From NCBI GenBank assembly GCA_977017575.1, contig CDRNVI010000149.1, forward strand, positions 1 through 64,000: a DNA stretch of 64,000 nucleotides. The letters run 5' to 3'. Positions 1 to 64,000 of the stretch are shown here, one piece after another. How positions within the stretch are numbered: position 1 is the stretch's first letter; each line of letters begins with the position of its first letter. The stretch comes from Paramoeba atlantica (taxonomy: Eukaryota > Protista > Discosea). The translations under genes were made by a program, and so were the position numbers. The notes beneath the pieces are model-generated. The model was given only the letters and a program-made list of their open reading frames with translations. It did not search any database and had not been told where the DNA came from.

Positions 1-491
1 AAGCAGGTCTCACCCCAACAGACTAAACTGAACAACCTCCTCAAATATGATTGGAGTTATCCCATTCCCTCTGCCTCATTCTTGAGGAAATTTCAAGGAT
101 TAGTAATTACAAACTCAAGTGGTATACTTCCCCAAACCTTTCTCTCCTGATGGAACCTTGATACCACCTGTAGTCCTCTCTAAAGATCTTCATGATGTAT
201 ATTCTACTTCAATTCCAAGTGACAAGTTATGTGAAAGTATGTTGAATAATGAAAAGAATAGAAAGAAAAGGAAAAAAAAGAAAAAAAGACATATAATCTT
301 TAAAGAAGGTAGACTTTCTCCAAGTGATGATAAAGATTAACAAACTATACTAATATTTAACTGATTTAAATATAATTAACTATGCTTATATTACCAATTG
401 GTAAGACCTAAATTAACTTTTCCATCTATATGATGGTTTTTTATCTTAATAAATTAATGGCATCTTCTGATGTCTAGTAAAAAAAAAAAAA
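1..491 (+). mobile_element. 3' end of decayed L1-like LINE (C-terminal ORF2 extension, 3'UTR, poly(A))
   Basis: ORF 119..340 is nearly identical to ORF 3344..3565 and similar to the C-terminal tail of ORF 23732..24850; ends in an A-run at 479-491. Confidence 0.85.
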
Positions 492-629
492 GTTCTTCTT
501 CTTGCTTTTCTGTTTCCTTGTTGTTGTTTTCTTGTTCTGTTAGTGTTGGCTGGGGATCCTTCCCATAAAGGTTTTGATCCAGAGTTTCTATTTCTCTTTC
601 TTTTCTCTTGTTTTCTCTGTTGATCCTGC

Positions 630-1265
630 TCCTCTCCTCATAAGCTTAAAGCAGGCCAAGTAACCCATACAAGGGATTAACTAGATGTTGATCATTCTTA
701 CTCTCACTGCAAAAGGCTTTCCTCAATTCTTAATGGCCTTACTTACTCCTTGCATCTTTTCACATACTTTAAGCTAATCCCTCTTTGAGTCCATTTTACA
801 GCTTATTCGCATACCCAAATAGGTTGTTTCATCACTTCTAAAGTTGATTTTGAGCATTGCAGACTAAGGGTCAGAAGGTTTGTACATTTGAGTTGTTAAA
901 ACAAAGCACTTTGAGTAATTCAAGAGAGCACCAGTTGTCTTCTCATACTTCTGGAAAGTGGGGGTCAAGAGGTTAATAGTATCAACTTTTTTCAAAAGTA
1001 GTTCAAGGTCATCCATGAAGCTAGAGAGCTTCTTAAGAGGGTGATTCTTGTTAAGGCTCACCAGCAATAAATCAAAGACAATTAGAAAGAGAAGAGGGGA
1101 AATTGGGCAGCTTTGTTAAACTCCAGTTTTACTGGTAATAGAGTCAGCTGAAAAGGAGGTGAGGAATGTTCTCAACCTTGGGAATCAAACATAATTGGCT
1201 CTCTCTAAAGGAGTCAGGAAATTTCATACTTTCTCCTGCTTGTTGGATCAATTCAACCCACATCT
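630..1265 (-). pseudogene. L1-like reverse transcriptase fragments
   Basis: ORF 864..1067 contains SSFMDDL and YEKTTGALLNYSKC; adjacent decayed TGV(R)Q(G)CPISPLLF; matches ORF 25082..27709. Confidence 0.85.
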
Positions 1266-1693
1266 CTTTTTTTTTTTTTTCTTTTGGAGATAGACTTTAT
1301 TCAATTAGTAGTTCTTAATCTAAGCCATTTAAATTACATTAAATTATGTTTGTTTTTAACCTCTAACAAGAGGTGAAGTTTTAAACTTCAGCTTAGTTCA
1401 GTTAGTCTTTATGCTGAACTTTAGAACTTCTGCAAGTTCAGGCTGAAAAATGTACATCAAAAGGGAAAATAATCCAAAGCTCCTTCCAAGGGAGTTTATT
1501 CTCAACTTTTTAGCAGACAGGGCTGAGATGTAACCTGTTCTGATTTTCACACTTCTTCAAAAGCTCCTCACTCCAATCAAATCACTCTTTTGCACCAGAA
1601 AAATTTTCTATAATATTGAAAAACTGAGATTTGAACTTGCCCCCCAGGGTTGGACAGAGTCAAATTTATAACTAAACTATGGGCACCAACTCC
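1266..1693 (-). mobile_element. tRNA-derived SINE family 2
   Basis: Reverse strand has an A-box-like TAGTTTAG and a B-box AAGTTCAAATC (CpG-decayed GTTCGAATC); poly(A) tail; 11-bp TSD aacccacatct at 1255-1265 and 1694-1704; homologous to 8001, 29639 and 31358 copies. Confidence 0.8.
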
Positions 1694-3193
1694 AACCCAC
1701 ATCTTTTGATATTTCTTATAAGTTTTTCAATAGAGGGAGAAGGGAATTCCATCAGGGCCTGCACTGGTATTGTTGGCTTGAAGGAACAGCTTCTCAACTT
1801 TCAGAAGATCTACTGTATGATTTTCAGAGTCTGGGAAGTGGAAGAGGTGGTTATCAAGAAGTTCATCCAGGGCTTTGAGGTTATAAGGGCATTCAGTTCC
1901 CAGGAGATCACCCTAAAAACCTTTAATAGCATCTCTCACAGTAGATGAGTCATGAAAACAAGATGCCATCAACAATCACTCCTCTCACCTTGGGGGAGGA
2001 CTTCTTGTTGGAACAAGCTGGGTGGTTGTTTTCTTTTTAACATTGGACTTTATTAGATGATGGTCTAACTCAAAGCCACTAATTTTTTAAGGTTAAAGAT
2101 AACAAGGATAGAGTTTCACCTCTTTAGGTTCAAATGGTTCAAAGACCTTTAATTCACTTAAACTCCTTCTTAAGGAATTTATTCTCTGCTTTTTAGCAAA
2201 CAGGGCAGAGGATAATCTGTTCTGTTTTTCACATTCAAGTGAGCAGGAAGAGAAAATAATGTTTTTAATATTTTCCTCTTTGGGATTTGAACCTACAACC
2301 CTGAATTGAAGCAATAGCTGTTTTACCAACTAAACCATCATGCTACAATTAGCTGAGTGGTTGTTGAGAAAGACTTCAAGTTGTTGTTCAAGACTTGATA
2401 TCCAAGAGAGACCAACTTTAATCATCTGAGGAATAATCTTTAATCTCCATTTCTGCTCTTTTGGAAGATTATCCCAATTCTCAGCAGCTGCTTCTCTCAG
2501 TTCAGCTTCCAGGGAGGTGAAGGAATGAGCTGGGCTATCCTTTCTAAGGATTCAAGTTGTTCTCAGCTTCTTAACTAAAGTCTGCAATTTCCAAAGTTTC
2601 TTGAAGAGATGAGCTTCCTTGTGCTTGTTCTTCCACAGAGCAGTCAATCTCCAGGCTTTAGATTTCATTTTATCAAGACAGGTCACAGTGTCACCCACAG
2701 AGTAGTTTCCAACAGCTTCAGAGAGAGTAGAGATAAATTTGAGGTCATTAATTAGGTATTCAGAAATCCTCTTCTTCTGAGAGTTGATCTCTCACTCTTG
2801 GCTCCTCCAATCATTACAACATGATCTTTGAATCCAGATGGGATTGCATTCACAAACAAACAGTCTTCAGGAGCCTCAGAGGGGAGGAAAATGTGGTCAA
2901 TACATCAACCCTGAAAATGGGTAGGTTCCAACCAGTTGAGGCAAGACAGATTCAGTTCAGAGAGGTGTTCAATTAATTTCTGGCAATTGGTTTCATTCAA
3001 ATCCCAATTGAGGTCCCCAGCCAGAATATTTCTGCTCTGGGGGAAGAAAAACCAGGAAGATTCTTCCATTAGGTGTTTTAGTTTCAGACCAGGGTGGTGA
3101 TAAACATTGAGGGCTGAAAATTCCTGATTTTGGATGGAAACTTTTAATCCAAACAATCCACCTTTATTTTTCTCAAAAAAGAAGGAAGTGGGA
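1694..3193 (-). pseudogene. Decayed L1 ORF2 endonuclease/linker region, interrupted by a SINE1
   Basis: ORF 2905..3207 (ALNVYHH, ILAGDLNWDLN, EPTHFQG) matches the APE domain of ORF 25082..27709. Confidence 0.85.
2031..2350 (-). mobile_element. tRNA-derived SINE family 1
   Basis: A-box TGGTTTAGTTGG, B-box GGTTCAAATCCC, tail aataaagtcc...aaaaagaaaa; TSD agctg(g/a)gtggttgtt at 2016-2030 and 2351-2365. Confidence 0.85.
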
Positions 3194-5017
3194 TTTTTTT
3201 TTTCCACTAGATATCAGAAGATGCCATTAATTTATTAAGATAAAAAACCATCATATAGATGGAAAAGTTAGTTTAGGTCTTACCAATTGGTAACATAAGC
3301 ATAGTTAATTTTATTTAAATCAGTTAAATATTAGCATAGTTTGTTAATCTTTATCATTACTTGGAGAAAGTCTACCTTCTTTATAGATTATATGTCTTCT
3401 TTTCTTTCTTTTTCTTTTCTTTCTATTCTTTTCATTATTCAACATACTTTCACATAACTTGTCACTTGGAATTGAAGTAGAATATACATCATGAAGATCT
3501 TTAGAGAGGGCTACAGGTGTTATCAAGGTTCCATCAGGAGAGAGAGGTTTGAGGAAGTATACCATTTAAGTTGTAATTACTAATTCTTGAAATTTCCTCA
3601 AGAATGAGGCAGAGGAAATGGAATAACTCCAATCATGTTTGAGGGGGTTGTTCAGTTTAGTCCATAAGAGAAAGTTATCAACAATCCATTCTTCTTCAGT
3701 TTTTCCAACTTGTTTAGCATGAAGGTCCTATTTGGAATTATTAACAGCAGCCATTCCATCCATAACTGACCAACTAGCAGCAGTAGCAATAGCATCAACA
3801 TGTTTGTTAAGTTCACAGAAAACATGGATAAATTCAGCATCTTCAAATTTAGCAGCAGTTGCTCTAATCTCTATCAACAGGAGGTTAAGTTCATGGTTGC
3901 TAATATTGTGATTCTTAGGAGCTGCCTTGGTTAATATCATACAATCACCAACAATTTGGATGTGGGAACCCAAACTTCTTGCATTCTTTAATCCCAGGAG
4001 ACAGCCTTTGAATTCACCAACATTATTTGTACTAAAGGGAATAGTTTCAGCACCAGCCAGGATTTCCTTTCCATTTCTGAAGATAGCATACCCAGCACCA
4101 CCAAGATGAGGATCAGTAGGGCCTGAACCATCATAGAAAACTTGTAAGCCTTTAAACTTAAACTTTTCAATCTCTCTCTTCTTTTTTGCAGAGGTTGGGT
4201 CTTTACAAGGAGGTTTGGAAAGGAGTTTGTTCTTCTTTAAGACTTTGTGAAAGATATCAATAGTATACTCAGCAGATTGGGATCCTTCAGCACACACAGT
4301 TATCCACAGTGCAAGTAAGGCATCACTCACTATTGAGGTGAAGAGGTTTGAACAGTATTGAGCAGTAAGTCCACACACAAAGGAAGAGGATTCCCAAGAT
4401 GGGAGTTTCAACTTGATGCAGCTATGTCCCATCTTCTCAAGATAACTTTTTGCATGAATCCAGGTTTCAAGGAGGTGGGTTCAAAATTTTTTCCCTTTCT
4501 TACATAATCAACAGGTAGGAGGTTCCAAAGTAAAGTGGGAGATCTTATCCATTGTAGAAAGACTACAAATCAAGAATTTGGTAAGGTTTTGTTGGAGTTG
4601 AGGTTTAAGAGTATGAGCTAAGTTGTAGACAATGCATTTGATCTTTCCACCCTCTTGGTAGATATCTTCAAGCACAATAGGTACTTGACAAGAAAGGGAA
4701 CTATAGTTTGTTTTGGTTGAACCCCCCAGAATCACTTCTTTAGAGATTTTTGAAGCAGCAAAGGAAGCATCAAGTCTCATAGCTCCAATGGTCAAGGGAT
4801 TCTTGTATTCACAACTTAGAGGTTTATAAGAGATAAGAAGAGCCCAATTGAAAAGAATGAAGTGGCGAACCTGACATTTACTACCCATAAGAGGATGGCA
4901 AGTAGTTAAAATGGTGGTTTTCAGATTGACATATGCTCCCAAGGCAGCTAGAATGAGTTTCCATACTATCACAGATACAGATTGGGGGATAAGCTTAAAG
5001 TGAGCTAAGTAGCCCAA
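3194..5017 (-). mobile_element. 3' portion of L1-like LINE (RT tail, CCHC region, RNase H, 3'UTR, poly(A))
   Basis: ORF 3728..4432 has VFYDGSG...NNVGEF...VGDC...NKHVDAIA (RNase H); ORF 4508..5017 matches the RT C-terminus; T-run at 3194-3203. Confidence 0.9.
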
Positions 5018-5022
5018 TCCTT

Positions 5023-6724
5023 CAATCTGTATCTGTGATAGTATGGAAACTCATTTGAGCTGCCTTGGGAGCATATGCCAATCTAAAAACCACCATTCTA
5101 ACTGCTTGCCATCCTCTTATAGGTAGTAAATGTCAGGTTCACCACTTTATCCTCTTCAATTGGGTTCTTCTTATCTCTTATAAACCTCTAAGTTGTGAAT
5201 ACAAGAATCCCTTGACCATTGGAGCTATGAGACTTGATGCTTCCTTTGCTGCTTCAAAAATCTCTAAAGAAGTGATTTTGGGAGGTCCAACCAAAACAAA
5301 CTATAGTTCCCTTTCTTGTTAAGTACCTATTGTGCTTGAAGATATCTACCAAGAGGGTGGAAAGATCAAATGCATTGTTTACAACTTAGCTCATACTCTT
5401 AAACCTCAGCTCCAATAGAACCTTTCTTTTTAACACTAGACTTTATTAGGTGATGGCCTAACCCAAAGCCACTAATTTTTTAAGGTAACTCTAATGGAAC
5501 CTTACCAAATTCTTGATTCATGGTCTCTCTACAATGGATAAGATTTCTCACTTTACTTTGGAACCTTCTACCTGTTGATTATATAAGAAAGAAAAAGAAT
5601 CTTGAACCTACCTCCTTGAAACTTATATTCATACTAAAAGTTACCTTGAGAAGATGGGATAAAGCTGTATAAAGTTGAAACTTCCATCTTGGGAATCTTC
5701 TACCTCTGTGTGTGGACTTACTGCTTAATACTGCTCAAACCTCTTCACCTCAATAGTGAGTGCTGCCTTACTTGCACTGTGGATAATTATATGTGCTGAA
5801 CAGTCCCAATCAGCTGAATATACTATTGATATCTTCCACAAAGTTTTAAAGAAGAACAAGCTCCTTCTGAAACCTCCTCATAAAGATCTAACCTCCACAA
5901 AGAAGAAGAGAGAGATTGAAAAGTTCAAGTTTTAAAGACTTACAAGTTTTCTATGATGGCTCAAGCTGTACTGATTCTCACCTTAGTGGTGCTGGCTATA
6001 CTATTTAAAAATGAAAAGGAAATCTTGGCTGGTGTTAAAACTATTCCCTTTGGTACAAATAACATTGGTGAATTCAAAGGCTATCTCTTGGGATTAAAGA
6101 GTGCAAAAGGTTTGGGTTCCCACATCCAAATTGTTGGTGATTGTATAATATTAACTAAGGCAGCTCCTAAGAATCACAATATTAGTAACCATAAACTTAA
6201 CCTCTTGTTGATTGAGATTAGAGCAACTGCTGCTAGGTTTGAAAATACTGAATTTATCCATGTTTTTTGTAAACTTAACAAATGTATTTACTATTGCTAC
6301 AACTTCTAGTTGGTCAGTTATAGATGGAATAGCTGCTGTTAATGATCTCAAATGGAACCTTCATACTAAACAAATTGGAAAAACTAAAGAAGAATGGATT
6401 GTTAACAACTCTTTCTTATGGATTAAACTGAACAACCTTCTTGAGCATGATTGGAGTTATTCCATTCCTTCTTCCTCACTTTTGAGAAAATTTCAAGGTT
6501 TAGTGATTACAACTCAAGTGATATACTTTTCTAAACCTCTAACCTTTAAAGAAGGTCAACTTCCTTCAAGTGATGATAAAGATTAATTAACTATTCTAAT
6601 AATTAACTGATTTAAATGTAATTAATTATATCTATATTACCAATTGGTAAGACCTAAACTCAAAATGATGGTTTTTTATTTTAATAAATTAATGGCATCT
6701 TTTGATATCTAGTAAAAAAAAAAA
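5023..6724 (+). mobile_element. Mirror-image copy of the L1 3' portion at 3194-4984
   Basis: ORFs 5065, 5953 and 6212 parallel ORFs 4508, 3728 and 3344; A-run at 6714-6724; a SINE1 tail fragment is inserted at ~5423-5486. Confidence 0.9.
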
Positions 6725-6729
6725 CCTAA

Positions 6730-7122
6730 GTGTCCTTCTAAATGCATTTTCACTAGGAATACTTCTCAACCATGCAATAGATGTAGTAAGAAATAGAACC
6801 AAAGGAATTTCCAAGAATCATTTTGTATGTTGATAATACCCAAGTTAGCAGGACAATCTGAGGCAATAATCATATTCTAAATATTTTAAACAGATTCACA
6901 AAATTTCACAGATTCTATGCAACAAAAAGAGTTTTGACCATTCTTACTGTAAACAAAACTGTTGAATTATGTTTGTACTTTCAGCTGCCCAGTGAAGATT
7001 ATTTCAGATCAAGGATGTGAATTTGATGCAAAACTGACCACTAAGTTTGGAAAAATGATGGGAGTGAATTTGAAATATACAATTAATTTCAATCCAAGAG
7101 CAAATGAAGTGGTTGAAAGACC
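6730..7122 (+). pseudogene. Decayed DDE (rve-type) integrase core fragment
   Basis: Hand translation across one frameshift: ILNRFTKF...LPVKIISDQGCEF...KYTINFNPRANEVVER; upstream PCNRCSK resembles the end of the HHCC finger. Confidence 0.75.
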
Positions 7123-7180
7123 TTGAAGAACAAGTTTGCTATGGTAAAAGACCACCCTACAGGGAGTTGAGCATATTTAT

Positions 7181-7503
7181 AATTGTGATATGATGGCTTA
7201 GTTGGTAAAACAGCTATTACTTCAATTTGGGGTTGCAGGTTCAAATCCCAAAAAAGAAAATATTAAAAATATTATATTCTCTTCCTGCTCACTTGAATGT
7301 GAAAAATAGAACAGATTATCCTTTGCTCTGTTTGCTAAAAAGCAGAGAATAAATTCCCTAAGAAGGAGTTGAAGTGAATTAAAGATCTTTGAACCATTTG
7401 AATCTAAAGAGGTGAAACTCTATCCTTATTATCTTTAACCTTAAAAAATTAGTGGCTTTGGGTTAGACTATCATTTAATAAAGTCTAGTGTTAAAAAGAA
7501 AAA
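7181..7503 (+). mobile_element. tRNA-derived SINE family 1
   Basis: A-box TGGCTTAGTTGG, B-box GGTTCAAATCCC, A-rich tail; degenerate TSD gag(t/c)tgagcatat(t/c)ta. Confidence 0.85.
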
Positions 7504-8000
7504 GAGCTGAGCATATCTACTGATAGTTCTTAGCTAACTTTATTCAATTATATTCTTCAGAAGCTCTGACTTGTCTTTCAACAGAGTTGCTGAAGGAAAT
7601 GCTAATTCAATACCATTATTTTTGAAAAAAGCAGTTCCAGGTATGAACCAAACAATTGCTAAGCTTTGGAAGATGATTGATATGAAGAATGCCTCCCTCT
7701 CCACCCACCTTGCTACCAAACTTAACCCATCTCTCATTAAAGGAGCCAAAATACTCTTTCCAGTAAGAGCCTTTACCTTTCCTAACAAGATTCCTACCTT
7801 TCCCAACTTCCTGAAAGCTATTGAAAGTCAAACCAACCTTAAGGGAAGTATTAAAGTGGAGGCAAGGGCCAAGCACTATGCTATTCTTGCTCATAAGGAG
7901 GAAGACATTCTTATAATCCAATCTATTATTAAAAAGAAAGAAAATCTAATTGCCAACTGACTTGAAAGTACTTGTATTATCTGTAGAGTCAATCATGATG

Positions 8001-8314
8001 AAGGTTGGTGTTTATAGTTTAGTCATAAATTTGATTATATCCAACCAAATTATATTTCAGCCTTGTTTGCTAAAAAGTTGAGAATAAAATCCCTTGAAAG
8101 GAGCTTTGAATTATTCTCCCTTCTAATATCCTTCAACTTGAACTTACAAAAGTTCTAAAGTTCAACATAAAAACTAATTGAACTAAGCTAAAGTTTAAAA
8201 CTTCACTTCTTGTTAAAGGTTAAAAACAAATATAATTTAATGTAATTCAAATGGCTTAGATTAAGAACTACTAATTGAATAAAGTCTGCTTCAAAAAGAA
8301 AAAAAAAAAAAAAA
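8001..8314 (+). mobile_element. tRNA-derived SINE family 2, internally deleted
   Basis: Head and 3' half match 31358-31780; poly(A); TSD agtcaatcatgatg / agttaatcataata. Confidence 0.8.
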
Positions 8315-8689
8315 AGTTAATCATAATACTTATTTGTAGGGAATCAAGATTAAACTCCCTTTCCAAGTCTCAGAAAACAAGTGGATTTACAATTTATTTA
8401 ATAGAGAGAATTACCTTCCCTCTTTCAATCTCAAAGAAGTGATATAAGTTTCTGAAGACTGCATCATCATTTTCTACAAGTCTATTTCTCTTTTTCTAGT
8501 CCACCTTATTACCAAGACCAAAGGATTTATCTGAATCAATATCTTGATTAAAGCCAAGTATTCCATTTGGATATTAATCAAACCATATTACCTCCTTATT
8601 GAATGTCTTCTTTGTGGGGTGAACCATTCTGTAAGTTTAACTTGCACTGCAGAGATTATCCAGAAACAAGGAGAAGATACTATCAGCAA

Positions 8690-9009
8690 TTGTAACATGA
8701 TGGCTTAGTTGGTAAAACAACTATTACTTCAATTCAGGGTTGCAGGTTTTAATTCCAAAGAGGAAAATATTAAAAACATTATTTTCTCTTCCTACTCACT
8801 TGAATGTGAAAAACAAAACAGGTTATTCTCTGCCCTGTTTGCTAAAAAGCAGAGAATAAATTCCCTGAGAAGGAGTTTAAATAAATTAAAGATCTTTGGA
8901 CCATTTGAACCTAAAGAGGTGATACTCTATCTTTATTATCTTTAACTTTAAAAAATTCATAACTTTGGGTTCAGCCATTACCTAATAAAGTCTAGTGTTA
9001 AAAAGAAAA
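8690..9009 (+). mobile_element. tRNA-derived SINE family 1
   Basis: A and B boxes, tail; TSD gatactatcagcaa (8676-8689) / gatatcattagcaa (9010-9023). Confidence 0.85.
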
Positions 9010-9476
9010 GATATCATTAGCAAGTTTTTTAAAAAAAAACAACTAAGCTTTAGTTTTGAGAAAGACCAAATTATAATTACAAATGCAAAGAAGTATGAAA
9101 GAATGAAATTTATTTACAAAAAAGAAACACCAACTGAAGAATGGGTTTTTAAGGAAAAAGAGAAAATTGCTGAAATAGAGAAGGAAGAAGAAGGAATGAG
9201 CAATGGCTTTGAAATGTAAGGTAAGAATGAATAAAAAAAAAGAAAAGAGGATGGTGATAGAGATATAATTATGATTGAAGGGGGAAAAGCTGATAGTGAA
9301 GAAGAAAGTGAGGAAAAAGAAAAGAATAATAGGTCAGTTATAGTGAAAATCCCTTTGGAAAGAATATAATTAAAACTTAAAAAAATGATTACAAATCTTG
9401 AAAATAGAAAATATGAATTATTGAATGTAAGCTTTGACAAGTTTTGATTGAAATGGTTAAATTTATTGTTTCTTAA

Positions 9477-9590
9477 TTGTGGTATGATGGCTTAGTTGGT
9501 AAAACAGCTATTGCTTCAATTTGAGGTTGCAGGTTCAAATCCCAAAGAGGAAAATATTAAAAACAAAAAAAAAAAAAAATAGGGGGTTCA
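9477..9590 (+). mobile_element. SINE family 1, 5' head fragment
   Basis: tgtggtatgatggcttagttgg...ggttcaaatccc, then truncated. Confidence 0.8.
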
Positions 9591-9833
9591 AGATACAATT
9601 GTCTGAATTTCCTATCTTTTTGTAGTGTGTATTCTTGTGGCTGGTTGCCACAGAAAATATTATGGAAACCTCTTCACCCAGTGTAAAGGAAGGAGAGGGA
9701 TTTCCTACCAGAAACACCTGGTTAGGATGAGTGGATAGTGAATCATTTGCTCAAGTTGTAAAAAAAAAGTGAAAGAAAGAAAAGACCTCTTGAAACCAAG
9801 GAAGGCTTTCCAGCCTCCAAAGGTTTCAGCAAT

Positions 9834-10739
9834 GTGTTACACAAGATCGATCAGAACAATGTTAGACTATACCAAGGTTTAGTCATGTGCCTGAACCCAA
9901 AAACTGTTGTTGGAGCCAAGTCAAGATCAACAAAGTTAGTGGGATCACTGGATTTTAGACCAGGACTTCCCAACTTCAATGAGGTTATCAAAGCAATTGA
10001 AAATGTGACTTTTCTTAAAGGGAAGATTTTTGTGAACATCAAGCAGGGCCATTTTGTGATCTCAGTGCTTGAGAACATGGATGCTGCCAGTGTAGAAAAA
10101 GAGTTTTTGAACAAAGGTGATGAATTGGCAAAAAAACTCAAGAAATCCTTTGTCTGGAGGAACAATGAGGATACAAAATTGTGGGGGCTCAAAATCAGGG
10201 TTCCCTTTGAAGCCAAGGGTGTGAAGTGGATCCAGAATCTTTGTGCTGGCCCAAATTCTCTTCTGAGACATAACTTGAAGGAAGTAGTTCAAATAGCCCA
10301 GAATTGTATTGTTTTGGTTTACACCCAAATTCCCATTAACTTTGTCCATCTCATTGCCCACACCAAGGGGTGGTTGGGGATTAGCAATACTCAAGCTCAA
10401 GTTTCTGTTAGGACCCCAGCGAGGCCCTTTGATAAAGTGATGAAATGCCCCACTTGCCAAATTAACCATCTTGCTTGTTTGGATTGTTTATTTGAAATTT
10501 TACAAAAAAAGGATCCAAGTGAAGTTGGCAATATGATGAGAACAGAAATATACTTGATCAACACCTGTGATCCCAAAGGAGTTAAGATAAGAAATCAAGC
10601 TGCTAGAGATGGTGTGCAATTTAACTTCATCTTGCCTGAAGGAGTCCTTTCATCCTGTACCCCCTTCGGTAATACTGGTGGGTCTATGGTGGTGGGCCCT
10701 GAGAGAATAGATCAAACTTCCCAAGTCACAAGCTTCTAA
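9834..10739 (+). CDS. LINE ORF1-like protein (family B), N-terminal part with a Cys/His knuckle-like motif
   Basis: Homologous to family A ORF1 (KAIE..T.LKG, LWG.KIR.PF, NLKEVVQ, VHLIA.TKG, CPTCQINHLACLDC vs CPLCRVNHLASFTC); family A ORF1 lies upstream of the APE domain in 14106-17300. Confidence 0.65.
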   Translation: MLHKIDQNNVRLYQGLVMCLNPKTVVGAKSRSTKLVGSLDFRPGLPNFNEVIKAIENVTFLKGKIFVNIKQGHFVISVLENMDAASVEKEFLNKGDELAKKLKKSFVWRNNEDTKLWGLKIRVPFEAKGVKWIQNLCAGPNSLLRHNLKEVVQIAQNCIVLVYTQIPINFVHLIAHTKGWLGISNTQAQVSVRTPARPFDKVMKCPTCQINHLACLDCLFEILQKKDPSEVGNMMRTEIYLINTCDPKGVKIRNQAARDGVQFNFILPEGVLSSCTPFGNTGGSMVVGPERIDQTSQVTSF

Positions 10740-10818
10740 GCCTTCTGAAGATCTCTCCCCCATTGGTGTTAAAAAAGATGGCTTAAATTTACCTGCATGT
10801 AATTCTGGTGGCCAAGGG

Positions 10819-11937
10819 TTGGTGTTTCGTTTGCCTAATGTTATTCCTGCTGAACCTACCCCTCTGAAGGGCCCCCCTCCTGTGAAGAAGAGCCATGAAG
10901 CCATACCCAACAACTTCAAAGTACCTTCTTCCACAACTAAGGGATCAGTTGTCCAAAGGAGTTCCTCTGTGGGTCCAGTCAAGCATGATGCTGCAGCTCT
11001 GATTAAGATGAGTTCATTTTCTCCCATCAGGACCAAAACCTTTTCTAAAATTAAAACAATAAATGGGATCAGCAAACAAGTTAGTGGATTCTCAGTGCCC
11101 CCTATATTGCCAGCCCAGCGATCACAAGCTCAACCAAAAAAGAAGAGTACCCAGACATTGGTGAACACATGTTCCAACCCAGTAGTCTCTTCCTTTAAGT
11201 CTACTTCTTCACATCCAAAAGAGACTGTGGGCAAGTCAAGAAATTGCGCTGATTCTGTGATCCAAAAGAAGGAGAACAGAAGAAGCCAACCTGTTTCTGA
11301 CCCTGCTCCTATCTTCATCAATGAAGAAAACTTACTGTTTGAAAATGGATTGGTGGAGAAACCTAACAATAGAAGGGAGGTGAAATCAATGTTCAAGAAA
11401 TTGAACCTGAACATCAAATGGGCAAGTGTAACTGAGGATTTCAGAAGAGTTTATGAGGGGTTGGAGAATGGCTCAATTTTCCCAAAGGATAGGAGATTAA
11501 GGCGTCAAGCTTTCTATTTGGTTGAGTACCTTGTGAAGACAGGATGCACTAAGAGGAAGAAGGGTGGATCAGAAGAGGTGATTAATGTTAGAGTAGGGTG
11601 GGAGAAAGGAAAGAATGAGAGTGAAGAGGAAAAAGGAAAAATATCACAAAAGAAAAGAAAAATTGCACAAGAAAAGAAGAGTGGAGAAAGAAAGTTGGTG
11701 AATTTTCCAAATGAGGAAGGGGTGGGTGTTGTTCATCCACTTATAGAAAAATCCAAGGAAAGAAGTGGTGGTGTCCAAGACAGTGTCCCCTTTTCCTTTT
11801 TGTTTGAAGGGTCAGATATGAGAGTGGAAGGAGAAGAGGAGGAAGAGGGGGATGCTATGGAGATCGAAATGAACAAGGAGTTTGCCAGAACAACCCAAGC
11901 AAGGAGAGAGAGTGAGGGAGGGAAGTCAGTCATTTAA
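10819..11937 (+). CDS. Probable C-terminal part of LINE ORF1 (P/S-rich, then K/E-rich), in a different frame from 9834..10739
   Basis: This frame is open from 10711 and overlaps the preceding ORF; low-complexity charged tail resembles family A ORF1. Confidence 0.5.
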   Translation: MVFRLPNVIPAEPTPLKGPPPVKKSHEAIPNNFKVPSSTTKGSVVQRSSSVGPVKHDAAALIKMSSFSPIRTKTFSKIKTINGISKQVSGFSVPPILPAQRSQAQPKKKSTQTLVNTCSNPVVSSFKSTSSHPKETVGKSRNCADSVIQKKENRRSQPVSDPAPIFINEENLLFENGLVEKPNNRREVKSMFKKLNLNIKWASVTEDFRRVYEGLENGSIFPKDRRLRRQAFYLVEYLVKTGCTKRKKGGSEEVINVRVGWEKGKNESEEEKGKISQKKRKIAQEKKSGERKLVNFPNEEGVGVVHPLIEKSKERSGGVQDSVPFSFLFEGSDMRVEGEEEEEGDAMEIEMNKEFARTTQARRESEGGKSVI

Positions 11938-12689
11938 AAAAAAAAAAACACAAAAACATAAAAACACAGAAACATAAAAACACAAAAACACAAAAAAAAA
12001 CAAAAAAAAAACAAACAAACAATGCTAAACTCAGGAAGAAGAAGAATAAGAAGAGAAAGGAAAAGAGATTGGTGGATATTAGAAGTAGCTTTGGTGTGGG
12101 CCCCCAGGTAGCTCCTCCCCCAACAACAAACTTGCCTAATGTATCCCAGTCAGAGTGCCTCTGAGGAGGGGAGCAGGATCAACAGAGAAAACAAGAGAAA
12201 AGAAAGAGAAACAGAAACTCTGGATCAAAACCTTTATGGGAAAGATCCCCAGCCAACACAAACAGAACAAGAAAACAACAACAAAGAAACAGAAAAGCAA
12301 GAAGAAGAACAACAAAAGGAATCACAACTGAGAAAAGCACAGAATCACTGAAACTCAACTCAAATTGGAATCCCAAGCCTACACAGCAACCAAAGAAGGA
12401 AGAAAGCAACAAAAGATGATGACAACAAAAGAAGAGAACAGAAAGCAAGCAAAGCAAGCCAAAAGATATCAATAATATACTCAGCAGATTGGGATCCTTC
12501 AGCACACACAGTTATCCACAGTGCAAGTAAGACAGCACTCACTATTGAGGTGAAGAGGTTTGAACAGTATTGAGCAGTAAGTCCACACACAAAGGAAGAG
12601 AATTCCCAAGATGGGAAGCAAGAAGAAGAACAACAAAAGGAATCACAACTGAGAAAAGCATAAAATCACCAAAACTCAACTCAAATCAG

Positions 12690-13683
12690 ATAATTAGAAA
12701 GAGAAGGGGAGAGATTGGGCAGCCTTGTCAAACTCCAATTCTACTGATAATAAAGTCTGCAAGAGAGAAGCCAGGTTTTCCTTCAATTGAGGGTAACCAA
12801 GTTTTGGAGGAGTGGAATACTTTTTCAATCACAAAAATGGCTTGGGGAGGAGCCTTCAACCTCTTTAAAATGTGAATCAGAGCATTATGGTTTACATAAT
12901 CATAAGCCTTACAGAAGTCAGTTTGTAGGAGAGTAATATCTTGTTCATCAGCCAAAGCTTCATCTCTTGAACATTGCATGTTGAGTATTAGAGATTACTC
13001 CACTTGCAATTTCAGAAAATCAAAGAGCTTAATATTACATTACAATTCAATAATCAGAGTTTGTTACACTTATAGGTTTGAACTGGTCAGGGTGAGGAAT
13101 GTTCTCAATCTTGAGAATCAAACACAATTGGCTCTCTCCAAAGGAGTTAGGGAATTTCATACTTTCTCCTGCTTGTTGGATCAATTCAACCTACATTTCT
13201 TGATATTTCTTATAAGTTTTCCAATAGAGGGAGAAGGGAATTCCATCAGGGCCTGCACTGGTATTGTTGGCTTGAAGGAGTAGCTTCTCAACTTTCAGAA
13301 GGTCTACTGTATGATTTTCAGAGTCTGGGAAGTGGAAGGGGTGGTTGTCAAGAAGTTCATCAAGGGCTTTAAGATCATAAGAACATTCAGTTCCCAAGAA
13401 ATCACCCCAAAAGCCTTTAATAGCTTCTCTCACAGTAAATGAGTCATGAAACAAGATGCCATCAACAATCACTCCTCTCACCTTGAAGGAGGACTTTTTG
13501 TTAGGATGAGCTGGGTGGTTGTTAAGGAAAACTCCAAGTTGTTGTTCAAGGCTTGATATCTGAGAGAGACTAATAATCTTTAATCTCCATTTCTGCAATT
13601 TCAGAGGGTTATCCCAATTCTCAGCAGCTGCTTCTCTCAGTTCAGCTTCCAAGGAGGTGAAGGGGTGGGCTGGGCTATCCTTT
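12690..13683 (-). pseudogene. Decayed L1 RT and linker fragments
   Basis: ORF 12728..12979 has LLQTDFCKAYDYVNH; ORF 13191..13697 has NNTSAGPDGIPFSLY. Confidence 0.85.
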
Positions 13684-13830
13684 CTTCTTTTTAACATTAG
13701 ACTTTATTAGGTGATGGCTTAACCCAAAGCCACTAATTTTTTAAGGTTAAAGATAACAAGGATAGAGTTTCACCTCTTTAGGTTCAAATGGTTCAAAGAC
13801 CTTTAATTCACTTAAACTCCTTCTCAGGGA
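13684..13830 (-). mobile_element. SINE family 1, 3' fragment
   Basis: Matches 2031-2180. Confidence 0.8.
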
Positions 13831-13962
13831 ATTTTTGAAAAGAGCAGAAATAAATTTGGGGTCATTAATTAGATATTCAGGAATCTTCTTCTTCTGAAAG
13901 TTGATCTCCCACTCTTTTACACTGGCCCCTCCAATCATTACAACATGATCTTTGAATCCAGA

Positions 13963-16900
13963 CTTTTAAAAAAAAAACCCTTAGGAATCATCTGAGGGTT
14001 CTTTTTTGCTGATATCTTCTCTTTCTCAAGTTAGCTGTGGTAGAAGACTACCCCATGGGGAGCTGAGCATATCTGCTGATAGCTCTCAACTTACTCTATC
14101 CAATTATGTTCTCCAGAAGCTCTGACTTGTCTTTCAACAGAGTTGCTAGAGGAAACACTAATTCAGCACCACTATTTTTGAAAAAAGCAGTTCCAAGTAT
14201 GAACCAAACAATTGCTAAGCTTTGGAAGATGATTGATATTAAGAATGCCTCCCTTTTCACTCACCTTGCTACCAAACTCAATCTGTCTCTCATCAAAGGA
14301 GCCAAAGTATGCCCTCTCTTCCCAGTAGAAGCTTTTGCCTTCCTCAATGAGATCCCTACCTTCCCCAACTTCCTGAAAGCTATTGAAAGTCAAACCAATC
14401 TCAAGGGAAGTATTAGAGTGGAGGCAAGGGCCAAACACTATGCCATCCTTGCCCACAAAGAAAAAGATATCCTCACAATCCAATCTATTATTGAAGAGAA
14501 AGGAAACTTGATTACCAACCAACTTGAAAGTTCTTGTATTTGGAGAATCAATCATGATGCCCATCTGTGGGGGATCAAGATCAGACTCCCCTTTCAAGTC
14601 TCAGAGAATGAGTGAATTTACAATTTATTCAATGGAGAGAACTGCTTTCCCTCTTTCAATCTTAAAGAAGTGGTACAAGTCTCTGATGACTGCATCATCA
14701 TCTTCAAAAAGTTCATTCCCCTCTCTCTAGTCCACCTTATTGCCAAGACCAAAGGATTCATCTGAATCAATGCCTTGATCAAAGTCAAGTGTTCCATTTG
14801 GACACCAACCTGACCATACCACCTCTTCATTGAGTGCCCCCTCTGCAGGGTGAACCATCTTGCAAGCTTTACTTGCATTGTGGAGATCATCCAGAAATAA
14901 GAAGAAGATGCCATCAGCAAGCTTTTTAAAGAAGAGCAACAAAGCCTTAGTCTTGAGAAAGACCAAATTGTGATCACAAACACAAAGAAGTATGAAGGAA
15001 TGAAATTTATTTATAAAAAAGAAATGCCAACTGAAGAATAGATCCTCAAGAAAAAAGATGAAATTGCTGAAATGGAAAGTGAGGAGGAAGGAATGAGCAA
15101 AGCTCTGAAATGCAAGATAAGAATGAACAAGAAAAGAGGAAAGGGAATGAACAGAAAAGAAGGGATGAGGATGGTGATGGAGATATAATTATGATCAGAG
15201 GGAGAGGAGGCTAACAGTGAGGAAGAAAACAAGGAGGAAGGAAAGAGTGATGGGTCAGTCACAGTGAAAATCCCTTTGAAAGGAGGAATGATTGAAGAAA
15301 TGAGTTTTGGTATGAGTGAGGAAGCTTGAGTGTGGCTGGAGGATCTCCCAACCAAATTCAGGTGGAAGTGGGGAATGAAAGAACTCAAAAAAACAGTTAC
15401 AAACCTTGAAAACAGGGAATATGAATTACTGAATGAAAAGCTTTGACAAGTTTTGATTGAAGCAGTTAAATTTATTACTTCAAACATGTCCAAATTCAAA
15501 AAGAGATCACAACAATTATTAGCTGAAGAAATAGGGGAAATAATCAATAAAGATAAGAAGAAAGTGAGGCAAAGCAAAAAGAAATTGAAAGGCAACACAG
15601 ATAAAATGTTGGAGGTCAAAAAATCGAATGTAATTTCCAAAACCATTCCCACAGAGAAGGAAAAAAGTGGTGGGGTGAGAAATTATAAAGGTGTTCCTTC
15701 TCCTTCTTCCACTGGTTTTTTTTTCAATGTTTTTTTTTCGACCACTGCCACTGGTTTTTTGTTTTGTTTTTCCTCTCTGGAACTGAAAGAAAGGTTGAAA
15801 AGAGTGTTTGAGAGTGAGTTTTGAGGTGTTTTTTGAAGAAAAAAAAAAGAATTTATTTCTCTTTTCACTTTTTTATCATCAAATGAATTTACAGTAAGAA
15901 ATTTCTTTTTGTTTGGATTAATCAACAAAACAAATTCTTTTTTTTCCTTCCACAGCATCATCATCTTCAACTTCAATACACAACCTTTTCTTTCAAATTA
16001 AACAATCCAATCATCAAAAGAATAAACAAATACACACTTTTTTTCCTTTTTCCTTTTCTTTTTTGTTCCATTTCTTCAACCTTCACCATCCTCATTCAAC
16101 CAAAAAACAAACAAATCAAAAGAGAGACCACAAGAGTGAACATGTGAATATGATGTCAGATTTTTTTTTTGAAGACTCAAAAGGAATATCTGAAGTCACT
16201 TCAACCCTAAAAAATGCCATGATTGCAAGTGCAGCTTGAGCTCACCTCCATGTGGAAAAGTTTAAAGAAAAAAGAAAAAAAAAAAAAAAACTAGAAAAAA
16301 GAGAAAAAAAGTCAAAAGAAAGTTCTAAGTTGGAAGTTAATTAAAAAAAGAAAAAGAAATACCAGAAGATAGAGCAGAAAATGATGAACAAAAGGAAAAA
16401 AAAAGGAAAAAAGAATAATCAAGATATCAAAAAGTATGGACTTGTTCACCCCTTTCCCCAGAGATTCAATGTTCAACTTCAACCCTCTCCTTTGGCAATT
16501 GTCAACAAGTCCCAACTAATTTCTCATCTCCCCACTCCCCCCACCCCCCTCAACTCCCCTTTCCCCCAAGAGAGACCTTGTAATTCTCAAATCCCCTCTC
16601 TGAAATCCAATCCCCCTGAGTTACCCCAAATTTGTTGTTTTTCTCATTTCCCTAACTTGAGAATTCTTTCCTGGAATATAAATGGACTGCAAAATGAAGA
16701 GAAACTCAAGATCTGTAAGAGGATGGCAGCTAGCTCCCAGCTCCTATTCATCTTCTTCTAGGAAACCCATGCAACATCTGAAAATGATCTTGATCATCTT
16801 AAGAACCATTTGAGGAAGTATATTTGGTTTCGTGACTCCTTTTCTAAGGAAATGTGGCCTTGCAATTGGAATTAAACATGTGAAAGGATTGAAAGATCCC

Positions 16901-17760
16901 TCTCCCTTCTTTTTTGAGAAAAATAAAGGTGGATTGTTTGGATTGAAAGTCTTCATTCAAAATCAGGAATTTTCAGTTCTTAATGTTTATTGCCACCCTG
17001 GTTTGAAACTGAAACACCTAATGGAAGAATCCTCCTGATTTTTCTCTCCCCAGAACAGAAATATTCTAGCTGGGGACCTCAATTGGGGAACAAAACCAAT
17101 TGTCAGAAATTAATTGAACACCTCTCTGGACTGAATTTGTTTTGCCTCAACTGGTTGGAACCCACCCATTTTCAGGGTCATTGCATTGACCACATCTTCC
17201 TTCCCTCTGAGGCTTTTGAAGACTGTTTGTTTGTGAATGTAATCCCATCTGGATTCAAAAATCATGCTGTAATGATTGGAGGAGCCAATGTAAAAGAGTG
17301 AAAGACCAACTCTTAGAAGAAGAGGATTTCTGAATACCTAATTAATAACCCCAAATTTATCTCTGCTCTCTTTGAAGCTGTTGGAAACTACTCTGTGGGT
17401 GACCTTGTGACCTGTCTTGATAAAATGAAATCTGAAGCTTGAAGATTGACTGCTCTGTGGAAGAACAAGCACAAGAAAGCTCATCTCTTCAAGAAACTTT
17501 GAAAATTGCAGACTTTAGTTAAGAAGCTGAGAATAACTCAAATCCTTCGAAAGGATAGCCCAGCTCACCCCTTCACCTCCTTGGAAGCTAAACTGAGAGA
17601 AGCAGCTGCTGAGAATTGGGATAACCCTCTAAAAGGGCAGAAATGAAGATTAAAGATTATTCCTCAGATGATTAAAGTTGGTCTCTCTTGAATATCAAAT
17701 CTTGAACAATAACTTGAAGTTTTCTTCAACAACCACCCAGCTTGTCCCAATAAGAAGTCC
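13963..17760 (+). mobile_element. Decayed L1 5' half (5'UTR, ORF1, start of ORF2 with APE domain)
   Basis: ORF1 starts at ATG 14106; ORF 16381..16761 contains LRILSWNINGL, followed by (Q)ETH and EPTHFQGHCIDHIF (APE motifs). Confidence 0.85.
15710..16254. mobile_element. One-ended copy of TIR element X
   Basis: Matches ~30575-31077, including the right TIR ...gtgcagcttgagctcacctccatgtg. Confidence 0.7.
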
Positions 17761-17787
17761 TCCCCTATTATGATCTTTGAATCCAGA

Positions 17788-18540
17788 CTTTTAAAAAAAA
17801 ACCCTTTAGGAGTCAGCTGAGGGTTCTTTTTTGTTGTTATCTTCCCTTTCTCAAGTTTGCTGTGGTAGAAGACCACCCCACAGGGAGCTGAACATATCTG
17901 CTGATAGCTCTCAACTTACTCTATCTTATGTTCTCCAAAAGCTTTGACTTGTCCTTCAGCAGAGTTGCTGGAGGAAACACTAATTCAGCACCATTATTCC
18001 TGAAAAAAGCAGTCTCAGGTATGAACCAAATGATTGCTAAGCTTTGGGAGATGATTGATATAAAGAATGCCTCCCTGTCCACTTGCCTTGCTACCAAACT
18101 TAACCTGTCTCTCATCAAAGGAGCCAGAGTATGCCCCCTCTTCCCAGTAGAAGCCTTTGCCTTCCCCAATAAGATTTCTACCTTCCCCAACTTCCTGAGA
18201 GCTATTGAAAGCCAAACCAACCTCAAGGGAAGTATCAAAGTGGCAAGGGCCAAACACTATGCTATCCTTGCCCACAAGGAGGAGGATGTTCTTATGATCT
18301 AATCTATTATTAAAGAGAAAGGAAACCTGATCACCAACCAACTTGAAAGTTCTTGTATCTGGAGAATTAATCATGATGCTTATTTGTGGGGGATAGATCA
18401 GACTTCCTTACCAAATCTCAGAGAATGAGTAGATTTACAATTTATTCAATGAAGAGGACTGCCTTCCCTCTTTCAATCTTCAAGAAGTGGTATGAGTCTC
18501 TGATGACTGCATCATTATCTTCTATTAGTCCATCCCCCTT
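17788..18540 (+). mobile_element. L1 5'UTR and ORF1 fragment (family A)
   Basis: ORF 17928..18302 is homologous to ORF 14106..14615. Confidence 0.8.
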
Positions 18541-18544
18541 TCTC

Positions 18545-19258
18545 TAGGAAGAGAAGAGGGGAGATTGAGCAGCCTTATTGAACTCCAGTTCTACTGGTAA
18601 TAGAGTCAGCTGGAGAGGAGCCAAGTTTCCCTCCAATTGAGGATAACTAGGTTTTAGAGGGGTGGAGTACTTTCTCAATCATAAAGATGGCTTGGGAAGG
18701 GGCCTTCAATCTCTTCAAAATGTGAATCAGAGCATTCCAGTTTACATAATCATAAGTCTTGCAGAAGTCAGTTTGGAAGAGAGTAATATCTTGTTCATCA
18801 GCCAAAGCTTCATAGAAGGCATCATAAATAGTTTCCACAGCTGCATCAATTGATTTCTCTTTAAACATTGCATGTTGAGTATCAAAGATTACTCCACTTG
18901 CAATTTCAGAAAACCAAAGAGCCTAATATTGCATTACAATTCAATAATCAGAGTTTGTTACACTTATAGGTCTGAACTGGTCAGGGTAAAGAATGTTCTC
19001 AACTTTGGGAATCAAACATAATTGGCTCTCTTCAAAGGAATCAGGGAATTTCAGACTCTCTCCTGCTTGTTGGATCAATTCAACCCACATCTCTTGATAT
19101 TTTTTATAAGTTTTCTGATAGAGGGAGAAGGAAATTCCATCAGGGCCTGCACTGGTATGGTTAGCTTGAAGGAGCAGCTTCTCAACTTTCAGAAGATCTA
19201 CTGATGATTTTCAGAGTCTGTGAAGTGGAAGGGGTGGTTGTTAAGGAGTTCATCTAGG
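18545..19258 (-). pseudogene. Decayed L1 RT fragments
   Basis: ORF 18647..18868 has LFQTDFCKTYDYVN. Confidence 0.85.
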
Positions 19259-19582
19259 AATTGTGGTATAATGACTTAGTTGGTAAAACAACTATTACTT
19301 CAATTTGGGGTTACAAGTTCAAATCTCAAAGAAGAAAATATTAAAAACATTATTTTCTTTTCCTGCTCACTTGAATGTGAAAAATAAAACAGATTATCTT
19401 CTGCCCTGTTTGCTAAAAAGCAGAGAATAAATTCTTTGAGAAGGAGTTTAAGTAAATTAAAGGTCTTTGGATCATTTGAACCTAAAGAGGTGAAACTCTA
19501 TCCTTGTTATCTTTAACCTTAAAAAATTAGTGGTTTTGAGTTAGGCCATTATCTAATAAAGTCCAGTGTTAAAAAGAAAAAA
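19259..19582 (+). mobile_element. tRNA-derived SINE family 1
   Basis: A and B boxes and tail as in the other copies. Confidence 0.85.
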
Positions 19583-19644
19583 TTTATTATTTCAAACACA
19601 GCTAAACTTAAGAAAAAACCAAAACAATTATCAATTGTGAAGTG

Positions 19645-22580
19645 GTTAGAGTTTGAGGAAGGAAAGAGTGGGCAGGTGAAGGAAAGAAGGAAAGAAAAGA
19701 AAGGAAAAAGAAAAAAAGAAAAAAGTCAAGGACAAATCATGGGAAAGATTGGCAGTGTATCACAAAGGAAACCAACTAAGTAAGTTTATTTCTTTTATCA
19801 ACAAACAAAAAGAGTATTCATATGGGACAATAAATATAACAAGTGTGGAATTAACAAGAAATAAAATAGAATAAAAGACAAAAACACATAAGAAAAAGGA
19901 TGTGGTGGAGAAATTAAATCACAGATAAATGTTACAGAACATAGAATTAATTAACATAAAGATTATATAAAATAGATAAATAAGATGGTGTGAAAATATT
20001 AAGAGAATAACTTGAATTCAGAGTGAGAACTGGGTGGGAAGAGCTCAGATGAGAGAGACAGGAATACATGCAGAATCAAAATAGTCTGTACAGTCTTACA
20101 AATATTCATCAGGGATATTCACACAACAGGGGAGCACAGTGGTGTACAAAGAGAAACAGATTAATTTACATAACATGGAATCAGTTTACACCAGGATTCT
20201 GACACATCCTTCCAAATGAATATGTTTCATATAAATCAGAAGAAGGAATTTCACAACACATCAGAAATCAAGAACAATTAAAGCAAAGCAGCAAAACAAA
20301 TGGAATTTACATTTAGCATAGCAAATCAAGATGAGGTGAAACCTATCATTGAACCAAATATCAAGCCATCAAGGAAATCAGAATGAATTACAAAATCACA
20401 AAAACAAATATCAGTTGAATAGAATGGAAAAACATAAGGGATTGGTGCAGAAGCAATCAATAATTCAAAACATATTACTTTGAAACAAAAGAGGGATCAA
20501 CATGAGAGCACAAGAGATAATCAGAGAACTTAAGGTATGGACATGGAGAACAAGACAGAAAAATTTAATTCAGAAATTCAAAAATAATATAACCCAGGAA
20601 AAGAGAAATCAATCCAACAAAAACAGCAGGGAATAGGAAGAGAGGGATTTGTGTTCACTATTGGAGACACAGGTGGTGCATTGAATCTTCAGAAATACTA
20701 TGTTCACTCATCATTGAGCAAGGATTGGAAGGAAGAAAGAATAAGTGTTCAATAGGAATCACTATTGCATAGTTCCTCTAGATATGCTACATTTACTCAT
20801 CATTAAAAAAGGAAGGTGCTGAAGATGTTGAAAAGAAGAATCTTTCAAAGAAAAGCAAAACAAGTCATCATAAGATGAACCAGTAAGATCAAGAGTAGAA
20901 AATCAAAATGTTTTCAATAGAGATAAAGAAATCAAAAGTCCAGTAGAAATTATTAAAGTGTTATAAGCTTTAGAGATAATTGGGAATAGGTGAGAAGGAC
21001 ATTGGACAGAAAGCAACAGGAATGAAGCACAACAGCAACAAAAAAGATAAAAAAGATCATCTAGAATAGTGTTGAAAACATGGTTCAGAGGCAAAGCATT
21101 CCAGGTATGCATTTCCAAAATTCAGGGGATGAATTTTCAAAGATAAATCACATATCACATATATAGAAACAAATATATTATTATACAAAGAATAAATGCT
21201 GATCAAATCAACAAATGTTACAATTGCATTGAGATTTTGAGAAGAGAGGTGAGAAAAACATGAGCTGAAAGAAGAACATTAAAGAAAAAATATCATGGGG
21301 CTAGTGAAAATCTATTGCAAGGGTGAGAAAAACAAAAACTCAGAGAATCAGAGAAAATAAAACTCAAAACTCACTTGAAAGAACAAAAACAAGGTAATGG
21401 AGTTATAAAAGAACAAAGAGGGGACATGAGAACTCCCTTTGAAGGTAACAGGTGTTTCAAAAGCAAAGTAATGTCAAAAAGCATTGTTTAAGGGATTGCA
21501 AAGATAAAAGCAATCATCAAATTGCAGGTAGAATAGAAAAAAAATGGGATAGCAATCTCCAAAAATGATAATAACATCGAAACAGAGGAAGAAAGAACAA
21601 TATTTACAATCAACCATAAAACAAAAGAGAATTGGAAAGCAAAAACCAAATCAAAAGATTAAATTGCACAACAATAATTTGACAAGAATAAACTATAGGA
21701 AATAATGAAGGAAATCAAATAATACCAAAATATTTTTAAGTGAAGCCAAGAAATTAGTCACAAGTCACACAAACACTTTTTTCTAATTTGATATTTTGAT
21801 TTCATCACAATTAAGGCATTTCAAAACAAGAGAGAGTATTAACCATCAAATCATAAAACTGAATCAATAGAGGAAATTCAAAATCAACTTATTAAAGACT
21901 AAGAAAAGACTTAATTCCAATAAATCAACCAATAATTAGAATAAAATGTAAATGGTGCAAGATGCTCAATGGAACTTATTGAAAATAAAGCCATTACAAA
22001 TCAAATTCAAGAATCAGCATCATTACTAGAGAATAAACAAAAACATAAGACTATAACAGAAGGAAAAGCAAATCAAGATTTCTCAAAAAAAAAAGAAACT
22101 TAGAACAGAGAATATCAATGATAAGAAAGAAGCATCAGCAATTGAATCAACTTCAAAACAAACAAATCAAATTAGAGAGGTTAAAACTTGAGGGAAAGTA
22201 CAGTAATTAAAATCAAAACAGCTTCAGGGGTGGTACATCTGAAATGACACAAATACAATTTTTTCATGAAATACCCTTCCAACACCAAAATGGGTTTCAA
22301 AATTCAAGTAGGAGTATCCAAGAGAGGAATCCAAGTGAAAATAAAGTCCAGAATCAAAATCACAAAAGGTAAGAGGAAGGTATAAATTTGATAATTTCAA
22401 AGCAAAAAAAGAAATCAGGAAAATTTCCATCATCAACTAAAAACAAAAGAACAAAAAAAATCATCCTGAGGCATCAATTCAAGAATAACAAATTCAAAAT
22501 GATATTGTTACAAGAAAAATAAGAAGATGGAATCAATTATTTCTTCAATAAAATCAACACAGGGATGAATTCAATCAGTT
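19645..22580 (+). mobile_element. Unclassified decayed repeat, copy 1 (coding-like, many stops)
   Basis: Colinear with the reverse complement of ~33805-36750; differences are mostly transitions. Confidence 0.7.
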
Positions 22581-23565
22581 AAAAAAATTTTTTTTTTTAA
22601 TTTAAACATCAAAAATATCATTTATTGAAATGAAGTGTAATCTAGATATTTAAGAATATACTTAAATTAAATTATTATGGTCAAGTAAGATTAATTCACT
22701 TTAATACTAACTTAGTAGCCAAAAGTTCTAATGTTTCTTTCTATTTCTCATTCAAATCTCTTTTAAAATTCTTTTCTTTTCATCAACTTTAATAAATTTA
22801 ATAATCTTCCTTTTTATAGAAAGTCTTATTACACTTTTCAACTAGTAGTTCCTTGCTTGCTCATACTCTTTTCTCCACTTTTGGTTTTCTTTCTCAACAA
22901 AACTTTTTAACATTTCATCAAATGCAACTCTTTTAGAAAACCACTTAATAATATTATTTAACTTTCTTCACAAAAAAGCTTCAATTTAAATCCAATGGTT
23001 TCATCACCCATTTTCATAATTTAGAATTTTTAATAATCCATTCCTCATTGGTTGTTGTTAGTTGCTTCAATCTTGGATCTTAGTTTTTATCAAATATAGT
23101 TTCCATTTCATCCTCTTCAAAGTGACTTGTTGCTGTTATAATCACATCTGATCTTTTGTTAAATTTGTGATACACATGAATATACTTTATTTTGGCAAAT
23201 TTACTTTTAATAATATTTCTAATCTTAGATAAGATCTCATTAAACTCAAAATTATCAATTCATTTTAGATGCTGCCTCAATTAAAATTTTACAATTTCCC
23301 ACTATCTTTACATGTTATCCAAAACCAATAACTTATTATAAACCAGTTAAGTATCTTGAAAACTCATTCAAGTTATTTGAGCTTAATGGAATTGTTTTAA
23401 ATCTACCTCCAACTTTCAAACCTTCCTTAATAATCACACATTCAAATTCTCCAATGCAGAAATTTACATACTTAAAGCTATCATAAAACACTTGTAAGGT
23501 AGAGTATTTGAACTTTAGTTGTTTCACTTCTCTTTTACCTTTGGAGGAAGCCTTCTTTATAGTCT

Positions 23566-26500
23566 TTTTTTTTTAAAGGTTCAAACACCAGGTGCCATTT
23601 ATTAGAGTTAAAAAACCATCTCTAGGATGGAAAAGAGGGGGGAAGAAAGGGGGGGGGGGAGGGAAGATAAATTAAGAGTTAGATCCAAAGATCTCTTCAG
23701 CATGGGATGCATTGAAGTTTCTTTACCAACTTTAGTTCTCACTAAGGGGTCTGTGTTTGATTGTTTGCCTTCTAAAACCAGGGAGTGAATTCGGTTTGGA
23801 GGTTTCTATGAAGTTAATTACATTCCTTCGAAAATCTTCCTTGATAAAGCTCCTCACCAGATTGCTCTCTTGGGACTGATGGAACCATCCTTGGATATCT
23901 TTAGTAATTATTACAGGGAGAATTAGAGCATTCTCAAGAGCAGTTTGGGCCGGAAACAAAACATGGGGGGTTGTCACTGTGTTTCCTTGGAATTTCCTTA
24001 CAAAATTCCCTGGGGGGATGGGGAAAGTCCAGTCACAGGTGAGGGGGGAATTGATCCAGTTCCACAGGGTTGAATTCAAAATAATCCACTCTTCACTGGT
24101 TTCTGCAACATGTTGTGATCTTGGATCCCAATGATGGTCATTCACAGCACATGTTCCATCTTCTTTAGACCAACTTGCAGCAGTTGCAATTGCATCAGCT
24201 CGCTTGTTAAGTTCTCGGGGTACATGGATGAATTCTATTTTGTCAAAGCACATTGCTAACTTATGGATTTCACAAAGTAGTTCATTCAAGGCATAGTTTT
24301 TGATGGCATGGGTTTTGGGTGCAGCCTTGGTGAGAATCATACAATCCCTGACAACTTCAATCTCATTTGTCATTGATCTGGCACATTGCATTTCTTTCAA
24401 ACAGCCTGTAAATTCACCAATATTGTTAGACCCAAGAGGGATGGTTTCAAACCCACCACAAATCTCTTTCCCTTCCCTGAAAACTGCAAAGCCCGCACCC
24501 CCCAGATGAGGGTCTGTACAGCCTGAACCGTCATAAAACACTTGAAAGCCTTTAAATTTAAAACTTTCCTTCTCTTTGGTTCCTTTCTTTGTTTGGGTTC
24601 TTGGGGGCTGAGGGAGGATTTTGTTCTTTCTCAAGATTTTTTCGAAAATTTCAGTAGCATACTGGGGTGATTTCGATCCTTCTGCACACACTGTGAGCCA
24701 CAAACTCAACAGGGCAACACTCACCACAGAGGTTTCTTGTCTGGTGAGAAAATTTGAGACAAGGCCACACACATTCTTAGTTTCTTGCCAGCTGGGTACA
24801 TTCAACAAAATACATTTCCTTTCCATTGCTTGGAGGAGGCCCTCAGCCACAGAACATTCCTCCAGAAGATGAGATCATGATTCCTTTTCATGGTGGCAGA
24901 GTTGGCAACTTGAGTTTTGGTTTGTGAAGTGAGCCAACTTGTCTCTTGTAGGCAGCCCTCTTATTAGGAACTTAATCAAATTCCTCTTAAGTTGGGGCCT
25001 AATTGCATGTGCCAAGTTGTACACCACACACTCAGCTCTTCCTTCACCCACATACAGATCTTTGATTTCAATGGGGATCACTCAAGACATATTGGAATAA
25101 GCAACTCGAGTGGCCTGACCAAACACAACTTTGGCAGAGAGGCTTTGGGCTGCAAAAAGGGCATCCTTTCGCATGGCTCCAATGGAAAGAGGACTCTGAT
25201 AATTGCTCCTCATTGGTGGACAAGAAGTGAGAAGGGCCCAGTTAAAAACAATTGGATGGTGCAGTTGGGGGTTTGAGTCCAAGGGAGGATAGCATGAGGT
25301 AAGAATGGAGGTTTTTGTGTTGGCATAGGCACCCAGAGCTGAGTGGATGGACTTCCACATCAAGGAGGTGACAGATTTTGGAATCAGTTTGAATCTTGCT
25401 AAATATCCCATGCATGGAGTTAGATAGATATTGACCATCCTTACTCTCGAGCAAAAATTGCCACCCCTTTTTTTGATTGCTGCTCCAACTTTCTTCATCT
25501 TTAGGATCACTTTCTCCCAATCCTTAAGAGGAGATAACCGTTTACTCAACCTCACTCCCAAATATACAGTTTCATCACCACAGTAATTGGATCTTGCCAT
25601 CTCAGCCCAGGGGCCTACAGGTTTGAAAGACTCAGTTGAGAGGACAAAGCACTTATTAAAATTCAGTTTAGCTCCAGTCACTTCTTCATATTTCTTGAAG
25701 GTTGGAGTGAGAGAATTGATGGTTTCAGCTTTCTGAATCACCATCCCCAAGTCATCCATAAAGCCTGATAGGTTTTGGGGGTTGTATTCCTTCTTCAAGC
25801 TCACCAGGAGGATGTCAAACACAATTACAAACAGAAGGGGGGAGATCGGGCATCCTTGTCTGACACCAGTTCGACTTTGGATTGATTCATTGTTGCCTCC
25901 CCTCTTGGATCCACCAATATTCGGCAGCCAGGTTACAGATTCTCGAAGCACCTTCTCAACAACATAGATCGCTTGAGGGGGGGCATTCAAACCTTTGAGA
26001 ATATGAAGAAGTGCATCATGATTCACATAATCATATGCTTTGCAAAAGTCTGTTTGGAGGAGGGTCATGTCTTTCCCTTCTACCAGAGCTTCATAGAAAG
26101 AGTCATACACTGATTCCACTGCTTTGTCAATTGACCTTCCCTTAAATATTGCATGCTGTTCTTTAGAAATTACTCCACTTGCAATCTCCATCAGCCATTT
26201 TGCCCAATATCTCATCACAATCCGATAATCTGAATTGGTAACACTGATTGGTCGAAATTGGTCAGGGCAGGGGATATTCTTGACTTTGGGAATCAAACAG
26301 AGTTGGCTCTCACCAAAAGAGGGGGGGAACTCCATAATCTCACCTGCTTGTTGAATTAATTCCACCCACATGTCAAAATACTTTTCTTGTGTCGCCTTAT
26401 ATAAAGAGAAAGGGATACCATCGGGTCCTGCACTGGTGTTATTGGTTCTCTGAAGAAGTTTATCAACTTTCTTCCTGTCAACATCATGTCTCTCAACTGG

Positions 26501-27710
26501 GGGAAAGCGAGGATGATGGTCAGCAATCAGTTTGTTGAGAGAATCCTTGTTATATGGTCTTTCTGTACTGAGAAGGCTCTCCCAAAAGTCCTTAATTGCT
26601 TTTTTTACCACATTATCATCACGAGAGATCACTCCATCTACAATTACACCTTTAACACGGGGAGAAGATTTACAACCAGGGCGTGAGGGGTGTTCATCCA
26701 CAAAAATTCCGAGTTGTTGTTTGAGAACTGCAGTTCGATCCATCCCAGCTTTGATCATTCTAGGAATAGCTTTGATTCTCCATTTCTTGTCATCTCGAGA
26801 GCCATTCCATCCTATCGCAGCTGTATGAAGAAGTTCGAGTTCCAATGAAGAGAAAGAGTGTATGGCTGAAGTTTTCCTTAAAATCCTGGTTTTTGCAAGG
26901 TGTTTGATGATTGTCTGGAGTTTCCATAGTTCTTTGAAAAGGTGAGCTTCTTTCCCTTTGTCTTTCCAAAGAGGGACTAATTCCCACACCTTCTCCTTGA
27001 GTTTAGTAAGACAACTGACAGGATCACCTTCCACATAGTCCCCAACTTCATTAATGAGGGCATTAATAAATTTAGGATCTTTAATGAGGTATTCAGGGAT
27101 TCTCTTCTTGTTAGATTTCAACTCCCATTCTTTGATACTAGTTCCACCTACGATCATCGCATGGTCCTTAAAGCCTGAAAGGATCACATTAACAAAAATC
27201 CTTTCACTAGAAGTGTTTGAGGGAATAAAGACATGGTCGATACATTGTCCTTGGAAATGGGTTGGTTCTGACCACCCCAGTCTTGATAGATTCCAAGATT
27301 CAGAGGATTCTGCAAGCTCTTTAAAAGGGGGTTCGTTAAGATCCCAGTTGAAGTCACCTCCCAGAACATTCAGTCCATCTTTGGAGAAGAACTTTCCGAT
27401 TTGGTCTTGCATAAAGGGAAGTTTCAAATTGCAATGATGGTAGACATTCATCACAGCATATTCAGTATTGAAAATCTTGGTTTTCAGTCCAAACAAACCA
27501 CTCTCAGAGCTTTCAATTGGGTATGGTTCTATATCATGAAGACCTTCCATTCTTCTGACTCCAATGGCAAGGCCCCACTTCCGTTTCAAGAAGGGGTCTT
27601 TGAACCACAAATATTTCCTCAAACAATTCTTGAGATGATCGAGATCTTTTTCAGATGTGGCATGGGTTTCTTGAAGCAAAATAAACAGAGGACGGCAACT
27701 TGCAGCCATT
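23566..27710 (-). mobile_element. Young 5'-truncated L1-like LINE with poly(A) and perfect TSD
   Basis: T-run at ~23565-23574; TSD aagccttctttatagtct at 23548-23565 and 27711-27728; starts inside the APE domain, lacking the SWNING motif seen in the 16381 copy; retains many CpGs. Confidence 0.95.
23732..27709 (-). pseudogene. L1 ORF2 (APE endonuclease-RT-CCHC-RNase H-C-terminal extension); one frame of 1326 codons broken by two TGA stops
   Basis: ORFs 25082..27709, 24875..25081 and 23732..24850 share one frame; motifs QETH, GGDFN, IDHVF, AGPDG, QTDFCKAYD, GVRQGCPISP, FMDD, CQLC..ES*SHLLEEC, YDGS..NNIGEF..DC..NKRADAIA; TGA at 25082-25084 and 24875-24877. Confidence 0.95.
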
Positions 27711-28971
27711 AAGCCTTCTTTATAGTCTAAAGTTTGAGGATCATTTTGTTTGTCTTAACAATTTCATCAAAAATTTTAATAATAAAGCTTGAGAACTTAG
27801 ATTCTTCTGCACATACAATAATCCATAAGTTCAATAGAGTTATACTCACTGCAGATGCTTTAGCCTTTTTTAAATATTAGTTTGTGAATTCACACACAAA
27901 GTTAGCACTCTTCCACCTAGGAATCTTTAAAACAAAGCATTTCTTTTTAATAGTTTTCAAAATCATCTTAGCTTTCAAACATTCTTTGAGAAGGTGCATC
28001 TTTGACTTTTTGGCTTTTCTACACAGTTGACAAAGTAAACTCACAAATGTGAAATGGACAATCTTATCCACAGTTGGGAGGCCCCTCAAGAAGAACTTCA
28101 GAAGATTTTGCTTAATCTGGAGTTTTTGTGGAAGAGATAAATTATAGATCATACATTTCAAGCACCCATCCTTCACATAGAAATTCTTTACTCTTACAAA
28201 AATGTTTCAAAATAGAAGAAAGAAAGATTTCTTAATTTTGGAGCTCATCTTTACTTGTTCTAAGATAACCCTATTAGCTTCTAAAGCATCAATCTTTATA
28301 GCTTCAATAAATAATGGATTCTTATAATGATCTTGGAGAGGCTTTCTTGATACTAGTAGAGCCCAGTTAAACAAAATAGAATGTTTAACTTGGGGTTTTT
28401 CAAAGAACAAGAGACAAAAAGAAGTCATTACATAGGACTTTAGATTTGCATATGCACCTAAGGCTGAATGAATGGCTTTCCACATCTTTGAGGAGATAGC
28501 TTTTGAAATAAGCTTAAATCTTGTTAAATAATCTATACAAGGAATAAAGTAAGTATTAATCATCTAAACTTTTTCATTGAAGCTGCCTTTCTTTTGCTTA
28601 ATTGCTGTTCCAACCTTTTGTATTTTCTTGATCATCTCTTCTCAATCCTTAATTGGGTTCATTCTTCAAGAAATTATAATTTCCAAGTATACAATCTTCT
28701 CTTTCAAATAATTAGCCAAAGGCATTTCAATCCAAGGGTTTTTTTCAGTTAATAATACAAAACATTTATTATAGTTGAGTTTAGCTTTAGTTCTTTGTTC
28801 ATATTCTTGGAAGATTAAGGTTAAAGAATTTATGGATTGGACCCTGTGAAGGAAAAGGATTAAGTTATCTATAAACCCAATAAGCTTCTTAAAATCATTT
28901 CCATTGTTCAAACTAACCAACAAAACATCAAAAAGGATAATAATATTAATATTAATATTAATATTCTTTGT

Positions 28972-29083
28972 TTTTTAGTAGACAGGGCAAAAAATAACCT
29001 GTTCTGTTTTTCACATTCAAATGAATAGGAAGAAAAAATAATATTTTTAATATTTTCCTCTTTGAGATTTGAACCTGCAACCT
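28972..29083 (-). mobile_element. SINE family 1, internal fragment
   Basis: Matches ~2190-2300, including the B-box. Confidence 0.75.
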
Positions 29084-29638
29084 TCAATCATTACAATATG
29101 ATCTTTAAAACCAAATAAGATTCCATTTATAAACAAATAATCTTCAGGAGCCTTCAAGAAAAGGAAAATATAATCAATACACTGCCCTTGAAAATGGATG
29201 GGTTTTGACTAGTTGAGGTAAGACAAATTCATATCAGAAAGGTGTTCAATTAATTTCTAGCAATTGGTTTTGTTTAAATCTCAATTGAGATTCCTAACCA
29301 AAATATTTTTGTTTTAGGAGAAAAATCAGGAAGATTCTTCCATTAGGTGTTCCAGTTTCAAACCAAGGTGGTGATAAACATTAAAGACTAAGAATTTTTG
29401 ATTTTGGATGAAAACTTTTAATCCAAATGATTTACCTTCATTTTTCTCAAAAAAGAAGAGAATGAAATCTTTCAATCCTTTCACATGTCTAATTTCAATC
29501 ATAAGACTACATTTCCTCTCTGAGAAGGAATTACAAAACCAAATGTACTTCCTCAAGTAGTTCTTAAGATGATTAAAATCATTTTCAGATGTTGCATAGG
29601 TTTCCTGGAGGAAGATGTATCGAGGCCAAGAGTTAACT

Positions 29639-30081
29639 GTTTTTTTTTTTTTTTTTTTTTTTTTTTCTTTTTGAAGCAAACTTTATTCAATTAGTAGTTC
29701 TTAATCTAAACCATTTAAATTACATTAAATTATATTTGTTTTTAATCTTTAATGAGAGGTAAAGTTTTTAAACTTTAACTTAGTTTAGTTAGTCTTTATA
29801 CTGAACTTTAGAACTTCTACAAGTTCAGGCTGGAGAATGTACATCAAAAGAGAGAATAATTCAAAACTCTTTTCAAAGGAATTTATTTTCAACTTTTTAG
29901 CAAATAAGGCTGAAATGTAATCTGTTTTGATTTTCACACTTTTTCAAAAGCTTTTCACTTCAATCAAATCATTTTACAGCACCAAAAAAATTTTCTAAAA
30001 TATTGAAAAACTGGGATTTGAACTTGCCCCCCCAAGGTTGAATATAGTTGAATTTATAACTAAACTACAGACACTAACCCT
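29639..30081 (-). mobile_element. tRNA-derived SINE family 2
   Basis: Matches 1266-1693; long T-run; TSD caagagttaact / caagagctagct. Confidence 0.85.
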
Positions 30082-30220
30082 CAAGAGCTAGCTATTATTT
30101 TCTTACAGATCTTGAGTTTTTTTTCATTTTAAAGTTTATTTATGTTCCAGGAGAGGACTTTCAAGTTAAGGAAATAAAAAAATATTGAATTTAGGATAAA
30201 TTGGAAGGATTGAATTCCAG

Positions 30221-31077
30221 CACATAAGGGTGGGCTCAAGCTGCACTTGCAGTCAAGGCAATTTGTGGATTTGAATTGAACTGTTGGAGAGGTTTCAATA
30301 CCCTGAAAGTTAGCTAATGTTATTGCTCACCTCAGCTCACAAACAGCCTCAACTTGACTTTCTTCCATTGTTCAAACTTTTGACCATTGAAAAAAAACCA
30401 AAAAAAACATTAATTGTTGAAAAAATAACTTTGATGGTTGAAAAAAAACAACAAAAATTTTAACCATTGAAAAAATAATTTCAACAGTCAAAAAAAAACA
30501 AAAAAAAAATTGATTGTTGAAAAAAAAGTGCTTTTTTTTTGCATTTTTTTTTTAACTACCAAAAAACAAAGCTATCACCAGTTTTTTGTTTTGTTTTTTC
30601 TCTCCAAAACTGAAAGAAAGGTTGAAAAGAGTGTTTGAGAGTGAGTTTTGAGGTGTTTTTTGAAGAAAAAAAAAATTTATTTCTCTTTTTACTTTTTTAT
30701 CATTAAATGAATTTACAATAAGAAATTTCTTTTTATTTGAATTAATCAACAAAACAAGTTCTTTTTTTTCCTTCCACAATATCATCATCTTCAACTTCAA
30801 TATACAACCTTTTCTTTCAAATCAAACAATTCAATCATCAAAAGAATAACAAATACACACTTTTTTTCTTTTTTCTTTTTCTTTTTTATTCTATTTTTTC
30901 AACTTTCACCATTCTCATTCAACCAAAAAATAAACAAATCAAAAGAGAGACCATAAAAGTGAACATATGGATATAATATCAGATTTTTTTTTTGAAGGCT
31001 CAAAAGAAATATCTGAAGTTACTTTAACCCTAAAAAATATCATGATTGTAAGTGCAGCTTGAGCTCACCTCTATGTG
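30221..31077. mobile_element. Non-autonomous TIR element X (CACAT...ATGTG ends)
   Basis: ~40-bp imperfect TIRs: cacataagggtgggctcaagctgcacttgcagtca vs the reverse complement of 31036-31077; splits otherwise continuous L1 sequence. Confidence 0.8.
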
Positions 31078-31357
31078 AGAGGAGATTTGGAAATCACAAA
31101 GTCTTTCTTGGGGGAAAAGAGAGTTGAGGGGGGTGAGAGGAGTGGAAAGTTGAGAAATTAGTTGGAACTTGTTGATAACTGTTGAAGAAAGGGGTTGAAG
31201 TTGAGCATCAAATCTCAGGGAGGAGAATTGAAAGAGCTCATATTTTCTAATATTATTTTGATTATTTTTTTTTCCTTTTTTTTTCCTTTTATTTACCATC
31301 TTCTGTTCTATTTTTTAGTATTTCTTTCCTTTTTTTTAATTAACTTCCAACTTAGAA

Positions 31358-31780
31358 GGGTTGGCACCTGTAGTTTAGTTATAAATTTGACTATGTTCCA
31401 CCCTAGGGGGGTGAGTTCAAATCCCAGTTTTTTGATATAAAAGAAAATTTTTCTGGTGCTATAAAGTGATTTGATTGGAGTGAGGAGTTTTTGAAGAAGT
31501 ATGAAAATTGGAACAGATTACATCTCAGCCCTGTTTGTTAAAAAGTTGAGGATAAATTCTCTTGAAAGGAGCTTTGGATTATTCTTTCTTCTGATGTGCA
31601 TTCTCTAGCTTGAATTTACAGAAGTTCTAAAGTTCAACATAAAAACCAACTGAACTAAGCTAAAGTTTAAAACTTCATCTCTTGTTAAAAGTTAAAAACA
31701 AACATAATTTAATGTAATTCAAATGGTTTAGATTAAGAACTACTAATTGAATAAAGTTTGCTTTAAAAAGAAAAAAAAAA
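31358..31780 (+). mobile_element. tRNA-derived SINE family 2
   Basis: TAGTTTAG A-box-like motif, GAGTTCAAATCCC B-box, poly(A); TSD aacttccaacttagaa / aacttttaatttagaa. Confidence 0.85.
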
Positions 31781-32219
31781 AACTTTTAATTTAGAACTTT
31801 CTTTTAACTTTTTTTCTTTTTTTCTAATTTTTTTTTTTTTTTTCTTTAAACTTTTCTTCTTTTTCTTTTAAACAATAGAGAAGCTTCCTTGAAGGTCATT
31901 TGAAGATAATTTTGAATTTCCATCAAGATTAGTATTTTAAAGATAAGAGGGAAAGAGGGAATTAACAATTTTTTAACTATTGTTAGAATGAAAATCAAAT
32001 GAAAAAGATGAAAATTCATGTTTATTTGAATTACTAAAAGAGATAGTGTTTTTCTGGTTTTATAGACTAATGGTGATGTTCTTTTTCTTGATTACTTTTT
32101 TGGCTTGTGATCTAGGGACTCTATAGAAAACACCTTCAGAGGAGAGGAACACTTTGGACACCAGTGGAGGAAAGAGGGAAAGAAACATTAGTAGAGGAAG
32201 AAGGGGAAGGGACATCTCT

Positions 32220-32541
32220 TTTTTTTTTTTAATATTGGACTTTATTAGATGATGGTCTAACCCAAAGCCACTAATTTTTTAAGGTTAAAAATAACAAGGA
32301 TAGAATTTCACTTCTTTAAGTTCAAATGGTTTAAAGACCTTTAATTCACTCAAACTCCTTCTTAAGGAATTTATTCTCTGCTTTTTAGCAGACAGAACAA
32401 AGAATAATCTATTCTGTAATTCACATTCAAGTGAGTAGGAAGAGAAAATAATGTTTTAATATTTTCCTTTTTGGGATTTGAACCTACAACCTTGAATTGA
32501 AGCAATAGTTATTTTACCAACTAAGTTATTATGCTACAATT
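32220..32541 (-). mobile_element. tRNA-derived SINE family 1
   Basis: Full-length match to 2031-2350; TSD gggaagggacatctct / gggaaaggacacctct. Confidence 0.85.
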
Positions 32542-32719
32542 GGGAAAGGACACCTCTAGAATTTCTCACTTTATTACTTTTTTCCTTCTTTGCAAGAATG
32601 GTTTTGAAAATTATGTTTGATTTTTTAACTTCCAATATTTTGTTTATGTTGCCTTTCAATTTCTTTTTACTTTGCCTCACTTTCTTCCTATCTTTATTGA
32701 TTATTTTTCTTGTTTTTTC

Positions 32720-35700
32720 AGCTTACAATTTTATACTGGTGTGCATTGTTTTGAATTATATTTCTGGCAGCCATTTTTGACTTAGCATATGGTTTTTCAA
32801 TAAACACAGTTCTGATCACATCTATTTTTGTTTTTCTCCTTATGTTATAGAAGATTCATGTTATTTTTCTTGTTTCTTGGAGATTATTTTTGTATTTGTC
32901 AATGTCTTTTTTTGCCTGTTATGACACTCTGTTTTAACTTTGTTCTTTGTTTTGTCCAACTGTTCTTTTGATTTTATTTCTGTTTTATAGATTTTCTCTG
33001 CCTTTGATTTGCTTAAGATGATTTCTTGTTGATTTCCATGCTTCATTTTTGTTGGTGAATCAATTCAGTCCTCTTGCTCATTGTTTGTTTTGGTTATTTG
33101 TCTTTGGTTATACTTTTAGAACAACATATTGTTTGGAATTAACATTCTGAACAACTTCAGCTTACACAACACTGTTTCTTTGTATAATCTTAACTTGAGT
33201 TTTGTTTGTTAACATTTCTTAAAGCCTCTTCATGTTCCTCAATCTCTTCTTTGTGTTGGATATTGTGATTGTTGGTTCTATTTGAAAATTTTTGTAATTC
33301 CTTCTGTTATTTCAATTGGTCTTTGTTGATGTTTGCCTCATGCTTACAAATTGCATTTTGATGATTATTTTATTGTTGATTTTGAGTTGAGCCCTAATCA
33401 AACTTTTTCTCTTGATTCAATGAATATTTGTGATCATTTGTATTGATTGAATGATGGTTGTGTAGTTTTAATACTCATTTCTATCTCATTTTGGATTCAT
33501 GGATTTGTATTTTCAGATTTTTGTTCTTCAACTGCCATTTCTGATTGTGAATTTGTGATTGTGGATTTGCTTGACTGGATTTATTCTTATGTTTGACAAT
33601 TTCTCATTTTGTTTTGTTTCCTCAAAGCTTGATTGAATTTTTCCCTCTGTCTTGATGATATTTTTAAAAATTCCTGATATTTTCAAAGTAATTCTAGATT
33701 GAATTTGTACTTTTTGAATCTGAATGTACTTTATTATTAATCTCTTTGGATTTTTCATCTTGTTATCTCAAATTCCCTGCCTGTGAATTTGAACTCTTAT
33801 TTCTAATTGAATTCATCCCTGTGTTGATTTTATTGAAGAAATAATTGATTCCATCTTCTTGTTTTTCTTGTAACAATATCATTTTGAATTTATCATTCTT
33901 GGATTGATGCCTCAGGATGATTCTTCTTGTTCTTTTGTTTTTGATTGATGATGGAAATTCTCCTGATTTCCTTTTTTGCTTTGAAATTGTTGAATTTATA
34001 CCTTCCTTTTACCTTTTGTGATTTTGATTCTAGACTTTATTTTCACTTGGATTCCTCTCTCAGATATTCCTACTTGAATTTTGAAATCCATTTTGGTGTT
34101 AAAAGGATATTCCATTAAAAAATTGTGTTTGTGTCATTTCAGATGTACCACCCCCAAAGCTGTTTTGATTTTGGTTACTGCACTTTCCCTCAAGTTATAA
34201 CCTTTCTAATTTGATTTGTTTGTTTTGAAGTTGATTCAATTGCTGATGCTTCTCTTTTGTCCTCAATACTCTTTATTCTAAATTTCTTTTCTTTTTGAAA
34301 AACCTCAATTTGCTTTTCCTTCTATCATAGTCTCATGTTTTTGTTTATTCTTTGGTAATGATGCTGATTCTTGAATTTGATTTGTAATGGTTTTATTTTC
34401 AGCAAGTTCCATTGAGCATCTTGCACCATTTACACCCTATTCTAATTATTGGTTGATTTATTGGAATTAAGTTTTTTCTTGGTTTTTGATAAGTTGATTT
34501 TGAATTTCCTCTATTGATTCAGTTTTGTGATTTGATGGTTAATACTTTCTCTTGTTTTGAAATGCCTTTATTGTGATGAAATCAAAATATCAAATTGAAA
34601 GGGAGTGTTTGTGTGACTTGTAACTAATTTCTTGGCTTCACCTAAAATATTTTGGTATTATTCGATTTCCTTTGTTATTCCCCATAGTTTATTCTTATCA
34701 AATTATTGTTGTGCAATTTAATCTTTTGATCTGGTTTTCACTTTTCAATTCTCTTTTGTTTTATGGTTGATTGTGAATATTGTTTCTTCTTCCTCTGTTT
34801 CAATGTTATTATCATTTTTAAAGATTGTTATCCCATTTCTTTCTGTTTTGCCTGCAATTTGATAATTGCTTTTGTCTTTACAATCCCTTAAACAATGTCC
34901 TCCAACATTACTTTGCTTTTGAGACATCTGTTACCTTTGAAGGGAGTTCTCATGTCCCCTTTTTGTTCTTTTGTAACTCCATTGCCTCATTTTTGTTCTT
35001 TCAAGGGAGTTCTGAGTTTTATTTTCTCTAACTCTCTGAGTCTTTGTTTTTCTCACCCTTGCAATGGATTTTCACTGGCCTCATAACATTTTTTCTTTGA
35101 TGTTCTTCTTTCAGCTTGTGTTTTTCTCACCTCTCTTCTCAAATCTCAATGCAATTGTAACATTTGTTGGTTTGATCAACATTTATCTTTTGTGTAACAA
35201 CATATTTGTTTTTACATATATGATGTGTGATTTATCTTTGAAAATTCATTCCCTAAATTTTGAAAATGTGTACCTGAAATGCTTTGCCTCTGAACCATGT
35301 TTTCAACACTATTCTGAATGATCTTTTTTGTCTTTTTTGTTATTGTTGTGCTTCATTCCTGTTGCTCTCTGTCCAATGTCTTTCTTGCCCATTCCCAATC
35401 ATTTCTGAAGTTTGTAACACCTTGATAATTTCTGCTGAACTTTTGATTTCTTTGTTTTTGTTGAAAACATTTTGATTTTCTACTCTCAATCTCACTGGTT
35501 CATCTTATGATGACTTGTTTTGCTTTTCTTTGAAAAATTCTTTTTTTCAACATCTTCAACACCTTCCTCTCTCAATGATGAGTAAATGTAGCATACCCAG
35601 AGGAACTATGCAATAGTAATTCCTGTTGAACACTTATCCTTTCTCCTTTCCAATTCTCACTCAATGATGAATGAACATAGCATTTCTGAGGATTCAATGC

Positions 35701-37340
35701 ACCACCTGTGTTTCCAATAGTGAACACAAATTCCTTTCTTCCTATTTCCTGCTGTTTTTGTTGGATTGACTTCTCCTTCCCTGGGTTGTATTATTTTTGA
35801 ATTTTTGAATTGAATTCTCTTGTCTTGTTCTTCATGTCTATGCCTTAAGTTCTCTGATTATCTTTTGTGCTCTCATGTTAATCCCTCTTTTGCTTCAAAG
35901 TAATATGTTTTGGATTATTGATTGCTTCTGCACCAATCCCTTATATTTTTCCATTCTATTCAACTGATATTTGTTTCTGTGATTTTGTGATTTATTTTGA
36001 TTTCCTCAATGGCTTAATATTTGGTTTAATAATGGAGTCTGTTTGTCTCATCTTGATTTGCTATGTTAAATATAAATCTTATTTGTTTTGCTGCTTTGCT
36101 TTAATTGTTCTTGATTTCTAATGTGTTGTGAAATTCTTTCTTTTGATTTATGTAAAACATATTCATTTGGAAGAGTGTATCAGAATCCTGGTGTGAACTA
36201 ATTCTATGTTATGCAAATTAATTTGTTTCTCTTTGTACACTACTGTGCTTCCCTGTTGTGTGAATATCCCTAATAAACATTTGTAAGATTATATAAACTG
36301 TTTTGATTCTGCATGTATTTCTATCTCTCTCATCTGAGCTCTTCCCATCCAGTTCTCACTCTGAATTCAAGTTGTTCCCTTAATATTTTCACACCATTTT
36401 ATTTATCTATTTCATATTATCTTTACATCAATTAATCCTATGTTCTGTAACATTTATCTGTGATTTAATTTCTCTGCCACATTCTTTTTCTTGTATGTTT
36501 TTGTCTTTCATTCTGTTTTGCTTCTTGTCAATTCCACATTTATTATATTTGTTGTTTCATATGAATACTTTTTTTGTTTGTTGGTAAAAGGAATAAACTT
36601 ACTTAATTGGTTTCCTTTGCAATGCATTGCCAATCTTTTCCATAATTTGCTCTTGACTTTTCTCTTTCTTTTTTTTCCCTTTCTTCCCTTTCTTTCTTTC
36701 CTTCACCCACCCACTTTTTCCTTCTCCAAACTCCTGGCCACTTCACACTCAATGCCTTTTCATATTCTTCAATCTCTTTTTTGTGTTGGATATTATGATT
36801 GTTGGTTCTATTTGAAAATTTTCATAATTCCTTCTGTTATTTCAATTGGTCTTTGTTGATGTTCACCTCATGCTTACAAACTGTATTTTGATGATTATTT
36901 TATTATTGATTTTGAGTTGAGTCCTAATCAAGCTTTTTTTCTTGATTTAATGAATGTTTGTGATCATTTGTATTGATTGAATGATGGTTGTATAGTTTTA
37001 ATACTTATTTCTATTTCATTTTGAATTTATAAATTTGTATTTTCAAATTTTTTTATTTCTCAACTGTTACTTTTGATTGTGAATTTGTAATTGTAGATTT
37101 GCCTAACTGGATTTATTTTTATGTTTAATGATTTCTTCTTTTGTTTTGTTTTCTCAAAGCTTGATTAGATTTTTCCCTCTATCTCAATGATGTTTTTAAA
37201 AATTCCTGATATTTTCAAAGTAATTTTGAATTGAATTTATACTTCTTGAATCTGAATGTACTTTGTTGTTAACCTTTTTGGATTTTTCACTTTATTATCT
37301 CAAATTCCTTGCCTGTGAATTTGAATTCTTATTTGTAATT
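32720..37340 (-). mobile_element. Unclassified decayed repeat, copy 2 (longer; contains ~570-bp direct repeats)
   Basis: 33805-36750 is the inverse of 19645-22580; 33240-33808 is repeated at 36770-37340. Confidence 0.65.
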
Positions 37341-37445
37341 TATTTTATTATTTTTTTTTTAAGTAAAAAATTTAAATTTAAAGAAATTGATTTTTAAGAT
37401 TGTTTCTTTTTTTTTTTTTTTTTGATTTTTGATTTTTTGATTTTT

Positions 37446-40400
37446 GATTATTTCCCAATCACTTTTTTCAATGTATAATTCAATATTTGTATTATTTTCA
37501 TTTTTTCTCAATTGTTATTTAGTTTTTGATGTTTAAAAGTTCATTTCCAAACAAGTTACAAATAAAATTGTACTTTTTACACAATTTTACAATCTATTTG
37601 ACTTATTTACAAAAAAAAAAACATATTTCCCTTTATTTTTGATCATTTCCCAACCACTTTTTTCAATGTCTATTTGTATTATTTTCATTTTTAGAAAATT
37701 GTTATTCAGTTTTTGATGTTTAAAAGTTCATTTCCAAACAAGTTACAAATAAAATTGAATATTTTACTCAATTTTACAATTTATTTGATTTATTTACAAA
37801 AAAAAAAACATATTTCCCTTTGTTTTTGATTATTTCCCAATCACTTTTTTCAATGTATAATTCAATATTTGTATTATTTTCATTTTTTCTCAATTGTTAT
37901 TTAGTTTTTGATGTTTAAAAGTTCATTTCCAGACAAGTTACAAATAAAATTGTACTTTTTACACAATTTTACAATCTATTTGACTTATTTACAAAAAAAA
38001 AAACATATTTCCCTTTATTTTTGATCATTTCCCAACCACTTTTTTCAATGTCTATTTGTATTATTTTCATTTTTAGAAAATTGTTATTCAGTTTTTGATG
38101 TTTAAAAGTTCATTTCCAAACAAGTTACAAATAAAATTGAATATTTTACTCAATTTTACAATTTATTTGATTTATTTACAAAAAAAAAAACATATTTCCC
38201 TTTGTTTTTGATTATTTCCCAATCACTTTTTTCAATGTATAATTCAATATTTGTATTATTTTCATTTTTTCTCAATTGTTATTTAGTTTTTGATGTTTAA
38301 AAGTTCATTTCCAGACAAGTTACAAATAAAATTGTACTTTTTACACAATTTTACAATCTATTTGACTTATTTACAAAAAAAAAAACATATTTCCCTTTAT
38401 TTTTGATCATTTCCCAACCACTTTTTTCAATGTCTATTTGTATTATTTTCATTTTTAGAAAATTGTTATTCAGTTTTTGATGTTTAAAAGTTCATTTCCA
38501 AACAAGTTACAAATAAAATTGAATATTTTACTCAATTTTACAATTTATTTGATTTATTTACAAAAAAAAAAACATATTTCCCTTTGTTTTTGATTATTTC
38601 CCAATCACTTTTTTCAATGTATAATTCAATATTTGTATTATTTTCATTTTTTCTCAATTGTTATTTAGTTTTTGATGTTTAAAAGTTCATTTCCAGACAA
38701 GTTACAAATAAAATTGTACTTTTTACACAATTTTACAATCTATTTGACTTATTTACAAAAAAAAAAACATATTTCCCTTTATTTTTGATCATTTCCCAAC
38801 CACTTTTTTCAATGTCTATTTGTATTATTTTCATTTTTAGAAAATTGTTATTCAGTTTTTGATGTTTAAAAGTTCATTTCCAAACAAGTTACAAATAAAA
38901 TTGAATATTTTACTCAATTTTACAATTTATTTGATTTATTTACAAAAAAAAAAACATATTTCCCTTTGTTTTTGATTATTTCCCAATCACTTTTTTCAAT
39001 GTATAATTCAATATTTGTATTATTTTCATTTTTTCTCAATTGTTATTTAGTTTTTGATGTTTAAAAGTTCATTTCCAGACAAGTTACAAATAAAATTGTA
39101 CTTTTTACACAATTTTACAATCTATTTGACTTATTTACAAAAAAAAAAACATATTTCCCTTTATTTTTGATCATTTCCCAACCACTTTTTTCAATGTCTA
39201 TTTGTATTATTTTCATTTTTAGAAAATTGTTATTCAGTTTTTGATGTTTAAAAGTTCATTTCCAAACAAGTTACAAATAAAATTGAATATTTTACTCAAT
39301 TTTACAATTTATTTGATTTATTTACAAAAAAAAAAACATATTTCCCTTTGTTTTTGATTATTTCCCAATCACTTTTTTCAATGTATAATTCAATATTTGT
39401 ATTATTTTCATTTTTTCTCAATTGTTATTTAGTTTTTGATGTTTAAAAGTTCATTTCCAGACAAGTTACAAATAAAATTGTACTTTTTACACAATTTTAC
39501 AATCTATTTGACTTATTTACAAAAAAAAAAACATATTTCCCTTTATTTTTGATCATTTCCCAACCACTTTTTTCAATGTCTATTTGTATTATTTTCATTT
39601 TTAGAAAATTGTTATTCAGTTTTTGATGTTTAAAAGTTCATTTCCAAACAAGTTACAAATAAAATTGAATATTTTACTCAATTTTACAATTTATTTGATT
39701 TATTTACAAAAAAAAAAACATATTTCCCTTTGTTTTTGATTATTTCCCAATCACTTTTTTCAATGTATAATTCAATATTTGTATTATTTTCATTTTTTCT
39801 CAATTGTTATTTAGTTTTTGATGTTTAAAAGTTCATTTCCAGACAAGTTACAAATAAAATTGTACTTTTTACACAATTTTACAATCTATTTGACTTATTT
39901 ACAAAAAAAAAAACATATTTCCCTTTATTTTTGATCATTTCCCAACCACTTTTTTCAATGTCTATTTGTATTATTTTCATTTTTAGAAAATTGTTATTCA
40001 GTTTTTGATGTTTAAAAGTTCATTTCCAAACAAGTTACAAATAAAATTGAATATTTTACTCAATTTTACAATTTATTTGATTTATTTACAAAAAAAAAAA
40101 CATATTTCCCTTTGTTTTTGATTATTTCCCAATCACTTTTTTCAATGTATAATTCAATATTTGTATTATTTTCATTTTTTCTCAATTGTTATTTAGTTTT
40201 TGATGTTTAAAAGTTCATTTCCAGACAAGTTACAAATAAAATTGTACTTTTTACACAATTTTACAATCTATTTGACTTATTTACAAAAAAAAAAACATAT
40301 TTCCCTTTATTTTTGATCATTTCCCAACCACTTTTTTCAATGTCTATTTGTATTATTTTCATTTTTAGAAAATTGTTATTCAGTTTTTGATGTTTAAAAG

Positions 40401-43400
40401 TTCATTTCCAAACAAGTTACAAATAAAATTGAATATTTTACTCAATTTTACAATTTATTTGATTTATTTACAAAAAAAAAAACATATTTCCCTTTGTTTT
40501 TGATTATTTCCCAATCACTTTTTTCAATGTATAATTCAATATTTGTATTATTTTCATTTTTTCTCAATTGTTATTTAGTTTTTGATGTTTAAAAGTTCAT
40601 TTCCAGACAAGTTACAAATAAAATTGTACTTTTTACACAATTTTACAATCTATTTGACTTATTTACAAAAAAAAAAACATATTTCCCTTTATTTTTGATC
40701 ATTTCCCAACCACTTTTTTCAATGTCTATTTGTATTATTTTCATTTTTAGAAAATTGTTATTCAGTTTTTGATGTTTAAAAGTTCATTTCCAAACAAGTT
40801 ACAAATAAAATTGAATATTTTACTCAATTTTACAATTTATTTGATTTATTTACAAAAAAAAAAACATATTTCCCTTTGTTTTTGATTATTTCCCAATCAC
40901 TTTTTTCAATGTATAATTCAATATTTGTATTATTTTCATTTTTTCTCAATTGTTATTTAGTTTTTGATGTTTAAAAGTTCATTTCCAGACAAGTTACAAA
41001 TAAAATTGTACTTTTTACACAATTTTACAATCTATTTGACTTATTTACAAAAAAAAAAACATATTTCCCTTTATTTTTGATCATTTCCCAACCACTTTTT
41101 TCAATGTCTATTTGTATTATTTTCATTTTTAGAAAATTGTTATTCAGTTTTTGATGTTTAAAAGTTCATTTCCAAACAAGTTACAAATAAAATTGAATAT
41201 TTTACTCAATTTTACAATTTATTTGATTTATTTACAAAAAAAAAAACATATTTCCCTTTGTTTTTGATTATTTCCCAATCACTTTTTTCAATGTATAATT
41301 CAATATTTGTATTATTTTCATTTTTTCTCAATTGTTATTTAGTTTTTGATGTTTAAAAGTTCATTTCCAGACAAGTTACAAATAAAATTGTACTTTTTAC
41401 ACAATTTTACAATCTATTTGACTTATTTACAAAAAAAAAAACATATTTCCCTTTATTTTTGATCATTTCCCAACCACTTTTTTCAATGTCTATTTGTATT
41501 ATTTTCATTTTTAGAAAATTGTTATTCAGTTTTTGATGTTTAAAAGTTCATTTCCAAACAAGTTACAAATAAAATTGAATATTTTACTCAATTTTACAAT
41601 TTATTTGATTTATTTACAAAAAAAAAAACATATTTCCCTTTGTTTTTGATTATTTCCCAATCACTTTTTTCAATGTATAATTCAATATTTGTATTATTTT
41701 CATTTTTTCTCAATTGTTATTTAGTTTTTGATGTTTAAAAGTTCATTTCCAGACAAGTTACAAATAAAATTGTACTTTTTACACAATTTTACAATCTATT
41801 TGACTTATTTACAAAAAAAAAAACATATTTCCCTTTATTTTTGATCATTTCCCAACCACTTTTTTCAATGTCTATTTGTATTATTTTCATTTTTAGAAAA
41901 TTGTTATTCAGTTTTTGATGTTTAAAAGTTCATTTCCAAACAAGTTACAAATAAAATTGAATATTTTACTCAATTTTACAATTTATTTGATTTATTTACA
42001 AAAAAAAAAACATATTTCCCTTTGTTTTTGATTATTTCCCAATCACTTTTTTCAATGTATAATTCAATATTTGTATTATTTTCATTTTTTCTCAATTGTT
42101 ATTTAGTTTTTGATGTTTAAAAGTTCATTTCCAGACAAGTTACAAATAAAATTGTACTTTTTACACAATTTTACAATCTATTTGACTTATTTACAAAAAA
42201 AAAAACATATTTCCCTTTATTTTTGATCATTTCCCAACCACTTTTTTCAATGTCTATTTGTATTATTTTCATTTTTAGAAAATTGTTATTCAGTTTTTGA
42301 TGTTTAAAAGTTCATTTCCAAACAAGTTACAAATAAAATTGAATATTTTACTCAATTTTACAATTTATTTGATTTATTTACAAAAAAAAAAACATATTTC
42401 CCTTTGTTTTTGATTATTTCCCAATCACTTTTTTCAATGTATAATTCAATATTTGTATTATTTTCATTTTTTCTCAATTGTTATTTAGTTTTTGATGTTT
42501 AAAAGTTCATTTCCAGACAAGTTACAAATAAAATTGTACTTTTTACACAATTTTACAATCTATTTGACTTATTTACAAAAAAAAAAACATATTTCCCTTT
42601 ATTTTTGATCATTTCCCAACCACTTTTTTCAATGTCTATTTGTATTATTTTCATTTTTAGAAAATTGTTATTCAGTTTTTGATGTTTAAAAGTTCATTTC
42701 CAAACAAGTTACAAATAAAATTGAATATTTTACTCAATTTTACAATTTATTTGATTTATTTACAAAAAAAAAAACATATTTCCCTTTGTTTTTGATTATT
42801 TCCCAATCACTTTTTTCAATGTATAATTCAATATTTGTATTATTTTCATTTTTTCTCAATTGTTATTTAGTTTTTGATGTTTAAAAGTTCATTTCCAGAC
42901 AAGTTACAAATAAAATTGTACTTTTTACACAATTTTACAATCTATTTGACTTATTTACAAAAAAAAAAACATATTTCCCTTTATTTTTGATCATTTCCCA
43001 ACCACTTTTTTCAATGTCTATTTGTATTATTTTCATTTTTAGAAAATTGTTATTCAGTTTTTGATGTTTAAAAGTTCATTTCCAAACAAGTTACAAATAA
43101 AATTGAATATTTTACTCAATTTTACAATTTATTTGATTTATTTACAAAAAAAAAAACATATTTCCCTTTGTTTTTGATTATTTCCCAATCACTTTTTTCA
43201 ATGTATAATTCAATATTTGTATTATTTTCATTTTTTCTCAATTGTTATTTAGTTTTTGATGTTTAAAAGTTCATTTCCAGACAAGTTACAAATAAAATTG
43301 TACTTTTTACACAATTTTACAATCTATTTGACTTATTTACAAAAAAAAAAACATATTTCCCTTTATTTTTGATCATTTCCCAACCACTTTTTTCAATGTC

Positions 43401-45820
43401 TATTTGTATTATTTTCATTTTTAGAAAATTGTTATTCAGTTTTTGATGTTTAAAAGTTCATTTCCAAACAAGTTACAAATAAAATTGAATATTTTACTCA
43501 ATTTTACAATTTATTTGATTTATTTACAAAAAAAAAAACATATTTCCCTTTGTTTTTGATTATTTCCCAATCACTTTTTTCAATGTATAATTCAATATTT
43601 GTATTATTTTCATTTTTTCTCAATTGTTATTTAGTTTTTGATGTTTAAAAGTTCATTTCCAGACAAGTTACAAATAAAATTGTACTTTTTACACAATTTT
43701 ACAATCTATTTGACTTATTTACAAAAAAAAAAACATATTTCCCTTTATTTTTGATCATTTCCCAACCACTTTTTTCAATGTCTATTTGTATTATTTTCAT
43801 TTTTAGAAAATTGTTATTCAGTTTTTGATGTTTAAAAGTTCATTTCCAAACAAGTTACAAATAAAATTGAATATTTTACTCAATTTTACAATTTATTTGA
43901 TTTATTTACAAAAAAAAAAACATATTTCCCTTTGTTTTTGATTATTTCCCAATCACTTTTTTCAATGTATAATTCAATATTTGTATTATTTTCATTTTTT
44001 CTCAATTGTTATTTAGTTTTTGATGTTTAAAAGTTCATTTCCAGACAAGTTACAAATAAAATTGTACTTTTTACACAATTTTACAATCTATTTGACTTAT
44101 TTACAAAAAAAAAAACATATTTCCCTTTATTTTTGATCATTTCCCAACCACTTTTTTCAATGTCTATTTGTATTATTTTCATTTTTAGAAAATTGTTATT
44201 CAGTTTTTGATGTTTAAAAGTTCATTTCCAAACAAGTTACAAATAAAATTGAATATTTTACTCAATTTTACAATTTATTTGATTTATTTACAAAAAAAAA
44301 AACATATTTCCCTTTGTTTTTGATTATTTCCCAATCACTTTTTTCAATGTATAATTCAATATTTGTATTATTTTCATTTTTTCTCAATTGTTATTTAGTT
44401 TTTGATGTTTAAAAGTTCATTTCCAGACAAGTTACAAATAAAATTGTACTTTTTACACAATTTTACAATCTATTTGACTTATTTACAAAAAAAAAAACAT
44501 ATTTCCCTTTATTTTTGATCATTTCCCAACCACTTTTTTCAATGTCTATTTGTATTATTTTCATTTTTAGAAAATTGTTATTCAGTTTTTGATGTTTAAA
44601 AGTTCATTTCCAAACAAGTTACAAATAAAATTGAATATTTTACTCAATTTTACAATTTATTTGATTTATTTACAAAAAAAAAAACATATTTCCCTTTGTT
44701 TTTGATTATTTCCCAATCACTTTTTTCAATGTATAATTCAATATTTGTATTATTTTCATTTTTTCTCAATTGTTATTTAGTTTTTGATGTTTAAAAGTTC
44801 ATTTCCAGACAAGTTACAAATAAAATTGTACTTTTTACACAATTTTACAATCTATTTGACTTATTTACAAAAAAAAAAACATATTTCCCTTTATTTTTGA
44901 TCATTTCCCAACCACTTTTTTCAATGTCTATTTGTATTATTTTCATTTTTAGAAAATTGTTATTCAGTTTTTGATGTTTAAAAGTTCATTTCCAAACAAG
45001 TTACAAATAAAATTGAATATTTTACTCAATTTTACAATTTATTTGATTTATTTACAAAAAAAAAAACATATTTCCCTTTGTTTTTGATTATTTCCCAATC
45101 ACTTTTTTCAATGTATAATTCAATATTTGTATTATTTTCATTTTTTCTCAATTGTTATTTAGTTTTTGATGTTTAAAAGTTCATTTCCAGACAAGTTACA
45201 AATAAAATTGTACTTTTTACACAATTTTACAATCTATTTGACTTATTTACAAAAAAAAAAACATATTTCCCTTTATTTTTGATCATTTCCCAACCACTTT
45301 TTTCAATGTCTATTTGTATTATTTTCATTTTTAGAAAATTGTTATTCAGTTTTTGATGTTTAAAAGTTCATTTCCAAACAAGTTACAAATAAAATTGAAT
45401 ATTTTACTCAATTTTACAATTTATTTGATTTATTTACAAAAAAAAAAACATATTTCCCTTTGTTTTTGATTATTTCCCAATCACTTTTTTCAATGTATAA
45501 TTCAATATTTGTATTATTTTCATTTTTTCTCAATTGTTATTTAGTTTTTGATGTTTAAAAGTTCATTTCCAGACAAGTTACAAATAAAATTGTACTTTTT
45601 ACACAATTTTACAATCTATTTGACTTATTTACAAAAAAAAAAACATATTTCCCTTTATTTTTGATCATTTCCCAACCACTTTTTTCAATGTCTATTTGTA
45701 TTATTTTCATTTTTAGAAAATTGTTATTCAGTTTTTGATGTTTAAAAGTTCATTTCCAAACAAGTTACAAATAAAATTGAATATTTTACTCAATTTTACA
45801 ATTTATTTGATTTATTTATA
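37446..45820. repeat. Satellite array: 22 x 382 bp, each unit a 195+187 bp dimer
   Basis: Marker gattatttcccaatc recurs at 37446, 37828, 38210, 38592 ... 45468 (period 382); paralogous marker gatcatttcccaacc lies 195 bp into each unit; very AT-rich; no CpG seen. Confidence 0.97.
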
Positions 45821-45985
45821 AAAAAAAACTAAAAAACTGAAAAACTGAAAATTTGAAAAACTGAAAAATTGAAAAATTGAAAAATTGAAAAATTGAAAAA
45901 TTAAACAATTGGAAAATTGGAAAATTGGAAAATTGGAAAATTGGAAAATTGGAAAATTGGAAAATTGGAAAATTGGAAAATTAAA
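45820..45985. repeat. 8-bp minisatellite grading from aaaaactg to aaaaattg to gaaaattg
   Basis: Read directly from the sequence. Confidence 0.9.
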
Positions 45986-46271
45986 AGAATTGAACTTGAG
46001 ACTTCAAAAATGAGAAATTGAAGAAAAGAACAACTAAACTATCATACTCATCTTTAAAAAAACAAAAAAATAAGAAAGTTAATGAGATTAATTTAAATTT
46101 TTTTTTATTTTTTCTTTTTTAACATCATTTCTTTTGTATTAATCTTTTATATTTCTTCTTCAAAATAAAATCTAAAATTAATATCTTTTTCACTACTTTT
46201 CAAATTAAAAACTTCTCAAAATATTATTTTATCATATAAAAGAGTTTTTTATTCAAACTTTAAATCTTAAT

Positions 46272-46488
46272 TAAGTTTAAAAAAATATTCAAATATGAAA
46301 TATTATAAATATATATAACATCTTTATTTAAATTCTTGTTGAATTCAATTCAATTGATTAAAGTTTATTATCATTAATATCCTTATTACTACATTTTCTT
46401 TTCTTCACTTTTTCACTTTTTGATTTCCCCAGTTTTCAATTATACTTCTTTAAACTATTGAAACCTTAGAAGTAAAACAAAATCTACC
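46272..46488 (+). repeat. 5' LTR (heavily mutated; left edge uncertain)
   Basis: Aligns to 51504-51711; followed by PBS-like tggtgatgcttcaatttgaa. Confidence 0.85.
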
Positions 46489-46489
46489 T

Positions 46490-46509
46490 TGGTGATGCTT
46501 CAATTTGAA
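46490..46509 (+). promoter_or_regulatory. Putative primer-binding site
   Basis: Starts with TGG immediately after the 5' LTR; cognate tRNA not identified. Confidence 0.55.
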
Positions 46510-49500
46510 TAACCAATAGAAGAAGCATTTGATCTTGAGAAATTGCTTAGAGGAAACTCCAAGCAGAACAATTGGTGAAGGCAATTCATTTCCTGGTTGT
46601 GCAAAATGAAGAGTTGGTGTGAATAAAGAAGGAGTTTTTAAAGATGAAAGAACCAAACTACAAATCTTAGAAACAACATTGGAAATTGATAATTAAAGAT
46701 GTGAATTTCCAAAACCCAGTCCAAGTCTCTCAATTTTGCATCTAAAAAAAGAGTATTGAACAAGATATTTGACCAAACATACTTGAGTTCAGAAAACAAA
46801 TCAAGTTTGCAAGGGCAATTGAAACTCATTAGGCCAAAAGTTGGATGGATTACCTTTGAATTTGTTGTATACCCTTAATAGATTCTTTGGTGAGAAAGTT
46901 GTCCTTATGGAACAGCAGAAGTTTGATCTTTTTTGAGTACCTGATAAAAAAGTTACTAATCAAGAATTTCAGGTGGTAACTATAGAATATCTGCACCTGT
47001 TCTTGAAGATAAGAGAAACTCCCTTTCAGGAAACCTATGTGAAGGAAGCAATGTAAGAATTCAAAAATCCAATCTTCCAAGGTCTAAATAAAGTGTTTGT
47101 TAGGGGGGGAACAGATGAGTATTAAAGAACCAAAGAAAAATTGAAGAGGAGTGAACCAATAACCTGTTTTCTTTCATCCCTGGATGAGCACTGTGGATAA
47201 ATATGGTGATGCTGCAGCAAGGAAATATAAACATATGAGTCTTGTTAATTGGAACAAAAGAGTTCCAGGAAAGAGAGGATGTGGGGATTTCAGTTGGAAA
47301 ATACTTTACTTGTGAACTCCTTGGATGTGGGATATTAACTCTTGAAGAACTTAAAGAAAAAGCAAATGGTTTGTCAATTCTTTTAAGAGTAAAAAGGAAT
47401 TTACTCAAAATACTTGGCAACAAGACAAGATGGTGGTTAAGATGAGTGAAAATGGCTTCACAATCCATATTAGCAACCTAGTAAGAGACTTGAATCCTAA
47501 AATATACCAAATAAATGATAAACTGTTCAACATACCTTGCATGGTCAATGATATTTACTACACAAGCACTTTGTGATTCTAGGGCTTGCAGGATAGATGT
47601 TGTGGCAAGAACATTCCTGAATAAAGCAATTCCCAAACTTTGGAGACCATTACAAAGGAAATCAAAGGAAATTACATTTCCTTAGCTGACAAATCATCAA
47701 TAATGCCAACTGACTCCTTCCCAATCCTAGAGAGATTGGAGAATTAAAAATAACTACACAAACAAGATTGGATCCTAGATCAATCTTAGCAATTGAGGTC
47801 AGACAGAAAAAAAAAGTTCTACAACTGAGATTTGATCATGTGAGACAATATATCTACACTACCTGAATTGAGATTATGAATGTTGGAAATACCTCATTCT
47901 CACTTGAAAAAGGGTCTACATGTTGTAAAACACATTAATGTTACAGAAAAGGATGCAGAACAAACCATTGCAAAACCTCTTGATAAAAGACCAGTAAAAC
48001 TTCACCAAAGGAAGTCAGATGAAAGAATGTAGAAAGATAAATTGGTCACTCCAGAACTACAGCCTCAAGAGGACTGCCATGGAATGGCAAAACACATGTG
48101 CAATCAAGGAGGTTGGGGATTCTCAGAAGAAACAGCATCAATGTTCTTTAGCAAATATCCTATTGAGAGATGGTCAGAAAAATCTGGAAGAAGATGAAAA
48201 GATGATTCCAGAGGAATATGAGGAGTTCACAAAGAAAACTGACCTCACTCTTAGTGATCTCAATCTTGATCAAATGATTCAACTCTGTAAACTCTTTGAA
48301 AAATACAAAGAAATGTGGGACATACTTAGCAATGCTCCAATCATGCATACAGATGCAACAGAGTTCAAAATTGAACTTAAAAATGAAACTCAAGAGCCTT
48401 TTAGATGAGCTTATTATACAAAGGAGACAGTTAAAAGGACAATTGAAGAGAATCAAATCCAAGAGATGGCCAAGAGAAGAGTCATCCAATCATCAAATTC
48501 ACCATGTGAGTGGCAAAAAAGCAAATGAAAAAGTCTGATTCTATGTGGATTACAGAGAATTAAATGAAAGAACTAAGAAATGGAGTTATCCAATACCAAA
48601 AAAATTAATGATATGTTGTCATACCTGGGTGAATCCTCATTCTTTTCAACATTGGATATGACTGCAGCATTTTAGTCAATCCCAATCCAAGAGGAGGACA
48701 AGGGAAAAATGGCTTTTGTTCACAATTCAGACTGTGGGAATGGAATTCAATGCCATTTGGATTAACAAATGCTCTGGCAACACAGCAACATTTTATAGAT
48801 ACAATACTTGCTGGCTTGCAATAATATATATCTGTATTAATTATATTGATGACATAGTTATCTTCTCAAAAACCTTTGAGAAACATATTCAATCATTAGT
48901 AGAGAAAGTGCTGGATAGATTAAAGGAAAATAAGTTGCAAATTAACCTGAGTAAAGTGGTGAAAGATCTTTCACATTACTTGGATATACAGCAACAAAGG
49001 ATGGAATTTTGGCTAATGACAAGAAAGTCAAGGCCATAAAACATTTTCCACAACCAACCAATCAAAAGGAATTACAATCACTCTTAGGATTGGTTAGTTG
49101 GTGTAGGAGATTCATCCACAATTGTTCTCAAAAAACATACCACCTTCGAGAATTACTGCTACAACCATTATTTGAATGGGTTAAGGAGGCAGATAATGAA
49201 TTTCAGGAAATGAAGGAAACAATTGCAAGAATACCAATGCCAAATTTCAGAAAAACATTCTATATTCATGTGGACACATCAAAAAATGGTTATGATTCAA
49301 TACTGACACAACACCCTGATGATCCTCTTGATAAACCAGCACCAAAAAGGTCAGGAATACCAAAAAAGCACAAAATAGTCGCTTTCACAAGTCTGGCTTT
49401 GCCAAAACACAATAAAAATATACAAATTCTGAACAAGAATGTTATGAGGCTTACTGGGCAATTAACAAGTTTAAGGAATTCATTATGGGAAGAGATGTGG

Positions 49501-51490
49501 TGATTTTTAGTGAGCACCAGAGTCAACAGTCAAACTGTGCAACTCCACAGTAAGCAAACAAGAAGCAAACTTATCTGTGGGTGGCTGCTGGAAATAGCAG
49601 CAGTTGCAAGTCAAATTCTACACCAACCTGGGAAAACACTGGTTATTCTTGATACACTCAGTTGAGCACATCATGTATTCTATCAAGAGGAAGATGCTCA
49701 AACTCCAATTAAGAAGTCCTGGAGAGACTGGGAGTTAAAAATGTGGAAAACAAAACAACATTTTAACAAACAAAAAATGGCAATATTGAAGCTCTGTTCT
49801 CTCTCAAAAACCTGTCATAGGGTAGATGAGTCCACCAGAGATGGAAAGGAGTTATTGGCTAAAATGGGTCAGTGCACAGAAAGCATGGGTCAGCTTGGTG
49901 GCCAATCTGCTCAAGGAAGGAGCAGGGGACTCTCTCAAGGATGACTATCTGGGATAGCTGTTGGGTCAGCTTCATGTAAGACACTGGGCAGTGTGATGGG
50001 TTAGCTTCAGACAATTCCCAGCAAGACTGAGTGTAATGACATTTCTGACTCTGGAAGTGAGGATGAATTTAGGTCAAGTACACAACCAGGTGAACCTACC
50101 AGAGTTCATACAGTGCCTGAAATACAACCTCTTATAAATAAGGAGCCAGAAGGAGCAAAACTGTCAGATACTGGTGCTGGCCACACTGGATCTGAGAATC
50201 AGAATGATTCAGAAAAACAATGGATCATAAAGGACCAAGAACAATACTGGAGCAATATGAAGGATCAATTTTGTCAAAGAATGAGAAATTTGATCTTAAT
50301 TAGAGAATACCTGAGTTTTGTAAAGACATTCAGAAATTATTGGAAACAAGATGACATTATTGTCTCAATAATACATATACCCATATCTTATCAATTGTGG
50401 ATGCCTTCACAGGGTACTTTTCATTATTTCTGCTGAAAGCTGTCATCACAAAAGAGATGGCACAATGCCTCTTGAAATATGTTACAATCCATTCAATGCC
50501 ACCGGAAATAGTGACTGATGGAGGGGCCCAGAAAGAACTCTTTGTGGAATTGACACAAATCTGGGGAACACACCATGCAAAGGTCTCCCTCTATAACCAC
50601 AAAGGAAATGGCAAAGTGGGAACAATTCATTCACCTGTTAAAAACATGATGAGGGCTTTATGTCCAGAAATATCAAAGGGACTGTGGGATTTGCTCCTTC
50701 CAATTGGTGGAATTTGCTTACAATACCCAAGTTCATTCTGTAACAAAACAAAAACCTTTCATGTTACAATTTGGTCGAATACCAACATATCCAATCAATG
50801 TTACACTGGGAACATCAAACCCAAAATTGGTTACTTCAGATGAATATGTGGCTAATGTGAGGGATAAGATGTTAGAAATCTTTCAACTGGTAAATGAAAA
50901 ATGAAGAGATTCCAAAGAACAAAGAGTTGATGACTATAATGCTCATCAAAGAACTCAAATTCTATCAGTTGGAGACTGAGTCCTTCTTCTAAATCATGAA
51001 AAAAGGAAGAAATTTAACCAAAAATTCAATCCAAGGACACAAGGTGATGTCCATATGATAACTGAGGTTGTTTCAGCTCAAATATATCGATTAAGGAATC
51101 TCAAAACAAGATGGATTCTTCCACAACCTGTTCATGGAAGTGAATTAATATGAAAGGGTTGAGATTGAAAAGGAACAAAACCTGATAAAGGAGAAAGAAC
51201 TCCCACCAGAAGATGGATGAAGAAGTCTGAGCTATAGAATTATCTCAGAAAGAGAATTTGATGGTTATCAACAATATTGTATGGAAATCCAACCACCTAC
51301 TGGAAGAAAATGACATGAGTGGTGGGAGAAAGAACACCTGGGAGGTACAAAAGAGTTGAAAGATTACCTCAAGGCAAAGAAGCCTCAAAAAGGTTATTGG
51401 TGGGCAGACTGATCAATAATGGGTGGATTTTCCCTGTAAGAACTTTGAATTTTGTTCAGAACTGACAAAGCTGCATTCAAAACTCTGCTT

Positions 51491-51503
51491 GCAAGGGGGG
51501 GGG
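51491..51503 (+). promoter_or_regulatory. Polypurine tract
   Basis: gcaaggggggggg directly before the TG of the 3' LTR. Confidence 0.85.
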
Positions 51504-51711
51504 TGTAAATAATTAAATATCCAAATATGGAATATTATAAATATGTATAACACCTTTATTTGAATCCTTGTTGAATTCAGTTCAACTGATTGCAGTTCAT
51601 TGTTGTCAACATCCTGTCACTGTGTTCTCTCCTCTCTACTCTCTCACTTGTTGATTTCCCAGTTTCTCAACTGTGCTTCTTTGAAACCTCAGAAATAAAA
51701 CAAAATCTACA
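51504..51711 (+). repeat. 3' LTR (208 bp, TGTA...TACA)
   Basis: TG...CA termini, preceded by the PPT, aligns to the 5' LTR. Confidence 0.92.
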
Positions 51712-54700
51712 AAGGATTGCTCCATCCAAGAAAGCTTCACAACAAAAAAAAAACAAGATGTCACATAAAAACAAAAAGGAAAAAGGAAATGGAAATGGAT
51801 ATAAAAATAAAAAATAATATCGACAAGAGAGTGAGCCAGGCTGAGAAAAAAATAATCATAACAACAATAAATAACAACAATAATAAAATAACAAAATAAC
51901 AACAACAATATTCCAAACAAAGTACACTATTGGGGAGAATCAAACAAAACAACAACAGCAACATTCACAACAGACTCTTTGCCAACAAATACTTTCAGGG
52001 TGAAATCATTCCAAACAGTTTTAAATAATATATGTGACACAACCAAAAAACCTAGAATAAAGAAAGAAACAACAATCCATAAAAATAACCCAAACAGTAA
52101 TTCTCTCTCAAAGATAAGTTGAGGATCCAAACTTTTAAACAACTCTCCCAACAACATCTCAACCAACCAACAAAAGAAAACCAAATAATAATAAAAGCAA
52201 ACATAACAAAAAAAACCTTTTTTGAAGAAAAAAAAGAATAGGTCACACAAGTTCCAACAAACACAAGCAAGAAAAAACAGTCCAAAAAACTCACATCAGT
52301 AATTATTCAATCCCTCACTCTTGTTCCCTTTTGGAGGGGGATATCTTTTTTTTTGAATTTCATTCAAGAAAACAAAAAAAACCTAACTCTCAGATTCTCC
52401 ATCAACCCTCTGGCTCTCTGGTAACAAAAAAGAGAAGTAACCCACCAAAGAAAAGAAGAAATAAGAAAAAGAAAGCACAAAAAAACAGGAAAAGGAAAAA
52501 GAAAAAAAGAAAAAAAGAAAGAAAACAAAAAAAGAAAGAAAAAAAAGAAAGAAAGAAAAAAAAGAAAGAAAAAGAAAGAAAAAAAAGAAAGAAAAAGAAA
52601 CCACAACTTGAAGCAACATATTTAACCCAATCATGATCACAGTGACCTATGAAAGAAGAGAAAAAAAGAGAAAAGGAAAAAGAGAAAGGAAAAGAAACAA
52701 AAAGAGAGAAAAAAAAGGGAAGAAAAAAAAGGGAGAAAAGAAGGGAGAAAAAAAGAGAAGTAAGGAAAAAAGAAAAGAGATGATGGCAAGAACAAAAACA
52801 GAAAACTAGAGTGGGGAAGGTGCAACACTCTTTTTTTAGCCACAAAAAAAAGATTTTGGGGTTTCACAATTTTTTTTACCCTTTGTTTTTTTTGTTTTTT
52901 TTGTTTCCTTTCAATCCTTTTTGCATCTCCCAAGTCTTGGTCATGTTTCACAAAGACACTATCACACTCATCATCAAGACAAAAAAAAACACTCAAACAG
53001 AAGGGATTGAAGAAAATTGGAACAAAAAGATGAAGAAAAATGAAAAAATTCAATATGTGGGAATTGAACCTGTCAGGTGAATAGATGGTTCTTGCCCTTC
53101 TCCTTACTCTCTTAGGTTCGAAAAAGAAGTCTTTCAATCCTCCTCCAAAGAAGAGAAGACAAAAATAGAAGACATTATTTGAAAAATAACAAACCAAAGT
53201 CACCAGGGTTACCAAAATGAACCTAGGATTTTCATACTCTCTGGGTGCTAATTTGAAAATTCATACCCAAAGAGTATAAGTTTTCTTCCTTGAGGTCATT
53301 TGAGCGTTGCTTGGATCACCACTGATAGGGAAAGAACCAAAATAACACTTCTTCATCCATTCAAGAACGAAAGTTCTTTTTATGGTTATCCAATAAGTTG
53401 ATTGTTTCAACAAAAAAAAAGATCAAAAGAGATGAGTTCTCTGGTCAAAAAAAATGAGAAAAAGGAGGCAAAAAGAAAAGATCAGAAGAGTAAGATAAAG
53501 GAAATAGGGGAAATAAAATGGAAACAAACAAAAAAAATCTAATGATAAAGAAAAAAGAAAAAAGAACCCTAGTAAGCTGATAGTCTCACAGCTTAACCAT
53601 CTCAGTCAGGTCCCATTTCTCTCGAAGCTCTTCTTTCTCAGAAGACAAAGGAATGCCAAATCAAAGGTTCCCAACATTGAACTGGGGTGAGTCATAAAAT
53701 AATTGAAGAAATAATTGAAATTCTCAAGGGTCCACCAGGTTTAATCCTCTTATAACATCAAAGAGAAAAGGGTTGTTTGAACAAATCAAAAGAACTTTTT
53801 AACTTGTTTATAACACTCTTTACAATCTTTTCAATTTGTTTTGCCTTTCTTGATCTTGAATGTTAATCACAAATAAATTATTAAAAGCCAAGTACAAAGT
53901 GGAGACATTATACAAAGAGGAAAGCAATTATCCCTTTTAAAAGAAAAGAAAAGAAAAAAAGTTAGTTTTTTTGATTAAAAAAAACAAAAAACAAAAAAAA
54001 ACATCATCATCACAACAAGACACCAAAACCCCTCCCTCCACCACAGGTATTCAACAAAACCAAATAACCATAACCCAAATATCCACCCAAGAAACAACCA
54101 CCTATAAACAACTGCCAACAAATAACAAATAACAAACAACAAAACAACAAACAACAATTCCCCCCCCACAAACAATGCACAATACTCCAGGAACAACAAA
54201 ACACAAAATAAAGAAGCTCCCTTCATTCAAAAGGAAAGTCAATGAATTTTAAAAAAAACAAAGGGGAAAGAAAGGAGGGAAGGAAGGAAGAGGAAAAAGA
54301 GAAAGGAGGAAAAGAGGGGGGAAAACAAAAGAGATAAAAAAGAAAAAGGGAAAGTAAAAAAGGGAGAAAAAGGAGAAAGATAAGAAAGAAAGAAACAAGA
54401 GGAAGAGAAGGAAAAACCTCTGATTGAAAGCAGATCAAGCAAGGGAAAAAAGAACCTTGGATGTGTGGTCTCAAGTCTCTCAGCAAGAATTGTATCATAA
54501 GAAGAAAAAGAGTTGTTTGAACAAATCAAAAAAACTTTTAATTTGTTCATAAAACTCAAAAATTGTTACCTAACTAACAGAAAAAGAAAAAAAAAAAAGA
54601 AAATGAAAAGAAAGAAAAAGAAAAGAGAAAAAAAAAGAAAAAAGAAAGAGGAAAAGGAGAAAAAAGAAAGAAAAAGAAAAAGAGAAAAAGAAAAGAGGGA

Positions 54701-54879
54701 GAAAAAAAAGGAGAAAAAAAAGGAGAAAAAAAAAGAAAAAAGAAAAAAGAAAAGAAAAAGAAAAAGAAAAAAAAGAAAAAGAGAAAGAGAAAAAGAAAAG
54801 AAGAAAAAGAAAAAAAGAAAAAGAACCAACAAAAAGATAGAGACTTTTGTGGTGTGTGCAGGGGAGGGGGGGAGGTTGT

Positions 54880-55700
54880 GTGTTACTCTCAAGAACATCA
54901 ATATGATCTGCCAGTTTCTCATCACACTCTTCCTGAGCATTTCAATCTTCTTCTCTCTCTTCTTCTGTTGTTCCTTTGAGGCTTTTCTTGGAGTTCTCAG
55001 AAACTGAATCAACATCATCAGTATTCTTCTCATCACCCACTTTCTCTTCATCATCATCCACTCGATTTTCGATCTCCTGATGACTCTTCACTGCTGTCAC
55101 CATCTTGTTTGCTCTTTTTTGGGAGGAGAAATAAAGCATCTTCTCCAAGTCTTGGTCACGTTTCACAAAGACAGCACATCACACTCATCATTGAGATAGA
55201 ACACTTGAGAACTACAGTTGAAAGTTCCATACACATCCTGGATGTTCCTTCAGAGGCTTTGAAAATCTTTGAGCTTGAACAGAACAATCCCACAAACAAA
55301 CAAAAAACAAAATCACCAAAAAGACACCACCACAAAAAACAAAACTTAGACTGGAAAAAAAGGAGGGTGGTTTTGGGGAGGGGTGGTTCAATTCCCACAA
55401 AATTTTCCTTTTTTTTTTTGACTTTTTTTTTGTTCAGTGAAAGCATTGATTGGGGTTTGGTTTGGGCGGGTTTGGTTTGGGCGGGTTTGGTTTTTTTTTC
55501 GAAGTGAGGGGTTGGTTGTGGAGAGTTGTCTTCGAAAAATGAGAAACACTCAATGCAAGATGAATCTCCTTTCTGTGTCTCAAATATGTGTAAAACTTGG
55601 GATGTGCATCCTGTTGTTCTGGATTCTGAGCAAATTCGTGTGTGATGAAAAAGAAGAGGATCAAGTTGAGTGATTCTCAGGCGGCAATTTTGAGCGGTCC
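54880..55700 (-). pseudogene. Unidentified decayed coding sequence with an acidic tail
   Basis: Frame LKDFQSL*RNIQDVYGTF...VFYLNDECDAVFVKRDQDLEK...EEERED*NAQEEC with TGA breaks; a paralogous piece lies at 52925-52980. Confidence 0.4.
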
Positions 55701-55968
55701 TCAATGCAATTGGATTATTATTATTTAGCTTTGCCCCAACACACCAATAGACACTTCACTGAACTGAGCCAACTTTTTCCAAAAAACACAGGTTTCTTCG
55801 TCCCCCTCCTTGACTTGACCCAACACACACACACACACAAAAACTCAAAACAAAAACTCAAAACACAAAAAAAACAAAAACCAATCAAAAACAATCAAAA
55901 ACAACCAAACCAAAACAAAACAAAGTAATCCCTTCTTGTGTGATTGATCGATAAATACAACTACTACT

Positions 55969-56483
55969 ATGGCTTCTGTGGTTCAATTTTCTGATGAATG
56001 TATCCTCTCTATTGCTCAGTCTGTCAAATCTGGGAAGTCAAAAGGGGTGTATCTTCTTGATCAACAACATGGAAAATGTTGAACTGAATTATCATGATTT
56101 ATCAAAAAGTGGGGATGTGGTGGATGGACAAACAGAAAATGAACTGAATTCACAACTCATCTCCCAAGAGACAAATGTGCATATGGATTGACTCACATCA
56201 AAAATACATCTCTCCTTCTGATCACATGTGAAAGGAGTAAATTAGTATTTGTGATGTGGGCACCATACAAGAGCTAAAATCAAAAGAAAAGATGGTTGTT
56301 TCTTTTACTGCAAATGGAATTGTTGGAAAGATTGGAGAAGGTGGAATTTCTTGTTAACTTCAGGGTGGTTCAGTTGCATCTGTTGATTATGATGAAAGTT
56401 TTGGAACATGCATTGGCACAATCTACAATGAAGTGAGAAAAAAGAAAGAGGAAATAACCCCTAATAAAAATTTAGTTCACTAA
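55969..56483 (+). pseudogene. ADF/cofilin-like pseudogene (no intron seen)
   Basis: Hand translation: MASVVQFSDEC...EFTTHLPRDKCAYG...RSKLVFVMWAP...AKIKRK/MVVS...LQG...VDYD fits ADF-H domain motifs; three TGA, one TAA and frameshifts. Confidence 0.7.
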
Positions 56484-56977
56484 AAGTGTGCAAAAAGTTG
56501 CTGTTTTTTTAGTTTTTCTTTGTTGTTTGCCTCACATTTCATTGGTATTTTTGTTGGTATTTTATCATTCTCTCTGGGTACTAATTTGAAAATTTGTACC
56601 CAGAGAATATGAATTTTACTCAAACTAAGAAACCAAATTAGACCATTGATGTCTCCTTCAAAAAGAAAAAAGAGAATGTTTTTTTGGTACTGGGATTGGG
56701 ATGCTTTCAACTGGGTATGACATACTTTCCTTTCCTTTTTTCTTTTTTAAGAAGTGAAAAAAATGAGAAGAAATCAACAAAGAAGAAAACCACAAAATCA
56801 AAACCAATTGAGACTCTTTAAGGCAAACCTCCAGAATTCCAGCAAAAAGGGAAAACCAAAAGAAATCGTGGTTCCACTTGCATTTTTGTTTTTTGGGGAG
56901 GGAGAGTGTTTTTTTCGGGGTCTGTTGTAAAAATGACAAAGCATTAACCCAATAATGGCAATACATAAATAAATTGA

Positions 56978-57366
56978 AAGAATTTTTTAAAAGTGGACAC
57001 TTATTTTCCAGGGCCCCTTTGAATGATCCCTCTCTTTGGTTAGTTTTTCGAAGAATGAAGTCTCGAAAACATTTTTTTTCGAAGGATTATGTTTCGAAAC
57101 CATTTTTTTTCGAAGAATCATGTTTCGAAAGGTGATTCTTGGAAAAAAATGATTTTGAAACATGATTCTTCGAAAAAAAATGGTTTCGAAACATAATTCT
57201 TCGAAAAAAAATGTTTTCGAGACTTGATTCTTCGAAAAAAAATTTTCAAGACTTGATTTTTCGAAAAAAAATGATTTCGAAACTTCATTCTTCGAAAAAC
57301 TAACCAAAGAGAGGGACCATTCAAAGGGACCCTGGAAAATAAGCGTCCACTTTAAAAAAAATTCTT
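56978..57366. mobile_element. Foldback/MITE with ~90-bp TIRs and internal ~30-bp TTCGAA-rich repeats
   Basis: The arm starting aagaattttttaaaagtggacac... is the reverse complement of the arm ending ...gcgtccactttaaaaaaattctt; inner repeats switch orientation midway. Confidence 0.8.
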
Positions 57367-57367
57367 G

Positions 57368-57625
57368 CACTACGGGGAAAACGCCCCAAAGATGTTTCAA
57401 ATATGGCGTCGACAGCCCCTATTCTTTGGACAATTTATTTGATTTGGGAGGAAAACCCGTTTTCCTCCATTTTCGAAAGAAAAATCCAGTTCAGTTTGAA
57501 AAAATTCAAACGGAAAGAAGAGAGCAAAATCACAGGTTTCAGAAATCAAATAAATTGTCCAAAGAATAGGGGCTGTCGACGCCAAGGGCTATTTGAAACA
57601 TCTTTGGGGCGTTTTCCCCGTAGTG
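57368..57625. mobile_element. CACTA-ended MITE (258 bp)
   Basis: CACTA...TAGTG termini; 36-bp perfect TIR plus a further 42 bp after a 5-nt indel; no perfect TSD (ttg vs tat). Confidence 0.85.
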
Positions 57626-59206
57626 TATATTGCATGATGAAAAAAAGAGAAAAAAGGGAATGAAAGAAAAAACAAAAAACAAAAACAAGAGAAAAAGAGA
57701 GAGAAAGAGAAAAAGAAGGGGAAAAGAGAAAAAAACATGATACTAAAATATCAAAGAAATAAAGGGAAAAGAAAAAAGAAAAAGAAAACCAACCTCTATT
57801 AACACTTTTCTTTCTGGCAAACAAACTCTAGTTTCTAGGATACCACCATATTCTTGGGTTCTCTTTTGGGTTGTCTTGTCTGGATTGGCTTGGATTGTCC
57901 TGAACAACCAACCAACAACCCAACAACCGACCGACAACCAACAACAAGCTCTCAAAAAACACTTCTCTTGGCTCTTTTGAAACAATCAATAACATCCAGC
58001 AATAACAATAGCAACAACAATCAAAACAATCACATTTATACCAAAATAAAACCTGAACACTACACAGTGAAGAAACGAAACACCAAAAGTTTACAACTCA
58101 AAACTCTAAGAAGAAGGTTTGTAAGTGAAGAAGAAAACAAAATAAAAACAAAATACAAAAACACAAAAACAAACAATTAAACTACTTGACAAAAACACCA
58201 AAACAACAAAATAACAAAATAAAGAGGGGAAAAAAAGAAACCTGTGGTGATGTAACAAGAGTGGCAAACTCCCTCTCCTTGTGAATTGTTGGGTGGGAAT
58301 AGACTCCACTTCTGAGTTCAAGCAAAATTCACGGTACCTCTTAATATATTAATTAATTCATCATTGCCAAGAAGAAGGAGGTTAAAAGAAGTCAAAAAAT
58401 AGCCATATTCTCCAAATTTCTTGCCAAACTTAACCCCCTTCTTTCTCTTCTTTCCGCAATGGAGTGGAGCACGAAACAAAATGGAGGTCTCTGAACATGC
58501 AGCCAGATTATTTTAATATCTCATCAGGGACCATCTCGAGAGGTTAGAGAAAGAAAAGAAAGAAAAATTAGTATTCACAATTTTTGAAGAACACCATCAA
58601 AAGGGAGAAAAAGAAAAAGAAGAAAAAGAAAAGTAGAAAGAAAAGAATAAAAGAATAAAAAAGAGTAAAGAGAAAAAAAGAAATCTTGAATGGTCTTTTC
58701 CACATTTCCCCTGAAAAGAGTTTATCAATAGAAAGAAAAAAAGAAAAGGAAAAAGAAAGAGGGAAAGAGGGAAAGAGAAAAGAAAACCCACTCAAAAAAC
58801 AACAAAAATGAAACAAGGGGAAAAGAAAAAAAAAAAACACAGCAAACACAACGATAAATTGGCCACAAAAGAAAAGAATGTTAACATTGTGTGCGCAAAA
58901 CCACCATCAAAAAAAGTTCTTCTTTTTTCTCATGTTCAATGAAAAAAGCAACACACAACAAGATTCACCAATATCCCTCACCAATGTAATAGTGATCCAT
59001 CAACAAAGATTCTTTTGTTCTGGATCAAAGAGCATAACCAAAGGTCAAAAACAACTCTCGATTTAGTCTCTCACCACAATCTAAAAAAGAAAGAAAAGAA
59101 ATAAGAAAAGAAAAGAAAGAAAGTAAGAAGAAGAAAATTAGAGAAATATAAGAAAAAAACAAACACCCCACGATTTTTTGAAGATTTTGCTGAATTCTTT
59201 GTACCC

Positions 59207-59210
<4 letters not shown>

Positions 59211-59249
<39 letters not shown>
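59211..59249. repeat. (GA)n microsatellite
   Basis: Read directly from the sequence. Confidence 0.95.
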
Positions 59250-59251
<2 letters not shown>

Positions 59252-59749
59252 GGCGATTTTGTTTTTTGAACAAGAGGTCCCCGAAGAAGAGACCAAACGG
59301 AAACGAACAAGGAATTCCCTAATATAGGAATTTATCTCATTCTGCCGCGCTAGATTTAGCTCTCGAATTCATTTTTTTCCCTTCTTTGTGTCTCTTTGGC
59401 AACACACGTGTTGAATCCTTTGTTGCTCTTTCTTCTTCTTAGCGTTGCAGCCAGCCTGTGCCTGCTTTCACTCCTTTTCTTTGTTTTCTGCTTTTTGCTT
59501 TGCTTTCGCTTTTACCATTGAAACTTTCGTTCTTGTTTGTTGACTTTCAACCCTGAAATAAATCTCTGATTTACGCCCATTTCTCTTTTTTGGAGAGAAA
59601 AAAAAAAAAAGAGAGAAAAAAAAAGGACTGAGAGAACAAAACCAAGAAAGAGGAACCAAAAATGAGAAAAAAAATAGCGGCCAAATGACGGACCCCTATT
59701 TCGGGTCCGAAAACCTCTATCTTCTTTTTTTCTCCTGTCTTTTCCTCTT

Positions 59750-60015
59750 TTCTTTTCCCTCTTTTCCCTCTTTTCCCTCTTTTCCCTCTTTTCCCTCTTT
59801 TCCCTCTTTTTCTTTCTTCTTTTTTTTGTCCCTGAGTACATTTTCTTCTCTTTTGGATGTTCCAAATTTTTGGATCCAGTGTCTTTTCTCTCTTTTTTTT
59901 TTTTCTCTCTCTGTTTTTTCGCTACTTTCCCTCCTTCTCTCTTTCTCTCTTTCTCTCTTTCTCTCTTTCTCTCTTTCTCTCTTTCTCTCTTTCTCTCTTT
60001 CTCTCTTTCTCTCTT
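59750..60015. repeat. Pyrimidine minisatellites (ttttccctc)n and (tctctctttc-like)n
   Basis: Read directly from the sequence. Confidence 0.85.
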
Positions 60016-60085
60016 TCTTTCTCTTTTTTACTTTTCCCTTCCTTTCCTTTCCTTTCCTTTCCTTTCTGTGGGGTGGTCGGTTTCC

Positions 60086-60121
<36 letters not shown>

Positions 60122-61144
60122 CTTCTCTCTTTTCTTTTTTCTTTCTTTTCTTTTTCATGCATCACAAAGAACGGAATTACGAATGAGAGAGAGAGAGAGA
60201 GAGAGACAGGTACACCACATGGCCACCATGGATTTTCAGCCATTTTATTTTAGAACGATATTTTCATATCCCCACAAAGAACACAACACTGAGCATTGAT
60301 TTTTTCACACTCTCTGGGTACGAATTTTTAAATTAGCATCCAGAGAGGATGAAAACCCAAAACAATATACTTCTTTGAATATCAGATCCTTTCCCAATTT
60401 AATCATCTCTGAAAAAAGAAAAAGGAAGAAAAGTAACCCCCCCCCCCTCCCCCTCATGGTATGGTTTGGAACCTACCTCTCTCTCTCTCTCTCCTTCTCT
60501 GGCTTGCTTTTGGCATTTCCTCGGGGCAACCTGTTTGGTTTTTCTTTTTTCTTTTTCTCCTGATTTTTTCTTCTGATTTTTTTTTTCTTTTTTTTTTTTT
60601 TCTTTTTTTTTTTCTTTCTTTTTTTCTTTTCTTTTTAATTGACTTTAATCTCTTTTACAGGCTCTTTTTTCGACAATTTTTCTTAAAGCCCAGTATTGTG
60701 TGTTTGCTGTGTTTGTTTCTCATTTATTTATCTTATTTATTGTTATTTTTTTAACTTTTAATTTTTTCCCTTCTTTTTTTAATTTATTTTTTATTTTTTC
60801 TTGTTTTTTCTTTATTTTCTCAACTTTTTCTATTTTTCTATTTATTTCTTTTTCTTTTTTTTTTCTATTCTTTTTCTTTTCTTTTCTCTTTTTTTTTTCT
60901 TCTGTGTTTTCTTTTTTTCTTTTCTTTTTTCTTTTTATTTCTTCTTTTTCTTTTTTTCTCTTTTTTTTTTCTCTTTTTTTCTCTGTTTTTTCTTTTTTTT
61001 TTTTTCTTTTTTTTTTTTTCTTTTTTTCTTTTCTTTTTCTTTTTTCTTTTTCTTTTTTTTCTTTTATCACCTCATGTTTGCTGTCAACTCATTAGTTGAG
61101 CCCAAACTTAGAAATTTTTGGTGTTTTGTTCCTTTCAGATCAGA

Positions 61145-62293
61145 TCAACAAAATCGGAGGCATGTTGTCATTACATGGATCCCACCATCAACAGCAATTG
61201 AACTCGAAGATGAACTTGAAGATGAACTTGAAGATGAACTTGAAGATGAACTCGAAGGTGAACTTGAAGATGAACTCGAAGATGAACTTGAAAATGAACT
61301 TGAAGATGAACTTGAAGATGCACCTCCAGTGAGGAGGGCAGAACGCTTACAGGCAGCACGAGTTGAGTCTTCGATGTATCCTTGAGCCACTCGATGACTT
61401 GACCAAGCCCCAGACACCATCAATTGGTCAGTCGTACCCCCATTCTCCACCATCACAGTTGCACCAGTTTGTCAGAATGAGTGTGACGCACACTCAGCAG
61501 GATCGTAGAAGCCAACTTTTTGGCAATCACAGAGACTTGATTTTTTCCCAGAAGTTGGTCAACAAAGCGCCCATTCCGAAAACCCCACCACAAACAATCT
61601 TTTCCTTCAGTGAGCTCAAGGTGTTTTCTCAGCTGGGCAGCTGTGTAAACAGTCCAACAGTTGGAACATGCACACGTGTTTTCTGGATGTTCTGTGATTT
61701 TGCTGTAGAACAAATGAAACCGAGCCATCATCATTAAAAGTGACGTCTCGCACGCCATGTGAGAGCAACAACCTCATTCACACACGCCAACCCATAAAAA
61801 GAAATGAGCACAATCAAAGTTTCTTGTCTTTCTTTGGGGTCTTGGGGGAGAACGCTCTGTCCACAACTCAATCTTCATGACGAATCTCATTCTTCATGAA
61901 GATCCTCTTTTTGGTTGCTTTGTAGTCGTAACAATTTTTCTTTAAGATCTGGTTCAGTTGCTGACATGACCCAAGATCAACTGCATGTTTCAAGTAAACG
62001 TATTGTTTTGCCGACGAAACCACAGGGGAAAAAGACCCACGCTCAAACACGCGTTTCCCGCTTTGGTTGACCAAAATATTACAAGTACCCCTCATAAAAT
62101 TCGATCAAGAGGTGTTTGTTGGCACTAAAGTCGATCCCATTCTCCTTCTTCAAATCGAGAAAGTGCTCCAGCTGTGCACCTGCAGATAAAACACTTCTTC
62201 GGGTGGTTGTGGGACCACGGAGAAACTCTTGGACAGATCATCTTGTCTCATCAAGGCCTGCTTCTTGGAGAGAGTAAGCGGTTTTACCGACAT
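61145..62293 (-). pseudogene. Tyrosine recombinase pseudogene (Crypton-like)
   Basis: Stitched frames: YKATKKRIFMKNEI; LISFYGLA(C<R)VNEVVALTWRDVTF (box I); RNGRFVDQLLGKNQV; SHSF(*<R)QTGATVMVENG (HxxR); SGAWSS; AQGYIEDS (catalytic Tyr). Confidence 0.8.
61196..61322. repeat. 12-bp tandem repeat (gaagatgaactt) x ~10
   Basis: Read directly; encodes poly-Ser in the recombinase frame. Confidence 0.95.
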
Positions 62294-62374
62294 TGACGAA
62301 GAATCCTGTGTCTCAAAATTAAAAACGCCCTGTACGATTAAACAGCCTTTTTCGAGCGGTTGATAAACATCTGT

Positions 62375-62377
62375 TTT

Positions 62378-62421
<44 letters not shown>

Positions 62422-63495
62422 CTTTTTTTTTTCTTTTTTTTTCTATTTTTCTATTTTTTTTCTTTTTTCTTTTTCTTTTCTTTTCTTTTCTTTTTCTTTT
62501 TCTTTTCTTTTTTTTTTCTTTGTTTTCTTTTCTTTTCTTTTTCTTTTTTTTTTCTTTTTTTTTCTTTTTTTTTCTTTTTTTTTCTTTTATTTTTCTTTTT
62601 TTCTTTTTTTCTTTTTTTCTTTTTTTTCTTTTCTTTTCCTTTTCCTTTTTTCTTTTTCTTTTTCTTTTTCTTCTTTTTCTTTTTCTTTTTCTTTTTCTTT
62701 TTTTTTCTTTTTTTTTCTTCTTTTTCTCCTCTTCCTTCTTTTTTTCTTTCTTTTTTTTTTCTTTTTTTTTCTTCTTTTTCTTTCTTCTTCTTTTTTTTTC
62801 TTTTTTTCTTTCTTTTTTTTTCTTTTTTTCTTTTCTTTTTTCTATTTTCTTTCTTTGTCTTTTTTTTTTTTTTTCCTTTTTCTCTTTTTTTTCTTTTTTT
62901 TTTCTTTTTTCTTTTTTTCTTTTTTTCTTTTTCTTTTTTTTTCTTTTTTTTCTTTTCTTTTTCTTTTTTTTTTCTTTTTTTCTTTTCTTTTTTTTCTTTT
63001 CTTTTTCTTTTTTTTTTTTTTTCTTTTCTTTTCTTTTCTTTTCTCTTTTTTTTTCTTTTTTTTTCTGTGTTTTCTTTTTTCTTTTTTTCTTTTTTTCTTT
63101 TTTTCTTTTTTCTTTTTTCTTTTCTTTCTTTTTTCTTTTTTCTTTTCTTTCTTTTTCTTTTTTTTCTTTTTTTTTTTTCTTTTTTTTTCTTTTTTTTCTT
63201 TTTTCTTTTTTCTTTTCTTTTCTTTTTCTTTTTTTTCTTTCTTTTTTTTCTTTTCTTTTCTTTTCTTTTCTTTTCTTTTTTTTCTTTCTTTTTTTCTTTT
63301 CTTTCTGTGTTTTCTTTTTTCTTTTTTTCTTTTTTTCTTTTTTTCTTTTTTTCTTTTTTTCTTTTTTTCTTTTTTTCTTTTTCTTTTTTTTTCTTTTTCT
63401 TTTTTCTTCCTTTGTTTCTTCCTTTTTTTCCTTCCTTTTTTTTCCTTCTTTTTCTTAATTTCTTTCTTTATTTTTTCTTATTTTTTATTTTTTAA
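62375..63495. repeat. ~1.1-kb polypyrimidine low-complexity tract followed by an A-rich tract
   Basis: Almost only T and C on the + strand; the poly-F ORFs here are artefacts. Confidence 0.95.
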
Positions 63496-64000
63496 GAAAA
63501 GAAATTAAGAAGAAAAATAAGAAAAAAGAAAAAAGAAAAAAAAAAGAAAAAGAAAAAGAAAAAGAAAAGAAAAAAAAAAAAATTATGAAAAAATAAAAAA
63601 GAAAGAAAAAGAAAGAAAAAGAAAGAAAAAAAGAAAAAAATAACTAAAAAAAAGAAAAAAAAAAGAACAGAAAAAAAAGAAAAAAAAAAGAACAGAAAAA
63701 AAAGAAAAATAAGAAGAAAAAAAATATAAAAACAAGAAAAAAGAATTATTTTTCTTTCTTTTATTGACTTTTGTTTCTTTTACAAGACTCTTTCTTAGAT
63801 TTCTTTTTTTCTTTCTTCTCCTTTTCTGAAATTGGAAAAAAACTGGCCTTTTCAAATCTTTTTTTTATTTTGAGAAAAAGAAAGAAGAAAGTGTTCGATT
63901 TGGTAAGAATTTTTGGAGAATTTGGGTAATTTTTTTGACTTCTTTTTTTGAACCTCCTTCTTTTTGATTATGATTAACTAATTAATTATTAATATTGAAC

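What the first reader, a model, noticed from the sequence alone, without database searches (positions are those of the whole stretch)
1..51711. Pervasive C>T/G>A hypermutation of repeats in CpG and non-CpG contexts (RIP-like genome defence?)
Seen: pairs that were identical at insertion differ almost only by C>T or G>A, often outside CpG. The TSDs gatactatcagcaa (8676) and gatatcattagcaa (9010) both derive from gatgccatcagcaa, still present in the empty copy at 14907. Other TSD pairs show the same: aacttccaacttagaa vs aacttttaatttagaa (31342/31781), caagagttaact vs caagagctagct (29627/30082), gggaagggacatctct vs gggaaaggacacctct (32204/32542). Motifs decay by G>A: RT FMDDL>FIDNL, protease DSG>DSR, RNase H GDC>RDC. 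CpG is nearly absent from old copies but common in the young L1. Established: fungal RIP gives C>T in repeats (CpA-biased in Neurospora), and 5mC deamination alone gives mainly CpG loss. Inference: a broad-context cytosine-mutating defence, or all-context methylation, acts here. This would be notable if the host lies outside the fungi where RIP is known.
Basis: partly seen in the sequence, partly recalled or inferred. Interest (0 to 1): 0.85.

Follow-up and report, generated by a model that had tools for sequence, protein, structure and literature searches.

The report
Cytosine-to-thymine hypermutation of protist repeats
The repeats in this protist DNA have been worn down almost only by C-to-T changes, fastest at CpG but also at every other cytosine and unevenly between neighbouring regions and copies, which points to a cytosine-directed silencing or mutating process rather than ordinary background mutation.

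Summary
All TSD strings sit at the stated coordinates. CpG o/e is about 0 over 1-52 kb.

- **Young L1 family (9 copies):** private substitutions polarised by majority are 226 C>T/G>A, 33 T>C/A>G and 12 transversions. Of the C>T changes, 160 lie outside CpG.
- **Character of the process:** it is strand-symmetric, has no non-CpG context preference and shows no strand-coordinated runs. CpG cytosines mutate about 6-17 times faster than other cytosines.
- **Known models that fail:** RIP indices do not fit Neurospora-type RIP. APOBEC-type cDNA editing is excluded.
- **Locus 45-60 kb:** two further versions were recovered (L009, L010).
  - In the old TE relic all three lineages keep accumulating C>T.
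  - In the adjacent non-repeat flank the window and L009 show a balanced, slow spectrum (11 non-CpG C>T against 11 other changes).
  - In the same flank L010 gained 117 C>T against 5 other changes.
- **Consequence:** the C>T excess is specific to domains and copies, not a uniform mutation bias.

My best reading (0.5) is heterochromatin- or methylation-coupled deamination, with near-complete CpG methylation plus low-level all-context methylation. The published analogue is the CX methylation of Naegleria. A homology-triggered RIP-like deaminase (0.17) and a general bias (0.2) remain open.

The host was not identified with the tools. No methylase gene and no reads could be examined. Other first readers noted similar signs elsewhere in this genome.

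The parts
1..52000 (.). Repeat-dense CpG desert (nested retroelements, short repeat families, satellite) that carries the C>T decay
   Evidence: CpG o/e is 0.00-0.08 outside the young L1, with TpG/CpA excess. 55-100% of each kb in 1-46 kb is repeated.
23563..27710 (-). Young 5'-truncated L1-type LINE copy (APE + RT + RNase H), used for the polarised spectrum
   Evidence: Pfam RVT_1, Exo_endo_phos and RVT_3. It is 96-98% identical to 8 copies in L002-L008. The window copy has 31 private C>T, 1 T>C and 0 transversions. 59 of its 98 ancestral CpGs are lost.
28861..28875 (-). Decayed RT motif (FIDNL) in an older L1 relic
   Evidence: Six-frame motif search.
2029..2351 (+). Family A short repeat (about 322 bp). 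Other full copies are at 7180-7502(-), 8688-9009(-), 19259-19580(-) and 32221-32541(+).
   Evidence: Singletons: 34 non-CpG C>T, 4 T>C, 8 transversions.
1267..1690 (+). Family B short repeat (about 425 bp). Other copies are at 29653-30078(+) and 31360-31782(-), plus three in L002, L003 and L007.
   Evidence: Singletons: 48 C>T (3 CpG-like), 4 T>C, 8 transversions.
8676..9023 (.). Family A insertion with its two TSDs (8676-8689 and 9010-9023). The empty paralogous site is at 14907-14920.
   Evidence: Exact strings found (sequence). The partners differ at 3 C/T positions, with C in the empty site.
19636..22578 (+). 2.9-kb segment duplicated in inverted orientation at 33803-36747
   Evidence: 89.5% identity. 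297 transitions against 7 transversions, both copies hit equally, only 21 TG/CA doublets.
33218..37348 (+). LTR-element-like unit with about 600-bp terminal direct repeats (33218-33816 and 36748-37348)
   Evidence: The direct repeat pair is 88% identical and differs by 63 transitions and 5 transversions.
37436..45828 (.). 382-bp (2 x about 190 bp) satellite: 22 units, GC 19.6%, no CpG
   Evidence: TRF and composition. There are only 3 singleton variants among 21 units.
46000..52000 (.). Old LTR-retroelement relic (RT YIDDI at 48842-48856) that is still accumulating C>T in all three recovered versions
   Evidence: Three-way alignment with L009 and L010. Window 33 C>T, 6 T>C, 3 tv. L009 23, 8, 0. 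L010 branch 86, 22, 5.
52000..60156 (.). Non-repeated, low-complexity flank with CpG retained (o/e 0.31). It is spared in the window and L009 lineages and hypermutated in L010.
   Evidence: Window 14 C>T (7 at CpG), 5 T>C, 0 tv. L009 5, 4, 2. L010 117 C>T (87 non-CpG), 4, 1.

Best explanation
The pericentromere-like repeat domain of this genome is kept in a silenced state in which cytosines are chemically vulnerable.

**Proposed mechanism (inferred)**
- CpG sites are methylated almost fully.
- All other cytosines are methylated at a low level without sequence preference.
- Deamination of 5mC, or of cytosine in that chromatin, then converts C to T on both strands.

**What this produces**
- New insertions lose CpG within a short time.
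- They then lose other cytosines about 6-17 times more slowly.
- Old copies end up AT-rich and free of CpG.

**How the process is bounded**
The process follows domain boundaries rather than repeat identity. It stops near 52 kb in the window and L009 lineages. It has spread across the neighbouring 8 kb in the L010 version.

**Shown versus inferred**
- Shown: the direction, context, strand symmetry, and regional and lineage specificity of the mutations.
- Inferred: that 5mC is the chemical cause, and that the purpose is silencing.
For: **CpG as the main target**
- CpG o/e is about 0 with TpG/CpA excess over 1-52 kb.
- 98 ancestral L1 CpGs are 9-80% lost per copy.
- 81 of 115 shared variable L1 sites lie in CpG context, which indicates recurrent independent hits.

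**Non-CpG C>T**
- The rate is 1.1-1.5% per site in young L1, against T>C 0.19% and C>A 0.02%.
- CHG and CHH rates are about equal.
- On the L1 sense strand there are 116 C>T and 110 G>A.
- In L010 the non-CpG rate is 3.6-4.0% in CpA, CpC and CpT alike. The trinucleotide chi-square gives p = 0.58. The runs test gives z = -0.03.

**Domain effect**
- In the TE relic 46-52 kb all three lineages accumulate C>T.
- In the flank 52-60 kb only L010 does: 117 C>T to 5 other changes, against 19 to 11 in the other two lineages (Fisher p = 7e-6).
- Counting non-CpG C>T against T>C plus transversions, the window plus L009 lineages give 55 to 17 in the TE relic and 11 to 11 in the flank (p = 0.03).
- L1 decay is inversely related to flank CpG o/e (rho -0.83, p = 0.006).

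**Precedent**
Naegleria gruberi methylates all four dinucleotide contexts equally on repeats and heterochromatin, with DNMT1 orthologues only (PMC12344493).
Against: - No methylation data and no DNMT gene from this genome were seen. Among the earlier notes returned by my look-ups, none names a C5 methylase or a deaminase.
- If the host is a kinetoplastid, as earlier notes guess, that lineage is reported to lack DNA 5mC (PMC7463849, listed).
- The ratio of CpG to non-CpG rates differs between loci: about 17 times in L1 and about 6.5 times in L010. This hints at two separable processes.
- The 'flank' exists in three versions, so it is not proven to be single-copy.
- Even the spared flank has 28 transitions to 2 transversions between the window and L009. 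Part of the transition bias is therefore general.
Confidence: 0.5

Rival explanations
1. A homology-triggered, RIP-like genome defence. Duplicated DNA is recognised and its cytosines are deaminated by a methyltransferase-like or deaminase enzyme. There is no dinucleotide preference beyond CpG, and mutation leaks into flanking DNA.
For: - Both arms of the 2.9-kb inverted duplicate are hit equally, with 297 transitions against 7 transversions.
- The LTR-like pair differs by 63 transitions and 5 transversions.
- L010 may be a paralogous duplicate of the whole 15-19 kb locus held in the same assembly as L009. It is mutated along its whole length, including formerly spared DNA, at 117 C>T to 5 other changes.
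- The C>T to T>C per-site ratio of about 44 in L010 is at hypermutation level.
Against: - There is no context preference outside CpG (p = 0.58).
- There are no strand-coordinated runs.
- (CpA+TpG)/(ApC+GpT) is 1.1-1.8.
- The partner lineages of L010 show 4 or fewer stem C>T changes in the flank, so only one version was hit.
- A TE relic with no similar copy in the sampled DNA keeps mutating.
- The young L1 has many copies of at least 96% identity, yet it has no more non-CpG C>T (about 1.3%) than the relic gained since the window-L009 split (1.1-1.6%).
Confidence: 0.17
2. A general, genome-wide mutation bias. Examples are weak uracil or T:G repair, or strongly transition-prone replication. This is combined with ordinary CpG methylation of repeats. 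Repeats look hypermutated only because they are unconstrained.
For: - Transitions dominate even in the spared flank: 28 transitions to 2 transversions between the window and L009.
- The non-CpG C>T is context-free and strand-symmetric, as spontaneous deamination would be.
- The genome is AT-rich, with the window at 32% GC.
Against: - The spectrum, and not only the rate, differs between compartments and lineages on the same DNA: 11 to 11 against 87 to 5, p = 3e-6.
- Selection on the flank cannot convert a 17-to-1 spectrum into a 1-to-1 spectrum.
- The implied equilibrium GC of about 10-13%, computed, is far below every part of the window. The flank is 34% GC and keeps CpG o/e at 0.3-0.9.
- L1 copies are heterogeneous in the ratio of C>T to other changes (chi-square p = 2.6e-5).
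Confidence: 0.2
3. APOBEC/AID-like editing of retroelement cDNA during retrotransposition.
For: The elements concerned are mostly retroelements, and there is a slight excess at TpC (1.2-1.5 times).
Against: - C>T and G>A on the L1 sense strand are equal, 116 against 110.
- TSDs, a non-repeat flank and old resident relics are mutated after insertion.
- There are no clusters or strand-coordinated runs.
Confidence: 0.03
4. Assembly or base-calling artefact, in which modified or damaged cytosines are read as T in some contigs.
For: - L002-L010 come from one ENA assembly of unknown read type.
- No reads could be laid.
Against: - The same spectrum is seen among paralogous copies inside the window itself.
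- It has evolutionary consequences: CpG desert, decayed motifs, and stops.
- It is graded with element age.
Confidence: 0.03

Closest known systems
Repeat-induced point mutation (RIP) of Neurospora crassa and other ascomycetes (RID/DIM-2 dependent)
   Same: Repeats are mutated almost exclusively by C:G to T:A transitions. Both arms of a duplication are hit. The result is AT-rich relics with stops, and mutation can extend into adjacent DNA.
   Different: - There is no CpA (or other non-CpG) preference here.
- The second RIP index is not met.
- There are no strand-coordinated runs.
- CpG is the preferred site.
- Old low-identity relics keep mutating.
- The host is apparently not a fungus, although this is unverified.
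RIP-like CpG-targeted hypermutation of TEs in basidiomycetes (Microbotryum, Puccinia; PMC3318451, PMC5381629)
   Same: C-to-T hypermutation of TEs with CpG as the favoured target.
   Different: Those patterns are confined to (T)CpG. Here 160 of 226 private L1 C>T changes and 168 of 203 L010 changes lie outside CpG, in all contexts alike.
All-context (CX) 5mC on repeats and heterochromatin in Naegleria gruberi by DNMT1 orthologues (PMC12344493)
   Same: Cytosine modification of repeats is without dinucleotide preference, is confined to heterochromatic domains, and occurs in a protist outside plants, animals and fungi.
   Different: - Naegleria shows no CpG preference and low overall 5mC. Its mutational consequence has not been described.
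- Here CpG is hit 6-17 times harder.
- Only the mutational footprint is seen here, not the mark.
5mC-deamination decay of methylated TEs in vertebrates and plants
   Same: CpG loss with TpG/CpA gain. Young insertions retain CpG and old ones do not. In plants, CHG and CHH methylation adds non-CpG C>T.
   Different: - CHG is not favoured over CHH here (1.5% against 1.3%, and 4.2% against 3.7%).
- The transition-to-transversion ratio of 13-49 and the C>T to T>C per-site ratio of up to 44 are, to my knowledge, far more extreme than in those genomes.

Membership tests
Canonical fungal RIP | C:G>T:A transitions concentrated in duplicated DNA | tested here: met
   931 transitions to 73 transversions in 11 repeat pairs. 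226 C>T against 45 other private changes in L1 copies.
Canonical fungal RIP | Strong dinucleotide preference (CpA in Neurospora) and RIP indices TpA/ApT > 0.89 with (CpA+TpG)/(ApC+GpT) < 1.03 | tested here: not met
   Non-CpG rates are alike for CpA, CpC and CpT: 1.1-1.5% in L1 and 3.6-4.0% in L010 (chi-square p = 0.58). The second index is 1.1-1.8 in every 2-kb bin.
Canonical fungal RIP | Dependence on sequence duplication or identity | tested here: inconclusive
   The relic at 46-52 kb has no similar copy in about 180 kb of sample, yet it keeps mutating. The locus does exist in 3 versions whose status as haplotype or paralogue is unknown.
Canonical fungal RIP | RID (DNMT4-type) or DIM-2 gene in a fungal host, acting premeiotically | not testable with these tools
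The host was not identified.
CpG-only 5mC deamination decay (vertebrate type) | CpG hypermutability with TpG/CpA excess | tested here: met
   CpG o/e is about 0. 9-80% of ancestral L1 CpGs are lost. The CpG rate is 6.5-17 times the non-CpG rate.
CpG-only 5mC deamination decay (vertebrate type) | The excess of C>T is confined to CpG | tested here: not met
   The non-CpG C>T per-site rate is 6.6 times T>C in L1, 22 times in families A and B, and 44 times in the L010 flank.
All-context cytosine methylation of heterochromatin (plant or Naegleria type) | Footprint in all sequence contexts, on both strands, bounded by chromatin domain rather than element | tested here: met
All-context cytosine methylation of heterochromatin (plant or Naegleria type) | 5mC demonstrably present in CpG and non-CpG contexts, and a DNA C5-methyltransferase encoded | not testable with these tools
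There is no methylation-aware data and no access to the proteome.
APOBEC/AID-type cDNA editing | Strand-asymmetric G>A on the element's sense strand, a 5' context motif, and restriction to the retro-copied part | tested here: not met
   116 C>T against 110 G>A. Only a weak TpC excess. TSDs and flank are mutated.

The most novel reading that the evidence does not exclude
A protist outside the fungi has a dedicated mutagenic genome defence. Earlier notes call the host kinetoplastid-like, a lineage thought to lack DNA 5mC. The defence would deaminate cytosines without sequence preference across whole silenced or duplicated domains. It would be able to engulf a formerly spared 8-kb flank in one copy or haplotype (L010). 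In effect this is a context-free, non-fungal counterpart of RIP.
Probability: 0.2. Interest if true: 0.85.

Novelty: new variant of a known kind. Interest (0 to 1): 0.62.

Why it matters
Mutagenic silencing of repeats is firmly established only in fungi (RIP). In animals and plants it occurs as a by-product of CpG or CHG/CHH methylation.

This window shows a very clean cytosine-only decay in a protist:
- transition-to-transversion ratios of up to 49;
- a C>T to T>C per-site ratio of up to 44;
- action in every sequence context;
- respect for domain boundaries;
- a difference between versions of the same locus.

If the cause is all-context 5mC, this would be the first mutational footprint of the Naegleria-type CX methylation, to my knowledge. 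It would also be evidence for heavy DNA methylation in a lineage where it is not documented. If the cause is a deaminase, it would be a new genome-defence system.

Either way the footprint defines the heterochromatic domain around a candidate centromeric satellite. It also gives a ready, testable prediction for methylome and enzyme searches.

Tried and rejected
**Reads**
- No read-level polymorphism or methylation evidence could therefore be obtained.
- Those places were masked with N in the alignments with L009 and L010 and were sent to no search tool afterwards.

**Host identification failed**
- Rfam and tRNA scans of the window and of eight loci (L002-L009) found nothing.
- Run and organism names are coded.
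- Near-identical proteins come only from the unnamed ENA assembly ERZ24900291.
- The nearest outside L1 (50% identity) lies in unassigned contigs of a Globobulimina foraminifer metagenome.
- The protein atlas gave no taxa.
- No paper cites the ERZ accession.

**Allele of the L1 region not retrieved**
- The exact look-up of the window's ORF2 found nothing.
- A homologue search with a neighbouring ORF returned only paralogues of 93% identity or less, the full-length ones near 75%.

**Other dead ends**
- The satellite is too homogeneous to give a spectrum, with 3 singletons.
- APOBEC-type editing was rejected on strand symmetry.
- Neurospora-type RIP was rejected on context and indices.
- Selection on the flank was rejected as the sole cause because the spectrum differs, and not only the rate.
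Full report
**What the window is**

The window is 64 kb of eukaryotic DNA at 32% GC.
- Positions 1-46 kb are almost entirely repeated sequence.
  - Nested LINE and LTR relics are present.
  - Two short repeat families occur: A of about 322 bp and B of about 425 bp.
  - A young, 5'-truncated L1-type LINE lies at 23563-27710(-) with APE, RT and RNase H domains.
  - A 2.9-kb segment is present twice in inverted orientation, at 19636-22578 and 33803-36747.
  - An LTR-like unit spans 33218-37348.
  - A 382-bp dimeric satellite lies at 37436-45828, with GC 19.6%.
- Positions 46-52 kb are an old LTR-element relic.
- Positions 52-64 kb are non-repeated, low-complexity DNA.

**Check of the observation**

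- The 10 differences between TSD partners are all transitions.
- FMDDL in the young L1 and FIDNL in an older relic are present.
- CpG o/e is 0.00-0.08 in the 2-kb bins of 1-54 kb outside the young L1. It is 0.15-0.27 over the young L1 and 0.2-0.9 beyond 54 kb. TpG/CpA is in excess.
- Eleven in-window repeat pairs differ by 931 transitions and 73 transversions.
- The inverted 2.9-kb pair differs by 297 transitions and 7 transversions.
  - Only 21 TG/CA doublets could conceal an ancestral CpG.
  - Both arms are hit equally.

**Polarised spectrum in the young L1**

I fetched same-genome contigs from ENA assembly ERZ24900291 (L002-L008). They carry eight further copies of the young L1 at 96-98% identity.

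The phylogeny is star-like. Shared variable sites are mostly recurrent CpG hits: 81 of 115 lie in CpG context.

Private substitutions polarised by majority were as follows:

| Class | Count |
|---|---|
| C>T/G>A | 226 |
| T>C/A>G | 33 |
| Transversions | 12 |

Per-site rates were as follows:

| Context or class | Rate per site |
|---|---|
| CpG | 0.098 (singletons only) |
| CHG | 0.015 |
| CHH | 0.013 |
| T>C | 0.0019 |
| C>A | 0.0002 |

- On the L1 sense strand C>T and G>A are equal, at 116 and 110.
- There is no CpA preference, only a weak TpC excess.
- When recurrent hits are counted, 9-80% of the 98 ancestral CpGs are lost per copy. That is about 321 CpG events against 160 non-CpG events, so a CpG cytosine mutates about 17 times faster than another cytosine.
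- In the older families A and B, non-CpG C>T is 7.0% per site against 0.31% for T>C.

CpG nevertheless remains the main target.

**What the pattern is not**

- *Neurospora-type RIP.* (CpA+TpG)/(ApC+GpT) is 1.1-1.8 everywhere. Non-CpG contexts are hit alike. Mutations on the two strands are interleaved at random (runs test z = -0.03).
- *APOBEC-like editing of cDNA.* The pattern is strand-symmetric, and it affects TSDs, old resident relics and non-element DNA.

**Control for a general mutation bias**

A small ORF in the non-repeat flank led to two further versions of window 45.15-60.16 kb in the ENA assembly:
- L009 is 97.9% identical to the window.
- L010 is 95.6% identical to both.
- The tree is ((window, L009), L010).

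It gives these polarised counts:

| Region | Window (C>T / T>C / tv) | L009 (C>T / T>C / tv) | L010 branch (C>T / T>C / tv) |
|---|---|---|---|
| TE relic 46-52 kb | 33 / 6 / 3 | 23 / 8 / 0 | 86 / 22 / 5 |
| Flank 52-60 kb | 14 (7 at CpG) / 5 / 0 | 5 / 4 / 2 | 117 (87 non-CpG) / 4 / 1 |

- In the relic the three lineages are roughly clock-like and all are C>T dominated.
- In the flank the same lineages, over the same time, behave differently.
  - The window and L009 are slow and balanced, with 11 non-CpG C>T against 11 other changes.
  - L010 is mutated as heavily as the relic, and almost only by C>T.
- The supporting tests are:
  - flank, L010 against the other two, all C>T: Fisher p = 7e-6;
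  - flank, L010 against the other two, non-CpG only: p = 3e-6;
  - window plus L009 lineages, TE relic against flank: p = 0.03.
- Selection on the flank cannot explain a change of spectrum.
- In L010 the non-CpG C>T is uniform across trinucleotides (p = 0.58). CHG (4.2%) is about equal to CHH (3.7%). The distribution is only mildly over-dispersed.
- L1 copies differ in their ratio of C>T to other changes (p = 2.6e-5).
- L1 decay correlates inversely with the CpG o/e of the DNA around each copy (rho -0.83, p = 0.006).
- The L1 spectrum implies an equilibrium GC near 10-13%. No part of the window reaches this, so the regime cannot be uniform and long-standing.

Some transition bias is nevertheless general. 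Between the window and L009 the spared flank shows 28 transitions and 2 transversions.

**Mechanism**

The most economical reading is a domain-bound, cytosine-directed process coupled to silencing. This would be near-complete CpG methylation plus low-level methylation of all other cytosines, followed by deamination. The domain boundary would lie near 52 kb in two lineages and be shifted beyond 60 kb in L010.

A published precedent for context-free 5mC on repeats and heterochromatin in a protist is Naegleria gruberi, where DNMT1 orthologues methylate all four dinucleotides equally (PMC12344493).

That 5mC is the cause here is inference. I saw neither methylation data nor an enzyme gene.

The rivals are as follows.
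- *A duplication-triggered, RIP-like deaminase.* This gains weight if L010 is a paralogue. Against it: only one version was hit, there is no context preference and no strand runs, and the multi-copy young L1 is not hit harder than a lone relic.
- *A general bias plus CpG methylation.* The spectrum heterogeneity and the equilibrium argument speak against it, but only about 8 kb of control DNA of uncertain copy number was available.
- *An artefact.* This is unlikely, because the same signal is present among paralogues inside the window and has evolutionary depth.

**Host**

The host was not identified.
- Earlier first-stage notes on this genome repeatedly call it kinetoplastid-like, with a spliced leader.
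- They also mention TET/JBP-like genes, including a Naegleria-Tet1-like dioxygenase.
- These are unverified AI notes.
- None of the notes returned by my look-ups names a C5 methylase or a deaminase.
- Trypanosomatids are reported to lack DNA 5mC (PMC7463849). Diplonemids and euglenids encode DNMTs (PMC10161547, PMC12344493).
- Other first readers noted similar CpG deserts and transition-only repeat divergence on other pieces of this genome, so the phenomenon is probably genome-wide.

**Verdict**

- The 'RIP-like' label fails its defining tests.
- 'All-context methylation or a broad-context cytosine-mutating process acting on silenced domains' is supported.
- I rate it a new variant of a known kind, of moderate to high interest.
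- A methylome, the copy status of L009 and L010, and an enzyme search would settle the matter.

Noticed in passing
L009 (ERZ24900291 ctg4009l) and L010 (ctg3418l), against window 45150-60156: The satellite edge plus 15 kb of flank exists in three colinear versions, at 97.9% and 95.6% identity. They are either deep haplotypes or strains, or paralogous pericentromeric duplicates. L009 and L010 stay colinear for 19 kb, while the window departs after 60156 in low-complexity DNA.
   Followed up: partly
window 33218-37348 and 19636-22578: The first span is a 4.1-kb unit bounded by about 600-bp direct repeats (LTR-like, 88% identical). It lies directly against the satellite. Its internal 2.9 kb recurs inverted at 19636-22578. 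No protein domain was checked.
   Followed up: no
window 37436-45828: 382-bp higher-order unit made of two subrepeats of about 190 bp that are 88% alike. There are 22 copies at 99% identity, GC is 19.6% and there is no CpG. The L009 and L010 versions of the satellite edge are only 90-96% identical to the window's units.
   Followed up: partly
L001 (GCA_003358065.1, PJEL010011513.1): The nearest L1 relative outside this genome (50% identity over the full ORF2, with RNase H) lies in the unassigned contigs of a Globobulimina (foraminifer) sediment metagenome.
   Followed up: partly
window 52400-64000: Long polypurine/polypyrimidine and (AGAAAA)n-like tracts occur (52447-52600, 54579-54837, 60771-61065, 62374-63742). 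A 31-bp TTCGAA-containing tandem/palindromic block lies at 56975-57369. CpG o/e rises to 0.5-0.9 here.
   Followed up: no
They were masked in the alignments with L009 and L010 and were not sent to any search tool.
   Followed up: no
young L1 alignment (window 23563-27710 and L002-L008): The inferred ancestral L1 already has CpG o/e near 0.49 (98 CpG in 4.1 kb). The active lineage itself is therefore CpG-depleted.
   Followed up: partly

What the first reader, a model, noticed from the sequence alone, without database searches (positions are those of the whole stretch)
33240..51711. Mutation load rises toward the satellite on both sides
Seen, in two independent internal controls. Right side: the 5' LTR, ~450 bp from the array, carries most of the C>T/G>A differences against the 3' LTR 5 kb away (cagttcaactgattgcagttcattgttgtcaac becomes caattcaattgattaaagtttattatcattaat). 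Left side: the direct-repeat copy abutting the array (36770-37340) has roughly twice as many derived T/A changes as its partner at 33240, by eye. LTRs are identical at insertion, and the direct repeats presumably were at duplication, so the asymmetry looks positional. Inference: a methylation or mutagenic activity spreads from the array.
Basis: partly seen in the sequence, partly recalled or inferred. Interest (0 to 1): 0.75.

Follow-up and report, generated by a model that had tools for sequence, protein, structure and literature searches.

The report
C-to-T decay peaks beside satellite
Dead jumping genes next to an AT-rich satellite in this protist lose cytosines to thymines about five times faster at the satellite's edge than a few kilobases away, a real and still-running positional effect, but it is the local peak of a repeat-zone-wide decay, not proof of a signal sent out by the satellite.

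Summary
The array-side LTR differs from its partner mainly by T/A for C/G (28 sites against 4). The array-side copy of the left repeat does the same (47 against 19).

The array plus about 14 kb of outer flank is a duplicated arm present nine times at 97.5-98.5% identity. That gave seven independent lineages of recent, polarised mutations:
- 166 of 192 singleton changes are C:G>T:A.
- Non-CpG C>T per G/C site falls from 0.12 at the array edge to about 0.03.
- The fitted length constant is about 1 kb (p about 1e-7).

An outgroup element shows the same gradient inside the retroelement, independent of time depth.

- The core (left) side is uniformly high, with no significant slope.
- The left repeats are not LTRs and need not have started identical.
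- The decay is slow, hits both strands and is ten times faster at CpG, with no CpA preference, so it is not fungal RIP.
- The genome shows no C5 DNA methyltransferase, though it has JBP1/JBP2-like genes.

The scan had already reported this decay beside other satellites of this genome (s1-405773, s1-377458).

The parts
37436..45828 (.). Satellite array: 22 dimers of 382 bp (187+195 bp monomers), GC 19.6%, no CpG
   Evidence: TRF. GC and CpG. At least 17 arrays of the same satellite elsewhere in the genome.
45824..45994 (.). (AAAAATTG)n microsatellite capping the outer end of the array
45995..46271 (+). Junction between array and retroelement, GC 16.6%; zone of the highest recent C>T rate
46272..46488 (+). 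5' LTR of the degraded Ty3/gypsy element (array-side copy), GC 19.4%, followed by a primer-binding site (TTGGTGATGC)
   Evidence: Alignments; sequence. 28:4 asymmetry; 17:2 when polarised.
46489..51503 (+). Interior of the Ty3/gypsy element (RT, then RNase H; frames broken), with a C>T excess in its array-side half
   Evidence: Pfam. Against the outgroup, window T/A to outgroup T/A is 185:109 in 46278-49000 and 163:165 in 49000-51711.
51504..51711 (+). 3' LTR (far copy), GC 31.7%, preceded by a polypurine tract (G9)
36748..37371 (+). Array-side copy (A') of the left direct repeat: start of a second, truncated tandem unit of a 3.5-kb repeat family, not an LTR
   Evidence: Recent C>T 25/152.
33218..33842 (+). 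Far copy (A) of the left direct repeat, first segment of the full 3.5-kb family unit (33218-36747)
   Evidence: Recent C>T 6/181.
45995..59233 (+). Outer arm: segmentally duplicated block present nine times in the genome (97.5-98.5% identity), used as seven independent lineages
55000..59233 (.). Outer edge of the CpG-free domain: CpGs still present and being lost (26 of 89 CpG cytosines hit recently)

Best explanation
Shown:
- The repeat-rich core, the satellite and about 10 kb beyond it lie in a domain where cytosines are slowly and continuously converted to thymines on both strands.
- Conversion is ten times faster at CpG. It happens at equal rates at CpA, CpC and CpT, with almost no other kind of mutation.
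- Within this domain the rate peaks at the borders of the satellite, about 5-6 times the outer baseline. On the outer side it falls with a length constant of about 1 kb.
- Two otherwise comparable copies, the two LTRs and the two left repeats, therefore decay at different speeds according to their distance from the array.

Inferred mechanism:
- Unrepaired or poorly repaired cytosine deamination occurs in silent, compact repeat chromatin that is nucleated at or densest around the array and thins out over a few nucleosomes.
- A CpG-specific cytosine mark of unknown origin adds to it.
- This is a chronic property of the chromatin, not an episodic, homology-triggered attack.
For: Spectrum:
- Outer side: 166 of 192 polarised singletons are C:G>T:A, 15 are T:A>C:G and 11 are transversions.
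- Core side: 156 of 193 are C:G>T:A, with one transversion.

Context: CpG 36/129, CpA 0.027, CpC 0.043, CpT 0.027.

Gradient:
- Bins, logistic regression and exponential fit all agree.
- Five of seven lineages show it individually.

Tests independent of time depth:
- LTR pair polarised 17:2 for C>T, against 10:8 for other changes.
- Interior asymmetry against the outgroup is 185:109 near the array and 163:165 far from it (heterogeneity p=9e-4).
- A control LTR pair of the related element on C193 is symmetric, 7:4.

Both sides of the array: in the single pair C149-C177, transitions per G/C site rise to 0.143 and 0.128 at the two array edges. The core sits at 0.05-0.086 and the outer arm at 0.005-0.015.

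Slow and chronic:
- Events are spread over all lineages, with no strand coordination (p=0.08).
- There is no strand bias near the array on either side.

Not sequencing error: mirror arms differ at 5 sites in 14.5 kb, with no indels.

Domain: CpG o/e is about 0 from 1 to 54 kb and 0.5-0.9 beyond 56 kb.
Against: - No canonical C5 methyltransferase gene was found, so the tenfold CpG effect has no known writer.
- Only three housekeeping-type deaminase-fold genes are present, and UDG is present.
- The core side has no significant slope.
- Non-C>T changes are also enriched near the array on the outer side (5/1001 against 21/11882, p=0.047).
- Arms with long arrays (at least 0.85 kb) show the proximal excess and the two with the shortest arrays (0.26 and 0.65 kb) do not, but only at p=0.053. 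One long-array arm (C184) shows none.
- Chromatin state was not measured. It is inferred.
Confidence: 0.55

Rival explanations
1. Self-reinforcing AT context, with no chromatin signal or enzyme. Cytosines deaminate faster where the duplex opens more easily, so DNA beside a 19% GC block decays, becomes AT-rich itself and passes the effect outward. This is the isochore-type model of GC-dependent deamination, cited from my own knowledge of Fryxell and Zuckerkandl 2000.
For: - Local GC alone predicts the C>T rate (GC in 100 bp p=1e-3; GC in 500 bp p=1.5e-4).
- It keeps a marginal independent effect when distance is included (p=0.044).
- The flanks touching the array are more AT-rich (10.9% and 16.6% GC) than the array itself.
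- No dedicated enzyme was found.
Against: - Distance is the better predictor and survives the GC covariate (p=8e-6).
- Beyond 2 kb, local GC has no significant effect, and the three lower GC quartiles have equal rates.
- It does not explain the tenfold CpG effect.
- It does not explain why the core side at 30-33% GC mutates several times faster than the outer arm at similar GC.
Confidence: 0.15
2. Spreading cytosine methylation. An unrecognised or unassembled methyltransferase methylates the array and its surroundings, and 5mC deamination causes the decay.
For: - CpG is ten times faster than other contexts.
- CpG is completely erased over the core, the array and 8-10 kb of flank, with a sharp recovery beyond 56 kb.
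- The kilobase-scale decline is typical of methylation spreading from repeats in plants and animals (my own knowledge).
Against: - There is no PF00145 or TIGR00675 match at E up to 1. The same search finds UDG, Tet_JBP and deaminase genes as uninterrupted frames in this assembly.
- The positional gradient is carried entirely by non-CpG cytosines, because no CpG is left within 2 kb of the array.
Confidence: 0.15
3. No rate difference at all. The near copies are simply older or of different origin: a chimeric retroelement, an older tandem copy on the left, and deeper coalescence or less gene conversion near arrays among the arms.
For: - No target-site duplication is recognisable (TTAAT at 46267-46271 against AAGGA at 51712-51716).
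- The left repeats are not LTRs. The far copy is closer to other family members (6-10% divergence) than to its partner (12%).
- Non-C>T changes are also enriched near the array.
- The pairwise profile steps down at about 49 kb.
Against: - A primer-binding site follows the 5' LTR and a polypurine tract precedes the 3' LTR, as in the outgroup element.
- The old LTR asymmetry is specific to C>T: 17:2 against 10:8 for other changes.
- The same gradient shape appears in post-duplication singletons in five of seven lineages.
- It also appears in the near and far LTRs since duplication (6/40 against 1/61).
- It appears in the left pair since duplication (25/152 against 6/181). Age of origin cannot affect these.
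Confidence: 0.07
4. Episodic enzymatic hypermutation of repeats with leakage into flanks (RIP-like), or deamination of single-stranded DNA exposed by break repair and resection at the unstable array.
For: - The spectrum is almost pure C:G>T:A.
- The reach of 1-3 kb matches RIP leakage and resection tracts. RIP leakage is described for Leptosphaeria in PMC3105345; the Neurospora figures are from my own knowledge.
- Array lengths differ greatly between arms (0.26-8.5 kb), so the arrays do break and recombine.
Against: - There is no CpA or other non-CpG dinucleotide preference.
- There is no strand-coordinated run structure (p=0.08).
- The strand bias does not flip across the array (odds ratios 0.94 and 0.93).
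- No RID or DIM-2-type gene was found.
- Array units stay 99% identical.
- Changes accumulate gradually in every lineage.
Confidence: 0.08

Closest known systems
RIP and RIP leakage in ascomycete fungi (Neurospora; Leptosphaeria AT-isochores, PMC3105345)
   Same: C:G>T:A changes confined to repeated DNA drive it towards AT-rich blocks and spill 1-4 kb into neighbouring sequence. Position relative to the repeat therefore decides mutation load.
   Different: - There is no dinucleotide preference other than CpG.
- The process is slow and continuous, not burst-like.
- There are no strand-coordinated tracts.
- No RID or DIM-2-type methyltransferase gene was found.
- The organism is a JBP-encoding protist, not a fungus.
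- The satellite units themselves stay 99% identical.
5-methylcytosine deamination with methylation spreading from repeats (plants, vertebrates)
   Same: CpG is hypermutable about tenfold, CpG is erased over a repeat domain, and the effect declines over kilobases at the domain edge.
   Different: No C5 methyltransferase is detectable. Most of the decay, and all of the gradient, is at non-CpG cytosines in every context.
GC-content-dependent cytosine deamination (isochore models)
   Same: The decay is one-way towards AT. It is faster in AT-rich surroundings and is self-reinforcing.
   Different: Here distance to the array predicts the rate better than local GC does. Domains of equal GC differ several-fold.
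Kinetoplastid regional centromeres (AT-rich tandem arrays flanked by degenerate retroelements; own knowledge of Trypanosoma brucei)
   Same: An AT-rich array of roughly nucleosome-sized units lies among dead retroelements, in a genome with JBP1/JBP2-like genes.
   Different: Centromere function is untested here. No positional C>T gradient has been described for those centromeres, to my knowledge.

Membership tests
Fungal RIP / RIP leakage | Mutations almost only C:G>T:A in repeated DNA and its flanks | tested here: met
   166/192 and 156/193 recent changes are C:G>T:A.
Fungal RIP / RIP leakage | Characteristic dinucleotide preference (CpA in Neurospora; other fixed contexts elsewhere) | tested here: not met
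   CpA 0.027, CpT 0.027, CpC 0.043; only CpG stands out, at 0.28. The LTR pair shows the same.
Fungal RIP / RIP leakage | RID or DIM-2-type C5 methyltransferase-like gene | tested here: not met
   No PF00145 or TIGR00675 match in the assembly. An incomplete assembly cannot be excluded.
Fungal RIP / RIP leakage | Burst-like, strand-coordinated mutation of both copies of a duplication | tested here: not met
   Same-strand neighbours are 86 of 159, against 77 expected (p=0.08). Changes are spread over all lineages, and satellite units remain 99% identical.
5mC deamination with spreading methylation | CpG hypermutability and CpG depletion limited to a domain | tested here: met
   CpG is ten times faster. 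CpG o/e is about 0 over 1-54 kb and 0.5-0.9 beyond 56 kb.
5mC deamination with spreading methylation | A DNA cytosine-5 methyltransferase in the genome | tested here: not met
5mC deamination with spreading methylation | 5mC present on the DNA, declining with distance | not testable with these tools
   No read-level or bisulfite data are available.
GC-dependent spontaneous deamination | C>T rate per site rises as local GC falls, independent of position | tested here: inconclusive
   The GC effect is p=0.044 with distance in the model and not significant beyond 2 kb.
Ty3/gypsy LTR retrotransposon (right element) | RT followed by RNase H, two LTRs, a primer-binding site after the 5' LTR and a polypurine tract before the 3' LTR | tested here: met
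   Pfam RVT_1 then RT_RNaseH_2. LTR alignment with the outgroup, primer-binding site and polypurine tract.
Ty3/gypsy LTR retrotransposon (right element) | Target-site duplication showing that both LTRs come from one insertion | tested here: not met
   TTAAT against AAGGA. The 5' flank is heavily decayed, so this does not prove a chimera.
LTR pair (left direct repeats) | The family's other full copies carry the repeat at both ends | tested here: not met
   Family copies on C163, C207, C203 and C140 have a single copy of the segment and end at the 568-bp unit.

The most novel reading that the evidence does not exclude
A protist with JBP1/JBP2-like genes and no detectable C5 methyltransferase runs a repeat-domain C-to-T erosion that is nucleated at satellite arrays and reaches about 1 kb outward. 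This would be a functional analogue of RIP or methylation-driven decay built on different chemistry. One possibility is uracil repair held back where thymine is being hydroxylated to make base J. Another is an unknown CpG-marking enzyme.
Probability: 0.15. Interest if true: 0.8.

Novelty: new variant of a known kind. Interest (0 to 1): 0.55.

Why it matters
The locus gives a clean, replicated natural experiment. Nine copies of one 14-kb arm each sit beside their own satellite array, so mutation rate can be read as a function of distance with sequence held constant.

It shows three things:
- Position beside a satellite changes the C>T rate five- to six-fold over about 1 kb.
- LTR-divergence dating of retroelements near such arrays is unreliable in this genome. 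The two LTRs here would give ages differing about seven-fold.
- A strong CpG-first cytosine decay exists where no known cytosine methyltransferase can be found.

If the cause is chromatin-linked repair failure or a new DNA mark, these arms are the place to measure it.

Tried and rejected
- **Chance.** Rejected by binomial, Fisher, logistic and likelihood-ratio tests.
- **Sequencing or assembly error.** Rejected. Mirror arms differ at 5 sites over 14.5 kb and at 5 sites over 10.7 kb, all transitions, with no indels in the C184 pair.
- **Classical RIP.** Rejected on context, strand coordination and the missing enzyme gene.
- **Resection or single-strand exposure from breaks in the array.** It predicts opposite strand bias on the two sides, and none was seen. 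Power is limited, at 41 and 51 events.
- **Left repeats as LTRs.** Rejected.
- **Decay of the array's own edge units.** Differences between edge and core units are not C>T-biased (10:9, with many transversions), so this was uninformative.
- **Dose-response with array length.** Suggestive only (p=0.053).
- **Polarising the left pair site by site with family copies.** I used identities from whole-genome searches as a relative-rate test instead.
- **Naming the organism.** An ESM Atlas look-up of the LINE protein gave no taxon, and two literature searches and one paper did not settle it. I call it kinetoplastid-type only, on the two uninterrupted Tet_JBP frames of 893 and 1044 aa.
- **ORFs in 52-62 kb.** They had no informative Pfam match.
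- **Unused and avoided steps.** The large protein searches were not used. Per-column majority states were used only on the fly to polarise changes, and were neither stored nor printed.
Full report
**What is there**

The window is contig C149:1-64000 of a 45.7-Mb, 248-contig eukaryotic assembly.
- A satellite of 22 dimers of 382 bp (187+195 bp monomers, 99% alike, GC 19.6%, no CpG) spans 37436-45828. An (AAAAATTG)n tract caps it, to 45994.
- To its right lies a degraded Ty3/gypsy element, with RVT_1 then RT_RNaseH_2 and broken frames.
- Its LTRs are at 46272-46488 and 51504-51711. A primer-binding site follows the first and a G9 polypurine tract precedes the second, exactly as in a related element on contig C193.
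- To the left lies a 3.5-kb repeat unit (33218-36747). It is followed by the first 624 bp of a second unit (36748-37371) that runs up to the array.
- The region from 1 to about 54 kb is a mosaic of dead retroelements with CpG o/e near zero. CpG recovers to 0.5-0.9 beyond 56 kb.

Right pair:
- The near LTR has T/A where the far one has C/G at 28 sites. The reverse holds at 4 (p=1.9e-5).
- Polarised by the C193 element, the near LTR has 17 derived C>T/G>A and the far LTR 2 (p=7e-4). Other changes are balanced at 10:8.
- GC is 19.4% in the near LTR, 31.7% in the far LTR and 34-36% in the outgroup LTRs.
- The outgroup's own LTR pair, a control, differs at 11 sites, split 7:4.

Left pair:
- The split is 47:19 (p=7.6e-4).
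- Against eight other family copies the far repeat is 90-94% identical and the near repeat 86-89%. That makes the near branch about 2.2 times longer.

**The locus is one of nine copies, which allows a stronger test**

- The whole retroelement with both LTRs recurs eight times at 98% identity.
- After I fetched the flanks, homology runs from inside the array to window 59233-60156 in all nine.
- The copies fall into three clades with 0.5-2.4% divergence.
- Two pairs are mirror images on one contig. They differ at only five sites each, all transitions, with no indel in the C184 pair. This also bounds assembly error at about 3.5e-4.
- Each arm abuts its own array of 0.26 to 8.5 kb.

I took seven independent lineages and polarised each biallelic column by which clades carry which state. 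That gave 285 events, of which 192 are singletons on terminal branches.

**Recent mutation spectrum and context**

- Of the 192 singletons, 166 are C:G>T:A, 15 are T:A>C:G and 11 are transversions.
- On the core side three copies (C149, C224, C177) give 193 events: 156 C:G>T:A, 36 T:A>C:G and one transversion.
- CpG cytosines are hit at 0.28 per site, CpA at 0.027, CpT at 0.027 and CpC at 0.043.
- Successive events on a branch do not share a strand more often than chance (86 of 159 against 77; p=0.08).
- C>T per C and G>A per G are equal near the array on both sides (odds ratios 0.94 and 0.93).

The process is therefore slow, two-stranded and CpG-first, and otherwise blind to context. It is not fungal RIP.

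**The gradient on the outer side**

- Non-CpG C>T per G/C site by distance from the array: 0.120 (0-0.5 kb), 0.073 (0.5-1 kb), 0.052 (1-2 kb), 0.029, 0.026, 0.033, and 0.018 at 9-13 kb.
- First kilobase against the rest: odds ratio 2.7, p=1.2e-4.
- Logistic slope on log distance: z=-5.5, p=5e-8. It is still p=8e-6 with GC in the surrounding 100 bp as a covariate. That covariate keeps a weak effect of its own (p=0.044) and none beyond 2 kb.
- Exponential fit: baseline 0.024, amplitude 0.114, length constant about 1.0 kb with a profile interval of roughly 0.55-2.6 kb. Likelihood ratio against a flat rate: p=1.6e-7.
- Five of seven lineages show the excess on their own.
- Arms with arrays of at least 0.85 kb show it and the two with the shortest arrays do not, but only at p=0.053.
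- Since duplication the near LTR gained 6 C>T on 40 G/C sites and the far LTR 1 on 61 (p=0.015).

Survivorship would bias against this result. The cytosines left near the array should be the cold ones.

**A test that does not depend on time depth**

I aligned the element to its C193 relative and counted transitions in each direction.
- In 46278-49000 the window copy has the T/A state 185 times and the outgroup 109 times (p=1.1e-5).
- In 49000-51711 the counts are 163 and 165.
- Heterogeneity between the two halves is p=9e-4.

Both halves have the same divergence time, so this is a difference in rate along the element. It fades about 3 kb from the array.

**The core side is different**

- In the single pair C149-C177, transitions per G/C site run 0.086, 0.085, 0.054, 0.079, 0.050, 0.072, 0.108 and 0.143 up to the array.
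- On the other side they run 0.128, 0.053, 0.040, 0.044, 0.015, 0.014, 0.011, 0.011 and 0.005.
- Both edges are local maxima. The core stays high throughout.
- Its slope is not significant (p=0.13; p=0.55 for well-polarised events).
- The homologous pair still differs five-fold in post-duplication C>T: 25/152 near against 6/181 far (p=4e-5).
- The ratio of transitions to transversions is 147:1 on the core side and 85:6 on the outer side (p=0.013). This argues that the core's excess is a C>T rate effect and not greater age.

The left repeats are not LTRs. Full family copies on C163, C207, C203 and C140 carry one such segment and end at a 568-bp unit that also occurs as 20 or more solo copies. 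The far repeat is closer to those copies than to its partner, so the premise that the two began identical is unproven.

**Enzymes**

- The assembly gives no match to PF00145 or TIGR00675, even at E up to 1.
- The same search finds UDG.
- It finds three deaminase-fold genes of housekeeping size.
- It finds two Tet_JBP genes with uninterrupted frames of 893 and 1044 aa, each on two contigs. These are the sizes of kinetoplastid JBP1 and JBP2 (my own knowledge).

I therefore call the genome kinetoplastid-type. I could not name the species. This is unresolved.

**Caveats**

- On the outer side the non-C>T changes are also about 2.8-fold enriched in the first kilobase (5/1001 against 21/11882, p=0.047). 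Some of the recent gradient may reflect deeper coalescence or a general rise in rate.
- The LTR and interior tests do not share this weakness, and there the asymmetry is specific to C>T.
- No target-site duplication can be recognised (TTAAT against AAGGA). A chimeric element is therefore not formally excluded. That does not touch the post-duplication evidence.
- I could not fetch more genome sequence. Other arrays and the left-pair outgroups were not examined base by base.

**Relation to earlier work of this scan**

- Notes s1-405773 and s1-377458 report the same C-to-T gradient beside other satellites of this genome.
- s1-405743 reports the missing methyltransferase.
- s1-377532 reports the mirror-image arrays.

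My results agree with all four. The methyltransferase search and the mirror pairs I repeated myself.

**Verdict**

There is a real, replicated positional gradient of a slow cytosine decay, peaking at the satellite borders. It is best read as a property of the repeat chromatin domain. It does not prove an activity that radiates from the array, and it is not RIP.

Noticed in passing
G000 contigs C184 (42258-47688 minus / 119434-124864 plus) and C167 (85961-91376 minus / 150803-156218 plus); loci L005/L006, L008/L009: The mirror-image arm pairs on each contig, 60-70 kb apart, differ at only 5 sites over 14.5 kb (C184) and 5 sites over 10.7 kb (C167), all transitions. They are giant near-perfect inverted repeats around a core, kept alike by conversion or very young.
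   Followed up: partly
whole genome: There is no C5 DNA methyltransferase match. There are two Tet_JBP genes with uninterrupted 893-aa and 1044-aa frames (JBP1/JBP2-like), each on two contigs. Gene hits come in contig pairs (C3/C30, C39/C40, C8/C52), so the assembly may hold two haplotypes.
   Followed up: partly
window 37372-37435 and 45995-46277: The unique DNA touching the array is more AT-rich (GC 10.9% and 16.6%) than the array itself (19.6%). Something holds the array's composition up while its flanks run down.
   Followed up: no
window 36180-36747: This 568-bp unit ends the 3.5-kb repeat family and also occurs as 20 or more dispersed solo copies at about 91% identity. It may be a solo LTR or a SINE-like element.
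   Followed up: no
window 23732-27709 (minus strand): A LINE with an intact 875-aa endonuclease-RT frame and a separate RNase H frame still keeps some CpG (o/e 0.15-0.27) inside the otherwise CpG-free core. It is a young insertion and a possible clock for the CpG decay.
   Followed up: no
window 33218-33842: The far left repeat is 99% identical in four other arms (C234, C224, C219, C177), while the block around it is about 97.6% identical. This points to local gene conversion or an unusually low mutation rate.
   Followed up: no
G000:C177:42468-44710 (locus L031, 6470-8601): In the C177 arm about 2.2 kb of other sequence separates the left repeat from a much shorter array (0.85 kb). The arms differ by insertions and by array length.
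   Followed up: no
window 62374-63493 and 60771-61065: Long T-rich or pyrimidine-rich low-complexity tracts (over 1 kb) lie just beyond the end of the duplicated arm.
   Followed up: no
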